NCBI RefSeq assembly: GCF_003231495.1
Contig: NZ_PQWO01000006.1
Location: 150,001 to 182,000, forward strand
Direction of reading: 5' to 3'
Source of the DNA: Acaryochloris thomasi RCC1774
Lineage (GTDB): Bacteria; Cyanobacteriota; Cyanobacteriia; Thermosynechococcales; Thermosynechococcaceae
Length of the DNA: 32,000 bases
Shown: piece after piece, positions 1 through 32,000 of the stretch
Numbering within the stretch: position 1 is the stretch's first letter
How the letters are laid out: each line of letters starts with the position of its first letter
Notes under the pieces: model-generated
What the model was told of the DNA's origin: nothing
What the model saw: only the letters and a program-made list of their open reading frames with translations
Databases searched by the model: none
Translations under genes and position numbers: made by a program

Positions 1-1524
1 CTCCCGCAGCAGATTGACGCCGACCAATACATCGAAAACGCCCTTCTGTAAGTCCTGTAGAATCTCAATCCGTTGAATTGCATTGATTTCAGAGTGGAGG
101 TAGCGCACGCGAATGCCGCGCTCCTCCAAGTACTCCGTCAAATCTTCAGACATCCGCTTTGTCAGAGTTGTAATTAACGTGCGCTCCTTGCGCTCGACTC
201 GCTCCTTTACCTCCCCAAGCAAATCATCAATTTGCCCTTCGGTGGGGCGGACAAAAATCTCAGGATCAATGACCCCCGTGGGCCGAATCACCTGCTCCAC
301 AACCCGGCTTTCAGATAGCTCCATTTCCCAATCGCCAGGGGTTGCTGAGACAAACACACATTGCCCCACCTTGCCCCAAAACTCCTCTGCCTTGAGCGGG
401 CGATTATCGGCAGCGCTGGGCAGTCGAAATCCGTGATTGATCAAGACCTTTTTGCGCGACTGGTCTCCGTTGTACATCGCCCGAGACTGAGGAACCGTGA
501 CGTGGGATTCATCTACTACCAACAACCAATCCTTCGGAAAATAGTCCACTAAACATTCAGGTGGATCCCCAGCCTGTCGCCCAGCAAGATGCCGAGAGTA
601 GTTCTCTACACCGTTGCAAAAGCCAACCTCTCGCAGCATTTCCAAATCATATCGAGTGCGCTGCTCTAGCCGTTGTGCCTCCAGTAGCTTGCCCTCAGAC
701 TGCAAAACTTCAAGCTGTTGCTCCAGCTCTGTCGCAATATCAGCCACCGCTATCTCTAAGCGCTCCTGCGGTGTCACGAAGTGACGGGCAGGATAGATGC
801 GTAAACTCTCTAGGCTTTGAATCGTGGACCCCGTGACCGGATCAATATAGCGAATTGCGTCAATCTGATCCCCAAAAAACTCCAGCCGAATGATCCGATC
901 TTCGTAGGCTGGGCCAATCTCTAGAACGTCTCCCTTGACCCGAAATCTTCCTCGCCCAAGCTCAATATCGTTGCGGGTATACTGGATTTTCACTAAATCT
1001 CTGAGAAGCTGACGCTGCTCAACCTCGTCACCGACCTGCAGCGGCACAGATGCCTTGAGGTACTCCGACGGAATCCCAAGGCCATAAATGCAGCTAATAG
1101 AGGCCACCACAATTACATCTCGGCGCTCAAACAGCGATCGCGTCGCTGAGTGGCGCAGCATATCAATCTCTTCGTTGATAGCCGCTGTTTTTTCAATATA
1201 GGTATCCGTCACCGGAATATAGGCTTCCGGCTGATAATAATCGTAATAGCTAATAAAATATTCCACCGCATTCTGCGGGAAAAATGACCGCAGCTCGTTG
1301 CAGAGTTGAGCCGCGAGGGTTTTATTGTGGGCCAAGACTAGAGTGGGCTTGCCCACATTCTCAATCACCTTGGACATCGTGAAGGTTTTGCCGGTACCGG
1401 TGGCTCCCAGCAATGTCTGGTAACGATGGCCTGCGTTGAGATTCTTCGTGATCTGTGCGATCGCCTTGGGCTGATCTCCAGTGGGCTCAAAAGGAGAGCG
1501 TGTTTGAAACGATGTCATGGGCAT
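1..1524 (-). CDS. uvrB: Excinuclease ABC subunit B (UvrB), N-terminal ~508 codons; the 3' end lies beyond window position 1
   Basis: Absent from the ORF track because it is open at the window edge. Hand translation of the minus strand from ATG 1524 (alternative ATG 1518) gives [50 protein letters not shown]... with Walker A GATGTGKT. Further on it gives ...[22 protein letters not shown]... with a DExH box. This motif order and the N-terminus F-x-P-x-GDQP-x-AI are typical of UvrB. Confidence 0.93.
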
Positions 1525-1646
1525 CAATATCAGTCAGCAAAGACCGGAGTTAAAGGTATAGTCCACCTATATTTTGACGTGAAACTTGTCTCTTTGCTGT
1601 AGAAACGCCCTCAATATCAGCCATGACCCCTTACTTAGGGTGAACC

Positions 1647-1687
1647 TTCGCTAGCCTAGGCCAATCAGAATAACCTAGGCTAGCGAA
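1647..1687 (-). terminator. Perfect 14-bp inverted repeat (TTCGCTAGCCTAGG / CCTAGGCTAGCGAA) with a 13-nt loop; possible terminator or processing hairpin after the small membrane-protein gene
   Basis: Left arm 1647-1660, right arm 1674-1687, read directly. It lies 37 nt downstream of the stop at 1724 (minus strand) and upstream of the uvrB start. No U-tract follows, so intrinsic-terminator function is uncertain. Confidence 0.35.
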
Positions 1688-1723
1688 TCACAGACTGAAG
1701 CAGTTTTCAGAAAGTGATCGTGT

Positions 1724-1915
1724 TTACTTAAACCACTTAGATGTATCAGGAATAAAGCTAGGACGCTCTCTTCCTTCCCAGCCAGCAGGACGCTCGGAGT
1801 TATACCAAGCAATTGAGCCGATGGTGACCGCCGCGACAAAGCCGAGCACACCGACTCCAATTAGCACCGTCATTGCTGGGAAAGATGTTTCTGCAACAGC
1901 TAATAATAGAGGCAT
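1724..1915 (-). CDS. Small single-pass membrane protein (63 aa), family not recognised
   Basis: Internal ATG at 1915 of the 84-aa ORF is preceded by AAGGAG about 9 nt upstream. Product is MPLLLAVAETSFPAMTVLIGVGVLGFVAAVTIGSIAWYNSERPAGWEGRERPSFIPDTSKWFK, with one clear hydrophobic helix. Confidence 0.55.
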   Translation of the reverse strand: MPLLLAVAETSFPAMTVLIGVGVLGFVAAVTIGSIAWYNSERPAGWEGRERPSFIPDTSKWFK

Positions 1916-2032
1916 TGATTTGAACTCCTTAGTTATTCTATGGGTTAGGGAAACTTGTGTGACTCTGCAACAACTCATCGTAATCCGGCCGGTAGTGAAG
2001 GTACTTCAGCGCCGTTCGACGGAAGTGGAGCA

Positions 2033-2788
2033 TCAGGTATTGCGTTGGGGAAATTTTTCGATGTGGGCAATGCCATAGAGCGTCAGTTGCTTGTTCCGTA
2101 GCCGCAGTTGATCCACTCGCAGCTGCATTCCATCAAGCGAGAACTGATCGAGATCAAGCAAATTGTTCACGTGGGCTGTCAATACCTGTCCGAGTTCTAC
2201 TGCTTGGGCATCCCCACCGTAGACAACGTCCACAAACTGGAGCTTACGCCGGTCTTCAACATCTAGGTGAGCAGTGATATCAACCTCGATGACTTGATCC
2301 GCTCGCCCTTGCCGAACGGAACTCTGCATTCGCAAAGACCGATCGTCATTGATCGTAATCTGTGTTCGTTCGAACGTAAGCGGCTGCCCTTCATGGGACA
2401 GTTGCTGAAGCTTCTCAATCAAAAACGGCGTATTGAAAGAAGCCGTCAAATCATCCTCTGTTAGCACAACCCGCATTGAGGCCTGCGTTGGCTGGCGCAG
2501 TTTAACTTTGCCCCTAAAGATTGCACCAAAGTCAATGGAAACCGCTTGGACATACAGCTCCATCACCTCAACCCTGAGGCCGCTATGCATCAGCATACCG
2601 CGGCCCACAAAGTCGAAACCGTCAACGCTTCCCTGAAAGAGCTTTGCGACAGGTTCAGCTTTAACCTTGACGTCTAATTCTTCTGTTTGCTTGAGCAGTG
2701 CAGAAATTGCAGCAGTGACCGCTTTGCTGACGAGCTGATCGCCCCCCTGCCCTGCAGATGCTCTTGGAAAAGGTAGATTACCTAACAC
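2033..2788 (-). CDS. DUF2993 (LmeA-like) family protein
   Basis: 251-aa ORF with a GTG start at 2788 (start uncertain). The pattern ...KVKAEPVAKLFQGSVDGFDFVGRGMLMHSGLRVEVMELYVQAVSIDFGAIFRGKVKLRQPTQASMRVVLTEDDLTASFN... matches my recollection of the conserved cyanobacterial DUF2993 layout. Confidence 0.65.
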   Translation of the reverse strand: MLGNLPFPRASAGQGGDQLVSKAVTAAISALLKQTEELDVKVKAEPVAKLFQGSVDGFDFVGRGMLMHSGLRVEVMELYVQAVSIDFGAIFRGKVKLRQPTQASMRVVLTEDDLTASFNTPFLIEKLQQLSHEGQPLTFERTQITINDDRSLRMQSSVRQGRADQVIEVDITAHLDVEDRRKLQFVDVVYGGDAQAVELGQVLTAHVNNLLDLDQFSLDGMQLRVDQLRLRNKQLTLYGIAHIEKFPQRNT

Positions 2789-3268
2789 AAATATGGGGCC
2801 TAACTAATCTGGTATTAATATATCGTATTATGAACAAATGTAACAGCAGGGTGTAAAGTAATAATTAAGTTTGTAGCTAATGCCAGTTTTTCTGCAGGTT
2901 AGTGTGTTCTGATTGCTGACACGATTTCAAACGAGTATGGCTACAGATTTTTTTCACTTGTAACCGTAGACCTGATGCCTTTTTGTGCATCTTAATCAGC
3001 ACAGGTGCGAGAACTCTCACTGCATGGGCCGGTTGATTGATGCTAAACAAAAGATCCTTTCGTTTCTACACAACGCTACGTGGATCTTGAGCTTGAAGAG
3101 TCAAAGACATTGGTTTGATGATTGCGCAATAGGAAACCTGCCTGTTCTATGAAAATACTTTAATTCTGCTTCTACGGTCGTGAACAAACCCATCATTGGG
3201 TTATGACGGCACTTATGCTCCCGACAGAGCACCGGCAGTGAATATCGCTTAGCCCTTTATTAAAGAGA

Positions 3269-3637
3269 ATGATGGCTCCAAACCAAGCAGACGCTTCTAG
3301 CTCAATTATTGAGCAGCTTAGCCGCAGGGCTTCAAGCTTTACCAACATAAGCTTGAGTTTACCTCAGCACCTTGAGGGCACTCTAACTCGCTTGGAGCAG
3401 GGTGATCTCAAAATGCGAGTCAATTCCGTAGAAGCCAACCGAGAGCTGCGTCAGTTGAATCGTCTTGTACGGTGCTTAATCTATACAATTTTATTCAGTA
3501 CCTTTTTCCTCTCTGCGACGCAGTTTGTACTCGCAGATTCGCTACGTGTGGCCGCTTGTTTTTTTTGTATTGCCCTCTTTGCATTATTCTTTGTCCTTCG
3601 ACAGCTTTTTACTCAGTCAAAGCCTGCTGCCAGATAA
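3269..3637 (+). CDS. Short ORF resembling only the C-terminal tail of ABC1/UbiB (AarF)-type kinases; possible gene remnant
   Basis: 122 aa. ...LEGTLTRLEQGDLKMRVNSVEANRELRQLNRLVRCLIYTILFSTFFLSATQFVLADSL... matches the C-terminal 'LE-x-GEL-x-(L/V)RVRS-x-E-x-x-R' segment plus two terminal TM helices of cyanobacterial and plant ABC1 kinases. The ~450-aa kinase domain is missing: an in-frame TGA lies at 3239-3241, and only ~480 nt separate this ORF from the oppositely oriented neighbour. Confidence 0.45.
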   Translation: MMAPNQADASSSIIEQLSRRASSFTNISLSLPQHLEGTLTRLEQGDLKMRVNSVEANRELRQLNRLVRCLIYTILFSTFFLSATQFVLADSLRVAACFFCIALFALFFVLRQLFTQSKPAAR

Positions 3638-4526
3638 ACCTATTAGATGTATCTCTCGTGTGCCTTCCCCTTTGATATTTTGTTTCTAAGCTAGAGCAGC
3701 TATATCGGAGCACATATGACTCCGGTGCTGACTTGCGTTCTGTAGATCTATGAAATGTCCAAATTTTGGATGAAAAACTAGACGGAGTAAGATTTACTAG
3801 TGCCAACAACTGGCAACAACGATTAGGACCATTTACGCGAAATGTCACATCGCTCAACATACTTCAGCGTGAATTTGTTCCTCTATGTCTTAGGCTCTTG
3901 CAAATCTGCACCTTCGAGGCTCTCCATCAAAAACTATCGCGTCAATATCTGGTGCCTCTTGTTCATCTTTCTTGCCTCCACTACTTTTGTTTATGCATGT
4001 TGCTAAGGTGTCCATCTGAACAAATCAGCGCTGGACTCTAGCTCGCTCATGGCTGGCTTTTTCCTGTGGTTTATTTCTGCATCACTGATCTCGTTGCATA
4101 GATTTGCGCTGGTCGCTGGGGAACTTTTTTGCTAGGCTCTTTATGAGGCAAGTTGTTCACAGACAAACTCTTGATTAAGGCTGTGGCATATGAGGTAAGA
4201 ACCCTGGGATTAAGCTGGACTTGTTTTTAGCTTCTAAGGGCCTATCTTGGATAATCGATAAGGTTATTGCCTGAAAATGGGGGATGGTAAATTTCTAAGT
4301 CTTAATGTGGCGGTTTTGCAGGGGCTCCAACTAAGATAGGTATGTTGGCGAGTTCAAACTCGTGAGCGCATAGTTATCTGTCTTGATATAGCATCAATCT
4401 TTAATTTTTAAGTCTACCCATCATTCCACTTGCTTATGGAATCGTCGATGGCAAACGGGCTTGAAAAAATATTCCTAAGAACTATTCTTTTTGCTCAGGC
4501 CAACCGAGCTTTATATTAGAACGAAA

Positions 4527-6872
4527 ATGAATCAATATTTAAGGCAACTCCGTTCTAGATCTCAAGATAATAATAACGATATGCAGGGTGAGGTAATCTC
4601 ACTCCCCTATGCAAGTTCCTTCGCTAGCGAGAGTAATGAAGGCGGGTTGGAACTGGGTCAACTTCTGGGCACGATACGGCGCAGATGGTTGCTAATCGTT
4701 GGTACAACTGCTGTTGTTACCGTCGGTACTTTTTTTTGGAGCATCACGCGCCCGGCACAATATCAGGGACAGTTTCAGATACTGGTAGAACCGGTAACGG
4801 CAGAATCTGAGGTTGTATCACGTGCCACAGGCGATCAAAAGAGCGTTACCGATCAAGACTTGGGTGAAACGCAACAGGCTAGCACGCTGCTTGATTATTC
4901 CACTCAGATTGAAGTGCTTTACAGTCGTAAGTTGCTCGACCCCGTTGTCAATAGGTTGCAGGATACGTTCCCCGAAATCACCTATGACATACTGCGCCGA
5001 AAATTGCAGATCTCTCGTCAGAGCGGTAGCTCGCAGGGCCAGGGGCGAGGTGAGGGTGCCGATACAACTAAGATTTTGCTTTTTGAGTATCAATCCCCGA
5101 ACCCTGAGGAAGTTAAACAAGTTTCACAGGACTTATCTCAGACCTATGTTAAGTACAGCTTGCAGGAGCGGCAAACAAACCTTCGGCGTGCGATTCAATT
5201 CACAGATAAGCAACTGCCTCTACTGAAAGCTCAGGTCAATCAGCTAGAACTACAGCTCCAGCAGTTTCGAGAACGCAACCGACTTGTTGACCCTGAGCAG
5301 TTGAGTCAGCAAGTCACCAGTGAACTCGGGAGTTTCCAGCAGCAGTTGATGAGTACGCAACTGGAGCTGTTGCAAAAGAAGCGCCTATATGCATCTCTAC
5401 AGGAACAGCTACAGCTTCAGCCTGACGGTGTTGAGGCAAGTTCTGTTCTGAGTCAAGCTCCTGACTATCGCAAGCTGGTTGAGCAGCTCCAAGAACTGGA
5501 GACACAGCTTGAAATTGAGTCTGCTCAATTGACGGCAGATCACCCTGTCATCATTGATCTCAAATCACAGCGAGATCGTCTCTTGCCACTGGTCGCGCAG
5601 AGGGCAAAAAGCACCTTGGGATCCAATCTATATGAGAAGTTCGGGGATGCAACTTCTTTGCCCTATCAAAATGAACTGCGGCAGGCGTTGGGGCAACAAT
5701 TGGTGGACACGGCTCTAGAAGTCCAGGCCTTGGAGGCGCGGGCGCGAGGAACGGAAGAACTGACGAAAACCCTAGAAACGCGTGTTGTACAGCTGCCAAA
5801 AATAGCGCGTGAGCATGAAGCTTTAGAGCGGCAGTTGGCTATTGCCACCGATAATCTTCAGGGTTTTATGAAAACGCGTGAAGAACTCTTGATTAGCGCT
5901 GCGAGACAGGAAGTTCCCTGGGAGCTGATTGAGCCTCCCACGCAGCCGGGAGAGGTGGCTCTCGCCGATCTCCCTCGTGATTTATCGTTGGGAAGCTTCT
6001 TGGGACTGATTTTGGGACTCGGCCTATCTATCTTGATTGACAAGGCGAGTAAGACAATTCATGGCGTTGATGAGCTGCGATCGATTGCGGAGCTACCTAT
6101 CCTGGGTAAAATTCCCCTCAATGGCAACCTGGATGAGTCAGTTGTTGAGCTAGGGCATCCTGTTGAGCAGCTAGAGGTGCAGGGGCTGTCTGTTTCTGAA
6201 GAAGAGTACCCGCTAGAGGGAATAGGGTACGGCGTCTCGCCGTTTTTAGAAGCCTTCCGCTCGCTCAGCATTCAGCTCCAGATGTTGAGGCCGGATTCAC
6301 CGATCCGATCGCTGGTTGTTAGTTCCTCTATGCCTGAGGAAGGTAAATCAACGGTTGCTTCACATTTGGCTAAAACCGCAGCGTCGATGGGTAAAAGGGT
6401 CTTGCTGGTAGACGCTGATTTACGGGTTCCCTCAGTCCATTCTCTGTTCTCAATGGAGCAGCGGCCCGGATTAAGTGAGTTGACGACGATGGATTTTGAT
6501 CTAGAAACGGTTATCCAGCCCAGTCCCCACGAAGAAGGTCTTTTTGTGCTGACCTCTGGTACTCAACCGTCAGATCCGACCCGCTTTCTTGCGTCTCAAA
6601 AGATGCACGCGCTCATGGATAGCTTTCTAGATATGTTTGATCTAGTTATTTACGATACGCCGCCATTGGGGCTTTCTGAGACGGTTCTGATGAGTACGCT
6701 CGTGGATGGCTTGTTACTGGTTACAAAGCTGGGTCTGGCTAAGCACTCTGATCTCAAAGAAACCTTGGATAAGCTCAGGCAGTCTCGGGTATCGGTCCTT
6801 GGCTTCGTCGCCAATGGGGTGAAGACTCAGGCTTCAGCTAGCAGCGCCTACGGGAAATATATGAATGGATAG
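4527..6872 (+). CDS. Polysaccharide co-polymerase with C-terminal BY-kinase-type ATPase domain (Wzc/GumC/EpsB-like, PCP-2a architecture)
   Basis: The ORF track starts at TTG 4491; ATG 4527 (MNQYLRQL...) is more plausible. It has an N-terminal TM (WLLIVGTTAVVTVGTFFW), a long Q/L/E-rich coiled-coil region, and a second TM (LGSFLGLILGLGLSILI). The P-loop domain carries Walker A SSMPEEGKST, Walker A' LLVDADLRVPS and Walker B DLVIYDTPP. The C-terminal tail has only two Tyr (AYGKYMNG). Confidence 0.8.
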   Translation: MNQYLRQLRSRSQDNNNDMQGEVISLPYASSFASESNEGGLELGQLLGTIRRRWLLIVGTTAVVTVGTFFWSITRPAQYQGQFQILVEPVTAESEVVSRATGDQKSVTDQDLGETQQASTLLDYSTQIEVLYSRKLLDPVVNRLQDTFPEITYDILRRKLQISRQSGSSQGQGRGEGADTTKILLFEYQSPNPEEVKQVSQDLSQTYVKYSLQERQTNLRRAIQFTDKQLPLLKAQVNQLELQLQQFRERNRLVDPEQLSQQVTSELGSFQQQLMSTQLELLQKKRLYASLQEQLQLQPDGVEASSVLSQAPDYRKLVEQLQELETQLEIESAQLTADHPVIIDLKSQRDRLLPLVAQRAKSTLGSNLYEKFGDATSLPYQNELRQALGQQLVDTALEVQALEARARGTEELTKTLETRVVQLPKIAREHEALERQLAIATDNLQGFMKTREELLISAARQEVPWELIEPPTQPGEVALADLPRDLSLGSFLGLILGLGLSILIDKASKTIHGVDELRSIAELPILGKIPLNGNLDESVVELGHPVEQLEVQGLSVSEEEYPLEGIGYGVSPFLEAFRSLSIQLQMLRPDSPIRSLVVSSSMPEEGKSTVASHLAKTAASMGKRVLLVDADLRVPSVHSLFSMEQRPGLSELTTMDFDLETVIQPSPHEEGLFVLTSGTQPSDPTRFLASQKMHALMDSFLDMFDLVIYDTPPLGLSETVLMSTLVDGLLLVTKLGLAKHSDLKETLDKLRQSRVSVLGFVANGVKTQASASSAYGKYMNG

Positions 6873-6938
6873 CCCGTACCATATCTGCAAAAGTGGTTAG
6901 TACAGGAGCAAGACTAAGAATTAGGGTAAGCGATCTCT

Positions 6939-6962
6939 GAAACACTTATACGGCAGTGTTTC
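6939..6962 (+). terminator. 8-bp stem hairpin (GAAACACT-loop-AGTGTTTC) in the convergent intergenic region; weak terminator candidate
   Basis: Read directly, 67 nt after the Wzc-like stop. A second 6-bp hairpin (GCACTG gtcat CAGTGC, 7004-7020) is followed by a T-rich run. Neither is a canonical intrinsic terminator. Confidence 0.25.
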
Positions 6963-7158
6963 TAGGATGATACGATACTGCCTTGAAATTGAGTGCTGAC
7001 GCTGCACTGGTCATCAGTGCTTATCTTGCTTAAGCAACGGTCTGGATAATTTTAAATTTTGAGCCTGAAATCCATAACACTCAGTAGATAGCAGAGGACT
7101 GGCCGAGGGGTAAAACCTGCATCCCACTGTTGGCCATCAAAAGTTGTCCGGGGTGTTG

Positions 7159-8529
7159 TTAAGAAGAGTTTGATAGTAAGTGTAAGTCTCTAGCCGCTTT
7201 TTTCTCCTGTTCTTCGTGCCAGCGAATGCTCAACAGGCAGGCAATCGTGATCATTTGTCCAGGTTCTTCCATTTGGGTCAAGATGCATCCTAAGACGGCT
7301 GTAGACAGCAGCATAAATTTCCCAAGGTCGTCTACGCAGACTCTTCTCCAAACAATGGAGCAGAGATAGATGTAGGCGGATAGGCCAACAACGCCAGTGT
7401 CTCCCCAAATGCCTGCCCAGGTATATAGAGGGAAATAGACCGTTGACTCCCGTGGCAGATAGCTAATGGTGACGATATCGAAAATTCGCTGCGATGCTGG
7501 ATGAATGGTGGCCCCCAGGGGAACAAGCATTGATTTGTAGTCCCGCATGACCCAGCCACCGAGACGGGTAACGGTATGTCCTGGTCCTAAACCGATAAGC
7601 CAGTTGAGGGGAGATGTAAAGTAGGAGGGAATAATGCGGAATGCGGCAAATTTGGTGCGAGCCGCTAATCCGTCGAATCCCCAGATATCTCGATTAATCC
7701 AGTTTTGGTAGGGCTGTAAAATCTCTAGCTTGAGATTTAAAAGTGCCCAGCCACAAACGACGGTCACTGCGGCGATAGAGACGAGGTAGATGCAAAGCTT
7801 TAAGGGATCCTTGACCTTTGTGAGCAGTAAAAGACCGTAGCCAGCTGCGAGGGCCATGAAAATTTGCTTGGAGTCGGAAACTTGAATTTGATAGCAGGCG
7901 GCTAGCAACAGTCCTCCCCGAATCCAGCGGGGCACAAATTTATAGTTGAGAAAGAAATATAGGGCGAAGTAGAAAGAGACGGTACAAGAGACGTAGTTCG
8001 CTGCGCTGCCGCCGCCGCCGCCGAAGACGCCTGTGATATTGTCCTGGATTGTGCCACCTGAGGGTTTAGGGTAGATGCCGATGGGGAGGAGAACGGATTG
8101 GGCGAGTGCCAATACGAGGTTGCACAGGGCAAATTTGAGGACGTATTCTTTGAGCCTGAGAAAAGATACCCCGGCGAGGGGGACGGCCAGCATTGCGGCC
8201 AGAAAAAGAAAGGCCTCTGTTTGGAAAAGGTACTGGAGGGCAATGTTGACAATACCAGCCTGGTTAACGACGGCACTGAACACGGTAACCAGTAGGACTA
8301 CGATCATCCCCACTAAAATATCCCAGACGAGATTAATTTGTGATCGCCTTTTGGTCCGAATCGTAAATAATATAAAAACAGAAATAGCCGGAACAAATAT
8401 GAAGTGGAGAAAGTTGATAATATCTGGAGCGCCGAAGGACGTTAAGAAACGCGGAAAGAAGACGATTGCATAGGCAATCAAAATCAATGATGAGTTACTG
8501 ATGAGTCCTTTCTTGCTGGAATTTATCAT
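7159..8529 (-). CDS. Polytopic membrane protein, Wzy / O-antigen-ligase-like (putative glycan polymerase)
   Basis: 456 aa with roughly 10-12 hydrophobic helices. A larger loop (...NWINRDIWGFDGLAARTKFAAFRIIPSYFTSPLNWLIGLGPGHT...) resembles Wzy_C/O-antigen-ligase-type proteins. It sits in a glycan locus. The assignment is by pattern only. Confidence 0.5.
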   Translation of the reverse strand: MINSSKKGLISNSSLILIAYAIVFFPRFLTSFGAPDIINFLHFIFVPAISVFILFTIRTKRRSQINLVWDILVGMIVVLLVTVFSAVVNQAGIVNIALQYLFQTEAFLFLAAMLAVPLAGVSFLRLKEYVLKFALCNLVLALAQSVLLPIGIYPKPSGGTIQDNITGVFGGGGGSAANYVSCTVSFYFALYFFLNYKFVPRWIRGGLLLAACYQIQVSDSKQIFMALAAGYGLLLLTKVKDPLKLCIYLVSIAAVTVVCGWALLNLKLEILQPYQNWINRDIWGFDGLAARTKFAAFRIIPSYFTSPLNWLIGLGPGHTVTRLGGWVMRDYKSMLVPLGATIHPASQRIFDIVTISYLPRESTVYFPLYTWAGIWGDTGVVGLSAYIYLCSIVWRRVCVDDLGKFMLLSTAVLGCILTQMEEPGQMITIACLLSIRWHEEQEKKAARDLHLLSNSS

Positions 8530-8589
8530 TTTGGTGCTACGTATATCTCCAAGAAGGAGGCTGGAAGCTCAAACGTCAATTTACTCGTT

Positions 8590-9711
8590 TTATCTGATGG
8601 ATGTATAGAGTTCTAGAAGCGTTTGGGCCGTATTTTGTTTAGAAAATGTCTGGGTTTTGGAGAGCGGATCTGGAGAAGGGGACATTAGAGAGGTTGCGAT
8701 CGCATCCCTCAACCCAGCCCTTGGCTCATCGTTGAGCGGAAAATAGACACAATTCTCAGACCCCACTTCTCGAAAAATAGGAATATCAGAGCAAACAACC
8801 CTACACCCCCAAGACAAAGCCTCCACTAACGGCAGACAAAAGCCTTCGGTAGAAGAGGGAATGGCAAATAGACTGCACGCTTGATACAGCCAGCAAAGCT
8901 CTTCATCCGTTAAAGCAGAGAGAAATATAACTTTGTCCTGTAAAGCCAGTGATTGAATCAGATCGTGGAGCGCATCTGTCTCAGGACCAGCGCTACCCAC
9001 TAAGATAAGCTGCATATCCTCAGCGATGGCCTTCTTCTTTAAGAGATCAGCATAGGCTTGGATCAATAAATCAAGATTCTTATTCTTCCGATGCTGGGCC
9101 ACACAAAGGATAAAGTTTGAGACAGCGCCATCAGTCAGTTTTTGGGGCGCTTTGATTTTAATATCGCTAAAGTCTACGTAGTTGTAGACAACCGCTCTCT
9201 GCTGCGTAGGTCGCTCAGAGAAGAAAGCGTTGAGGGACTGCAGGGTCACCTGAGACACGCAGGCAAGTCCATCACTGCCTTGGACACACTGCTTTAAGAA
9301 CCCGCGATTAAACCACACCTGCGGGTAGCCAAAGTTCTCTGGACATTCATAGGGGTAGAGATCATGGATGCTGGAGACAATCGGCACCTCAAACCACTGG
9401 CGAATGAAGGGGAACGGAAAAGATAAATGGAGAAGGTCGGGCTTGATCTGGCGAACAAGCTTAGGTAGACCGAAGACAAACCATCGATTTCGGGAGAGAG
9501 ACGTATTGTTGATATCAACGGTCACCAGGCTAATTTTAGGGGACTGAAGATTAAAAGACGCCTCAAAATAATCCTGCTGCCATGCCCCAATAAGCACGGT
9601 CACCTGGCTGACCTGCTCAGTATCAGCTAAGCATTGAGCTAAGTTCGCTGCGTGTCGGCAAACGCCTGTGGGCTTGACCGGTCGGTGGAGGGCCGGAATG
9701 AGGACATGCAT
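8590..9711 (-). CDS. Glycosyltransferase, GT-B fold, family 4-like
   Basis: 373 aa. The C-terminal E-x7-E region is ...FAIPSSTEGFCLPLVEALSWGCRVVCSDIPIFREVG..., typical of the Glycos_transf_1 domain. Confidence 0.8.
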   Translation of the reverse strand: MHVLIPALHRPVKPTGVCRHAANLAQCLADTEQVSQVTVLIGAWQQDYFEASFNLQSPKISLVTVDINNTSLSRNRWFVFGLPKLVRQIKPDLLHLSFPFPFIRQWFEVPIVSSIHDLYPYECPENFGYPQVWFNRGFLKQCVQGSDGLACVSQVTLQSLNAFFSERPTQQRAVVYNYVDFSDIKIKAPQKLTDGAVSNFILCVAQHRKNKNLDLLIQAYADLLKKKAIAEDMQLILVGSAGPETDALHDLIQSLALQDKVIFLSALTDEELCWLYQACSLFAIPSSTEGFCLPLVEALSWGCRVVCSDIPIFREVGSENCVYFPLNDEPRAGLRDAIATSLMSPSPDPLSKTQTFSKQNTAQTLLELYTSIR

Positions 9712-9780
9712 CTTTAATCTGACCTCGCTTCTGTCAGTAAAAGACCGCCGCCATCAGGCACTGAAGTCATATTCGCTAGC

Positions 9781-11025
9781 CTATGCAATGACGGGCGCTG
9801 CCTCATCTACTGTTGTTTGATAGAGGTCACCTAAACGCTTACCCACAACGTTCCAGCTAAAGTTCTCCTGGACAAGCTGGCGGCCTGCCATTCCCATCTG
9901 CACCCGCAGCTCGGCATCTTGAGCTAACTTTTGCATTGCTACGGCCATATCCTGAATCACCTGCTCCGGCGCGTGACCGGGGACTTTAATGCCCGTCTGA
10001 TCGGTCACCTGAATGGCAGGACCGCCGAGGTCGAGGCAAATCACCGGACGACCAGAGGCCATCGCTTCAATGCATACCCACCCGCCTGAATCGTGCAGGC
10101 TGGGGTGAACGAGAACGTGGCTTTCCCCTAGGCGTTCTAGGGTATCTTCACGGGACAAACGCCCCCAAAATTTGACTCGATCGCCAACGCCACAGTCCTC
10201 GGCAAGGCGCTGTAGATTCTCTAATTCTGGTCCTTCTCCCGCTAACCAGTACTCTGCCTCTGGCAGATTGGCAGCGGCAAAAGCCTGGATCCCCAGGTGG
10301 AAGCCTTTCCAGTGAAGTAGGCGGCCCATGCTGATAAACCGAACCGGCTCCGAGGCCGGCAGAGGATAGGCGTTGAGGACCGCAATCTCTTCGTCTAGCA
10401 AACCCACCTCAGGTACGATCTGCACTTGAGAAGCGCCCATTCGATACAGCCGCTTGGCGGTATCATCGGTCGTCGCTCGTACGACAGCCGTATTGCGAAT
10501 GGTGAGACCGACTAGCGGGTCTCGCTGACCGATATTGCGGACGAGATCTCTGGCTAGTTCATAGAAGCGCGCCCGGAAACTAAAGTCTTTCCAGAACTTT
10601 GGCGGAGCAGATTCGCCACCGCCGACGGGCCCCCAAATGAAGGGCACGGGTAAAAAGGCAACGGGGCTGGGAGCCGAGTATTTGACGAAGGTAACGTGGT
10701 GGATCACGTCCAGCCCGATTTCTTCGTGCAGGCGTCGAGCCACAAAGTAAGCCTGAATTTGCCACAGATAGTAGTGAACCTGCATGGCTCCAGACTGCCC
10801 CCACCGCATACTGTCTTTCCAGAAGGGCAGGGTGAAGTAAACAAATTTGAGATTGGGATTGGGATGGGCCGCTAGCTCCGCTTCGATGGCCTCTTTGCTT
10901 TCATCGGGTCGGGTTAACACCCAAACCTGGTGGTGTTTTGCAATTTCGCAGGCGACATTCCAGCCGACCCCTCGCTCTGATCCTCTGCCAGGTTCACAGG
11001 AATAGGCAGATATGAGTACTTTCAT
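9781..11025 (-). CDS. Glycosyltransferase, GT-B fold, family 4-like
   Basis: The likely start is ATG 11025 (MKVLISAYSCEPGRGSERGVGWNV...), not 11079, which would overlap the upstream gene by 23 nt. The C-terminal motif is ...VLVHPSLHDSGGWVCIEAMASGRPVICLDLGGP... Confidence 0.8.
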   Translation of the reverse strand: MKVLISAYSCEPGRGSERGVGWNVACEIAKHHQVWVLTRPDESKEAIEAELAAHPNPNLKFVYFTLPFWKDSMRWGQSGAMQVHYYLWQIQAYFVARRLHEEIGLDVIHHVTFVKYSAPSPVAFLPVPFIWGPVGGGESAPPKFWKDFSFRARFYELARDLVRNIGQRDPLVGLTIRNTAVVRATTDDTAKRLYRMGASQVQIVPEVGLLDEEIAVLNAYPLPASEPVRFISMGRLLHWKGFHLGIQAFAAANLPEAEYWLAGEGPELENLQRLAEDCGVGDRVKFWGRLSREDTLERLGESHVLVHPSLHDSGGWVCIEAMASGRPVICLDLGGPAIQVTDQTGIKVPGHAPEQVIQDMAVAMQKLAQDAELRVQMGMAGRQLVQENFSWNVVGKRLGDLYQTTVDEAAPVIA

Positions 11026-11056
11026 TATGCGTTTGCCTCGTCTCAGATCAGGAGCG

Positions 11057-12322
11057 TTAAGAAGTTTTGACTGGAACACGGTCCACAGATGTTGATGGCG
11101 AAGCCGTTCCCTGTGTGGAAGGATTACCGCTGGCTTTGATGCGCTCGATCACCTTCAAGAAGGCATTGACTTCGCAGTACAGGTTCTGCTCACTGAAGAC
11201 CTCTGTGGATCGCTCGCTATACCGTTGACGGACTTCCGTGTCGGCCATTTCCAAAATAGCCTCGGTTAAGGCTGCAGGCTTACCGCAGGGATAGACGAGG
11301 CCGTTATAGCGATGACGGACGGTGTCGTTGTAGCCCCAGTTGCCGCAGTGATCGCTGAGGATCGGAGGGGTTCCAGAGGCCATGGCTTCGGAGACCACGA
11401 GGGGATGGGGATCAATCCAGGATGTGACGACAAAGGTATCTAAGGCTGCAAAGTAGAGGGGAATCTTCGCCTGGTTGACGAAGCCGTAGTTGATGACTTC
11501 GCCGTCGAGTTCTGCAAGGCGTTTGTCAATGGCTGGCTCTAGATCACCACCGCCAAATAGAACGCCCCGGATTCTAGAATCTTGTTGATGGGCAGATGCG
11601 ATCGCATCTATAAACTCGAACGGATTTTTACGTTCAATATACTTACCCATGAAGCCATAGAGGATCGTATTTTCATCCCAGGCTAGCTCTCGGCGAATGC
11701 GCTGCAGCTCATCGGGCTGAGCCGCGATGGTTTGCTCAAAGCGATCGCCGTCGATGGGGTGGCAGCCGCGCACAATTTTGGCATCGTCAACGCCATAGTG
11801 CCGTAGGTGAATCTCGTTGTGATCGCCGCAGGAGAGCCAGTAGTCGGCCAGATTATTCATCCAGGGATAAAGGACCGACATCACAATTAATCGCTGCCGA
11901 CTGTAGCGAGCATCGGACATCATGCTGGCGTCGTTTTGCATAATCAACGGCACCCCGCGCAGCTTGCATAGAAATGCGGTGAGCCGATAGGAATAATTGA
12001 CGAAGCTCTGCATAAACACGGCATCGCATCGCTCAGGGTGAATGTAATCAAGGAGCCCTGGACTAATAACAGTGCTCTTACGCTGCGTCGGCACCTTACC
12101 CGAGAGATCTTTAAGATACTCGTGGTCGTAGCCGCTGGTGAGGTCAACATCCCAGGGTTGAGCGGCCTCCCCTAAAAAGCTGTCACCACTTTGTTGATTC
12201 TCGTCCGACAGGTAAAGAACCTTCAGCTCAAGGTCAGGATTTTCGCTCAGCTTACGCCAGAGAGGGCCATGATGCTGAGTAGGATGCGTAAACACAACGC
12301 ATAGACGAAATTTCTCGCTCAT
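11057..12322 (-). CDS. Putative glycosyltransferase (GT-B, Glycos_transf_1-like C-terminal half)
   Basis: 421 aa. ...FVVTSWIDPHPLVVSEAMASGTPPILSDHCGNWG... resembles the nucleotide-sugar-binding half of GT4 enzymes. The N-terminal half is not recognisable. Confidence 0.6.
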   Translation of the reverse strand: MSEKFRLCVVFTHPTQHHGPLWRKLSENPDLELKVLYLSDENQQSGDSFLGEAAQPWDVDLTSGYDHEYLKDLSGKVPTQRKSTVISPGLLDYIHPERCDAVFMQSFVNYSYRLTAFLCKLRGVPLIMQNDASMMSDARYSRQRLIVMSVLYPWMNNLADYWLSCGDHNEIHLRHYGVDDAKIVRGCHPIDGDRFEQTIAAQPDELQRIRRELAWDENTILYGFMGKYIERKNPFEFIDAIASAHQQDSRIRGVLFGGGDLEPAIDKRLAELDGEVINYGFVNQAKIPLYFAALDTFVVTSWIDPHPLVVSEAMASGTPPILSDHCGNWGYNDTVRHRYNGLVYPCGKPAALTEAILEMADTEVRQRYSERSTEVFSEQNLYCEVNAFLKVIERIKASGNPSTQGTASPSTSVDRVPVKTS

Positions 12323-12480
12323 GATTGACCCTTGATCATAAAATTTAGAACTTAAGAAATGAAATATAAAAGTCGAAAGAAGGCTATCGGCTTACTTTTG
12401 TTAATAAATAGCATTCTAGGAGTTGAGTCGCTCGAAACTGGGCTGAAGCTCGGCACTATATTGAGCTATTTAAGATGAAA

Positions 12481-13371
12481 TTACCAATTCGAGTTCTCTT
12501 CATAGTCTAATTTAACCAGGAGGTCTCCAGCAACCTTTTTGAATTCAACTTTATGCTCCTCCTTGAACAGATTCTGCCAGCCGCCGATGCTGCCTTTCCC
12601 CCCTTTCTTAAAGGTGTGGGATTCAGAGGGGTTGAGTGTATAGGAAGCAAATTTTTCCGTCACCTGATCTGCAGGCATAGAAATAGAGAGGTGATCTAGA
12701 ATTTGCTGCACAATATCAATCCGTTTAGCTTCTGAGCCACCGCCCCGTTCACCCACGAGATCTTCAAATTTAACCGCAAGCGTTCCGGAGTCTTCGACCC
12801 AACCATTCCAGCGGAGAAAATCTGAGCCGATATCAGGCTGAGATACGTTGGAGCCAAAGGGACTGCCAACAGGTACGCCTTTAATGGAGCTCATGAGCTG
12901 CTCATCAAAACTAGCCTGCTCAAGATAGAGATCGTGCAAAAAGATCCGCTCTTCTTTGGTCACCCAACGCGCATGGGAAACGGCAACATCTCTCAGGTCT
13001 CGATAGATAAATAGCGGCTTGCAGTTAAATTCCTTGAGAATCTCGACAATTTCGTCGCAGTACATCAGGTGGCTTCTCACAATGGAGAGATCGGGGGCTG
13101 AGCCAACTTTCCAGCGAATGTGATCGGCTGTGTTCATGACGCCACAAAGCGCCTGCACGGATACGATGTCGTCCCACTTTTGTAAGCCCGGTATGGAGTA
13201 GAGAATTTGGTAGAGTAAATGTGTTCCACTCTTGGGATAGGAGTTGCAGAGAATTAAAGACTTGGGAGGACTGCCTTTAAGCTGGTTGAAGAGCCTATCT
13301 TTCCAGTATCGAGTTGCAAAAACAAAGTCTCTACCGTGTAGTCGAGAAATATCTTTTAACTGATAACTCAT
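12481..13371 (-). CDS. Sulfotransferase, cytosolic-SULT/NodH-like type (PAPS-dependent)
   Basis: 296 aa. It has a 5'-PSB loop CNSYPKSGTHLL, a 3'-PB motif FIYRDLRDVAVSH, and a C-terminal FKKGGKGSIGGWQNLF resembling the SULT 'RKG-x-x-GDWKN-x-F' motif. Confidence 0.75.
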   Translation of the reverse strand: MSYQLKDISRLHGRDFVFATRYWKDRLFNQLKGSPPKSLILCNSYPKSGTHLLYQILYSIPGLQKWDDIVSVQALCGVMNTADHIRWKVGSAPDLSIVRSHLMYCDEIVEILKEFNCKPLFIYRDLRDVAVSHARWVTKEERIFLHDLYLEQASFDEQLMSSIKGVPVGSPFGSNVSQPDIGSDFLRWNGWVEDSGTLAVKFEDLVGERGGGSEAKRIDIVQQILDHLSISMPADQVTEKFASYTLNPSESHTFKKGGKGSIGGWQNLFKEEHKVEFKKVAGDLLVKLDYEENSNW

Positions 13372-13439
13372 AAACTTATCTTTTTAAAATATAGAAGTAT
13401 TAATATCCATCGGTTCTCCCGCCAATGGCTCCCCTTTTT

Positions 13440-14570
13440 CTATCGCAAAACTTGTTCATAGATATTAGCCACCTGCTCGGCGGTTTTCTCCCAGGTAAAC
13501 TGCTTAACGCGTTTCAACCCCCGCTCAATGAGGACTTTTCGATGCGCGGAATTATCGGAGAGGTCTTGAATTGCAGTTGCGATCGCATCTACATCCATCG
13601 GATCGATCAAAACCCCTGCGTCACCGACTACCTCCGGCATTGCGGTTACATTGGCTGCCACCACAGCCGTTCCGCAGGCCATTGCCTCTAGCAATGTCAG
13701 GCCAAAGCCCTCGTAAAGGGAAGGAGCCACCAGTATATCTGCCGCATTATAAATCTGCACTAACTTGTCCTCGTCTGGCTGTCCTAGATAGGTCGTTAAG
13801 TCTTCTAATTGATGCCTCTTAATATATGTCTGCTGTTCTAGATCGAAATCTGCGCCCACTTTCCAAAAGTGAGCAGAGAGACCCTGATCTTTTAGGGATG
13901 CTAAAACCTTTAATATTGTCAGGACATTCTTGCGGGCATTGTTAGAGCCGACATTGAGTAAACATAGGGTTCCCCGATCAAGACCCATTTGCTCTCGAAA
14001 TGAGTCCGTTTGATCGGTGGATAGGAGACGAAAGGTAGGATCGACGGCGTTGGGGACCACCGTGATTTTTTGAGATGCGATCGCAAGGTGTTCAACCGTA
14101 TCTTTTTTCGTATGTGCAGAAACCGCAATCACATGATCTGCAGTCTGCATCCCCTGAACGGCAAACTTCCAAGCCGATAAGCTGATCACAGGAAAGCGAG
14201 CTCTCCCCTTAAAACTCTCAGGCTGAGTTAGATTAATCAAATCATGACAGGTCACGACATTCTTCTTTTTGTAAAAATTCAGCCAGTAGCCTAGATAGCC
14301 ATCACTATGGTCGATAACGTGAAAAATATCAGCATCTAACCGCTGAAGCGAACGCGGATAGCGCCAGTATCGCTCATAGTACTTTCTCCCCCCAGCCAAC
14401 AAATTGGACTGTCTAGAGCTAGCCTTGCCTAGAACTGGCGATTGTTCCATAATCTCCCAGTCAGGTCGAACAGCTTTCAAGCCTTTGACCAAGCTATCGG
14501 CATAGACATCCATGCTGAAAGACGCTCTCGGCGCTCTCCGTAAAATTGCAACACGCATAGGCCCCATCAT
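13440..14570 (-). CDS. Glycosyltransferase, GT-B fold, family 4-like
   Basis: 376 aa (alternative starts at 14567 and 14558). Motif ...LVAPSLYEGFGLTLLEAMACGTAVVAANVTAMPEVVGDAG... Confidence 0.8.
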   Translation of the reverse strand: MMGPMRVAILRRAPRASFSMDVYADSLVKGLKAVRPDWEIMEQSPVLGKASSRQSNLLAGGRKYYERYWRYPRSLQRLDADIFHVIDHSDGYLGYWLNFYKKKNVVTCHDLINLTQPESFKGRARFPVISLSAWKFAVQGMQTADHVIAVSAHTKKDTVEHLAIASQKITVVPNAVDPTFRLLSTDQTDSFREQMGLDRGTLCLLNVGSNNARKNVLTILKVLASLKDQGLSAHFWKVGADFDLEQQTYIKRHQLEDLTTYLGQPDEDKLVQIYNAADILVAPSLYEGFGLTLLEAMACGTAVVAANVTAMPEVVGDAGVLIDPMDVDAIATAIQDLSDNSAHRKVLIERGLKRVKQFTWEKTAEQVANIYEQVLR

Positions 14571-14583
14571 TGAACGTCCCTAT

Positions 14584-15645
14584 TTAGCTACTCACTAGCG
14601 TCCGTAGTCTGGTCAGCGTCTTATCCACGACTTTGGGGCGCAAATGAGGCGCATAGAGCCACGTCAGTCCCTGTTTAGCAAGAGGGACAGGCATTAAACT
14701 CACCCATGCAAATAAAACACTGTAGATAATTCTCTTCGGAAAGTTGTGGCTAGAAAACTGCCAGAGGGCCTGCAATCCCCATAGCATTAGCTGGAAAGCA
14801 CTATCTGACGGCACCGGATGCTCCTGAGGCTCCAGGCGTAGAGAGGCTAAGCGAGACCAAATCCGCCCCATTGAGCGTCGTTCCAAATCATCGGGCACCT
14901 CCAAATCTTTCTCTTTAGCCCTTTGCTGCAGGAGTTCAAAATTCTGGAGATCATGAGTGACAAATCGCCGAAATCGGCTGCCCGATACAGTCGTCAACGC
15001 CCACTGATTATCACTATGAACCCGATAAGCCCCCATCGGATCGTTAATACTCGCCAGCTTCCCTGCGTAAAAGGGCGTTGACATCATCAAATAATCATCG
15101 GCAGTTGTCCTATAGGCATCAGGAATCGGAAACACAGGTATGAGCGTTTTACGCCGATAGGCATTGCCACTCATCGGCGCACTGACATAGCTACTGGTTT
15201 CCAAAAGTTTGCGCCAGACCTCTCCAGAAGACAGCTCCATACCAGCAGATGGGATAGAGTAATCCAGCGATTGACTGCTGCCGTCAACGACCTGCAACCG
15301 AAAGTGAACCTTACCCACTCCAGATTCAAAAGCTTCAACAATCTGATTAACGGCGTCAGGCAGCAGATAGTCATCCGCATCTAAAAATAGAATAATGTCA
15401 CCTTTGCTAGCCGAGAACCCTGTATTAAGAGCCGCAGCCTGCTTTCCATTCGGCTGAAAGATCGCGTGGATGCGATCGCCATACTCTGCAATAACAGCAG
15501 CAGAATCATCCGTAGAGCCATCATCAACAACAATGACCTCTACATCCTGCCTATCCTGATTGAGGGCACTATCAATCGCCTGCCGCAGAAACTGTGCGTA
15601 GTTATAGTTATCAATAACAATGCTGATTAAAGGCTGATTATCCAT
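14584..15645 (-). CDS. Glycosyltransferase family 2 (GT-A fold)
   Basis: 353 aa. The N-terminal ISIVIDNYNYAQFLRQAIDSALNQDRQDVEVIVVDDGSTDDS and a later LFLDADD (D-x-D) are the classic GT2 signature. Confidence 0.85.
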   Translation of the reverse strand: MDNQPLISIVIDNYNYAQFLRQAIDSALNQDRQDVEVIVVDDGSTDDSAAVIAEYGDRIHAIFQPNGKQAAALNTGFSASKGDIILFLDADDYLLPDAVNQIVEAFESGVGKVHFRLQVVDGSSQSLDYSIPSAGMELSSGEVWRKLLETSSYVSAPMSGNAYRRKTLIPVFPIPDAYRTTADDYLMMSTPFYAGKLASINDPMGAYRVHSDNQWALTTVSGSRFRRFVTHDLQNFELLQQRAKEKDLEVPDDLERRSMGRIWSRLASLRLEPQEHPVPSDSAFQLMLWGLQALWQFSSHNFPKRIIYSVLFAWVSLMPVPLAKQGLTWLYAPHLRPKVVDKTLTRLRTLVSS

Positions 15646-15715
15646 AGAGAGCCAACTTCTACTGAGGGTGGTGTTTCGGAGAAACCCGTGCAGCGCAAGG
15701 ATCTGATGCTTTTAC

Positions 15716-16663
15716 TTAGCTAAAAAGAACTTCTGTTCCCGGTATATGGCCGAACAATTGAGTTGCATACTCCCTTACCCCATCTGTCTTAAACAGTTCC
15801 TGATATCGAGGATTGTCGGCGAAAAGCTTCCATCGGTTTAGAACATCCATTTTGTGAGCTTCGCCAGCATACTTATCCCCATCAAAAGAACTGCCGCGAC
15901 CAGAGACCGAAATATCATTTAAGCCATCGTCTGTAAACTTCACCTGAAGCTGAGCTGAGAGCTCCTTTCGATAGTCGATGTCAAAAAACCACTTATTGTA
16001 GTTAACGAATAACTTATTGTTTTTCAAAAAAGAGGTCTCATCTAAGCACTCTTTAGCATAAGAAACCCATAGCTCAGGCAGGCTGTAGCGGCGCGAGTAG
16101 ACTTCCAACATACTAAAGTTGGGTCGATCTTCACGAGGTTTAGACTGTAGCCGACTCGCGAACAAGTTAAAAGGGTCACGCATTACAATAATATCGAATC
16201 GCTTGTCACTCTTCCCTAGATACAGATCGTGCTTCCGCTCAAATGAAGCCTTTGTAACCTTTTCAATCTCTTGATCTTCATAACTATAGAGTAAGCAATC
16301 TTTGACAGAGAAATCACCTTCCTTTTCACTCTTCCACCAGTTAGGCTCCCTATAGTTCCATAGTGACTCATCAAGCTTACGCCCCAATATGACTTGGCTT
16401 TCATACTGATCGCGATAAGGATTTTCTAGTGGTTTAACATGATTGATGAACATTACCTCGCCCTGGACTTGCTTCGCGATCCAGTTGATAATGGCGTGAT
16501 TACCTGAGCGCCGTAATCCCAGGACTCTGATCTCTTTTCTGTTTACAACTGCATGGGGATCCGAGTTCTTTGATACAACCCGTGCATAATCTTCAAAGAC
16601 ATGCGATACCTTTTGATTGACTCGCTTAAGCAAGTAGCTGACTCTTTTTTTAGAGATCTCCAT
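15716..16663 (-). CDS. Hypothetical protein with degenerate sulfotransferase-like motifs (function uncertain)
   Basis: 315 aa, AT-rich coding. IRVLGLRRSGNHAIINWI resembles a strand plus P-loop (compare PKSGTT/RSGTT 5'-PSB). FDIIVMRDPFNLFASRL resembles the RDP-x-x-x-x-x-S 3'-PB motif. Motif spacing (~110 aa) is sulfotransferase-like. Confidence is ~0.8 that it is a real gene; the 0.35 below is for the family call. Confidence 0.35.
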   Translation of the reverse strand: MEISKKRVSYLLKRVNQKVSHVFEDYARVVSKNSDPHAVVNRKEIRVLGLRRSGNHAIINWIAKQVQGEVMFINHVKPLENPYRDQYESQVILGRKLDESLWNYREPNWWKSEKEGDFSVKDCLLYSYEDQEIEKVTKASFERKHDLYLGKSDKRFDIIVMRDPFNLFASRLQSKPREDRPNFSMLEVYSRRYSLPELWVSYAKECLDETSFLKNNKLFVNYNKWFFDIDYRKELSAQLQVKFTDDGLNDISVSGRGSSFDGDKYAGEAHKMDVLNRWKLFADNPRYQELFKTDGVREYATQLFGHIPGTEVLFS

Positions 16664-16766
16664 GACTTTGACTCATTAAGGTTGCACTATTTAGAACGCA
16701 AGCAGGGGGAATTTGCATTAACTATGCTTAGTCTGCACCCGTATGAACTGTAGATAAAGTGAATCT

Positions 16767-18623
16767 CTACGTGCGGACGTTTTCCACTACTTCCTTATAA
16801 TTCCCCGATTTCACAACTTCTCCAGCATCTAGCATATAAATCTTGTCACAATTTTTGATGGTTGTTAGTCGGTGTGCAATTGTAATCAGCGTGAGCCTGC
16901 TACTTGAAGATAAGGATGCAATAGAGTCCGTCACTAACTTTTCCGTTTCATTGTCCAATGCTGCCGTGGCTTCATCAAGTACCAAAATTTGCCGGTCATG
17001 ATAAATCGCTCTAGCGATACCAACACGCTGCCTCTGTCCACCCGACAACAAAATGCCTCGCTCGCCAACTAAGGTACTCAAGCCATTCGGTAAAGCATTG
17101 ATAACTTCGGTAAGCTGAGCAACTTCAATCGCTTCAGAAATTTTCTTGCGATCGATTAGATGCTCAGGAACGCCAAAAGCGATATTCTTCTCAATAGATT
17201 CATCTGTCAGAAATATGCTTTGTGGAATATAGGCAATTAAATCTTTCCAAGCACGAAGATTTTGATAGATAGAGTCATTGTCGACCATCAAATCTCCACT
17301 CTGGGGAATCAATAGGCCCAAGAGAATATCAACAAGTGTTGTTTTTCCTGCACCTGACTTACCTATAAAAGCGATTGAGTCTCCTTTGCTAATTGTCAGC
17401 GACAGATCAGAAATCACTGGCTTGTCAGAATTAGGATAATGATAGGTAATCCCTTCTAATCTAATCTGTTTGTCAAAACGGAAGGTATTTGAAACTCCTG
17501 CTTCCTGAATCGTATTTAAGCCAGCATTAAACTTGGTGTCAGGCATGGGCTTTCGCTCCAAAACAGATGCTTTTTGTTGCCTGTCAGCCTCTGTTCTGTA
17601 TCTAAGTGAATCCAACTCAGATAGTTCATAATGAATCTGATTGAGCGTAAAGCTAGATGCTCTGATCTGGGTAATACTGATAACAATATTGTTGATGGCT
17701 GGCAGTAGGCGTAATGCAGCTAGAGTGAAGATCCCTAGCACTGACGTAGTTTCGGCAATCCCCTCTTCATTAATCAGAACAGAAAAGCATATGATTGCCA
17801 CCACAATGATGACAAGGATGCTTTCCATAAAGAATCGCGGTAAAAGCTTGAAGGCAACAAAAGTACGCTGAACCTTCTCAAGCTTTTCAGCTTGATAGAT
17901 AATCTGATTTTCAAAATAGTTCTCACAGCCAATAACTTTCGTCTCCTTAACGCTGCCGAAAGCGTGGTTCACAATTTGAATAATATCTGCTTTGCTTTCG
18001 CGCATCTGCCTTCCCCATCCTCTAACTTTAGATGCGAGGGAGTTGAAGAACAGTAAGATTGGTAAAAGAGTCGCTAGTAGCGCAATTACCATCGGCAAAC
18101 TTGTAAAACAAAGTAAGCAGAATAAAGCAATGAACAAGAACGTATTTGCCAATGCAATAAGCAAAGGCATAAAAACTAGCGTTGAAAATGTATTCGCAAT
18201 CTCAATGAGCCTATCTATAATTGCTGAAGTATTTTTACTGATGTGGTAGATATAGGGAGCTTCAAGATAACCACGAGCCATTTTAATAATCAGAGCTCTT
18301 TGCTGCTGGTTACTAAACCTCGCGATGAATATTTGGGTGCCCCCAACAATTAAAGTTCTTAATAAGAAAATAAGCACAGCCATTAGCCCAACTAGAGCTA
18401 CAAAGTGACTTTCTTGAGCAATCCCAAGTGAGTCGCGTAACTGACTAAGCAAAGGCGTACGCTCGATCATGTCAAAGTCACTTGCCAAAGCAATGAATGG
18501 GCCTAGGATACCTATTCCTAAAGCTTCGACACCTGACGTTAATATAAAGACAAAGGCAGCCAACAAGAGATGAAAGTTGCTTGCTGGCAAGACGTACAAA
18601 ATTTTCTTGAGGTACCCTAGCAT
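16767..18623 (-). CDS. Fused ABC exporter (N-terminal 6-TM permease plus C-terminal ATPase; MsbA/PglK/McyH-like type I exporter)
   Basis: 618 aa with multiple N-terminal hydrophobic helices. The NBD has Walker A GKSGAGKTTL, signature LSGGQRQRVGIARA and Walker B ILVLDEATAALD. Confidence 0.9.
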   Translation of the reverse strand: MLGYLKKILYVLPASNFHLLLAAFVFILTSGVEALGIGILGPFIALASDFDMIERTPLLSQLRDSLGIAQESHFVALVGLMAVLIFLLRTLIVGGTQIFIARFSNQQQRALIIKMARGYLEAPYIYHISKNTSAIIDRLIEIANTFSTLVFMPLLIALANTFLFIALFCLLCFTSLPMVIALLATLLPILLFFNSLASKVRGWGRQMRESKADIIQIVNHAFGSVKETKVIGCENYFENQIIYQAEKLEKVQRTFVAFKLLPRFFMESILVIIVVAIICFSVLINEEGIAETTSVLGIFTLAALRLLPAINNIVISITQIRASSFTLNQIHYELSELDSLRYRTEADRQQKASVLERKPMPDTKFNAGLNTIQEAGVSNTFRFDKQIRLEGITYHYPNSDKPVISDLSLTISKGDSIAFIGKSGAGKTTLVDILLGLLIPQSGDLMVDNDSIYQNLRAWKDLIAYIPQSIFLTDESIEKNIAFGVPEHLIDRKKISEAIEVAQLTEVINALPNGLSTLVGERGILLSGGQRQRVGIARAIYHDRQILVLDEATAALDNETEKLVTDSIASLSSSSRLTLITIAHRLTTIKNCDKIYMLDAGEVVKSGNYKEVVENVRT

Positions 18624-18712
18624 ATGTTTGTGAGTATCAATAAATAATTTGAGTTAACAGATTTTCAGTACTTACTTCAATAGATCAATTACATTCTCCC
18701 CAATCCAGGACT

Positions 18713-19603
18713 TTAGTGCATCAGCCAGCTAGATAAATCCTTCTGAATGTATTCTTGAAGTCTGAGTATATCTTCCTCATAGGTTTTTACCAATGTCTCC
18801 CGCAGGTCATCAGGCAAATCAGGCTTAGACTTTCTGTTTTTTTCTCGAATATTTCGCAGTATTATTTTCCATTGATCGGGGAGGTACGGCTTTAGAAAAG
18901 AAATTGGTGAACTAGGGACAAGCATCTTGTTGATGAGCAGGTTTTGAGGTACTGAAGATACGTTCTTCCGAGACAAGTCAGGAACGAATCCTGAGTCAAC
19001 TTCAAGAAATTTGAATATGTTTTTCAATGTGTCTAGCGGATTCTGGTTTAACTCTTCGTAGAGAAATATCTTGAGCTGCTGAGGTGAAAAAAGCTCAGAG
19101 TATCTAGATATTTGTTCATAATAGAATCCTGCTTCTTTATATCGCCAGCCCGGTCTCCAGTCTTCTTTAGAACGCTTTTCCTCTTCCTCAAGCGCTTCTT
19201 TGAAAGTTAAATTTTCAGCACCGTCCCTGCGCTGATAGCAGTAGGCTGAAAATGCACGATCGCAAGGGTTTCTAAGGACAGTAATTAACTTGGCTTGTGG
19301 TATGAGTTCCTTGATTCTGTTAGGAGATTTTGGGAAAAACATATACTCAGTGGAGGCTTCTCCAATTGCCTTCTCTGTTGTAACGCCTCTGAATAGACTT
19401 TTATACTCTTGGAGTCCCATCTGTTTTCTTCTTGCTCCTTTACGAACCAGACTATTCGGAGGGGTCGCATAAAACTCTGGCGCAAAAAAACGTGGTTCTT
19501 TAGCTGGACTGATATAAATTTCAGGATGCTGCCCTAGGTAGTGACACAGCGAAGTTGTGCCACATTTAGCAGGGCCTATTATTATAAAATTAGGTAGTGT
19601 CAT
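18713..19603 (-). CDS. Sulfotransferase, carbohydrate (heparan-sulfate NDST/3-OST-like) type
   Basis: 296 aa. FIIIGPAKCGTTSLCHYL (5'-PSB) and VLRNPCDRAFSAY (3'-PB) closely follow the IIG-x-x-K-x-GTT-x-L / LRNP-x-DR-x-x-S pattern of HS N- and 3-O-sulfotransferase domains. Confidence 0.85.
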   Translation of the reverse strand: MTLPNFIIIGPAKCGTTSLCHYLGQHPEIYISPAKEPRFFAPEFYATPPNSLVRKGARRKQMGLQEYKSLFRGVTTEKAIGEASTEYMFFPKSPNRIKELIPQAKLITVLRNPCDRAFSAYCYQRRDGAENLTFKEALEEEEKRSKEDWRPGWRYKEAGFYYEQISRYSELFSPQQLKIFLYEELNQNPLDTLKNIFKFLEVDSGFVPDLSRKNVSSVPQNLLINKMLVPSSPISFLKPYLPDQWKIILRNIREKNRKSKPDLPDDLRETLVKTYEEDILRLQEYIQKDLSSWLMH

Positions 19604-19828
19604 AAACTGGACTCCGTTAAGTATTTAGACTTGCAAGCTCTATCGATAGAGATATCTCTTGCAACAACGTAACTTTCCCCTGTTCTGAACTACCCCACCC
19701 ATTTCTATGACTCTTCGTTGCGTTTTCCTGCGTGTAGATACAAGTTTCTTACTCTGGCGCAATAGATGCTGCTCGTATCATCTGTCATTCGGGCTTTAGG
19801 CTCAGGATGTATTTGAGCCTATATCTTG

Positions 19829-20719
19829 TCAGTCTAACCAACGAGAAAGGTCTCGCTCAATAAGATTCTGAAGGCTGAGTATATCTTCCCTATAATCTTT
19901 AGTTAACTGTTCTTTAATATCTGCAGGCATAGCTGAAAACTTCTTTGAATTCCAGCTTCTGACTTTATTGGCAACGCTGACCCTGAGTTGTTCGGGCACA
20001 ACCTGCTTGGCAAAGGATCGTAGCGAGTTGCGCTCGCTTAGGATGTTCTGCAAAATTTTGACCTTAGGGTTGTTCGACACGTTCTTGTGAGTTAATTCTG
20101 GCGTGAAGGTATCATCAACCTCCAAAAACGAGAATAGATCTCGGATGACATCTAAGGGGCTAGCAATTAAGTCATCAAACAAATAAATTTTTAGTTGACT
20201 GCGATCAAATCGTTCGAAGTAGGGTTTGAGCTGTGCGTAGTAATATCCCCCCTGCCGATAATGCCAAAGGTGAGCCCAGTTTTGATGAATTCGCTTATCT
20301 TCTGCCTGTAGAGCCTCTGCGAACGAAAGAGACTCCTGAGCAATCAAATGCTTGTAGCAGGAATAAGCCCTATCAACTGGGTTCCGAAGGACTGCAATCA
20401 GTTTTGTGTCAGGGACGTAGTGGGCAATGCGATCAACCGCTTTTGCACTATAAAGGTATAGCGGTGAAGCCTCCCCGATTGCTGTTTCATGGGTAACGCC
20501 ATCGAATAGTTTGTGATATTCAGATAAAGTCGTTACTGAAGTGTGATTGATGGATTGATCAGGATTTTGAAAGTTCAACTCTTCATCTTCTAGAGCAAAA
20601 AAGCGAGGCTCCTTCAATGGGCTCATATAGATTTGAGGGTGCTGATCAAGGTAGTAGTAGAGAGAGGTTGTTCCTCCTTTCGCTGCACCAATGATCAAGA
20701 AGTTAGGTAGTCGATCCAT
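19829..20719 (-). CDS. Sulfotransferase, carbohydrate (heparan-sulfate NDST/3-OST-like) type; tandem paralog of 18713..19603
   Basis: 296 aa with FLIIGAAKGGTTSLYYYL and VLRNPVDRAYSCY. It is collinear with the neighbouring sulfotransferase along its full length, roughly 40-45% identity by eye. Confidence 0.85.
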   Translation of the reverse strand: MDRLPNFLIIGAAKGGTTSLYYYLDQHPQIYMSPLKEPRFFALEDEELNFQNPDQSINHTSVTTLSEYHKLFDGVTHETAIGEASPLYLYSAKAVDRIAHYVPDTKLIAVLRNPVDRAYSCYKHLIAQESLSFAEALQAEDKRIHQNWAHLWHYRQGGYYYAQLKPYFERFDRSQLKIYLFDDLIASPLDVIRDLFSFLEVDDTFTPELTHKNVSNNPKVKILQNILSERNSLRSFAKQVVPEQLRVSVANKVRSWNSKKFSAMPADIKEQLTKDYREDILSLQNLIERDLSRWLD

Positions 20720-20842
20720 TTTTTAATCTAAGCGTTAGAAATATTGATGGGTTATACTTCGGGCTATTTAATTTCTGTTGTGCTAGTGATGCATCAATTT
20801 ACTAGAAACAAAAACGTTTTTCTCCAAAGAGTAGGCAGGCTT

Positions 20843-23554
20843 TTATTCTGTTTTGCGTAAGCTTTGATCTAGGTTTCTTTGTATTTTTTTCGATAAGATT
20901 TGAACGTATGGCTCATGAACCATGGTGTTATGGTGCCCAGGAATCTCTTGAGTATTTACTTCTTTCTTTGTGACGGCTTCCCATCCGAGAGAAAGATTGT
21001 CTCGGATGGTCGTTGGACGCTCGACAGACCGATATAGATTTATCTTTCCTGAGTAGCAGAAATCTGGATGGTAGGAGTTAAATGCTTCGTAGTTAGCTAA
21101 CTTTATTTCACGATAAATAGGAAGGTTCTCATAGATCTCAGGAAGCTCGTTGTGCAGCGTATCATTAATCAAAAATGCTGTCTTATCAATTCTCTCCCAA
21201 ATGAAACTAGGAATGACACCCTTAAGTCGTTCAAGTATATAACCTACTTTGCGTCTTGGATTAACACGCGAAAGATTAAAAAAGTGAATATATATTTGAT
21301 AGGTCAGGGAAGGCATATGAATGCGAGGGCGAGGTTGATGCCCGGGTGCAAATGTGTCAATCATGCCAACAAATGCCACATCATGACCTTTTTCTTCAAG
21401 CTGTCTGGCAACTTCGTAAGCGACTAATCCGCCCCCTGAATGTCCGATTAAAGAATAGGGACCCTTTGGCTGCAGCGTTTGTATCTCTCGAATAAAATGA
21501 GCTGCCATATCTTCGATCTGGCTAAAAACAAGATTTTCCTTCCCACCTAGTGCGGGGGGCTGAAGCCCGTAGAATGGCTGCTCTTTATCGAGATAGGTCG
21601 CAATGTTGTGATAATGTAAAATACTGGGCTCAACTGAGTGCATGCAAAAAAGTGCAGGTTTAGAACCTTCTGGCTTAATGGCGACAAGTGAATTCCACTC
21701 AGATGAATTTTCTTCAGTTAGAAGAGCGGCGAGCTTCTCAATACTGGGGGCTTGAAAAATTTTACTGAAGGGAAGCTTCTTATCAAACGTCTCTTCAATT
21801 TGAGAGAACAGTTCAATGGCCGCTAGAGATTTTCCGCCGAGTTCAAAAAAGTTGTCTTGAACTCCAATCTGCTCTAGGTTTAAGACAGTCTGCCAAATCT
21901 TTGTCAGCTGTAATTCTGCAGGATTTCGAGGTGCCAGATAATTCTTGTTGTTGTCTGTATCTAGTGAGCGATTGAGAGCGTCGAGCTTATCTTTTAATTG
22001 TTTTTGCTCAACGGTCCCTAGTGGTCTAATATCAGCTAGCGTTGCTTCGGGTTGTGCAATCGCTCGCTCCAGTAGAATCATCCAGTGCTGAAACAGGCTT
22101 TTCAGGGTTGCCTTATCAAACAGATCTGTTTTGTATTGGATGTACCCACCCATATCATCGCCATCGGGCTCAACGAATATCGCTAGATCAAAGTCAGCTG
22201 TGTCTATTGCCATCTCTTCTTTGCTCAAGGCTTGAGCTGTCATTTGGCCGAGTTCAAGAGGCTGTTGTGGGCCATTCTGCTGACTTTGAAGAACAAATAG
22301 TGCGCGGGATAGAGGAACACCTGCTAATGATGGAAAGCCCGCAATTTGCTGCAGGGGCACGTCGGGGTAATCGTAGATGGCTGTGATCGTCTGTTGTTCC
22401 TGATTCATTAGTTCTCGGAACGTCAATTCACTCGTGACCCGCGTACGCAGGGGCAGAATATTGTTGAAATATCCAATCAGTTTTTGCGTATCACTGCGGC
22501 TGCGTCCTGCTACTGGTGAGCAAACAATGAGATCAGTCTGCCCGCTGTAGCAGTGCAATAATGCTTTGAATGACGCGAGAAGAACAGTGAACTGAGACTT
22601 ACCCTCCTGCTGGCAAAAATCAGTGAAGGCACGGCAGAGAGGACGCTCTATCCTGAAAGACTGACAGCGTCCCTGCATGCTTTGATTGTTTGAGTAGGCC
22701 CGATCGAGGGGCAGCTTCAAGGCCTCGGGAGTCTCATCGAAGACCTGCTGCCAATACTCTACTTGGGGTTTGAGAGCATCTCCTGAAAGCCACTCCTGAT
22801 GCCAAGCCGCAAAGTCGACATACTGAAAAGGCAGCTCTGGTAATGCGGAGGATATATTTGATCCTCCTGCATTGTATAGAGAAGATAGCTCTGAAATAAT
22901 TAAGCCCAAAGACCAGCCGTCTGCCACCATGTGATGGACCACAATAACCAGTAAGTATTCCTGTGACGATATCTGGAGCAAGGTGTAGTTGATCAGCGGT
23001 CCCTTGTCTAGCTCGAAGGGTTGCTTACTGATCTCTGCGACCCTGCGTAGCGCTTGGCTTTCTGCGTCACTCTGCTCCTGTAAATTAACGATCGTAAGGG
23101 CAGGGGGAGTTTCTGCTTGGATGACGACTTTGGGACCACTACCGTTACTGGTGTAGATAGTTCTTAGAACTTCATGGCGGTTAACAATTGTTTTCAGCGC
23201 GGCCTCAAGGCGTTCGATATGAAGATTGCCCGTCAGCCAAAAGGCCATGGGTAGGTTATATATACCCATGCCTGCCTGAAGCTGATCAACTAACCACAAG
23301 CGTTCTTGGGCCATTGAAACCTGCAAGGGGACATCTCGGGAAGTGACAGGGATAGGAGTAAGAGTCGAAGCTAAACCCGAGAAAGTCTTGGTCTGACTCA
23401 GTAATTGCAGCAGCTCTGGTTTGGACTGCTTTAAAGTCTCTTGGAGTTCAGGGGTAAATTTCCCTTTAGGAGCTCGGATGCGCAACCTATCGTTTTCAGC
23501 AGATACCTTGATCCCCAGTTGAGATAACTCAGATAGCAGACCCTCCAAACTCAT
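20843..23554 (-). CDS. NRPS-like termination protein lacking an adenylation domain: N-terminal docking domain - condensation (C) - thiolation (T) - thioesterase (TE); copy 1
   Basis: 903 aa. A TubC_N/beta-hairpin-type docking N-terminus (MSLEGLLSELSQLGIKVSAENDRLRIRAPKGKFTPELQETLKQSKPELLQLL). C motifs SMAQERLWLVDQL and HHMVADGWS (22910-22936). T motif FFELGGKSLAA (Ser codon 21827-21829). TE motif GHSGGG (Ser codon 21437-21439), with later D and H candidates (GMIDTF, PGHHNTM). GGAGGA lies 8 nt before the ATG. Confidence 0.85.
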   Translation of the reverse strand: MSLEGLLSELSQLGIKVSAENDRLRIRAPKGKFTPELQETLKQSKPELLQLLSQTKTFSGLASTLTPIPVTSRDVPLQVSMAQERLWLVDQLQAGMGIYNLPMAFWLTGNLHIERLEAALKTIVNRHEVLRTIYTSNGSGPKVVIQAETPPALTIVNLQEQSDAESQALRRVAEISKQPFELDKGPLINYTLLQISSQEYLLVIVVHHMVADGWSLGLIISELSSLYNAGGSNISSALPELPFQYVDFAAWHQEWLSGDALKPQVEYWQQVFDETPEALKLPLDRAYSNNQSMQGRCQSFRIERPLCRAFTDFCQQEGKSQFTVLLASFKALLHCYSGQTDLIVCSPVAGRSRSDTQKLIGYFNNILPLRTRVTSELTFRELMNQEQQTITAIYDYPDVPLQQIAGFPSLAGVPLSRALFVLQSQQNGPQQPLELGQMTAQALSKEEMAIDTADFDLAIFVEPDGDDMGGYIQYKTDLFDKATLKSLFQHWMILLERAIAQPEATLADIRPLGTVEQKQLKDKLDALNRSLDTDNNKNYLAPRNPAELQLTKIWQTVLNLEQIGVQDNFFELGGKSLAAIELFSQIEETFDKKLPFSKIFQAPSIEKLAALLTEENSSEWNSLVAIKPEGSKPALFCMHSVEPSILHYHNIATYLDKEQPFYGLQPPALGGKENLVFSQIEDMAAHFIREIQTLQPKGPYSLIGHSGGGLVAYEVARQLEEKGHDVAFVGMIDTFAPGHQPRPRIHMPSLTYQIYIHFFNLSRVNPRRKVGYILERLKGVIPSFIWERIDKTAFLINDTLHNELPEIYENLPIYREIKLANYEAFNSYHPDFCYSGKINLYRSVERPTTIRDNLSLGWEAVTKKEVNTQEIPGHHNTMVHEPYVQILSKKIQRNLDQSLRKTE
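20870..21679 (-). other. Copy 1: thioesterase domain (approximate)
   Basis: G-x-S-x-G as LIGHSGGGLVAYEVA, with downstream Asp and His candidates. This segment is visibly AT-rich. Confidence 0.75.
21707..21919 (-). other. Copy 1: thiolation (PCP) domain (approximate)
   Basis: YLAPRNPAELQLTKIWQTVLNLEQIGVQDNFFELGGKSLAAIELFSQI; predicted phosphopantetheinyl Ser codon at 21827-21829. Confidence 0.8.
22022..23329 (-). other. Copy 1: condensation domain (approximate)
   Basis: Runs from C1-like SMAQERLWL to ...LLERAIAQPEATLADIRPLG; HHMVADGWS catalytic motif at 22910-22936. Confidence 0.8.
23390..23554 (-). other. Copy 1: N-terminal docking domain (approximate)
   Basis: Residues 1-55. Pattern L-x-x-L-x-x-x-G-(I/V)-x-(L/V)-x-x-x-x-D-(R/K)-L-R-(I/V)-x-AP-K-G-x-x-TPEL is typical of TubC_N-type docking domains. 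Confidence 0.7.
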
Positions 23555-23707
23555 GTAATTTCCTCCATTTCCTTTTCTAGATCACCGGATAATGTAGCCT
23601 CCGGCATAAATCACATTGGTGCTTCTTCCTTGACTCAAGGCTTCATTCCCTTGTGAACCTGTATTGTTCGCTTTTTCTGCGGGAATTTTGGGTAATATAG
23701 CCTGATT

Positions 23708-26419
23708 CTAATTTGATGTCTGTGTCGGCTCGTTGAAACGGATTGATATTTTCTGAGCCTCGTCCAAGCATGCTCCGAGCTGCTGAGCTACGTCTTGAAC
23801 GTAGGGCTGGCTCAGCATTTTTCCATGATAGCCTGGGACAGAATGAACTTCTATCTTCCCGTCGATTAACTCTCCCCAACCTAGGTCAGGCGCGCGATAT
23901 ACATGTTGCTGGTCAACATTTCGTTCAGTGGCTCGAAGAATGGTTAACGTATCTGAGTAGATTCTGGGTTCGTAGTCTTTGACGGCTTTGTAATTGGCTT
24001 GCGCGACTCGGTAGGTCACTTCATCGATCGTGGAACTCCAGTGAGGACGTGACTTAGATGAGAAGAAAGGACGAAGGAGCCTGTTCGAGTAACTTTTTTC
24101 CTTGAGCTGATGCTGTAGGAAATTAAGAAAATATTTCAGAAAAACGAGAGGATGAACTCGAAATCGCAGAAGATTCATCGCATTATAAAGCCACCTCTTC
24201 AACGGTGAGACATCCCGTATTGAGTCAAACAAGACCAGCAGTGCTACCTTTTGACCTTTCTGACGAAGTTGCTGGGCCATTTCAAAGGCTACGATACCGC
24301 CAAAGGAGTATCCTCCAAGAAAATAAGGTCCTTCTGGCTGAAACGTTCTTATTTCTTGAAGATAGTCTGCGGCCATGTCTTCAATGCGAACATTTGCAGA
24401 GTGCTGACCATCTAGAGCACGGGACTCTAAACCATAGAAGGGCTGCTCTGAGTCTAAAAGACTCGCTAAAACTCGAAAATTGAGGACGTGACCCCCTCTG
24501 CCACAAACGCAGAAAAAAGGAGGCTTAGCACCATGGGGCTGCAAGGGAACAATCGGAGACCAGGGAGCCGACTCATCTTTCTTACGGATTGTTTCGGCTA
24601 GCTGTTCAACGGTTGGTGCTTCAATCAAGGTCGCCAACGGTAGCTTTTGATCACAGACCATTTTGATCTGATTGAACAACTGCAGCGCTAACAACGAAGA
24701 GCCGCCTAGATCAAAGAAGTTATCATGCACGCCAACCTGGTCTACACCCAAAACAGTTTGCCAAATTTGTGTTAACTGTAGCTCTACGGGATTGCGAGGG
24801 GCAACGTAGTGGGCCTGATCTTGTTCGGCTTTGGCTGAAAGCTGATTGAGTGCATCAACTTTATCTTGTAATTGTTGACGCTCAACGGTGCCGAGGGGCT
24901 GCAGCTCACTTAATGTTGCTTCTGGCTGCTCAAGTGCTCGCTCTAGCAAAGTCACCCAGTGACGAAAGAGATCTTCGACTGTGGATTGCTCAAAAAGCTC
25001 TGTTCGATACTGAATATATCCGCCGAACTGATGGGGGGCTGGCTCTACAAAAATTGCTAGATCAAAGTCAGCGGTATCAACGCCCATTTCTTCTTTTGTT
25101 AGCGGTTGAGCGGTTACTGCATCAAGGGTCAGAGCCTGCTGGGGACCGCTCTGTTGACTTTGAAGGACGAACAACGCTCGGGATAGGGAAATACCTGCTA
25201 AATTCGGGAAATTGGCAATCTGTTGCAAAGGTACGTCAGGATAGTCATAAATTGCGGTGACTGTTTTCTGCTCCTGTTGGATAAGGTCACGAAAGGTTTG
25301 GTGACTAGAAACCTGGGTCCGCAAGGGCAAGATGTTATTGAAATACCCGATTAACTGCTGTGTGTCGCTGCTGCGCCCCGCGACTGGCGAACAGACGATG
25401 AGGTCCTTTTGGCCGCTATAGCAGTGCAGCAATGCTTTGAAGGATGCCAAAAGGACCGTGAATTGAGACTTACCTTCCTGCTGGCAAAAAGCGATGAGGG
25501 CTTGAGAGAGCGAGCTATCTATATTGAAAGTCTGGCAGCGTCCCTGCGTGCTTTGACTGGTTGAGTGGAGCCGATCTAGAGGTAGCTTGAGGGTTTCTGG
25601 AGAGTCTGTAAAAATTTGGTGCCAATAGTCTAGCTGAGGCGTCAATTGTTCACTCGCTAGCCATTGTTTTTGCCAAGCTGCGAAGTCAGCATATTGAAAG
25701 GGAAGATCTGTGAAAGATACTTCGCCTGAGCCTTTGGCATTGTAGAACGCAGATATTTCAGAAATGATCAGTCCTAAGGACCAACCGTCTGCCACCATGT
25801 GATGAACAACAATAACGAGTAAGGACTCATCGGCAGCTAAGCGGATCAGGCTGTAGTGGATGAGAGGTCCTTGAGCGAGGTCAAAGGGTTTCTTACTCAG
25901 CTCTGCAACTAAGCCTAAAGCTTGAACTTCAGGTTCAGGATGCTGCTGTAGGTCAGTACAGGTCAGTGCTGGGGCCGTTGTCTCAATGATGACGCTGGGA
26001 CCGTCCCCACTGGGAGGATAGATAGTCCTGAGAACTTCATGTCGCTTGACCAGGGTTTGTAGGGACTTTTCGAGCCGATCTGCGTCAAGATGACCGGTCA
26101 GTCGAAACGCCATGGGCAGATTGTAGGTACTGCTGCCAGGTTGGAGCTGATCGACTAGCCACAGACGTTCCTGGGCGATAGAAACGGGTAGAGGAGCATC
26201 GCGGGAAAGAAGCGGAATGGCGTTCGCTGCCTTTGCAGGACTGGCAACTGTTCTTTGCTGGCTGAGGAGATTGAGCAGCTCTGGTTTTGATTGGTGCAGG
26301 GCGGCCCGCAGCTCTGGGGTAACTCGACCTTTTGGAGCCCGGACGCGCAGCTTGTCGTCCTGCACGGAAATTTTAATCCCACGTTGGGACAGATCGGACA
26401 ACAGTTGTTCCAGGCTCAT
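23708..26419 (-). CDS. NRPS-like termination protein lacking an adenylation domain: docking - C - T - TE; copy 2, start overlaps the PKS stop
   Basis: 903 aa. Docking N-terminus MSLEQLLSDLSQRGIKISVQDDKLRVRAPKGRVTPELRAALHQSKPELLNLL. C motifs SIAQERLWLVDQL and HHMVADGWS (25778-25804). T motif FFDLGGSSLLA (Ser codon 24695-24697). TE motif GGYSFGG (Ser codon 24305-24307). ATG 26419-26417 overlaps the PKS TGA 26418-26416 (ATGA). Confidence 0.85.
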   Translation of the reverse strand: MSLEQLLSDLSQRGIKISVQDDKLRVRAPKGRVTPELRAALHQSKPELLNLLSQQRTVASPAKAANAIPLLSRDAPLPVSIAQERLWLVDQLQPGSSTYNLPMAFRLTGHLDADRLEKSLQTLVKRHEVLRTIYPPSGDGPSVIIETTAPALTCTDLQQHPEPEVQALGLVAELSKKPFDLAQGPLIHYSLIRLAADESLLVIVVHHMVADGWSLGLIISEISAFYNAKGSGEVSFTDLPFQYADFAAWQKQWLASEQLTPQLDYWHQIFTDSPETLKLPLDRLHSTSQSTQGRCQTFNIDSSLSQALIAFCQQEGKSQFTVLLASFKALLHCYSGQKDLIVCSPVAGRSSDTQQLIGYFNNILPLRTQVSSHQTFRDLIQQEQKTVTAIYDYPDVPLQQIANFPNLAGISLSRALFVLQSQQSGPQQALTLDAVTAQPLTKEEMGVDTADFDLAIFVEPAPHQFGGYIQYRTELFEQSTVEDLFRHWVTLLERALEQPEATLSELQPLGTVERQQLQDKVDALNQLSAKAEQDQAHYVAPRNPVELQLTQIWQTVLGVDQVGVHDNFFDLGGSSLLALQLFNQIKMVCDQKLPLATLIEAPTVEQLAETIRKKDESAPWSPIVPLQPHGAKPPFFCVCGRGGHVLNFRVLASLLDSEQPFYGLESRALDGQHSANVRIEDMAADYLQEIRTFQPEGPYFLGGYSFGGIVAFEMAQQLRQKGQKVALLVLFDSIRDVSPLKRWLYNAMNLLRFRVHPLVFLKYFLNFLQHQLKEKSYSNRLLRPFFSSKSRPHWSSTIDEVTYRVAQANYKAVKDYEPRIYSDTLTILRATERNVDQQHVYRAPDLGWGELIDGKIEVHSVPGYHGKMLSQPYVQDVAQQLGACLDEAQKISIRFNEPTQTSN
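23750..24547 (-). other. Copy 2: thioesterase domain (approximate)
   Basis: G-x-S-x-G as FLGGYSFGGIVAFEMA; LVLFDS and VPGYHGKM are Asp and His candidates. Confidence 0.75.
24575..24787 (-). other. Copy 2: thiolation (PCP) domain (approximate)
   Basis: YVAPRNPVELQLTQIWQTVLGVDQVGVHDNFFDLGGSSLLALQLFNQI. Confidence 0.8.
24890..26197 (-). other. Copy 2: condensation domain (approximate)
   Basis: Runs from SIAQERLWL to LLERALEQPEATLSELQPLG; HHMVADGWS at 25778-25804. Confidence 0.8.
26255..26419 (-). other. Copy 2: N-terminal docking domain (approximate)
   Basis: Residues 1-55. By hand alignment, 38 of the first 54 residues are identical to copy 1. Confidence 0.7.
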
Positions 26420-29400
26420 ATGAAAAACTCCTCCATCTCTTCTTCTTCCAGCTCTTCGGAAGGGGTGGATTCCGGCAGCAAGATATTGGCAACTCTCAGC
26501 TTATGTAAGAGTTCCCCTGTTAGCTCCTGCAATGTACTGCCGCCGATCAGCTGCTCCATGGCAACGTCAATTTGGAGTTGACTTTGGAGGCGGGTCCTCA
26601 GCTCAACACCCATGAGGGAATCTAGGCCGAGGCGATTGAGAGAGTCTTTCGACTTGGGCCGTCGAGAGGCCGGTAATCCCAAAACCTCAGCAGATTGAAC
26701 CTGTAAGTATTTCAGGAGTAGCGAAAGACTCTCTTCTTCTGATGCTGTTTTTAGCTGCTGGAGTAGTTCATCGATCTGAATCGAGTCGCTTCCTTCTGCG
26801 CTAGCTGCTGCGGAAATAGGGCTCGCTAGCTCAGACAGCAGACTTGTATAGGCTTCTCCTGAAAAGCGCTGGATGAAGGTGGACCAGTTAACGGGCAAGA
26901 CACCGACATGGCTTCGGGACTCGGCAATCATCTGCTCTAGAGCCTGAAGCCCCTGTTCTACGGGAATGGAGCTGATGCCTTGAGAGGATAAGCGTGCGCG
27001 GTCTTGTTCGCTCATGCTGGCGGCCATGCCGACCTCTGCCCAGGGACCCCAGCTGAGGCTGAGTCCAGGCAGGCCTAGGGACTGGCGGTAGTGGGCGAGG
27101 GCATCCATGAAGGCGTTGGCGGCGGCGTAGTTGCCTTGACCTTGGGCACCTAAGAGGGCGGCAACGGAGGAGAAGAACACCATGAAGTCTAGAGGGTGTT
27201 TCTGAGTGAGCTTGTGCAAATGCCAGGCTCCGTTGACTTTGGGTTCCATTACTTCGAGGATGCGATCGCAACTCTGCGAAACTAGCAATCCATCATCGAT
27301 TACCCCAGCCGCATGAATAATCCCACGCAGCGCCGGATACGGTTCGATCTCTTTGAGGGTCCGCTCCACAGCTTCTGCTTTGGAAACATCAGCCGCGACC
27401 ACATGGACTTGAGTTCCCGCCTCCTGAAGCTGGTCGATGACAGCCTGGGCCGTTGGACTTGCGCCCCGGCGTCCGGTCAGAGCGACATGCTTAGCCCCTT
27501 GTTTTGAAAGCCACTTGGCAATTTCTAAACCTAAAGCGCCTAATCCACCTGTTACTAAGTAGGTCGCATCTTCCCGAACAACCTCGGTTTTTGTTGGAGA
27601 TTGAGGAGGCTGAGAAATCACAACCTTACCAATGTGCTTGGCCTGGGCCATAAATCGGAACGCGCCGATATAGTCCTGCATCGGAAAGGCCGTGAAAGGC
27701 AGCGGTCTCAGGGAGCCGTCCTGGAAAGCGGCCATCAGGACCGTCAGCATCTCTTTGATGCGGGCGGGCTGCGGAACGGCAATGTCGTCGCCGAGATCGT
27801 AGGGCATATAGTTGATGTCTTTGCCCAGTGCCTTGGCTTCCTCTTGCGTCCACAGGCCAATTTTGCCCAGCTCTAGGAACCGACCGCCGCGACCGATGGT
27901 GTCAAAGGTCTTGGTCATGAAGTCACCTGCCAAGCTGTTGAGGACAACATCGACGCCCTCTCCGTTAGTCAAGGACAGCACTTCGTCAGCAAAGTCCAGC
28001 GTGCGGGAGTTCATGACGTGCTGAACACCCATCGATTTAAGAAAGTCCCACTTGCCCGGGCTAGCGGTGGCAAATACTTCAGCTCCAGCTCTTTGGGCGA
28101 GTTGGACGGCAGCTTGACCGACGCCACCGGCTGCGGCATGGATGAGGATGCGATCGCCCGCTTTAATCTCAGCCAGGGTGTGCAGACCATAGTAGGCGGT
28201 CAGATAGTTGGTGGGGACTGTCGCGGCTTCTTCAAAGCTTAGTTCGACAGGTTTGGGAATCACGAACTGGGCGTCAGCAATCACGTGGCTGCTGAGACAG
28301 TTGGTTGCGATCGCAACAATCACTGCATCACCCACGGCAAAATCAGTAACGCCGTCGCCCACAGAGGTTACAGTGCCTGCACATTCATAACCGAATGGCA
28401 TATTCTCAGGGTCTTCTAGCCCCAGAGTCTTAAAGTAATCCTGCAGCTTGCCCAAGACCGTGAGCACATCTTTAAAGTTCAAGCCCGTTGCCTGGACCTT
28501 GACCTCCACCTGAGCCGGTCCAGGAGTGGGTCGCTGCAGCGGCTCTAGCGTTAAATTCTCTAAAATCCCGTATTCCTTGAGCTTGAGCTGGAACGGTTGC
28601 TCAGCCTTTTTCTGCTCAGTCCGGCGGACCAATCGGGCGGTGTAGCGAACGTCCTGTCGATAGGCGACTTGCTTCTCTAAATCAACGCCTGTCACTTCAG
28701 CCAACAACGCCTCAGCCTTATTTGCCGCAGCAAACGGATCAAGGTCCACCATCTTGCAGTGCAGCTCGGGATGTTCTAGAGCAATCACGCGCCCTAGCCC
28801 CCATAAAGGAGACTGCTGAACCTGAACAGATTCTGGAACTTGTCCCACAGCTTGTGCCCCAGCGGTCACGAGCCAAACCCCAGCAGAAACATTGGCCTGA
28901 CTGAGAGCCTGGACAAGGTGCAGAACGCCGCCACAGGTTTTAACCTGCGTTTTTTGAATCTCAGGCAACGTCAATGTGCTCACCGCTTTAGTCGCTTGAT
29001 CAAGGCTTCCGAGGTGAACGACGCCGTAGCCCCCCTCTCGCTTCAGGTCAAGATTACTCAGTAATTGCTGAACGTCCTCAGGTGCTTCTGGATTGACGGT
29101 GTAGCGATCACCCTGCCGACCGTAGGCTGACCCGCTGGCAATCAACTTGCAATGATGGCCTTTGTCCTGTAGTGAGGTGGCAAGATTCTCCCCTACCTGT
29201 GCCTGATCCATAAAAATGAGCCAGTTATTCGGGATCTTTGCTACATCGCCTGCGCCGACCTCTTGGGGTTCCCAAGCATACTCGTATAGCCAGTCTTCAA
29301 CATTCTGCTGTAGACTTCGCATCAACGCCTCACGGCTGGCTCGTCGCAACGCTAGATCTCGAATCCGAGCAACCACGTTTCCGTGATCGTCCAACAGCGT

Positions 29401-32000
29401 CAGCGTTGCAGTCAAACTTTGGTCATCTCGCTGGAGCTGCTCGGCATGGCACCAAAGATGCGTCTCTGGCGCGCGATAAAGATCTAGAGCGGCCAAACTG
29501 ACCGGAACGTAGGTGTCATCAGAGTCCTCGCCGGAGAAGAGGGCACCCACGACCTGGAGACAGGAATCTAAGAGGGCCGGGTGCAGTTTGAATTGCTTGA
29601 TTTCAGAGGCAACAGAAGCGGGTAGCTCAATTTCTCCTAAGACCTGCTGAGGCTGCGTCCAAAGCTGCTTCACACCCTGGAAGGTTTCACCGTAGCCAAT
29701 GCCCTGATCTGCAAACTTCTGGTAGTGAGCCGCCGCCGCAATTGTTTCAGTATGTGCTGCCTTCAGCGCCGTCAAATCAACGGGAGGTACTTCTAATTCC
29801 TGGGGGACTCGCACATTGCCAGAAGCATGTAACGTCCAAACAGGTTCGGTCTGCTTCAGTTCTTTGAGGCTAAACACCTGGAACGAATAGCTCTGATTGC
29901 CCTCGGCATTAAGAACACACTGAAGCGTCTGCGTCTCATCGTCCGACAGCGCTAGCGCCCGTTGAACCTTGACATCTTCAACGGCTAATGTCTCAGATTG
30001 AATCAGGCTGGAGCCAGCAGCCAGCGCCATTTCCAGGTATCCAGTGGCGGGCATCACCGCTGTCTCAAACAGACAGTGATCGTTCAGAAAAGCTGGGATC
30101 GCAGGACTAACCTGAGACTCAAAGCAAATGTTAGTCATCCCAGCTAGATGGAGGCGCTGCCCCAATAGCGGATGCATCGTTTGACTACGGGCATCACTGG
30201 GAAGAGCCTGTCCCTGTATTTTTGGTGCAGGATCAATCCAGTGACGGTGACGCTGGAACGGATAGGTCGGCAGCGGCACCCGGTAGCGCTGCTCATCAAC
30301 ATAGAAGCCAGCCCAGTCCAGCTTGACACCAGCCTGCCAGAGCTGACCGACGGTTTCGAGTACAAAGCCAACGTCTGAAGCTTCCTCTTTAGGATGGCGA
30401 ATGGAGGAAAGCACGACTCGCTCAGCTCCAGTCTGCTTGGAAGCCAGAGACTTCAGCATCCGTCCAGGACCAACTTCCAGAAGGACGCGCGTTTCATCCT
30501 CTAACAGTTCCTTGACTCCAGCGGTGAAGCGCACCGTGGATCGGAGATGGTTCGCCCAGTAGCTAGGATCAGTAGCTTCTGCATCTGTAATCCAAGTTCC
30601 CGTCACGTTTGAAATGTAGGGAATCTGAGGCGGATTGAGCTGCACCTGTCGCACCCGCTCAGTGAAAGGCTCCAGGATAGGATCCATCATGAAGGAGTGA
30701 AAAGCGTGGGATGTGTGCAGGGTTCGGAAGTCAATACTTTCGTCTTCCAGCTTCTGCTTGAGAGCATCAATAGCCTCTGCAGGTCCGGCCACGGTACATA
30801 GAGATGGAGCATTACTGGTCGCCAGAGCGAGCTGATCATTCAACAGTGCTTCGACTTCATCTTCTGGCAAGAAAACGGTCAGCATCGAGCCTGACGGCAG
30901 GGACTGCATCAACCGGCCCCGTTCTGCAACGAGCGCCAACGCTTCTTCTAGCGAGAAGACGCCCGCTAAGCAAGCCGCCGTATATTCGCCAATGCTGTGG
31001 CCAATCATGGCCTGCGGCTGAATGCCCCAAGCCATCCAGAGCTGAGCAACGGCATACTCTGTGACAAAGAGCGCAGGCTGAGTGATGTTAGTTTGCTTCA
31101 GGAGCTCGGTGTTGGCTGCAGCATCTCCCGAGGTGTTGTAAATGATTTCGCGTAGATCTAGGCCAAGGTGCGGCTCTAGGATTTCTGCGCAGCGATCGAC
31201 TGTTTCTCTGTAAACGCGCTCTGTTTCGTAGAGATCGCGGCCCATATTGACGTATTGAGCGCCCTGTCCCGACAGCATAAAGACAATCGAAGGCTGATGG
31301 GTGTCGGGGGCGTAGATGGCTTCTTCGGGTTCCCATGTGGTTAGGGTTGCGATCGCATCCTCCCCACGTTCACAAACCACTGCTGTCCGATATTCGAACG
31401 CTCGCCGACCCACCTTTGATGTGTAGGCAACATCAGCTAGATTTTCAATCGGAGTCTCACGTAGATAGATAGCAAAATTTTCAACCGCCGCCGCCAGAGC
31501 TTCCTCTGTCTTGCCAGAAAGCACCAATAGCTGCCAGGAACGAGATTCTCCAGAGGCATCTATCTTGGGTGATTCTTCCAGTACCGCATGGGCATTGGTA
31601 CCCCCGACCCCGAACGAGCTAAGCCCTGCCCGACGTGGACCCCCATTCGTCTCCCAAGGCAGCAGCTCTTTGTTGATGTAAAAAGGGCTGTTCTCTAGAT
31701 CAAGCTGAGGATTCGGTGTTTCAAAGTTGACAACTGGCGGAATCTGCTTGTGCTTGAGCGCCAAGGTCGCCTTAATTAAACCCGCAACGCCTGCCGCTCG
31801 ATTCAGATGACCAATATTGCTTTTGATAGATCCCAGGGCACAGAATCCCTGTTGTTCGGTTTGCTCACGAAAGACTTTGGTTAAAGCTGCCACCTCAATG
31901 GGATCGCCCATTTGGGTTCCTGTACCGTGGGTCTCAATGTAGGAAATACTCTCAGGCTCAACTCCAGCCAGAGCGTGAGCCTCAGCAACTACATCTGCTT
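26416..32000 (-). CDS. Type I polyketide synthase, 3' portion: KS(partial)-AT-DH-ER-KR-ACP plus an acidic C-terminal docking tail; the 5' end lies beyond the window
   Basis: The track ORF starts at Met 31911, but the frame stays open to 32000. Hand translation upstream gives ...ADVVAEAHALAGVEPESISYIETHGTGTQ-MGDPIE, so the gene continues off-window. Domain motifs are listed in the sub-features. It ends ...LPESTPSEELEEEEMEEFFI. Confidence 0.95.
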   Translation of the reverse strand, partial: ADVVAEAHALAGVEPESISYIETHGTGTQMGDPIEVAALTKVFREQTEQQGFCALGSIKSNIGHLNRAAGVAGLIKATLALKHKQIPPVVNFETPNPQLDLENSPFYINKELLPWETNGGPRRAGLSSFGVGGTNAHAVLEESPKIDASGESRSWQLLVLSGKTEEALAAAVENFAIYLRETPIENLADVAYTSKVGRRAFEYRTAVVCERGEDAIATLTTWEPEEAIYAPDTHQPSIVFMLSGQGAQYVNMGRDLYETERVYRETVDRCAEILEPHLGLDLREIIYNTSGDAAANTELLKQTNITQPALFVTEYAVAQLWMAWGIQPQAMIGHSIGEYTAACLAGVFSLEEALALVAERGRLMQSLPSGSMLTVFLPEDEVEALLNDQLALATSNAPSLCTVAGPAEAIDALKQKLEDESIDFRTLHTSHAFHSFMMDPILEPFTERVRQVQLNPPQIPYISNVTGTWITDAEATDPSYWANHLRSTVRFTAGVKELLEDETRVLLEVGPGRMLKSLASKQTGAERVVLSSIRHPKEEASDVGFVLETVGQLWQAGVKLDWAGFYVDEQRYRVPLPTYPFQRHRHWIDPAPKIQGQALPSDARSQTMHPLLGQRLHLAGMTNICFESQVSPAIPAFLNDHCLFETAVMPATGYLEMALAAGSSLIQSETLAVEDVKVQRALALSDDETQTLQCVLNAEGNQSYSFQVFSLKELKQTEPVWTLHASGNVRVPQELEVPPVDLTALKAAHTETIAAAAHYQKFADQGIGYGETFQGVKQLWTQPQQVLGEIELPASVASEIKQFKLHPALLDSCLQVVGALFSGEDSDDTYVPVSLAALDLYRAPETHLWCHAEQLQRDDQSLTATLTLLDDHGNVVARIRDLALRRASREALMRSLQQNVEDWLYEYAWEPQEVGAGDVAKIPNNWLIFMDQAQVGENLATSLQDKGHHCKLIASGSAYGRQGDRYTVNPEAPEDVQQLLSNLDLKREGGYGVVHLGSLDQATKAVSTLTLPEIQKTQVKTCGGVLHLVQALSQANVSAGVWLVTAGAQAVGQVPESVQVQQSPLWGLGRVIALEHPELHCKMVDLDPFAAANKAEALLAEVTGVDLEKQVAYRQDVRYTARLVRRTEQKKAEQPFQLKLKEYGILENLTLEPLQRPTPGPAQVEVKVQATGLNFKDVLTVLGKLQDYFKTLGLEDPENMPFGYECAGTVTSVGDGVTDFAVGDAVIVAIATNCLSSHVIADAQFVIPKPVELSFEEAATVPTNYLTAYYGLHTLAEIKAGDRILIHAAAGGVGQAAVQLAQRAGAEVFATASPGKWDFLKSMGVQHVMNSRTLDFADEVLSLTNGEGVDVVLNSLAGDFMTKTFDTIGRGGRFLELGKIGLWTQEEAKALGKDINYMPYDLGDDIAVPQPARIKEMLTVLMAAFQDGSLRPLPFTAFPMQDYIGAFRFMAQAKHIGKVVISQPPQSPTKTEVVREDATYLVTGGLGALGLEIAKWLSKQGAKHVALTGRRGASPTAQAVIDQLQEAGTQVHVVAADVSKAEAVERTLKEIEPYPALRGIIHAAGVIDDGLLVSQSCDRILEVMEPKVNGAWHLHKLTQKHPLDFMVFFSSVAALLGAQGQGNYAAANAFMDALAHYRQSLGLPGLSLSWGPWAEVGMAASMSEQDRARLSSQGISSIPVEQGLQALEQMIAESRSHVGVLPVNWSTFIQRFSGEAYTSLLSELASPISAAASAEGSDSIQIDELLQQLKTASEEESLSLLLKYLQVQSAEVLGLPASRRPKSKDSLNRLGLDSLMGVELRTRLQSQLQIDVAMEQLIGGSTLQELTGELLHKLRVANILLPESTPSEELEEEEMEEFFI
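26419..26478 (-). other. PKS C-terminal acidic docking tail
   Basis: LPESTPSEELEEEEMEEFFI is an acidic run ending in hydrophobic residues. Short linear motifs of this kind are bound by TubC_N/beta-hairpin docking domains. Confidence 0.6.
26530..26760 (-). other. PKS acyl carrier protein domain (approximate)
   Basis: LNRLGLDSLMGVELRTRL; phosphopantetheinyl Ser codon at 26617-26619. Confidence 0.85.
26990..27575 (-). other. PKS ketoreductase catalytic domain, B-type-like (approximate)
   Basis: Rossmann motif YLVTGGLGALGLEIAKWL; HAAGVIDDGLL (an IDD variant of the LDD B-type marker); FSSVAALLGAQGQGNYAAANAFMD (Tyr codon 27127-27129). Confidence 0.85.
27615..28600 (-). other. PKS enoylreductase domain (approximate)
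   Basis: MDR-type fold with NADPH motif LIHAAAGGVGQAAVQLAQRAGAEVFATAS (about 28114-28140). Confidence 0.85.
29350..30176 (-). other. PKS dehydratase domain (approximate)
   Basis: HPLLGQRL N-terminus; LNDHCLFETAVMPATGYLEMA (His codon 30076-30078, with E in place of the usual G in H-x-x-x-G-x-x-x-x-P); GYGETFQG; LHPALLDSCLQ (D-x-x-x-Q). Confidence 0.8.
30400..31290 (-). other. PKS acyltransferase domain, predicted malonyl-CoA specific (approximate)
   Basis: FMLSGQGAQY; GHSIGE (Ser codon 30994-30996); HAFHS (30694-30708). The HAFH motif is the established malonyl-specific signature, whereas YASH indicates methylmalonyl. Confidence 0.85.
31565..32000 (-). other. PKS ketosynthase domain, C-terminal part
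   Basis: HGTGT (31915-31929), NIGHLNRAAG, and GTNAHAVLEE at the domain end. Confidence 0.9.

Follow-up and report, generated by a model that had tools for sequence, protein, structure and literature searches.

Fourteen neighbouring genes join a PKS to sulfotransferases (STs), glycosyltransferases (GTs) and an exporter in a window of 32,000 nucleotides (the whole stretch of DNA analysed) from Acaryochloris thomasi RCC1774. Do they encode one pathway, or two that lie end to end? A preliminary description had proposed a single sulfated acyl-glycan pathway analogous to mycobacterial sulfolipid-1 (SL-1). The layout on which it rested was reproduced from the ORF coordinates: 14 co-directional minus-strand ORFs run from 32000 to 7159 (Table 1), with intergenic gaps of -4, 153, 123, 225, 89, 103, 70, 13, 68, 158, ~31, 69 and 60 nt, and a plus-strand ORF (4491-6872) that encodes a Wzc-type protein converges on them. 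The ~31-nt gap results from taking ATG 11025, not GTG 11079 to which the ORF runs on (9781-11079), as the start of GT4 (c); the homolog in the contig L153 has 413 aa. The gene content was likewise mostly confirmed by Pfam (the PKS domains, two C-T-TE proteins, three STs, five GTs (one GT2 and four GT4), the ABC protein and Wzz plus P-loop). Rfam and tRNA scans gave no matches, and a sigma-70 promoter and terminator scan gave fewer sites than in shuffled controls, none of them at the junctions.

Table 1. Features of the 32-kb window, in the order of the array from the window end, followed by the converging gene.
Feature	Position	Strand	Evidence
Type I PKS module, KS (C-terminal part)-AT-DH-ER-KR-ACP	26416..32000 (ORF listed 26416-31911+)	-	Pfam, motifs
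Termination module 'a', TubC_N-C-T-TE, 903 aa, without A domain	23708..26419	-	Pfam, motifs
Termination module 'b', TubC_N-C-T-TE, 903 aa, without A domain	20843..23554	-	Pfam, motifs, per-domain identity
ST1, Sulfotransfer_1/3, first gene of glycan block	19829..20719	-	Pfam
ST2, ST1 paralog (~45% identity)	18713..19603	-	Pfam, tblastn cross-hits
ABC exporter, fused TMD-NBD (ABC_membrane + ABC_tran)	16767..18623	-	Pfam, NCBIfam
315-aa protein with predicted ST fold ('cryptic' ST), unannotated family	15716..16663	-	AF2/Foldseek, motifs
GT2 glycosyltransferase	14584..15645	-	Pfam
GT4 glycosyltransferase (a)	13440..14570	-	Pfam
ST3, Sulfotransfer_1 partial match, PKSGTH + RDLRD motifs	12481..13371	-	Pfam, sequence
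GT4 glycosyltransferase (b)	11057..12322	-	Pfam
GT4 glycosyltransferase (c), likely start ATG 11025 (MKVLISAY...)	9781..11025	-	Pfam, sequence
GT4 glycosyltransferase (d)	8590..9711	-	Pfam
456-aa polytopic membrane protein, last of block	7159..8529	-	Hydropathy
Wzc-type co-polymerase / BY-kinase	4527..6872	+	Pfam Wzz + P-loop, TIGR01007

The array is composed of two separable modules placed end to end, a glycan block and a PKS/C-T-TE unit. The whole ST-ST-ABC-ST-like-GT2-GT4-ST-GT4 block was found, with the same gene set and order, in four cyanobacterial contigs that carry neither PKS nor C-T-TE (L152, L153, L154 and L155), and no remnants of either were found in these loci; a single indivisible pathway is contradicted by this distribution. 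Identity of ST1 in the four loci is 73, 63, 69 and 71%, respectively, and this range (63-73%) is on a par with the similarity of the PKS-linked locus L004 to the window. The ABC exporter is conserved in L152, L153 and L154, ST3 is conserved at 71-94% in six loci, and the L153 block is complete through a 55% homolog of the 456-aa protein at the equivalent position. Since the block recurs without the PKS, it works on its own, and its STs and ABC protein are members of the glycan block. Proposals that ST1 and ST2 tailor the PKS product, or that the ABC protein serves as an exporter dedicated to it, were rejected, as all three are kept in PKS-free blocks. Block content was equal with and without the PKS; no gene was specific to the PKS-linked versions, and thus no adaptor enzyme is present. 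Even if the two modules do not cooperate, the locus offers a clean natural experiment in its versions with and without the PKS.

Cyanobacteria characteristically make sulfated polysaccharides and, to our knowledge, xss is the only locus for their biosynthesis that has been dissected so far. The block described here defines a second, widespread type, in which an ABC exporter replaces Wzx and four ST-type genes are present, including a member of a large unannotated family with a predicted sulfotransferase fold. ST genes of cyanobacteria are reported to be found mostly in EPS clusters of the Wzx/Wzy or ABC type (PMC8205485). As in xss/synechan of Synechocystis and the catalogued ST-EPS clusters, the STs here stand among multiple GTs and are clustered with a PCP-2a/Wzc protein (PMC8205485). 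Further likenesses to xss are the cyanobacterial host and an outer-membrane export component encoded elsewhere, whereas the window differs in having a fused ABC exporter in place of Wzx, no priming GT, four ST-type genes and an adjoining PKS/C-T-TE unit. MOP (Wzx), Bac_transf and Glycos_transf_4 had no match in the window among ORFs of 100 aa or more.

Among the products of the block, ST1 matches the A. thomasi RCC1774 protein C1752_02325 with 100% identity. A tblastn search of plasmids with ST1 matched five Synechocystis plasmid records, none of which ranked in the top 25 of the places listed (29.5-52.5% identity). The ABC exporter resembles PglK, MsbA and HepA and scores under all curated NCBIfam cut-offs. 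The Wzc protein has two TM segments and scores 139.5 bits against TIGR01007 (NCBIfam cut-off, 108). For the 456-aa protein, Pfam and NCBIfam gave no family matches; its hydropathy gives a polytopic membrane profile only, and its single-sequence AF2 model (pLDDT 41) is too low to use. It may be a polymerase, either Wzy or O-antigen-ligase-like.

The 315-aa protein, previously listed as a cryptic ST, matches nothing in Pfam or NCBIfam and belongs to a family of 2652 cluster representatives. Its AF2 model (pLDDT 92.7) was compared with known structures by Foldseek, where the matches were nearly all PAPS sulfotransferases, which took every one of ranks 1-29 (E as low as 4.6e-6; TM 0.43-0.50), with SULT7A1, TPST2 and Stf0 as the top PDB matches. 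The motifs RSGNH and RDPxNxxAS, which resemble the 5'-PSB and 3'-PB, are invariant in the family. Nothing significant came from hhalign of the family with those of ST1/2 and ST3, from an hmmsearch of PDB or from Pfam scans of 65 members. It was the predicted structure that resolved the fold, and it supports the protein as a putative fourth ST of the PAPS type.

At the other end of the array, the reading frame of the PKS is open up to base 32000; the window end thus truncates the gene, and the KS N-terminus lies beyond it. The AT carries the malonyl-type signature (GHSIG and HAFH), and intact motifs were found in DH (HPLLG...DSCLQ), ER (HAAAGGVG), KR (GLGALG/IDD/NYAAAN) and ACP (GLDS). By its motifs the protein is predicted to be one fully reducing, malonyl-type module. 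The ACP is followed by an acidic C-terminal tail (...EELEEEEMEEFFI), and the protein end after the ACP reads ...STPSEELEEEEMEEFFI. No ortholog of the PKS was found in the homolog search (best full-length match, 44%), and a metagenome scan with its KS-AT part returned relatives of 60% or less only.

The start of 'a' overlaps the PKS stop as ATGA. In the two C-T-TE proteins the Pfam limits (C 77-520, T 548-612 and TE 634-887) leave no space for an A domain, and both carry TubC_N at the N terminus (E 1e-17 to 4e-18). Catalytic motifs are intact (HHMVADG, GGSS and GYSFG in 'a'), and HHxxxDG, GGxS and GxSxG with the D/H triad are invariant in 15 sequences of the family. The paralogs are 67% identical in the C domain and only 31% in the TE. 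Best PDB matches of the C domain were the NRPS elongation domains of TycC6, PvdL and Txo (E 1e-76 to 1e-60); PapA5 was absent from the 60 best, and the match to Bamb_5915 (6cgo) reached 84 bits versus 260 bits for TycC6. The C domains thus look like canonical NRPS domains of the peptide-bond-forming type. A tblastn search of plasmids with C-T-TE gave no close match, and a profile scan of genome contigs with the C-T-TE alignment gave relatives of 42% identity or less only.

This domain order, with the A domain absent and the catalytic motifs intact, has a counterpart in the end of syringomycin SyrE, a C-T-TE without A domain that receives its substrate in trans from SyrB1 (A-T) via SyrC (PMC8949500). 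Unlike SyrE, the module here is a separate protein with a docking domain, follows a PKS and is duplicated, and no A domain, A-T didomain or aminoacyl shuttle enzyme is present in the 32-kb window. TubC_N on a C-domain protein and a short, charged, acidic carrier tail also appear, by sequence, to match the docking junctions of tubulysin TubC, rhabdopeptide Kj12 and enacyloxin Bamb_5915 (PMC9113145), the last differing in its far weaker match to these C domains than that of canonical ones. A single short motif can recruit several subunits that bear docking domains, and there is precedent for a docking-C enzyme that releases a chain onto a free acceptor (PMC9113145). Paired C-T-TE modules that lack an A domain and have diverged TEs offer a tractable case of trans loading and branched chain release.

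How firmly the two modules are linked was determined in the close C-T-TE clade (69-87% aa identity; at least 69% to 'b'), counting contigs with readable downstream DNA. The order C-T-TE, ST, ABC, in the same orientation, is kept in five of five (L001, L002, L004, L005 and L151), with the PKS unit lying immediately upstream of the block, as in no distant relative, so the junction noted in the window stood up to the gene-neighbourhood check. It is kept in L004, where 'a' and ST2 were lost, and in L005, where an acyl-CoA dehydrogenase was gained and fused to 'b'. A low-GC3 trough covers the junction, from the TE of 'b' to the ST-like gene inclusive; there is thus no compositional break at that point. 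Alignment of the 123-nt C-T-TE/ST1 intergenic region across loci gave no conserved element past the closest relative. Beyond the clade, 80 distant C-T-TE loci and 64 PKS loci had no ST, GT or ST-like homologs of the block, apart from L013 (Waterburya, independent and distant), in which a docking-C-T-TE precedes an ABC exporter of 41% identity and three GT4 genes. In L006 a distant C-T-TE relative ends an ordinary PKS line without glycan genes. The association is limited to a narrow clade, roughly of genus to family level, and a small marine clade has joined a PKS termination unit to a glycan block. In an NJ tree of ST1+ABC+ST3 the loci form a near-trichotomy, and the PKS-linked ones were monophyletic in 4 of 200 bootstraps with the L153 root, an outcome that depends on rooting. 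Presence of the PKS, judged from this tree, does not appear to follow the block phylogeny cleanly.

We favour, at roughly 45%, the reading that the PKS unit supplements a sulfated-EPS locus as an optional lipidation add-on specific to the clade. The first module, from ST1 to the 456-aa protein together with Wzc, would be a self-sufficient locus, widespread among cyanobacteria, that produces a sulfated heteroglycan. On a carrier lipid, its five cytoplasmic GTs would assemble the repeat unit, primed by an enzyme encoded elsewhere, and the four PAPS-type STs would sulfate it while it is still cytoplasmic; translocation would then fall to the PglK/MsbA-like ABC protein instead of a Wzx flippase, with polymerisation and export by the 456-aa protein and Wzc. 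The second module would be the end of an assembly line restricted to the A. thomasi clade, and for its chemical steps, its loading and its coupling to the glycan block we infer the following. The malonyl-specific PKS module would yield a saturated acyl-S-ACP, whose acidic tail may recruit either beta-hairpin docking domain. Each C domain would couple this chain with an acceptor held by the T domain of the same protein and, as an A domain is absent, that acceptor would have to be loaded in trans. The two strongly diverged TEs may release the product onto two different nucleophiles, and the acyl or acyl-aminoacyl product might be attached to, or co-exported with, the sulfated glycan. The more specific proposal, in which one docking tail passes the chain to both termination modules and their divergent TEs esterify it onto two positions of the multiply sulfated oligosaccharide repeat to give a lipidated sulfated EPS or glycolipid, is doubtful. 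Lipidation as a whole is weakened by the narrow clade, the lack of an adaptor gene and the lack of block homologs in distant loci except L013. A lipid-modified sulfated glycan is a possible product of the array and, if the modules do cooperate, would bear on the properties of sheath and biofilm and on biomaterial engineering.

Nearly as likely as the lipidation add-on is that the two modules are unrelated neighbours, the PKS/C-T-TE being the tail of a larger line past 32000 that makes a free lipid or lipo-amino acid, and its adjacency to the sulfated-EPS block being inherited rather than selected. The autonomy of the block in four PKS-free loci, its unchanged gene content with or without the PKS, the PKS gene running past the window and C domains that resemble peptide-bond formers all fit such a line, as do the missing junction element and the distant C-T-TE relatives that terminate ordinary PKS lines without glycan genes (L006; 80 loci). 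Neutral retention of adjacency over such a clade distance is plausible. However, adjacency and orientation persist in all five clade contigs despite gene gain and loss on both sides, composition is continuous across the junction, and in the Waterburya locus, too, an ABC protein of the same type and GT4s accompany a docking-C-T-TE.

Far less probable is a PKS/C-T-TE product that serves as the lipid acceptor of glycan assembly in place of a polyprenyl-phosphate primer, with export of the anchored glycan by the ABC protein. The absence of a priming glycosyltransferase from the window and the MsbA/PglK-like exporter would agree with this role, but the PKS-free loci, in the regions seen, are also without a priming enzyme and keep the full block, so that priming must come from another source, and Wzc with a Wzy-like partner implies polymerisation on a conventional carrier.

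SL-1, the analogy from which the preliminary description started, is made with Pks2, a Mas-like iterative PKS that uses methylmalonyl-CoA, and with PapA1 and PapA2, stand-alone acyltransferases that are C-domain homologs without carrier or TE; Stf0 sulfates the free disaccharide, and MmpL8 is an RND exporter. Both systems have a reducing type I PKS, two condensation-superfamily paralogs, sulfation and a sugar scaffold. Every defining feature tested differs, however: the AT is malonyl-type, the C domains resemble canonical NRPS ones and lie inside docking-C-T-TE proteins, ST1-3 match Sulfotransfer_1/3 only rather than the Stf0 type, and the exporter is ABC rather than MmpL. The claimed counterparts of Stf0 and of the dedicated exporter do not hold either, since the STs and ABC protein belong to the glycan block and are not equivalents of Stf0 or a lipid exporter. 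The least probable reading is one obligate, SL-1-like pathway to a small sulfated glycolipid and no polymer (GTs making a short oligosaccharide, STs sulfating it, C-T-TE acylating it like PapA1/PapA2, the ABC protein exporting it): every required role and two acylating paralogs do lie in one co-directional array from which a priming phosphoglycosyltransferase and Wzx are absent, but a block conserved without PKS or C-T-TE cannot depend on those, and it is flanked by Wzc and a possible polymerase.

In agreement with the preliminary description, no cyanobacterial example of a PKS joined to a sulfated-glycan array was found in the literature searched, and we know of no lipidated sulfated EPS or sulfated glycolipid, nor of such use of TEs, described in cyanobacteria. 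The heterocyst glycolipid system (hgl/dev, Nostocales) is the described cyanobacterial case in which a lipid made by a PKS receives a sugar and leaves through an ABC-type exporter. That system differs from the array in its PUFA-type PKS, single GT and DevBCA tripartite exporter, and has neither C-T-TE nor sulfation. The PKS belongs there to the heterocyst glycolipid (hgl) family (PMC4247773). The Waterburya locus L013 differs from the window in that an A domain is present in the preceding module and STs, Wzc and a block homologous to the first module are not. Hassallidin-type glycosylated lipopeptide clusters of cyanobacteria and L013 share with the window a PKS/NRPS line whose terminal docking-C-T-TE precedes an ABC exporter and genes for GT4 enzymes.

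The gene array of the preliminary description was confirmed by an ORF map, in which 14 genes, all on the minus strand, extend from the window end to position 7159 with gaps of −4 to 225 nt as first read, the gap of ~31 nt among them holding if the ATG at 11025 is taken as the start. A Wzc-like gene (Wzz plus BY-kinase) indeed converges on the array from the plus strand, and since the left flank is of housekeeping type (uvrB and an LmeA-like gene), the locus is bounded on the left by this gene. At the other end, the PKS reading frame is still open at base 32000, so the gene and its assembly line extend past the window. By Pfam and NCBIfam, the array encodes a PKS (the KS C-terminus followed by AT-DH-ER-KR-ACP), two 903-aa proteins of TubC_N docking-C-T-TE layout (‘a' and ‘b'), three sulfotransferases (ST1 to ST3), a fused ABC exporter, and one GT2 plus four GT4 glycosyltransferases, with zero family matches for a 315-aa protein and for the 456-aa membrane protein previously called Wzy-like. 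Acaryochloris thomasi RCC1774, a marine cyanobacterium with a sheath (assembly GenBank PQWO00000000; PMC6002478), has a protein, C1752_02325, that matches ST1 at 100% identity. Promoter scans, terminator scans and intergenic alignments gave no informative signal. The array itself stands as observed, and the interpretation first given to it is supported in part.

Coordinates of features in the window and in the compared loci
Locus	Feature	Position	Strand	Detail
Window	uvrB fragment	1-1533	-	frame open from 1533 to 1, off the window start
Window	LmeA-like phospholipid-binding protein gene	2033-2788	-	
Window	Wzc-like gene	4491/4527-6872	+	TIGR01007 above cut-off (NCBIfam)
Window	456-aa protein	7159-8529	-	
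Window	315-aa protein	15716-16663	-	
Window	ST1	19829-20719	-	
Window	C-T-TE ‘b'	20843-23554	-	TE domain 20843-21655
Window	C-T-TE ‘a'	23708-26419	-	TE domain 23708-24520
Window	PKS	26416-32000	-	
Window	GC3 trough	15716-21913		GC3 0.38-0.46
L004	TubC_N docking ORF	516-851		111 aa
L005	‘b'/dehydrogenase fusion	2782-6831		1349 aa
L152	giant DUF4347 protein	2325-9125		
L153	giant DUF4347 protein	2903-7876		
L155	giant DUF4347 protein	2810-8233		
L013	Waterburya MAG cluster	196-22389		

The AT of the PKS is malonyl-type (motifs GHSIG/HAFH) and is accompanied by motifs of ER (HAAAGGVG), KR (GLGALG, IDD and NYAAAN), DH (HPLLG... and DSCLQ) and ACP (GLDS); with all of these present, the module should, as judged from its motifs, add one fully reduced C2 unit. 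Its C-terminus is an acidic tail (...EELEEEEMEEFFI), and a beta-hairpin docking domain (Pfam) is located at the N-terminus of both C-T-TE proteins. Several docking-domain subunits can be recruited by one short docking motif, and a free acceptor can receive the chain off-loaded by a docking-C enzyme (PMC9113145). Across an alignment of 15 members, HHxxxDG, GGxS and the Ser/Asp/His of the TE are invariant; the TE serine is S705 in ‘a' and S706 in ‘b'. Between the C domain (ending at residue 520) and the T domain (starting at residue 548) there is no room for an A domain, and neither an A domain nor a shuttle for T loading is visible within the 32-kb window. In this the modules resemble the end of SyrE, likewise a C-T-TE without an A domain, where loading of T in trans falls to SyrB1/SyrC (PMC8949500).

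Among solved structures, the C domain is matched best by TycC6, PvdL and Txo, all of them canonical NRPS C domains (E from 1e-76 to 1e-60); Bamb_5915 (6cgo), a docking-C enzyme for chain release, matches much more weakly, and PapA5 is absent among the best 60. Domain by domain, identity between ‘a' and ‘b' is 65% (docking), 67% (C) and 54% (T), yet 31% for the TE, where the Ser/Asp/His triad is kept in both. Probably both proteins take one and the same donor and diverge at release, and from these identities the duplication appears to have diversified release rather than condensation.

The neighbourhood check proposed for this locus was made with relatives of the C-T-TE proteins and of ST1. Close C-T-TE relatives (52-94% identity) were found in metagenome contigs and one fragmentary MAG only, and in every such contig with readable downstream DNA the order C-T-TE, sulfotransferase, ABC exporter is kept in the same orientation, so that the junction between the PKS unit and the glycan block is conserved across this clade. 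Loci L001/L002 (79% to ‘b') keep this order, L151 (87%) begins within ‘a', and L004 (69%) has a single full C-T-TE, a 111-aa stand-alone docking ORF and one upstream sulfotransferase. That ORF overlaps the PKS end and the remaining C-T-TE by 4 nt each, and ST2 is missing from the locus. In L005 (79%), the C-terminus of ‘b' continues into an AidB-like acyl-CoA dehydrogenase, a fusion located exactly at the ST1 junction; a distant C-T-TE locus (L006) encodes an acyl-CoA dehydrogenase and a second C-T unit without an A domain.

The block is, however, also found free of PKS and C-T-TE in four loci with ST1 relatives, and no remnants of either were found there. Gene set and order are the same in L152 (ST1 identity 73%) and L153 (63%), the latter being complete through three GT4 genes and a homolog of the 456-aa protein; L155 (71%) is PKS-free, as is L154 (69%) over its full contig reach. 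Upstream of the sulfotransferase and ABC genes in L152, L153 and L155 is a 1,657-2,266-aa DUF4347/CBM6/CBM35/Malectin/TIG protein with no homolog in the window; HpsJ and exosortase EpsH are encoded close by in L153. Among more distant loci, block homologs were found in none of the 80 genome loci with C-T-TE relatives and none of the 64 metagenome loci with PKS relatives, except L013 on a Waterburya MAG chromosome. This locus, probably a glycosylated beta-amino lipopeptide cluster, encodes KS-AT-ACP-aminotransferase, GT8, cupin, C-A-T and docking-C-T-TE together with an ABC exporter 41% identical to that of the window and three GT4 genes.

The relationship is asymmetric: the block occurs without the PKS unit, and the clade of the PKS unit was never seen without the block. 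We favour a modular reading, to which we assign a probability of roughly 0.45, in which the A. thomasi clade would have added a lipidation unit (the PKS and two docking-C-T-TE proteins) to an autonomous sulfated-EPS locus. Most cyanobacterial sulfotransferase genes are reported from EPS clusters, either Wzx/Wzy or ABC in type (PMC8205485), and an autonomous sulfated-EPS locus is of an already known kind; no description of a PKS joined to a sulfated-glycan locus was found in the literature searched. That a multiply sulfated glycan is lipidated through the TE is doubtful. The pattern of gene presence looks like that of an accessory module, but would fit inherited adjacency within a narrow clade too, and simple neighbourhood of the PKS unit and the block is a serious contender at somewhat under even odds. 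By combined ST1, ABC and ST3 distance, the window lies 0.24 from the PKS-free L152 and 0.28 from the PKS-linked L004, and the tree comes close to a trichotomy, so the presence of a PKS does not follow the block's phylogeny. GC3 falls into a trough spanning T/TE of ‘b', ST1, ST2, the ABC gene and the gene of the 315-aa protein, against 0.53-0.64 in the PKS and 0.59 in two GT4 genes (GT4b/c); its boundary is off the junction of PKS unit and block, where there is no break.

No priming phosphoglycosyltransferase, Wzx/MOP flippase or outer-membrane exporter (Wza/OPX) is encoded in positions 1-32000, nor in the parts of the PKS-free loci covered; these steps would have to be encoded elsewhere or done differently. 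A primer lipid made by the PKS is improbable. The exporter of the window is similar to PglK, MsbA and HepA, with scores below every curated cut-off (NCBIfam).

Least probable is an obligate pathway to a small glycolipid like mycobacterial sulfolipid-1, which the PKS-free blocks contradict. The analogy drawn with that system holds for roles alone, and every defining feature tested fails: unlike its counterparts, the window has a malonyl-type AT, canonical C domains embedded in docking-C-T-TE modules, sulfotransferases that are not Stf0 and an exporter of ABC type.

The 315-aa protein, earlier taken for a cryptic sulfotransferase, matches neither sulfotransferases nor PDB sequences significantly in profile searches and belongs to a large, unannotated family (2,652 cluster representatives at E≤1e-3). 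Its AlphaFold model (65 members) reached a pLDDT of 92.7, and the first 29 Foldseek matches against PDB were all sulfotransferases, including SULT7A1 (E 4.6e-6), TPST2 and Stf0. The motifs RSGNH and RDPxNxxAS are invariant in the family and occupy the expected sites of the PAPS-binding loops. With the leading fold matches all to sulfotransferases and the motifs so placed, the earlier assignment is supported by fold, and from the model this looks like an undescribed sulfotransferase family.

What the first reader, a model, noticed from the sequence alone, without database searches (positions are those of the whole stretch)
20843..26478. Two termination modules with near-identical N-terminal docking domains behind a single PKS tail: predicted branching (one-to-two) hand-off
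Both 903-aa proteins begin with a TubC_N-type docking domain; 38 of the first 54 residues are identical by hand alignment. Only the PKS ends in an acidic, hydrophobic-tipped tail (EELEEEEMEEFFI) of the kind such domains bind. Neither C-T-TE ends in such a tail (copy 2 ends ...RFNEPTQTSN, copy 1 ends ...DQSLRKTE), and each carries its own TE. A serial PKS -> copy 2 -> copy 1 assembly line is therefore hard to rationalise.

The simpler reading is that both compete for the same ACP-bound acyl chain and release two different products. This resembles the non-collinear, shared-docking logic reported for the vatiamide pathway of Moorena. Here the branch would sit at the termination step and involve A-less modules.
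Basis: partly seen in the sequence, partly recalled or inferred. Interest (0 to 1): 0.75.

Follow-up and report, generated by a model that had tools for sequence, protein, structure and literature searches.

The report
One PKS tail, two release modules
A cyanobacterial polyketide synthase is followed by two intact release modules that share the same receiving half (docking plus condensation domain) but carry unrelated carrier-thioesterase halves, so one lipid chain is probably handed to two different exits inside a sulfated-sugar gene cluster. This is a plausible variant of a docking logic that is already known.

Summary
Two 903-aa proteins (23708-26419 and 20843-23554, minus strand) are TubC_N docking domain + C + T + TE with no A domain. 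They share 38 of their first 54 residues. Only the upstream PKS ends in an acidic, hydrophobic-tipped tail (EELEEEEMEEFFI).

"Near-identical" overstates it. The docks are 70% identical, about the same as the C domains (68%).

The new result is that copy A is a mosaic. Its dock-C half belongs to the same clade as copy B and as the single copy of a more distant relative. Its T-TE half (T 55%, TE 33% identical to B) lies outside that clade. Both copies are under strong purifying selection and keep all catalytic motifs.

Five related cyanobacterial lineages carry both copies. One carries only the B type, directly behind the PKS, and it also lacks one of the two adjacent sulfotransferases.

A one-to-two hand-off from the PKS is therefore the best reading (about 0.55), and a serial line is unlikely. 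It is not proven. The region upstream of the PKS is unseen, nothing identifies what loads the A-less T domains, and binding cannot be computed here. One tail recruiting several such docking domains is already documented. I class this as a new variant of a known kind, of moderate interest.

The parts
26416..31998 (-). Type I PKS module, cut by the window end: KS (C-terminal part)-AT (HAFH motif, which I take as malonyl-type from general knowledge)-DH-ER-KR-ACP
   Evidence: Pfam; translation; HAFH motif
26416..26457 (-). C-terminal docking tail (short linear motif) of the PKS, EELEEEEMEEFFI plus stop. It is the only such tail in the window.
   Evidence: Conserved as DELEEEMEEFFI and DELEEEMEELVI in relatives
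23708..26419 (-). The start overlaps the PKS stop (ATGA). It is a mosaic of a family dock-C half and a foreign T-TE half.
26258..26419 (-). Docking domain of A (aa 1-54), beta-hairpin type (TubC_N)
   Evidence: Pfam E 1.5e-17; matches to solved docking domains
24869..26191 (-). Condensation domain of A (aa 77-517), HHMVADG at aa 206; 68% identical to that of B
23750..24778 (-). T (aa 548-611, LGGSSL) and TE (aa 634-890, GYSFG) of A. Only 55% and 33% identical to B, and outside the B/L008 clade.
   Evidence: Asp732 and the C-terminal His were read from the translation
23555..23707 (-). A-B spacer of 153 nt with GGAGGA 7 nt before the B start. No minus-strand terminator-like site was found.
20843..23554 (-). 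It is the orthologue of the single copy in L008.
23393..23554 (-). Docking domain of B (aa 1-54)
   Evidence: Pfam E 4.3e-18
21995..23323 (-). Condensation domain of B (aa 78-520), HHMVADG at aa 207
20894..21907 (-). T (aa 550-612, LGGKSL) and TE (aa 634-887, GHSGG) of B
   Evidence: Asp733 and the His were read from the translation
18713..20719 (-). Two sulfotransferase genes, ST1 (19829-20719) and ST2 (18713-19603). Their nearest solved relatives are a bacterial sulfotransferase (3RNL) and heparan-sulfate N- and 3-O-sulfotransferases. ST2 is absent together with CTTE_A in L008.
7159..18623 (-). Conserved downstream block: ABC exporter (best matches PglK/MsbA/HepA), a 315-aa unknown, GT2, GT4, a third sulfotransferase, three more glycosyltransferases, and a 456-aa protein with six hydrophobic segments. 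The part from the ABC exporter to the fourth glycosyltransferase is collinear in the relatives, as far as their contigs reach.

Best explanation
The locus encodes a branch point at chain release. A fully reducing PKS module (malonyl-type AT motif) makes a saturated acyl chain on an ACP. That ACP carries an acidic tail ending in FFI.

Two separate A-less proteins each start with a beta-hairpin docking domain that can bind that tail and present the ACP to an ordinary amide-forming-type C domain. The two proteins share this receiving half: dock 70% and C 68% identical, from one ancestor that already served this PKS. They differ in the releasing half. The T-TE of copy A is of a different lineage from the T-TE of copy B.

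The most likely mechanism has three steps:
- Both C domains take the same acyl chain and join it to a nucleophile carried on their own T domain. That nucleophile is loaded in trans by an enzyme not visible here.
- The two unlike TE domains then release or transfer the product in two different ways.
- The result is either two different lipids or two acylations of one glycoconjugate, which is then glycosylated, sulfated and exported by the conserved downstream genes.

Shown: gene architecture, motif integrity, mosaic ancestry, purifying selection, conserved synteny, and copy-number variation.

Inferred: that both docks bind the tail, that the T domains are loaded in trans, the nature of the products, and the link to the sulfated glycan genes.
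For: Architecture and motifs:
- Domain architecture and intact catalytic motifs in both copies.
- The PKS carries the only docking tail in the window. Partners of other family members end the same way: L005 ...DREEFEI and L006 ...ELEKFTI.
- The docks align to solved beta-hairpin docking domains. The positions equivalent to the Kj12C strand residues that form salt bridges to the tail (review PMC9113145) are K/R23 and R27 in both copies. The hydrophobic positions L24, L37, L48, L49 and L52 are invariant.

Ancestry:
- L008 has a single B-type C-T-TE behind the PKS.
- In dock+C, A, B and the L008 copy are monophyletic in 100/100 bootstraps and roughly equidistant (67-70%).
- In T and TE, B groups with L008 in 99-100/100, and A falls outside.
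- dN between A and B: dock 0.20, C 0.21, T 0.32, TE 0.67. Between B and L008-B: 0.23, 0.21, 0.21, 0.20.
- The T-TE of A matches many T-TE protein ends, a good share of which also carry AMP-binding domain hits as in ordinary NRPS termination modules, at 42-48%. That is better than its match to any B type.

Function of both copies:
- Omega is 0.02-0.14 in all four domains of both copies wherever dS can be estimated.
- A and B are adjacent, with the same downstream synteny, in three further lineages: L001/L003, L007 and L009. Both are also present, on separate short contigs, in a 95%-identical MAG.
- A and ST2 are missing together in L008.

Literature: one tail can recruit several docking-domain subunits (PMC9113145).
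Against: - No binding or structure test was possible.
- The window ends inside the PKS, and no relative with upstream sequence was found. Another tail-bearing carrier upstream cannot be excluded.
- No A domain or other loader for the T domains lies in the 26 kb downstream. The acceptor is unknown and the C-domain chemistry is assumed.
- The B orthologue in L001/L003 has Q23 and L27 in place of the basic strand residues. B may therefore dock more weakly there.
- In a related system the tail is dispensable and the docking domain grips the ACP itself (PMC13324335). Presence or absence of a tail is therefore an imperfect guide to partners.
- The co-absence of A and ST2 rests on one lineage.
Confidence: 0.55

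Rival explanations
1. Only one module is the working partner of this PKS, most likely A, whose start codon overlaps the PKS stop. The other receives its chain from a different tail-bearing carrier encoded upstream of the window, or is used only under other conditions.
For: - The window ends inside the PKS, and no relative supplied upstream sequence.
- A is translationally coupled to the PKS, whereas B has its own ribosome-binding site after a 153-nt spacer.
- The B orthologue in L001/L003 lacks the basic residues at strand positions 23 and 27.
Against: - In L008 the only C-T-TE is of the B type and follows the PKS, so the PKS is the ancestral partner of B.
- Both docks keep the conserved hairpin in the window.
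- Tail-to-dock pairing is known to be promiscuous.
- No minus-strand terminator-like site separates A from B.
Confidence: 0.2
2. The two modules are redundant isoenzymes that give the same product. The duplicate serves dosage or robustness.
For: They have the same architecture, conserved dock and C domains, and the same operon.
Against: - The T-TE halves are of different lineages, with TE 33% identical.
- Both halves of both copies are under strong purifying selection across lineages.
- A co-varies with an extra sulfotransferase.
Confidence: 0.1
3. A serial assembly line, PKS -> A -> B, with A passing its product to B.
For: Gene order is collinear and both genes are on one strand.
Against: - A ends in an intact TE and has no docking tail.
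- The C-terminus of A is variable in length and sequence among orthologues (...EPTQTSN...KQSIDQV...GGMALD...EAQKA).
- B has the same kind of dock as A, matched to the PKS tail.
Confidence: 0.03
4. The A-less C-T-TE is not an amino-acid-adding module at all. The C domain moves the acyl chain onto its own T domain, or onto a non-amino-acid acceptor, and the TE then transfers it to a sugar. The two copies would be two acyltransferase heads for the sulfated glycan.
For: - A-less C-T-TE relatives recur in loci with no A-domain module for the T domain within about 10 kb. They sit instead with a free-standing ACP (all four loci), acyl-CoA dehydrogenases (L006, L104) and a fatty-acyl-AMP-ligase-like enzyme (L104): L006, L101, L103, L104.
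- The B orthologue in L009 is fused to an acyl-CoA-dehydrogenase-like domain.
- The downstream genes are glycan-directed.
Against: - The C domains score best against ordinary amide-forming elongation C domains.
- I know of no precedent for a C domain doing carrier-to-carrier thioester transfer.
- A-less C-T-TE modules loaded in trans are known (SyrE; PMC8949500).
Confidence: 0.12

Closest known systems
Tail-to-beta-hairpin docking (TubB/TubC, EpoA/EpoB, Bamb_5917/Bamb_5915, Kj12A-C)
   Same: An N-terminal TubC_N-type domain sits directly before a C domain. The upstream carrier ends in a short acidic tail with a hydrophobic tip. Sequence matches to the solved docking domains.
   Different: Here one tail faces two termination modules. 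Binding was not measured.
Rhabdopeptide NRPS Kj12ABC, and the further one-tail, several-partner cases reported by Kosol et al. 2019 (as reviewed in PMC9113145)
   Same: One tail can recruit more than one docking-domain subunit, giving several products.
   Different: Those are iterative NRPS elongation modules with A domains. Here the alternatives are two A-less C-T-TE release modules behind a PKS.
Depsipeptide HDAC-inhibitor PKS-NRPS systems (FR-901375, spiruchostatin, burkholdac; PMC13324335)
   Same: A conserved PKS interfaces through a docking domain with alternative NRPS partners. The authors propose an ancestral BGC encoding two such partners and making two products.
   Different: That two-partner state is hypothetical there. 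Here it is extant and conserved in several lineages. The partners here are single A-less modules, and the divergent part is T-TE rather than A domains.
Vatiamide pathway of Moorena (Moss et al. 2019)
   Same: Combinatorial docking of one upstream line with several downstream modules. I have this only from a citing paper, PMC10127204.
   Different: The primary paper was not available. The branch here is at termination.
Syringomycin SyrE terminal C-T-TE module
   Same: An A-less C-T-TE termination module whose T is loaded in trans (PMC8949500).
   Different: SyrE's module is fused to eight complete modules, and its loader (SyrB1/SyrC) is in the cluster. Here the modules are free-standing, duplicated, follow a PKS, and no loader is visible.
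Mycobacterial sulfolipid-1 logic (Pks2, PapA1/PapA2, Stf0, transporter); from my own knowledge, not tested here
   Same: A PKS-made acyl chain, two paralogous C-domain-type acyl-transfer proteins, sulfotransferase(s) and an exporter in one pathway to a sulfated glycolipid.
   Different: PapA proteins are stand-alone C-domain homologues without dock, T or TE. The match to the PapA5 model is only E 2e-5. No product is known here.

Membership tests
Beta-hairpin (TubC_N) docking domain | Sequence match to PF18563 above the curated cut-off | tested here: met
   63.9 and 65.6 bits against a cut-off of 26
Beta-hairpin (TubC_N) docking domain | Homology to solved alpha-beta-beta-alpha-alpha docking domains, at the N-terminus directly before a C domain | tested here: met
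   Matches AerJ, EpoB, TubC, Bamb_5915 and Kj12B/C. The domain covers aa 1-54 and the C domain starts at aa 77. The fold itself was not modelled.
Beta-hairpin (TubC_N) docking domain | A partner carrier ending in a short C-terminal tail that binds the second strand of the hairpin | tested here: inconclusive
   A suitable tail exists on the PKS ACP and nowhere else in the window. Binding is not testable with these tools.
Canonical NRPS termination module (C-A-T-TE) | An adenylation domain that loads the module's T domain | tested here: not met
   No AMP-binding hit in either protein, and only about 30 aa between C and T. No A domain in any other window ORF of at least 100 aa that was scanned, that is, all but six short ORFs nested inside longer genes.
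Canonical NRPS termination module (C-A-T-TE) | Catalytic motifs of C (HHxxxDG), T (GGxS) and TE (Ser-Asp-His) | tested here: met
   plus direct reading of the translations
One-tail, several-dock branching hand-off | Two or more docking-domain subunits and a single tail-bearing donor in the cluster | tested here: inconclusive
   Two docks and one tail within the window. The cluster upstream of the PKS is not visible.
One-tail, several-dock branching hand-off | Both docks bind the tail, and both downstream modules are acylated from the same carrier | not testable with these tools
   Only indirect support: common ancestry with the single PKS-partnered copy in L008, and conserved hairpin residues.
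   38/54 = 70%, equal to the C domain (68%). There is no within-genome homogenisation.
Serial (collinear) assembly line PKS -> A -> B | The upstream module ends in a carrier domain with a docking tail and has no releasing TE | tested here: not met
   A ends in an intact TE and a non-conserved, non-acidic C-terminus.

The most novel reading that the evidence does not exclude
The A-less dock-C-T-TE protein is a portable off-loading cassette that attaches a PKS-made lipid to a sulfated glycan, giving a lipid-anchored sulfated oligo- or polysaccharide in cyanobacteria. On this reading, evolution created a second exit from the same PKS by copying the receiving half (dock-C) and grafting on a foreign T-TE, together with an extra sulfotransferase. 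It would be a natural, still-working example of the 'one PKS, two docking partners' state that has so far only been proposed as an evolutionary stepping stone.
Probability: 0.2. Interest if true: 0.75.

Novelty: new variant of a known kind. Interest (0 to 1): 0.5.

Why it matters
If both modules really draw on the same PKS carrier, this locus is a compact natural template for engineering alternative release of one polyketide chain. The design would keep the dock-C receiving half and exchange the T-TE half.

It would also be a living example of the two-partner intermediate proposed for the evolution of hybrid PKS-NRPS diversity.

It further points to a lipid component, not described as far as I could find, in a cyanobacterial sulfated-glycan pathway. 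Finally, it raises an open question about how a widespread family of A-less C-T-TE proteins gets its T domain loaded.

Tried and rejected
- Exact-sequence lookup of copy A found nothing.
- A genome-collection scan returned only one close relative, the same contig as L001.
- A homologue search with the PKS fragment found no orthologue (best 44%). A metagenome scan with the KS-AT part gave at best 60% identity. The region upstream of the PKS therefore stayed out of reach.
- I considered modelling L008's natural dock+tail ORF instead. I dropped the idea because its second helix is frameshifted.
- The vatiamide paper is not held.
- The last codons of the A-B spacer read LEKEMEEIT*, which could be a relic of the PKS tail. 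This is only weakly supported: 28 of 2000 shuffles reach the DNA alignment score, and the match is largely the ribosome-binding site GGAGGA. I do not rely on it.
- GC content by domain gave no clear signal for the T-TE swap.
- Searches for the donor of the T-TE half of A found nothing closer than 42-48%.
- Literature searches found no characterised cluster combining a PKS, C-T-TE, sulfotransferases and glycosyltransferases.
- The NCBIfam hit to the Pks13 T-TE model is no better than the hit to EntF, so it says nothing about release chemistry.
Full report
**1. What is in the sequence**

All genes of interest lie on the minus strand.

- A type I PKS runs from the window end (31998) to 26416. The visible 1860 residues are KS (C-terminal part)-AT-DH-ER-KR-ACP. 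It has an HAFH motif in the AT, which I take as malonyl-type from general knowledge. It ends ...LLPESTPSEELEEEEMEEFFI.
- Pfam finds TubC_N, Condensation, PP-binding and Thioesterase in both, all far above threshold, and no adenylation domain. Only about 30 residues separate C from T.
- HHMVADG, the carrier serine (LGGSSL in A, LGGKSL in B) and the TE nucleophile (GYSFG in A, GHSGG in B) are intact. The Asp 27 residues after the TE serine and the C-terminal His can be read directly in the translations.
- Among 323 stop-to-stop frames of at least 40 aa in the window, only the PKS ends in an acidic run with hydrophobic residues at -1 and -3.

**2. The docking pair**

The N-termini match the solved beta-hairpin docking domains of AerJ, EpoB, TubC, Bamb_5915 and Kj12B/C.

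According to the review PMC9113145, the last five residues of the upstream tail form a strand against the second hairpin strand. Two charged strand residues (R24 and E28 in Kj12C) form salt bridges to it, and there is a hydrophobic face to helices 2 and 3.

By the HMMER register, those positions correspond to residues 23 and 27 here. They are K23/R27 in A and R23/R27 in B. The strand reads K/R-L-R-V/I-R-A-P-K-G, and the hydrophobic positions L24, L37, L48, L49 and L52 are invariant across nine family members. The complementarity between R27 and the glutamate at -4 of the tail is my inference.

The tail is conserved in relatives (DELEEEMEEFFI, DELEEEMEELVI). Partners of distant family members end similarly...DREEFEI and ...ELEKFTI. 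This supports the idea that it is the cognate motif.

The C-termini of A and B are neither acidic nor conserved among orthologues.

**3. The main new finding: copy A is a mosaic**

| Domain | A vs B identity | dN, A vs B | dN, B vs L008 copy |
|---|---|---|---|
| Dock | 70% | 0.20 | 0.23 |
| C | 68% (up to 93% in one 30-residue window) | 0.21 | 0.21 |
| T | 55% | 0.32 | 0.21 |
| TE | 33% | 0.67 | 0.20 |

The docks are therefore not specially conserved. "Near-identical" is an overstatement.

- In neighbour-joining bootstraps with ten outgroups, dock+C of A, B and the single copy of the relative L008 are monophyletic in 100/100 replicates, but unresolved among themselves (67-70% pairwise).
- For T and TE, B groups with the L008 copy in 99 and 100 of 100 replicates and A falls outside. 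The three TEs are monophyletic in only 12/100.
- The T-TE half of A matches many T-TE protein ends at 42-48%. A good share of these also carry AMP-binding domain hits, as in ordinary NRPS termination modules. That is better than its match to any B-type protein.
- A is no closer to B of the same genome than to B orthologues elsewhere. There is therefore no concerted evolution of the docks.
- Between orthologues, omega is 0.02-0.14 in every domain of both copies wherever dS can be estimated. Both copies are maintained as functional genes.

In short, the two proteins share one receiving half and carry two unrelated releasing halves.

**4. Relatives and copy number**

The closest homologues come from uncultured cyanobacteria. 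One source names "Cyanobacteria bacterium P01_A01_bin.17" at 95% identity.

| Lineage | C-T-TE copies present | Further features |
|---|---|---|
| L001/L003 | A and B, both about 79% to the window copies | PKS-A-B-ST-ST-ABC-unknown-GT2-GT4-ST-GT-GT, collinear with the window |
| L007 | End of A (92%) plus B (87%) | Same downstream order |
| L009 | A (81%) plus B (79%) | B is fused to an acyl-CoA-dehydrogenase-like domain |
| P01_A01_bin.17 MAG | Both types | On separate short contigs |
| L008 (most divergent, about 68%) | One C-T-TE, B type in T-TE | One adjacent sulfotransferase (ST1 type, 71%; no ST2) |

In L008 a 111-aa ORF lies between the PKS and B. It consists of a dock 5' part (82.5% nt identity to the 5' end of B, with frameshifts in helix 2) joined to a copy of the PKS 3' tail (88.6% nt identity). 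It looks like a decaying 335-bp tandem duplication of the gene junction.

Two points follow.
- The B type is the ancestral partner of this PKS.
- A and ST2 are present or absent together, although this rests on one lineage.

**5. Context**

- ST1 and ST2 are closest to a bacterial sulfotransferase structure (3RNL) and to heparan-sulfate N- and 3-O-sulfotransferases. They are therefore glycan-directed. By my judgement they are not the PKS-embedded type used in curacin biosynthesis.
- The ABC protein scores best against the lipid-linked-oligosaccharide and lipid A flippases PglK and MsbA, and against HepA.
- Also present are five glycosyltransferases, a third sulfotransferase, a 456-aa protein with six hydrophobic segments, and a Wzc-like tyrosine autokinase/co-polymerase on the other strand.
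- The collinearity of the PKS/C-T-TE genes with this block in all relatives suggests one pathway to a lipid-bearing sulfated glycan or glycolipid. This is an inference.

**6. The unresolved step: what loads the T domains**

- The C domains score best against ordinary amide-forming elongation C domains: TycC, PvdL, Txo, LgrA. This points to an aminoacyl-T acceptor loaded in trans, as in the A-less C-T-TE end of SyrE (PMC8949500).
- No A domain lies in the 26 kb downstream, and the upstream region could not be recovered.
- Other members of this A-less family sit in loci without an A-domain module within about 10 kb. Instead they sit with a free-standing ACP, and some with acyl-CoA dehydrogenases or a fatty-acyl-AMP-ligase-like enzyme. 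These loci are L006/L101, L103, and the Gloeothece PCC 7822 plasmid locus L104.
- In L005 the family member follows a C-A-T module.

This leaves open an unconventional role for the cassette. I give that a low probability.

**7. Weighing the readings**

- A serial PKS -> A -> B line is very unlikely. A has an intact TE and no tail, and its C-terminus is variable.
- A one-to-two hand-off is the best-supported reading (about 0.55), on the following grounds: common ancestry of both docks with a PKS-partnered single copy; conserved hairpin residues; a single, highly conserved tail; intact and selected catalytic domains; and a releasing half that has been exchanged in one copy.
- Type I PKS modules are homodimers (established knowledge), so one synthase offers two tails. 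The two modules need not strictly compete.
- The main caveats are the unseen upstream region, the absence of any binding test, and the Q23/L27 substitutions in the B dock of one lineage. In addition, a 2026 study found that in a related system the tail is dispensable and the dock grips the ACP itself (PMC13324335).
- Whether the outcome is two products or two acylations of one glycoconjugate cannot be decided.

**8. Comparison with what is known**

Tail-to-dock pairing is widespread and promiscuous. The rhabdopeptide NRPS, and further cases found by Kosol et al., show one tail recruiting several docking-domain subunits (PMC9113145). The 2026 study proposes an ancestral cluster in which one PKS served two docking-domain NRPS partners. 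Vatiamides are cited as combinatorial docking (PMC10127204), but I could not read the primary paper.

The concept is therefore known. Four things are particular here.
- The branch lies at the release step.
- Both alternatives are free-standing A-less C-T-TE modules.
- They were made by copying dock-C and joining it to a foreign T-TE.
- The arrangement is conserved in several lineages inside a sulfated-glycan locus.

**9. Verdict**

I class it as a new variant of a known kind, with interest about 0.5.

Noticed in passing
L008:516-851 (ena:ERZ893782:k147_1557876): A 111-aa ORF between the PKS and the single C-T-TE. It joins a docking-domain 5' part (82.5% nt identity to the 5' end of B, frameshifted in helix 2) to a copy of the PKS C-terminal tail (88.6% nt identity, ...DELEEEMEEIVI*). 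It looks like a decaying 335-bp tandem duplication of the gene junction, and would encode a 'dock plus tail' mini-protein if expressed.
   Followed up: partly
L008 versus window 18713-19603 and 23708-26419: The only relative that lacks CTTE_A also lacks the ST2 sulfotransferase. This suggests that A and ST2 form a functional pair, but it rests on a single lineage.
   Followed up: partly
L009:2782-6831: In one lineage the B-type C-T-TE is fused at its C-terminus to an acyl-CoA-dehydrogenase-like domain (1349 aa). Free-standing or fused acyl-CoA dehydrogenases also accompany A-less C-T-TE genes in L006 and in the Gloeothece PCC 7822 plasmid locus L104.
   Followed up: partly
L006, L101, L103, L104 (NC_014533.1 388776-421190): A-less C-T-TE proteins (and C-T didomains in L006/L101) recur in compact cyanobacterial loci with no A-domain module nearby. 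All four loci have a free-standing ACP. L006 and L104 have acyl-CoA dehydrogenases, and L104 has a fatty-acyl-AMP-ligase-like fusion. How their T domains are loaded is unexplained.
   Followed up: partly
window 23555-23600 (minus strand, just upstream of the B start): The last codons of the A-B spacer read ...GDLEKEMEEIT*, resembling the PKS tail ...EEEEMEEFFI*. This could be a relic of a duplication that included the PKS 3' end. The DNA match is weak (28 of 2000 shuffles reach it) and coincides with the ribosome-binding site.
   Followed up: yes
P0006 / L001:6184-8901, dock residues 23 and 27: The B orthologue of one lineage has Q23 and L27 where all other A and B docks have basic residues, on the strand predicted to contact the tail. 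Docking of B may be weaker there.
   Followed up: no
window 15716-16663 (minus strand): A 315-aa soluble protein with no Pfam, NCBIfam or PDB match. It is conserved between the ABC exporter and the GT2 gene in the relatives whose contigs reach that far. Its motif GLRRSGNHAIINW looks to me like a sulfotransferase-type phosphate-binding loop, so it may be a fourth, divergent sulfotransferase.
   Followed up: no
window 7159-31998: GC content varies strongly along the cluster: PKS 0.54, CTTE_A 0.49, CTTE_B 0.46, ST2 and ABC 0.41, GTb/GTc 0.53-0.56. This suggests assembly from parts with different histories.
   Followed up: partly
window 4491-6872 (+) and 7159-8529 (-): A Wzc-like chain-length determinant/tyrosine autokinase and a 456-aa protein with six hydrophobic segments and no family match (possibly a polymerase) flank the glycosyltransferase block. 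This points to a Wzy-type polysaccharide pathway alongside the ABC exporter.
   Followed up: no
window 2033-2788 (minus strand): An LmeA-like phospholipid-binding protein (PF11209, E 7.5e-38) lies beyond the cluster edge. Its relation to the cluster is unknown.
   Followed up: no

What the first reader, a model, noticed from the sequence alone, without database searches (positions are those of the whole stretch)
20843..26419. No adenylation domain anywhere in the window: orphan T domains and C domains that may act as O- or N-acyltransferases onto a non-amino-acid acceptor
In both proteins the end of the C domain (…LLERA(I/L)(A/E)QPEATL…PLGTVE(Q/R)(K/Q)QL) leads through a ~27-residue linker into the start of the T domain (Y(L/V)APRNP(A/V)ELQLT(K/Q)IWQTVL). 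The ~500-aa A domain expected between them is cleanly absent. No stand-alone A domain, FkbH-like or acyl-AMP ligase gene lies in the 25 kb downstream of the PKS.

One possibility is that the T domains are loaded in trans by something upstream or off-window. The other is that the C domains use a free nucleophile. Given the surrounding GTs and sulfotransferases, a sugar hydroxyl or amine is an obvious candidate, analogous to PapA-type enzymes or VibH-type free-acceptor condensation. The role of a T-TE pair in that scenario is unexplained and would be new.
Basis: partly seen in the sequence, partly recalled or inferred. Interest (0 to 1): 0.7.

Follow-up and report, generated by a model that had tools for sequence, protein, structure and literature searches.

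The report
Two adenylation-less PKS release modules
A cyanobacterial-type polyketide synthase is followed by two sister enzymes that have every part of a peptide-synthetase finishing module except the part that selects and loads a building block; they belong to an old, uncharacterised enzyme family, so how their carrier domain gets loaded is an open and testable question.

Summary
Both 903-aa proteins (23708-26419 and 20843-23554, minus strand) are docking domain–C–T–TE, with about 30 residues between C and T. No adenylation sequence exists in any frame of the window.

This is not a recent deletion. In a tree of 160 related C domains, 31 of 33 A-less ones form a single clade. The clade spans several phyla and includes a cultured strain, Gloeothece verrucosa PCC 7822. 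All three catalytic centres are conserved across it.

The PapA/VibH-type free-acceptor reading is not supported:
- The C domains are canonical LCL type.
- They keep the arginine shown, in one studied C domain, to exclude an unloaded carrier arm.
- T and TE are conserved.

My best reading (about 0.45) is that both proteins dock in parallel on the acidic tail of the PKS. Each condenses the acyl chain onto a unit loaded in trans on its own T domain, and the two release it through very different TE domains.

The loader was not found. DNA upstream of position 32000 could not be retrieved. In all seven clade contexts there is one carrier more than there are loading enzymes. A relay in which TE passes the acyl chain to a sugar remains a live rival.

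The parts
26416..31911 (-). C-terminal 1831 aa of a type I PKS: (KS C-terminal part)-AT-DH-ER-KR-ACP. Its N-terminus lies beyond the window end.
   Evidence: Pfam. The ORF reaches the window edge.
26419..26484 (-). PKS C-terminal acidic tail ILLPESTPSEELEEEEMEEFFI, the presumed short linear docking motif for the TubC_N domains.
   Evidence: The tail is conserved in relatives L001, L003 and L088. Similar acidic ...EEF[EV][IF]* tails end the C-A-T proteins that precede docking-domain C-T-TE genes in L005 and L006.
23708..26419 (-). CTTE-A, 903 aa: TubC_N dock - C - T - TE. Its start overlaps the PKS stop codon by 4 nt.
26258..26410 (-). CTTE-A N-terminal beta-hairpin docking domain (TubC_N, res 4-54).
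   Evidence: PF18563, 1.5e-17.
24869..26191 (-). CTTE-A condensation domain (res 77-517): C1 motif SIAQERLW with R85, C3 motif HHMVADG.
   Evidence: PF00668, 7e-92. LCL-type PDB neighbours. Motif conservation.
24587..24778 (-). CTTE-A thiolation domain (res 548-611), LGGSS with Ser575.
   Evidence: PF00550. The Ser is invariant in the clade alignment.
23750..24520 (-). CTTE-A thioesterase domain (res 634 to about 890): GYSFG (Ser705), Asp732, His865.
   Evidence: PF00975. Clade alignment.
20843..23554 (-). CTTE-B, 903 aa, same architecture. Identity to CTTE-A by domain: dock 69%, C 68%, T 58%, TE only 27-46%.
23393..23539 (-). CTTE-B TubC_N docking domain (res 6-54).
   Evidence: PF18563, 4e-18.
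21995..23323 (-). CTTE-B condensation domain (res 78-520), motifs SMAQERLW and HHMVADG.
21719..21907 (-). CTTE-B thiolation domain (res 550-612), LGGKS.
20894..21655 (-). CTTE-B thioesterase domain (res 634-887), GHSGG, with Asp and His present.
18713..20719 (-). Two paralogous 296-aa sulfotransferases directly downstream. This position is conserved in all relatives of the subfamily.
   Evidence: Pfam. Synteny in L001, L003, L088 and L089.
16767..18623 (-). ABC exporter of the PglK/MsbA/HepA type, the class that flips lipids or lipid-linked glycans.
7159..16663 (-). Co-directional glycan genes: unknown 315 aa, GT2, GT4, sulfotransferase, three GT4s and a polytopic 456-aa membrane protein.
   Evidence: The same gene order is seen in L003 and L088.

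Best explanation
CTTE-A and CTTE-B are two alternative, parallel chain-terminating NRPS-type modules for the same PKS.

Proposed steps:
1. Each protein uses its N-terminal beta-hairpin docking domain to bind the acidic C-terminal tail of the PKS.
2. Its LCL-type C domain takes the fully reduced acyl chain from the PKS ACP as donor.
3. The C domain joins that chain to a nucleophile-bearing unit, most simply an amino acid, held as a thioester on the protein's own T domain.
4. Because there is no A domain in cis, that unit must be loaded in trans. The loader would be an adenylating enzyme outside the window: an upstream module acting iteratively, as CmnA-A1 does for CmnI, or an A-T plus shuttle, as SyrB1/SyrC do for SyrE.
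5. The TE then offloads the acylated unit. The two TEs are only about 27-46% identical while the docks and C domains are about 68-69% identical. I therefore expect the two proteins to differ in the release step, meaning a different nucleophile or different product fate.
6. The released lipid is probably then glycosylated, sulfated and exported by the co-transcribed GT, sulfotransferase and ABC genes.

Shown: the architecture, intact catalytic motifs, the LCL type of the C domain, the docking pair and the synteny. Inferred: parallel docking, trans-loading, the identity of the acceptor, and the link to the glycan genes.
For: - Domain architecture and absence of A.
- C domains are nearest to canonical LCL domains in the PDB.
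- HHxxxDG, the T-domain Ser and the TE Ser/Cys-Asp-His are conserved over a clade of about 30 proteins at 33-55% identity. All three domains are therefore under selection, and the product must pass through T.
- The arginine equivalent to fuscachelin R2577 is R85, by direct alignment of QRRLW with QERLW; the R2577G crystal variant reads QRGLW. It is at least 90% conserved in the clade. PMC8097023 shows that this residue keeps an unloaded phosphopantetheine arm out of the active site.
- The acidic PKS tail is conserved in relatives. Neither CTTE protein carries such a tail, so neither can hand a chain to the other.
- Per-domain identities.
- Trans-loading of A-less modules has precedents: SyrE (PMC8949500), CmnI (PMC12400406) and the Salinispora stand-alone A plus C-PCP-TE (PMC7888443).
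- Five of the six non-window clade contexts contain an adenylating enzyme that could act on a second carrier.
- The gene order PKS-CTTE-ST-ABC-GT is conserved at 55-80% protein identity.
Against: - No loader was seen.
- In every clade context examined, the carriers outnumber the loading enzymes by one or more. The adenylating enzyme that is present already has its own partner carrier.
- L090 has no A-superfamily domain in 22.7 kb.
- The cultured PCC 7822 locus has only a FAAL-ACAD fusion in 42 kb.
- Several of those enzymes activate aryl or fatty acids, not amino acids. A universal 'amino acid loaded in trans' model is therefore strained.
- The gating-arginine argument rests on one studied C domain.
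- The link to the glycan genes rests on synteny only.
Confidence: 0.45

Rival explanations
1. Acyl relay with Pks13-like offloading. The T domain is never pre-loaded. The acyl chain moves from the PKS ACP onto the T thiol, catalysed by the C domain or by the TE acting as a SyrC-like shuttle. The TE then transfers it to a hydroxyl or amine of a sugar, glycan or lipid intermediate, which makes the lipid part of a sulfated glycolipid or lipidated polysaccharide. The two TEs would serve two different acceptors.
For: - No clade context has a dedicated loader for this T domain.
- GT genes lie beside clade members in the window family, L141 (at least 6 GTs), L144 (a GT2 directly downstream) and L090.
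- In minimal clusters such as chorismate lyase-A-ACP-CTTE, plain hydrolysis would be futile, so some second substrate is required.
- About one third of clade TEs have a Cys nucleophile, as acyl-shuttling hydrolases do (the comparison with SyrC is from memory).
- The T-TE region aligns with the Pks13 ACP-TE region (2e-27).
- The two TEs have diverged sharply.
Against: - I know of no C domain shown to catalyse thiol-to-thiol transfer.
- The gating arginine that excludes an unloaded arm is conserved.
- The C domain is a typical LCL domain with no obvious remodelling.
- A PKS or ACP could simply carry its own TE.
- The GT2 proteins next to different clade members are not orthologous.
- The Pks13 score is far below the family cut-off, and the EntF T-TE matches better.
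Confidence: 0.22
2. Self-condensation module. The only adenylating enzyme of each cluster loads the same acid onto both the upstream carrier and the CTTE T domain. The C domain then links two copies through a side-chain hydroxyl or amine, giving a depside, an estolide or a dipeptide-like dimer. The TE releases or cyclises the dimer.
For: - The rule of one loader for two carriers holds in L007, L141, L147, L005 and L006.
- These five clusters supply a potential nucleophile: hydroxybenzoate from chorismate lyase or FkbO, a P450 in PCC 7822, or the amino acid of an upstream C-A-T.
- An A domain that acts iteratively in trans is documented for capreomycin (PMC12400406).
Against: - The window PKS has a full DH-ER-KR set, so its product has no obvious nucleophile.
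- A FAAL cannot load the PKS-extended chain onto T.
- L090 has no A domain at all.
- LCL-type C domains are not typical ester formers.
Confidence: 0.12
3. The C domains release the chain directly onto a free sugar hydroxyl or amine, in the manner of PapA, VibH or Bamb_5915, and T-TE has an accessory or editing role.
For: - Bamb_5915 also has an N-terminal docking domain and uses a free acceptor. Its match to the query starts at residue 1.
- The locus sits in a GT and sulfotransferase context.
- C-like O-acyltransferases that act on glucose exist (MxgH, PMC13638107).
Against: - T and TE are strictly conserved across the clade.
- Similarity to LCL domains is far higher than to Bamb_5915, SgcC5, VibH or PapA5.
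- The gating arginine is conserved.
Confidence: 0.08
4. Decayed remnants. The A domains were deleted, and the proteins are inactive or on their way to loss.
For: L088 carries a 111-aa relic ORF (a docking domain fused to a copy of the PKS tail) where CTTE-A should be. This shows that the region does rearrange.
Against: - The reading frames are intact and all catalytic motifs are present.
- The proteins fall in a monophyletic A-less clade spread over several phyla.
- Both paralogues are conserved in relatives at 78-80% identity.
Confidence: 0.03

Closest known systems
A-less NRPS modules loaded in trans: the terminal C-T-TE of SyrE (SyrB1 A-T plus SyrC shuttle), CmnI of capreomycin (loaded by CmnA-A1), and Salinispora nrps1 stand-alone A plus C-PCP-TE
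   Same: A C domain is followed directly by T (and TE) with no A in cis. The C domain is of the ordinary peptide-forming type. CmnI also appears among the PDB sequence hits (9uay, 8e-36).
   Different: In those systems the trans-acting A, or A-T plus shuttle, is encoded in the cluster and has been identified. Here none lies in the 25 kb downstream. Across the clade no spare loader is seen, and the donors are PKS, fatty-acyl or aryl chains on ACPs rather than peptides.
EntE/EntB/EntF-type aryl-capped NRPS (stand-alone A, aryl carrier protein, C-A-T-TE)
   Same: Clade contexts L007, L141 and L147 have the same layout of acid-activating enzyme, small carrier protein and terminal module. The T-TE region matches EntF best among named NCBIfam families (2e-39).
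   Different: The terminal module lacks the A domain that supplies serine in EntF.
TubC-type beta-hairpin docking between a PKS or NRPS subunit tail and a downstream C domain (Bamb_5915 and Bamb_5917 in enacyloxin)
   Same: An N-terminal PF18563 domain faces an acidic C-terminal tail on the upstream carrier-containing protein.
   Different: Bamb_5915 is a stand-alone C domain that releases onto a free acceptor. Here the C domain is fused to T-TE, and two paralogues would compete for one tail.
PapA5, PapA1 and PapA2 polyketide-associated acyltransferases of mycobacterial sulfolipid and PDIM pathways
   Same: They share the C-domain fold and the HHxxxDG motif, they sit next to a PKS, and they occur in a sulfotransferase and glycolipid context.
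   Different: PapA proteins are stand-alone, have no T or TE, and act on free alcohols. Sequence similarity is marginal (23.7 bits against a cut-off of 396).
Pks13 ACP-TE, which transfers mycolate to trehalose
   Same: A terminal carrier-TE pair on a lipid-producing synthase could pass the acyl chain to a sugar. A weak alignment exists (2e-27).
   Different: Pks13 has no C domain. The score is far below the family cut-off (95 against 2100 bits).

Membership tests
Canonical NRPS termination module (C-A-T-TE) | Condensation domain with a catalytic HHxxxDG motif | tested here: met
   PF00668 at 7e-92 and 1e-92. HHMVADG is present in both proteins.
Canonical NRPS termination module (C-A-T-TE) | Adenylation domain in cis between C and T | tested here: not met
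   The C-to-T spacer is about 30 residues. No AMP-binding hit by Pfam, by a custom six-frame HMM or by core motifs.
Canonical NRPS termination module (C-A-T-TE) | T domain with the phosphopantetheine-attachment Ser, and TE with a Ser/Cys-Asp-His triad | tested here: met
   LGGSS and LGGKS in T. GYSFG and GHSGG plus Asp732 and His865 in TE. All are conserved in the clade.
A-less NRPS module loaded in trans (SyrE-T9 and CmnI type) | C directly followed by T, with a C domain of the ordinary LCL type that expects a loaded acceptor arm | tested here: met
   The nearest PDB sequences are LCL domains. The C1 motif SxAQxRLW includes the R2577-equivalent arginine, which is at least 90% conserved.
A-less NRPS module loaded in trans (SyrE-T9 and CmnI type) | A trans-acting A domain, or an A-T plus shuttle, encoded in the cluster | tested here: inconclusive
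   None at window positions 1-32000. The upstream DNA is not retrievable: the source genome is not in the genome collection, and the contigs of relatives end inside the PKS. Clade contexts show no spare loader.
A-less NRPS module loaded in trans (SyrE-T9 and CmnI type) | The T domain is actually aminoacylated | not testable with these tools
   This needs intact-protein MS or phosphopantetheine-ejection MS.
PapA-type polyketide-associated acyltransferase | Stand-alone C-like protein of about 420-470 aa without carrier or TE domains | tested here: not met
   Both proteins are 903-aa dock-C-T-TE proteins.
PapA-type polyketide-associated acyltransferase | Sequence membership in the PapA family | tested here: not met
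   NCBIfam PapA5 scores 23.7 and 23.2 bits against a cut-off of 396. PapA5 is absent from the PDB hits at 1e-10.
Free-acceptor release C domains (VibH, Bamb_5915) | Closest relatives are free-acceptor C domains, and no downstream T-TE is needed | tested here: not met
   Bamb_5915 (6cgo) scores 3e-27 against 3e-75 for TycC. VibH is not listed at 1e-10. T-TE is conserved in the clade.
Beta-hairpin (TubC_N) docking pair | N-terminal PF18563 domain on the acceptor protein | tested here: met
   1.5e-17 and 4.3e-18.
Beta-hairpin (TubC_N) docking pair | Short acidic or hydrophobic C-terminal motif on the upstream carrier-bearing protein | tested here: met
   The PKS ends ...SEELEEEEMEEFFI. The tail is conserved in L001, L003 and L088, and similar tails occur in L005 and L006. 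Binding itself was not tested.
Pks13-type sugar-acylating TE | TE that transfers the acyl chain to a sugar hydroxyl | tested here: inconclusive
   There is only a weak alignment to the Pks13 ACP-TE region (95 bits against a cut-off of 2100). The activity cannot be tested in silico.

The most novel reading that the evidence does not exclude
The A-less dock/C-T-TE clade is a distinct class of release module that never uses a dedicated adenylation domain. Its T domain is charged by a non-adenylating route: either an acyl relay from the upstream ACP through the C or TE domain, or loading of the same acid twice. The TE then couples carrier-bound fatty, polyketide or aryl acids to glycans or other cellular nucleophiles. 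In this locus, two such modules with different TEs would lipidate two different acceptors of a sulfated glycolipid or polysaccharide pathway.
Probability: 0.2. Interest if true: 0.8.

Novelty: new variant of a known kind. Interest (0 to 1): 0.58.

Why it matters
A-less NRPS modules are known as isolated exceptions, each with an identified trans-acting loader. This locus points to something different.

- **A coherent lineage.** The C-T-TE modules form an ancient clade found in cyanobacteria, in a Chloroflexota MAG (Ardenticatenaceae) and in metagenomes.
- **Every domain kept except A.** All catalytic centres other than the A domain are conserved.
- **One loader too few.** In every genomic context I could read, the modules sit in a cluster with one carrier more than there are loading enzymes.
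- **Frequent glycan neighbours.** Glycosyltransferase genes often lie beside them.

Working out how the T domain is charged would have two possible outcomes. It could extend the 'iterative trans-A' rule to a whole family. Or it could reveal a new way to hand polyketide, fatty or aryl acids to a TE for transfer.

The result would also say what lipid a cyanobacterial sulfated-glycan gene cluster attaches or exports.

A cultured strain with a complete genome, Gloeothece verrucosa PCC 7822 (plasmid Cy782201, WP_013334491), carries a minimal version of the system. The question is therefore directly testable.

Tried and rejected
**Finding the upstream DNA**
- An exact-protein lookup of CTTE-A found nothing on record.
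- Syntenic relatives at 79% identity (L001, L003) end inside the PKS.
- A homologue search with the PKS found no close full-length orthologue; the best hit was 46% identical. That hit, P0122, belongs to an ordinary PKS-C-A-MT-T / C-A-T-TE cluster.
- A genome-collection scan with the PKS N-terminal part gave at best 64% identity (L009, Acaryochloris), and that locus is an unrelated C-A-T-TE cluster.
- A metagenome scan with the subfamily alignment returned no close relative.

**Looking for a conserved partner**
- I tested whether a specific GT2 partner is conserved across clade contexts. The GT2 proteins share only generic N-terminal similarity.
- I tested whether the ACAD fused to the C-T-TE in P0004 is the same enzyme as the ACAD next to the PCC 7822 gene. 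The two show no significant similarity.

**Contexts removed from the clade argument**
- I first counted L082 (FAAL-ACP-KS-AT-ACP-C-T-TE), L052 and L032 as family members. Their C domains fall outside the clade, so they are independent A losses.
- L091, L092, L102 and L112 looked A-less by length. They are ...A-T-C-(weak or no T)-TE ends, which is a different arrangement.

**Literature and structure**
- Searches for C-T-TE, C-PCP-TE and A-less modules found precedents for trans-loading but no description of this clade.
- I did not run structure prediction. The tool returns no coordinates, so it could not show where the T domain docks.


Full report
**1. The observation**

From 31911 down to 7159 the window carries an unbroken run of minus-strand genes. 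The first is the C-terminal 1831 aa of a type I PKS with the domains (KS C-terminal part)-AT-DH-ER-KR-ACP. It is cut by the window end.

Its stop codon overlaps by 4 nt the start of a 903-aa protein at 23708-26419, which I call CTTE-A. After a 153-nt gap comes a second 903-aa protein at 20843-23554, CTTE-B. Pfam gives both the same architecture: TubC_N docking domain, Condensation, PP-binding, Thioesterase. They are 54% identical.

No adenylation domain exists in the window:
- There is no AMP-binding hit in any ORF of 100 aa or more.
- A six-frame hmmsearch with an A-domain HMM built from 60 related A domains found nothing even at E<=10.
- There are no A3, A7, A8 or A10 core motifs and no MbtH signature.

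Downstream lie two sulfotransferases, a PglK/MsbA/HepA-like ABC exporter, an unknown 315-aa protein, a GT2, a GT4, a third sulfotransferase, three more GT4s and a polytopic membrane protein. A Wzc-like tyrosine kinase sits on the other strand.

**2. Not an accident of this genome**

A homologue search returned about 30 proteins of 840-945 aa with the same C-T-TE architecture, with or without the docking domain. They are 33-79% identical to CTTE-A, and a profile search added three more. The named sources are cyanobacterial MAGs and an Ardenticatenaceae (Chloroflexota) MAG; the rest come from unnamed metagenome assemblies. None carries an informative name.

I built a neighbour-joining tree of 160 C domains taken from all hits. 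In it, 31 of the 33 C domains that are followed directly by a T domain form one clade. That clade is separate from the C domains of C-A-T modules. This is an NJ tree on a similarity-selected sample, so it is indicative only.

Across the clade these residues are conserved:
- The HHxxxDG motif of the C domain.
- The phosphopantetheine-attachment Ser of the T domain.
- The TE G-x-(S/C)-x-G nucleophile, Asp and His. The nucleophile is Ser in about two thirds of members and Cys in about one third.

The C-T junction is at the same place in all members. The usual C-A linker (...PLGTVERQQL..., which resembles the consensus l-L-x-x-E-R-x-x-L from my own knowledge) runs into the usual start of a T domain (YxAPRxxxE). 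This is an old, stable architecture in which all three domains are under selection. Other A-less C-T-TE ends exist outside the clade (L082, L052, L032, P0108). Their C domains group with ordinary modules, so they are independent losses.

**3. What kind of C domain**

By sequence the C domains are nearest to canonical LCL peptide-bond-forming domains. E-values:

| PDB entry | E-value |
|---|---|
| TycC PCP-C (2jgp) | 3e-75 |
| AB3403 (4zxh) | 7e-73 |
| PvdL (9lcq) | 4e-70 |
| Txo1 (6oyf) | 1e-62 |
| Txo2 (6p1j) | 2e-60 |
| Fuscachelin C3 (7kvw) | 3e-59 |
| 4znm (ester-forming SgcC5; identity from memory) | 3e-37 |
| Bamb_5915, free-acceptor release (6cgo) | 3e-27 |
| CDA starter C (4jn3) | 3e-18 |

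VibH and PapA5 do not appear at 1e-10. The NCBIfam PapA5 model scores 23.7 bits against a cut-off of 396.

The C1 motif is the LCL form, S-x-A-Q-x-R-L-W. Izoré et al. (PMC8097023) showed for fuscachelin C3 that R2577 blocks the acceptor channel to an unloaded phosphopantetheine arm. They also report that this Arg is found in 73% of LCL domains and is Gly in DCL domains. Direct alignment shows that R2577 corresponds to R85 of CTTE-A: the wild type reads QRRLW, the R2577G crystal variant reads QRGLW, and the query reads QERLW. R85 is at least 90% conserved in the clade. This suggests that the acceptor arm is expected to arrive loaded. The argument is modest, because it rests on one characterised C domain.

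**4. Docking and the two paralogues**

The PKS ends in ...ILLPESTPSEELEEEEMEEFFI. This tail is conserved in the syntenic relatives. Similar acidic ...EEF[EV][IF]* tails end the C-A-T proteins that precede docking-domain C-T-TE genes in L005 and L006. Neither CTTE-A nor CTTE-B has such a tail, and each ends in its own TE.

Identity between A and B, by domain:

| Region | Identity |
|---|---|
| Docking domain | 69% |
| C domain | 68% |
| T domain | 58% |
| TE domain | 27-46% |

The A-type and B-type TEs are each conserved in orthologues, at 64-92% and 66-85% identity in the TE regions.

I infer that both proteins dock on the same PKS tail and act in parallel as alternative terminators. They would share donor and condensation chemistry and differ in the release step. 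One relative (L088) has only the B type. In place of A it has a 111-aa ORF made of a docking domain fused to a copy of the PKS tail.

**5. Genomic contexts of clade members**

| Context | Gene order |
|---|---|
| Window subfamily (L001, L003, L088, L089) | PKS → CTTE(s) → sulfotransferase(s) → ABC → GT2, GT4, ST, GT4... (55-80% protein identity) |
| L005, L006 | FAAL-ACP-KS-AT... PKS → C-A-T → CTTE; L006 is then followed by cell-division and murein genes |
| L007 | chorismate lyase → aryl-type A → ACP → CTTE |
| L090 | chorismate lyase → ACP → O-methyltransferase → CTTE; PPTase and GT2 nearby; no A-superfamily domain in 22.7 kb |
| L141-143 | FkbO-type chorismatase → aryl/acyl-CoA-ligase-like A → ACP → CTTE, embedded among at least six GTs |
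| L144-146 | NRPS amino-acid-type stand-alone A (LgrA, 1e-91), an 85-aa carrier-like protein and an AsnB-like gene, divergent from CTTE → GT2 |
| L147, Gloeothece verrucosa PCC 7822 plasmid | P450 → FAAL-ACAD fusion → ACP → CTTE (WP_013334491) → ACAD; only one A-superfamily domain in 42 kb |

In L089 the second CTTE is fused to an AidB-like acyl-CoA-dehydrogenase domain. The PCC 7822 protein is 42-47% identical to clade members.

The common rule is that each cluster has one carrier more than it has loading enzymes. The orphan is always the T domain of the C-T-TE. GT genes adjoin clade members in the window family and in three other contexts, but the GT2 proteins are not orthologous.

**6. How it most likely works**

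The LCL character of the C domain and the conserved gating arginine favour a pre-loaded T domain. Precedents exist: SyrE's last C-T-TE is loaded via SyrB1 and SyrC (PMC8949500), and CmnI is loaded by CmnA-A1 (PMC12400406). Salinispora nrps1 pairs a stand-alone A with a C-PCP-TE (PMC7888443).

I therefore commit, at about 0.45, to this model: two parallel split termination modules, loaded in trans by an enzyme outside the window, making an acylated unit that the GT, sulfotransferase and ABC genes further process.

The absence of any spare loader across the clade keeps two unconventional rivals alive:
- An acyl relay onto T followed by TE-catalysed transfer to a sugar or other nucleophile (0.22).
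- Double loading of the same acid followed by self-condensation (0.12).

Inactivity is very unlikely.

**7. Limits**

The DNA upstream of position 32000 could not be obtained by any route available. The C-domain subtype assignment rests on PDB and NCBIfam scores plus one motif, not on a curated reference phylogeny. The product, the acceptor and the role of the glycan genes are all inferred.

**8. Novelty and verdict**

A-less modules and trans-loading are known. A monophyletic, multi-phylum C-T-TE clade has not surfaced in the literature I could search. Nor has tandem duplication of such a module, with divergent TEs, behind one PKS inside a sulfated-glycan gene cluster.

I rate it a new variant of a known kind, with interest 0.58. 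The open question, how the T domain is charged, can be tested directly in a cultured strain.

Noticed in passing
L088:516-851 (relative of the window locus): A 111-aa ORF made of a TubC_N docking domain fused directly to a near-copy of the PKS C-terminal tail (...NILLSESSFADELEEEMEEIVI). It sits exactly where CTTE-A lies in the window. It looks like a recombination scar or possibly a docking adaptor.
   Followed up: partly
L089:2782-6831 (P0004) and L147:15555-24390 (Gloeothece verrucosa PCC 7822): Acyl-CoA-dehydrogenase-like flavoenzymes recur with clade C-T-TE proteins. One is fused to the C-terminus of the TE (P0004, AidB-like). One is fused to the FAAL, and another is encoded just downstream, in PCC 7822. 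The P0004 ACAD and the downstream PCC 7822 ACAD show no significant similarity to each other.
   Followed up: partly
Clade alignment, CTTE-A residue 705: The TE nucleophile is Ser in about two thirds of clade members and Cys in about one third (P0087, P0117, P0097, P0092, P0116, P0107, P0040, P0052, P0011). Two members (P0018, P0011) lack the catalytic His.
   Followed up: no
window 15716-16663 (-): A 315-aa protein with no Pfam or NCBIfam hit lies between the ABC exporter and the GT2. An ORF of similar size occupies the same position in L003 (314 aa) and L088 (324 aa). It contains an RSGNHA stretch that may resemble the PAPS-binding loop of sulfotransferases; that comparison is from memory and was not tested.
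   Followed up: no
window 7159-8529 (-) and 4491-6872 (+): A polytopic 456-aa membrane protein with no family hit could be a Wzy-type polymerase or ligase. A divergently placed Wzc-like chain-length-determinant tyrosine kinase lies next to it. Both Wzy-dependent-type and ABC-type export components therefore flank the GT genes.
   Followed up: no
window 1-32000: G+C content varies along the gene run. It is about 0.54-0.55 over the PKS, 0.48 over CTTE-A, 0.41-0.42 over CTTE-B, the sulfotransferases and the ABC gene, and up to 0.55 again in the GT4 region. The operon may be assembled from parts of different origin.
   Followed up: no
P0009 (1326 aa) and P0019 (1504 aa): Variants with two consecutive C domains before T-TE (C-C-T-TE, one from Candidatus Acidiferrales). 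Their C domains group together outside the main A-less clade.
   Followed up: no
L082:7028-14899 (uncultured Acidobacteriaceae): A single 2623-aa ORF encodes FAAL-ACP-KS-AT-ACP-C-T-TE, flanked by GT4, GT2, a sugar epimerase/dehydratase and a DAO-type oxidoreductase. Its C domain is only about 27% identical to anything in the set, so this is an independent A-less fusion in another glycan context.
   Followed up: partly
window 2033-2788 (-): An LmeA-like phospholipid-binding protein (PF11209, 7.5e-38) is encoded near the end of the glycan gene run. Any relation to the locus is unknown.
   Followed up: no
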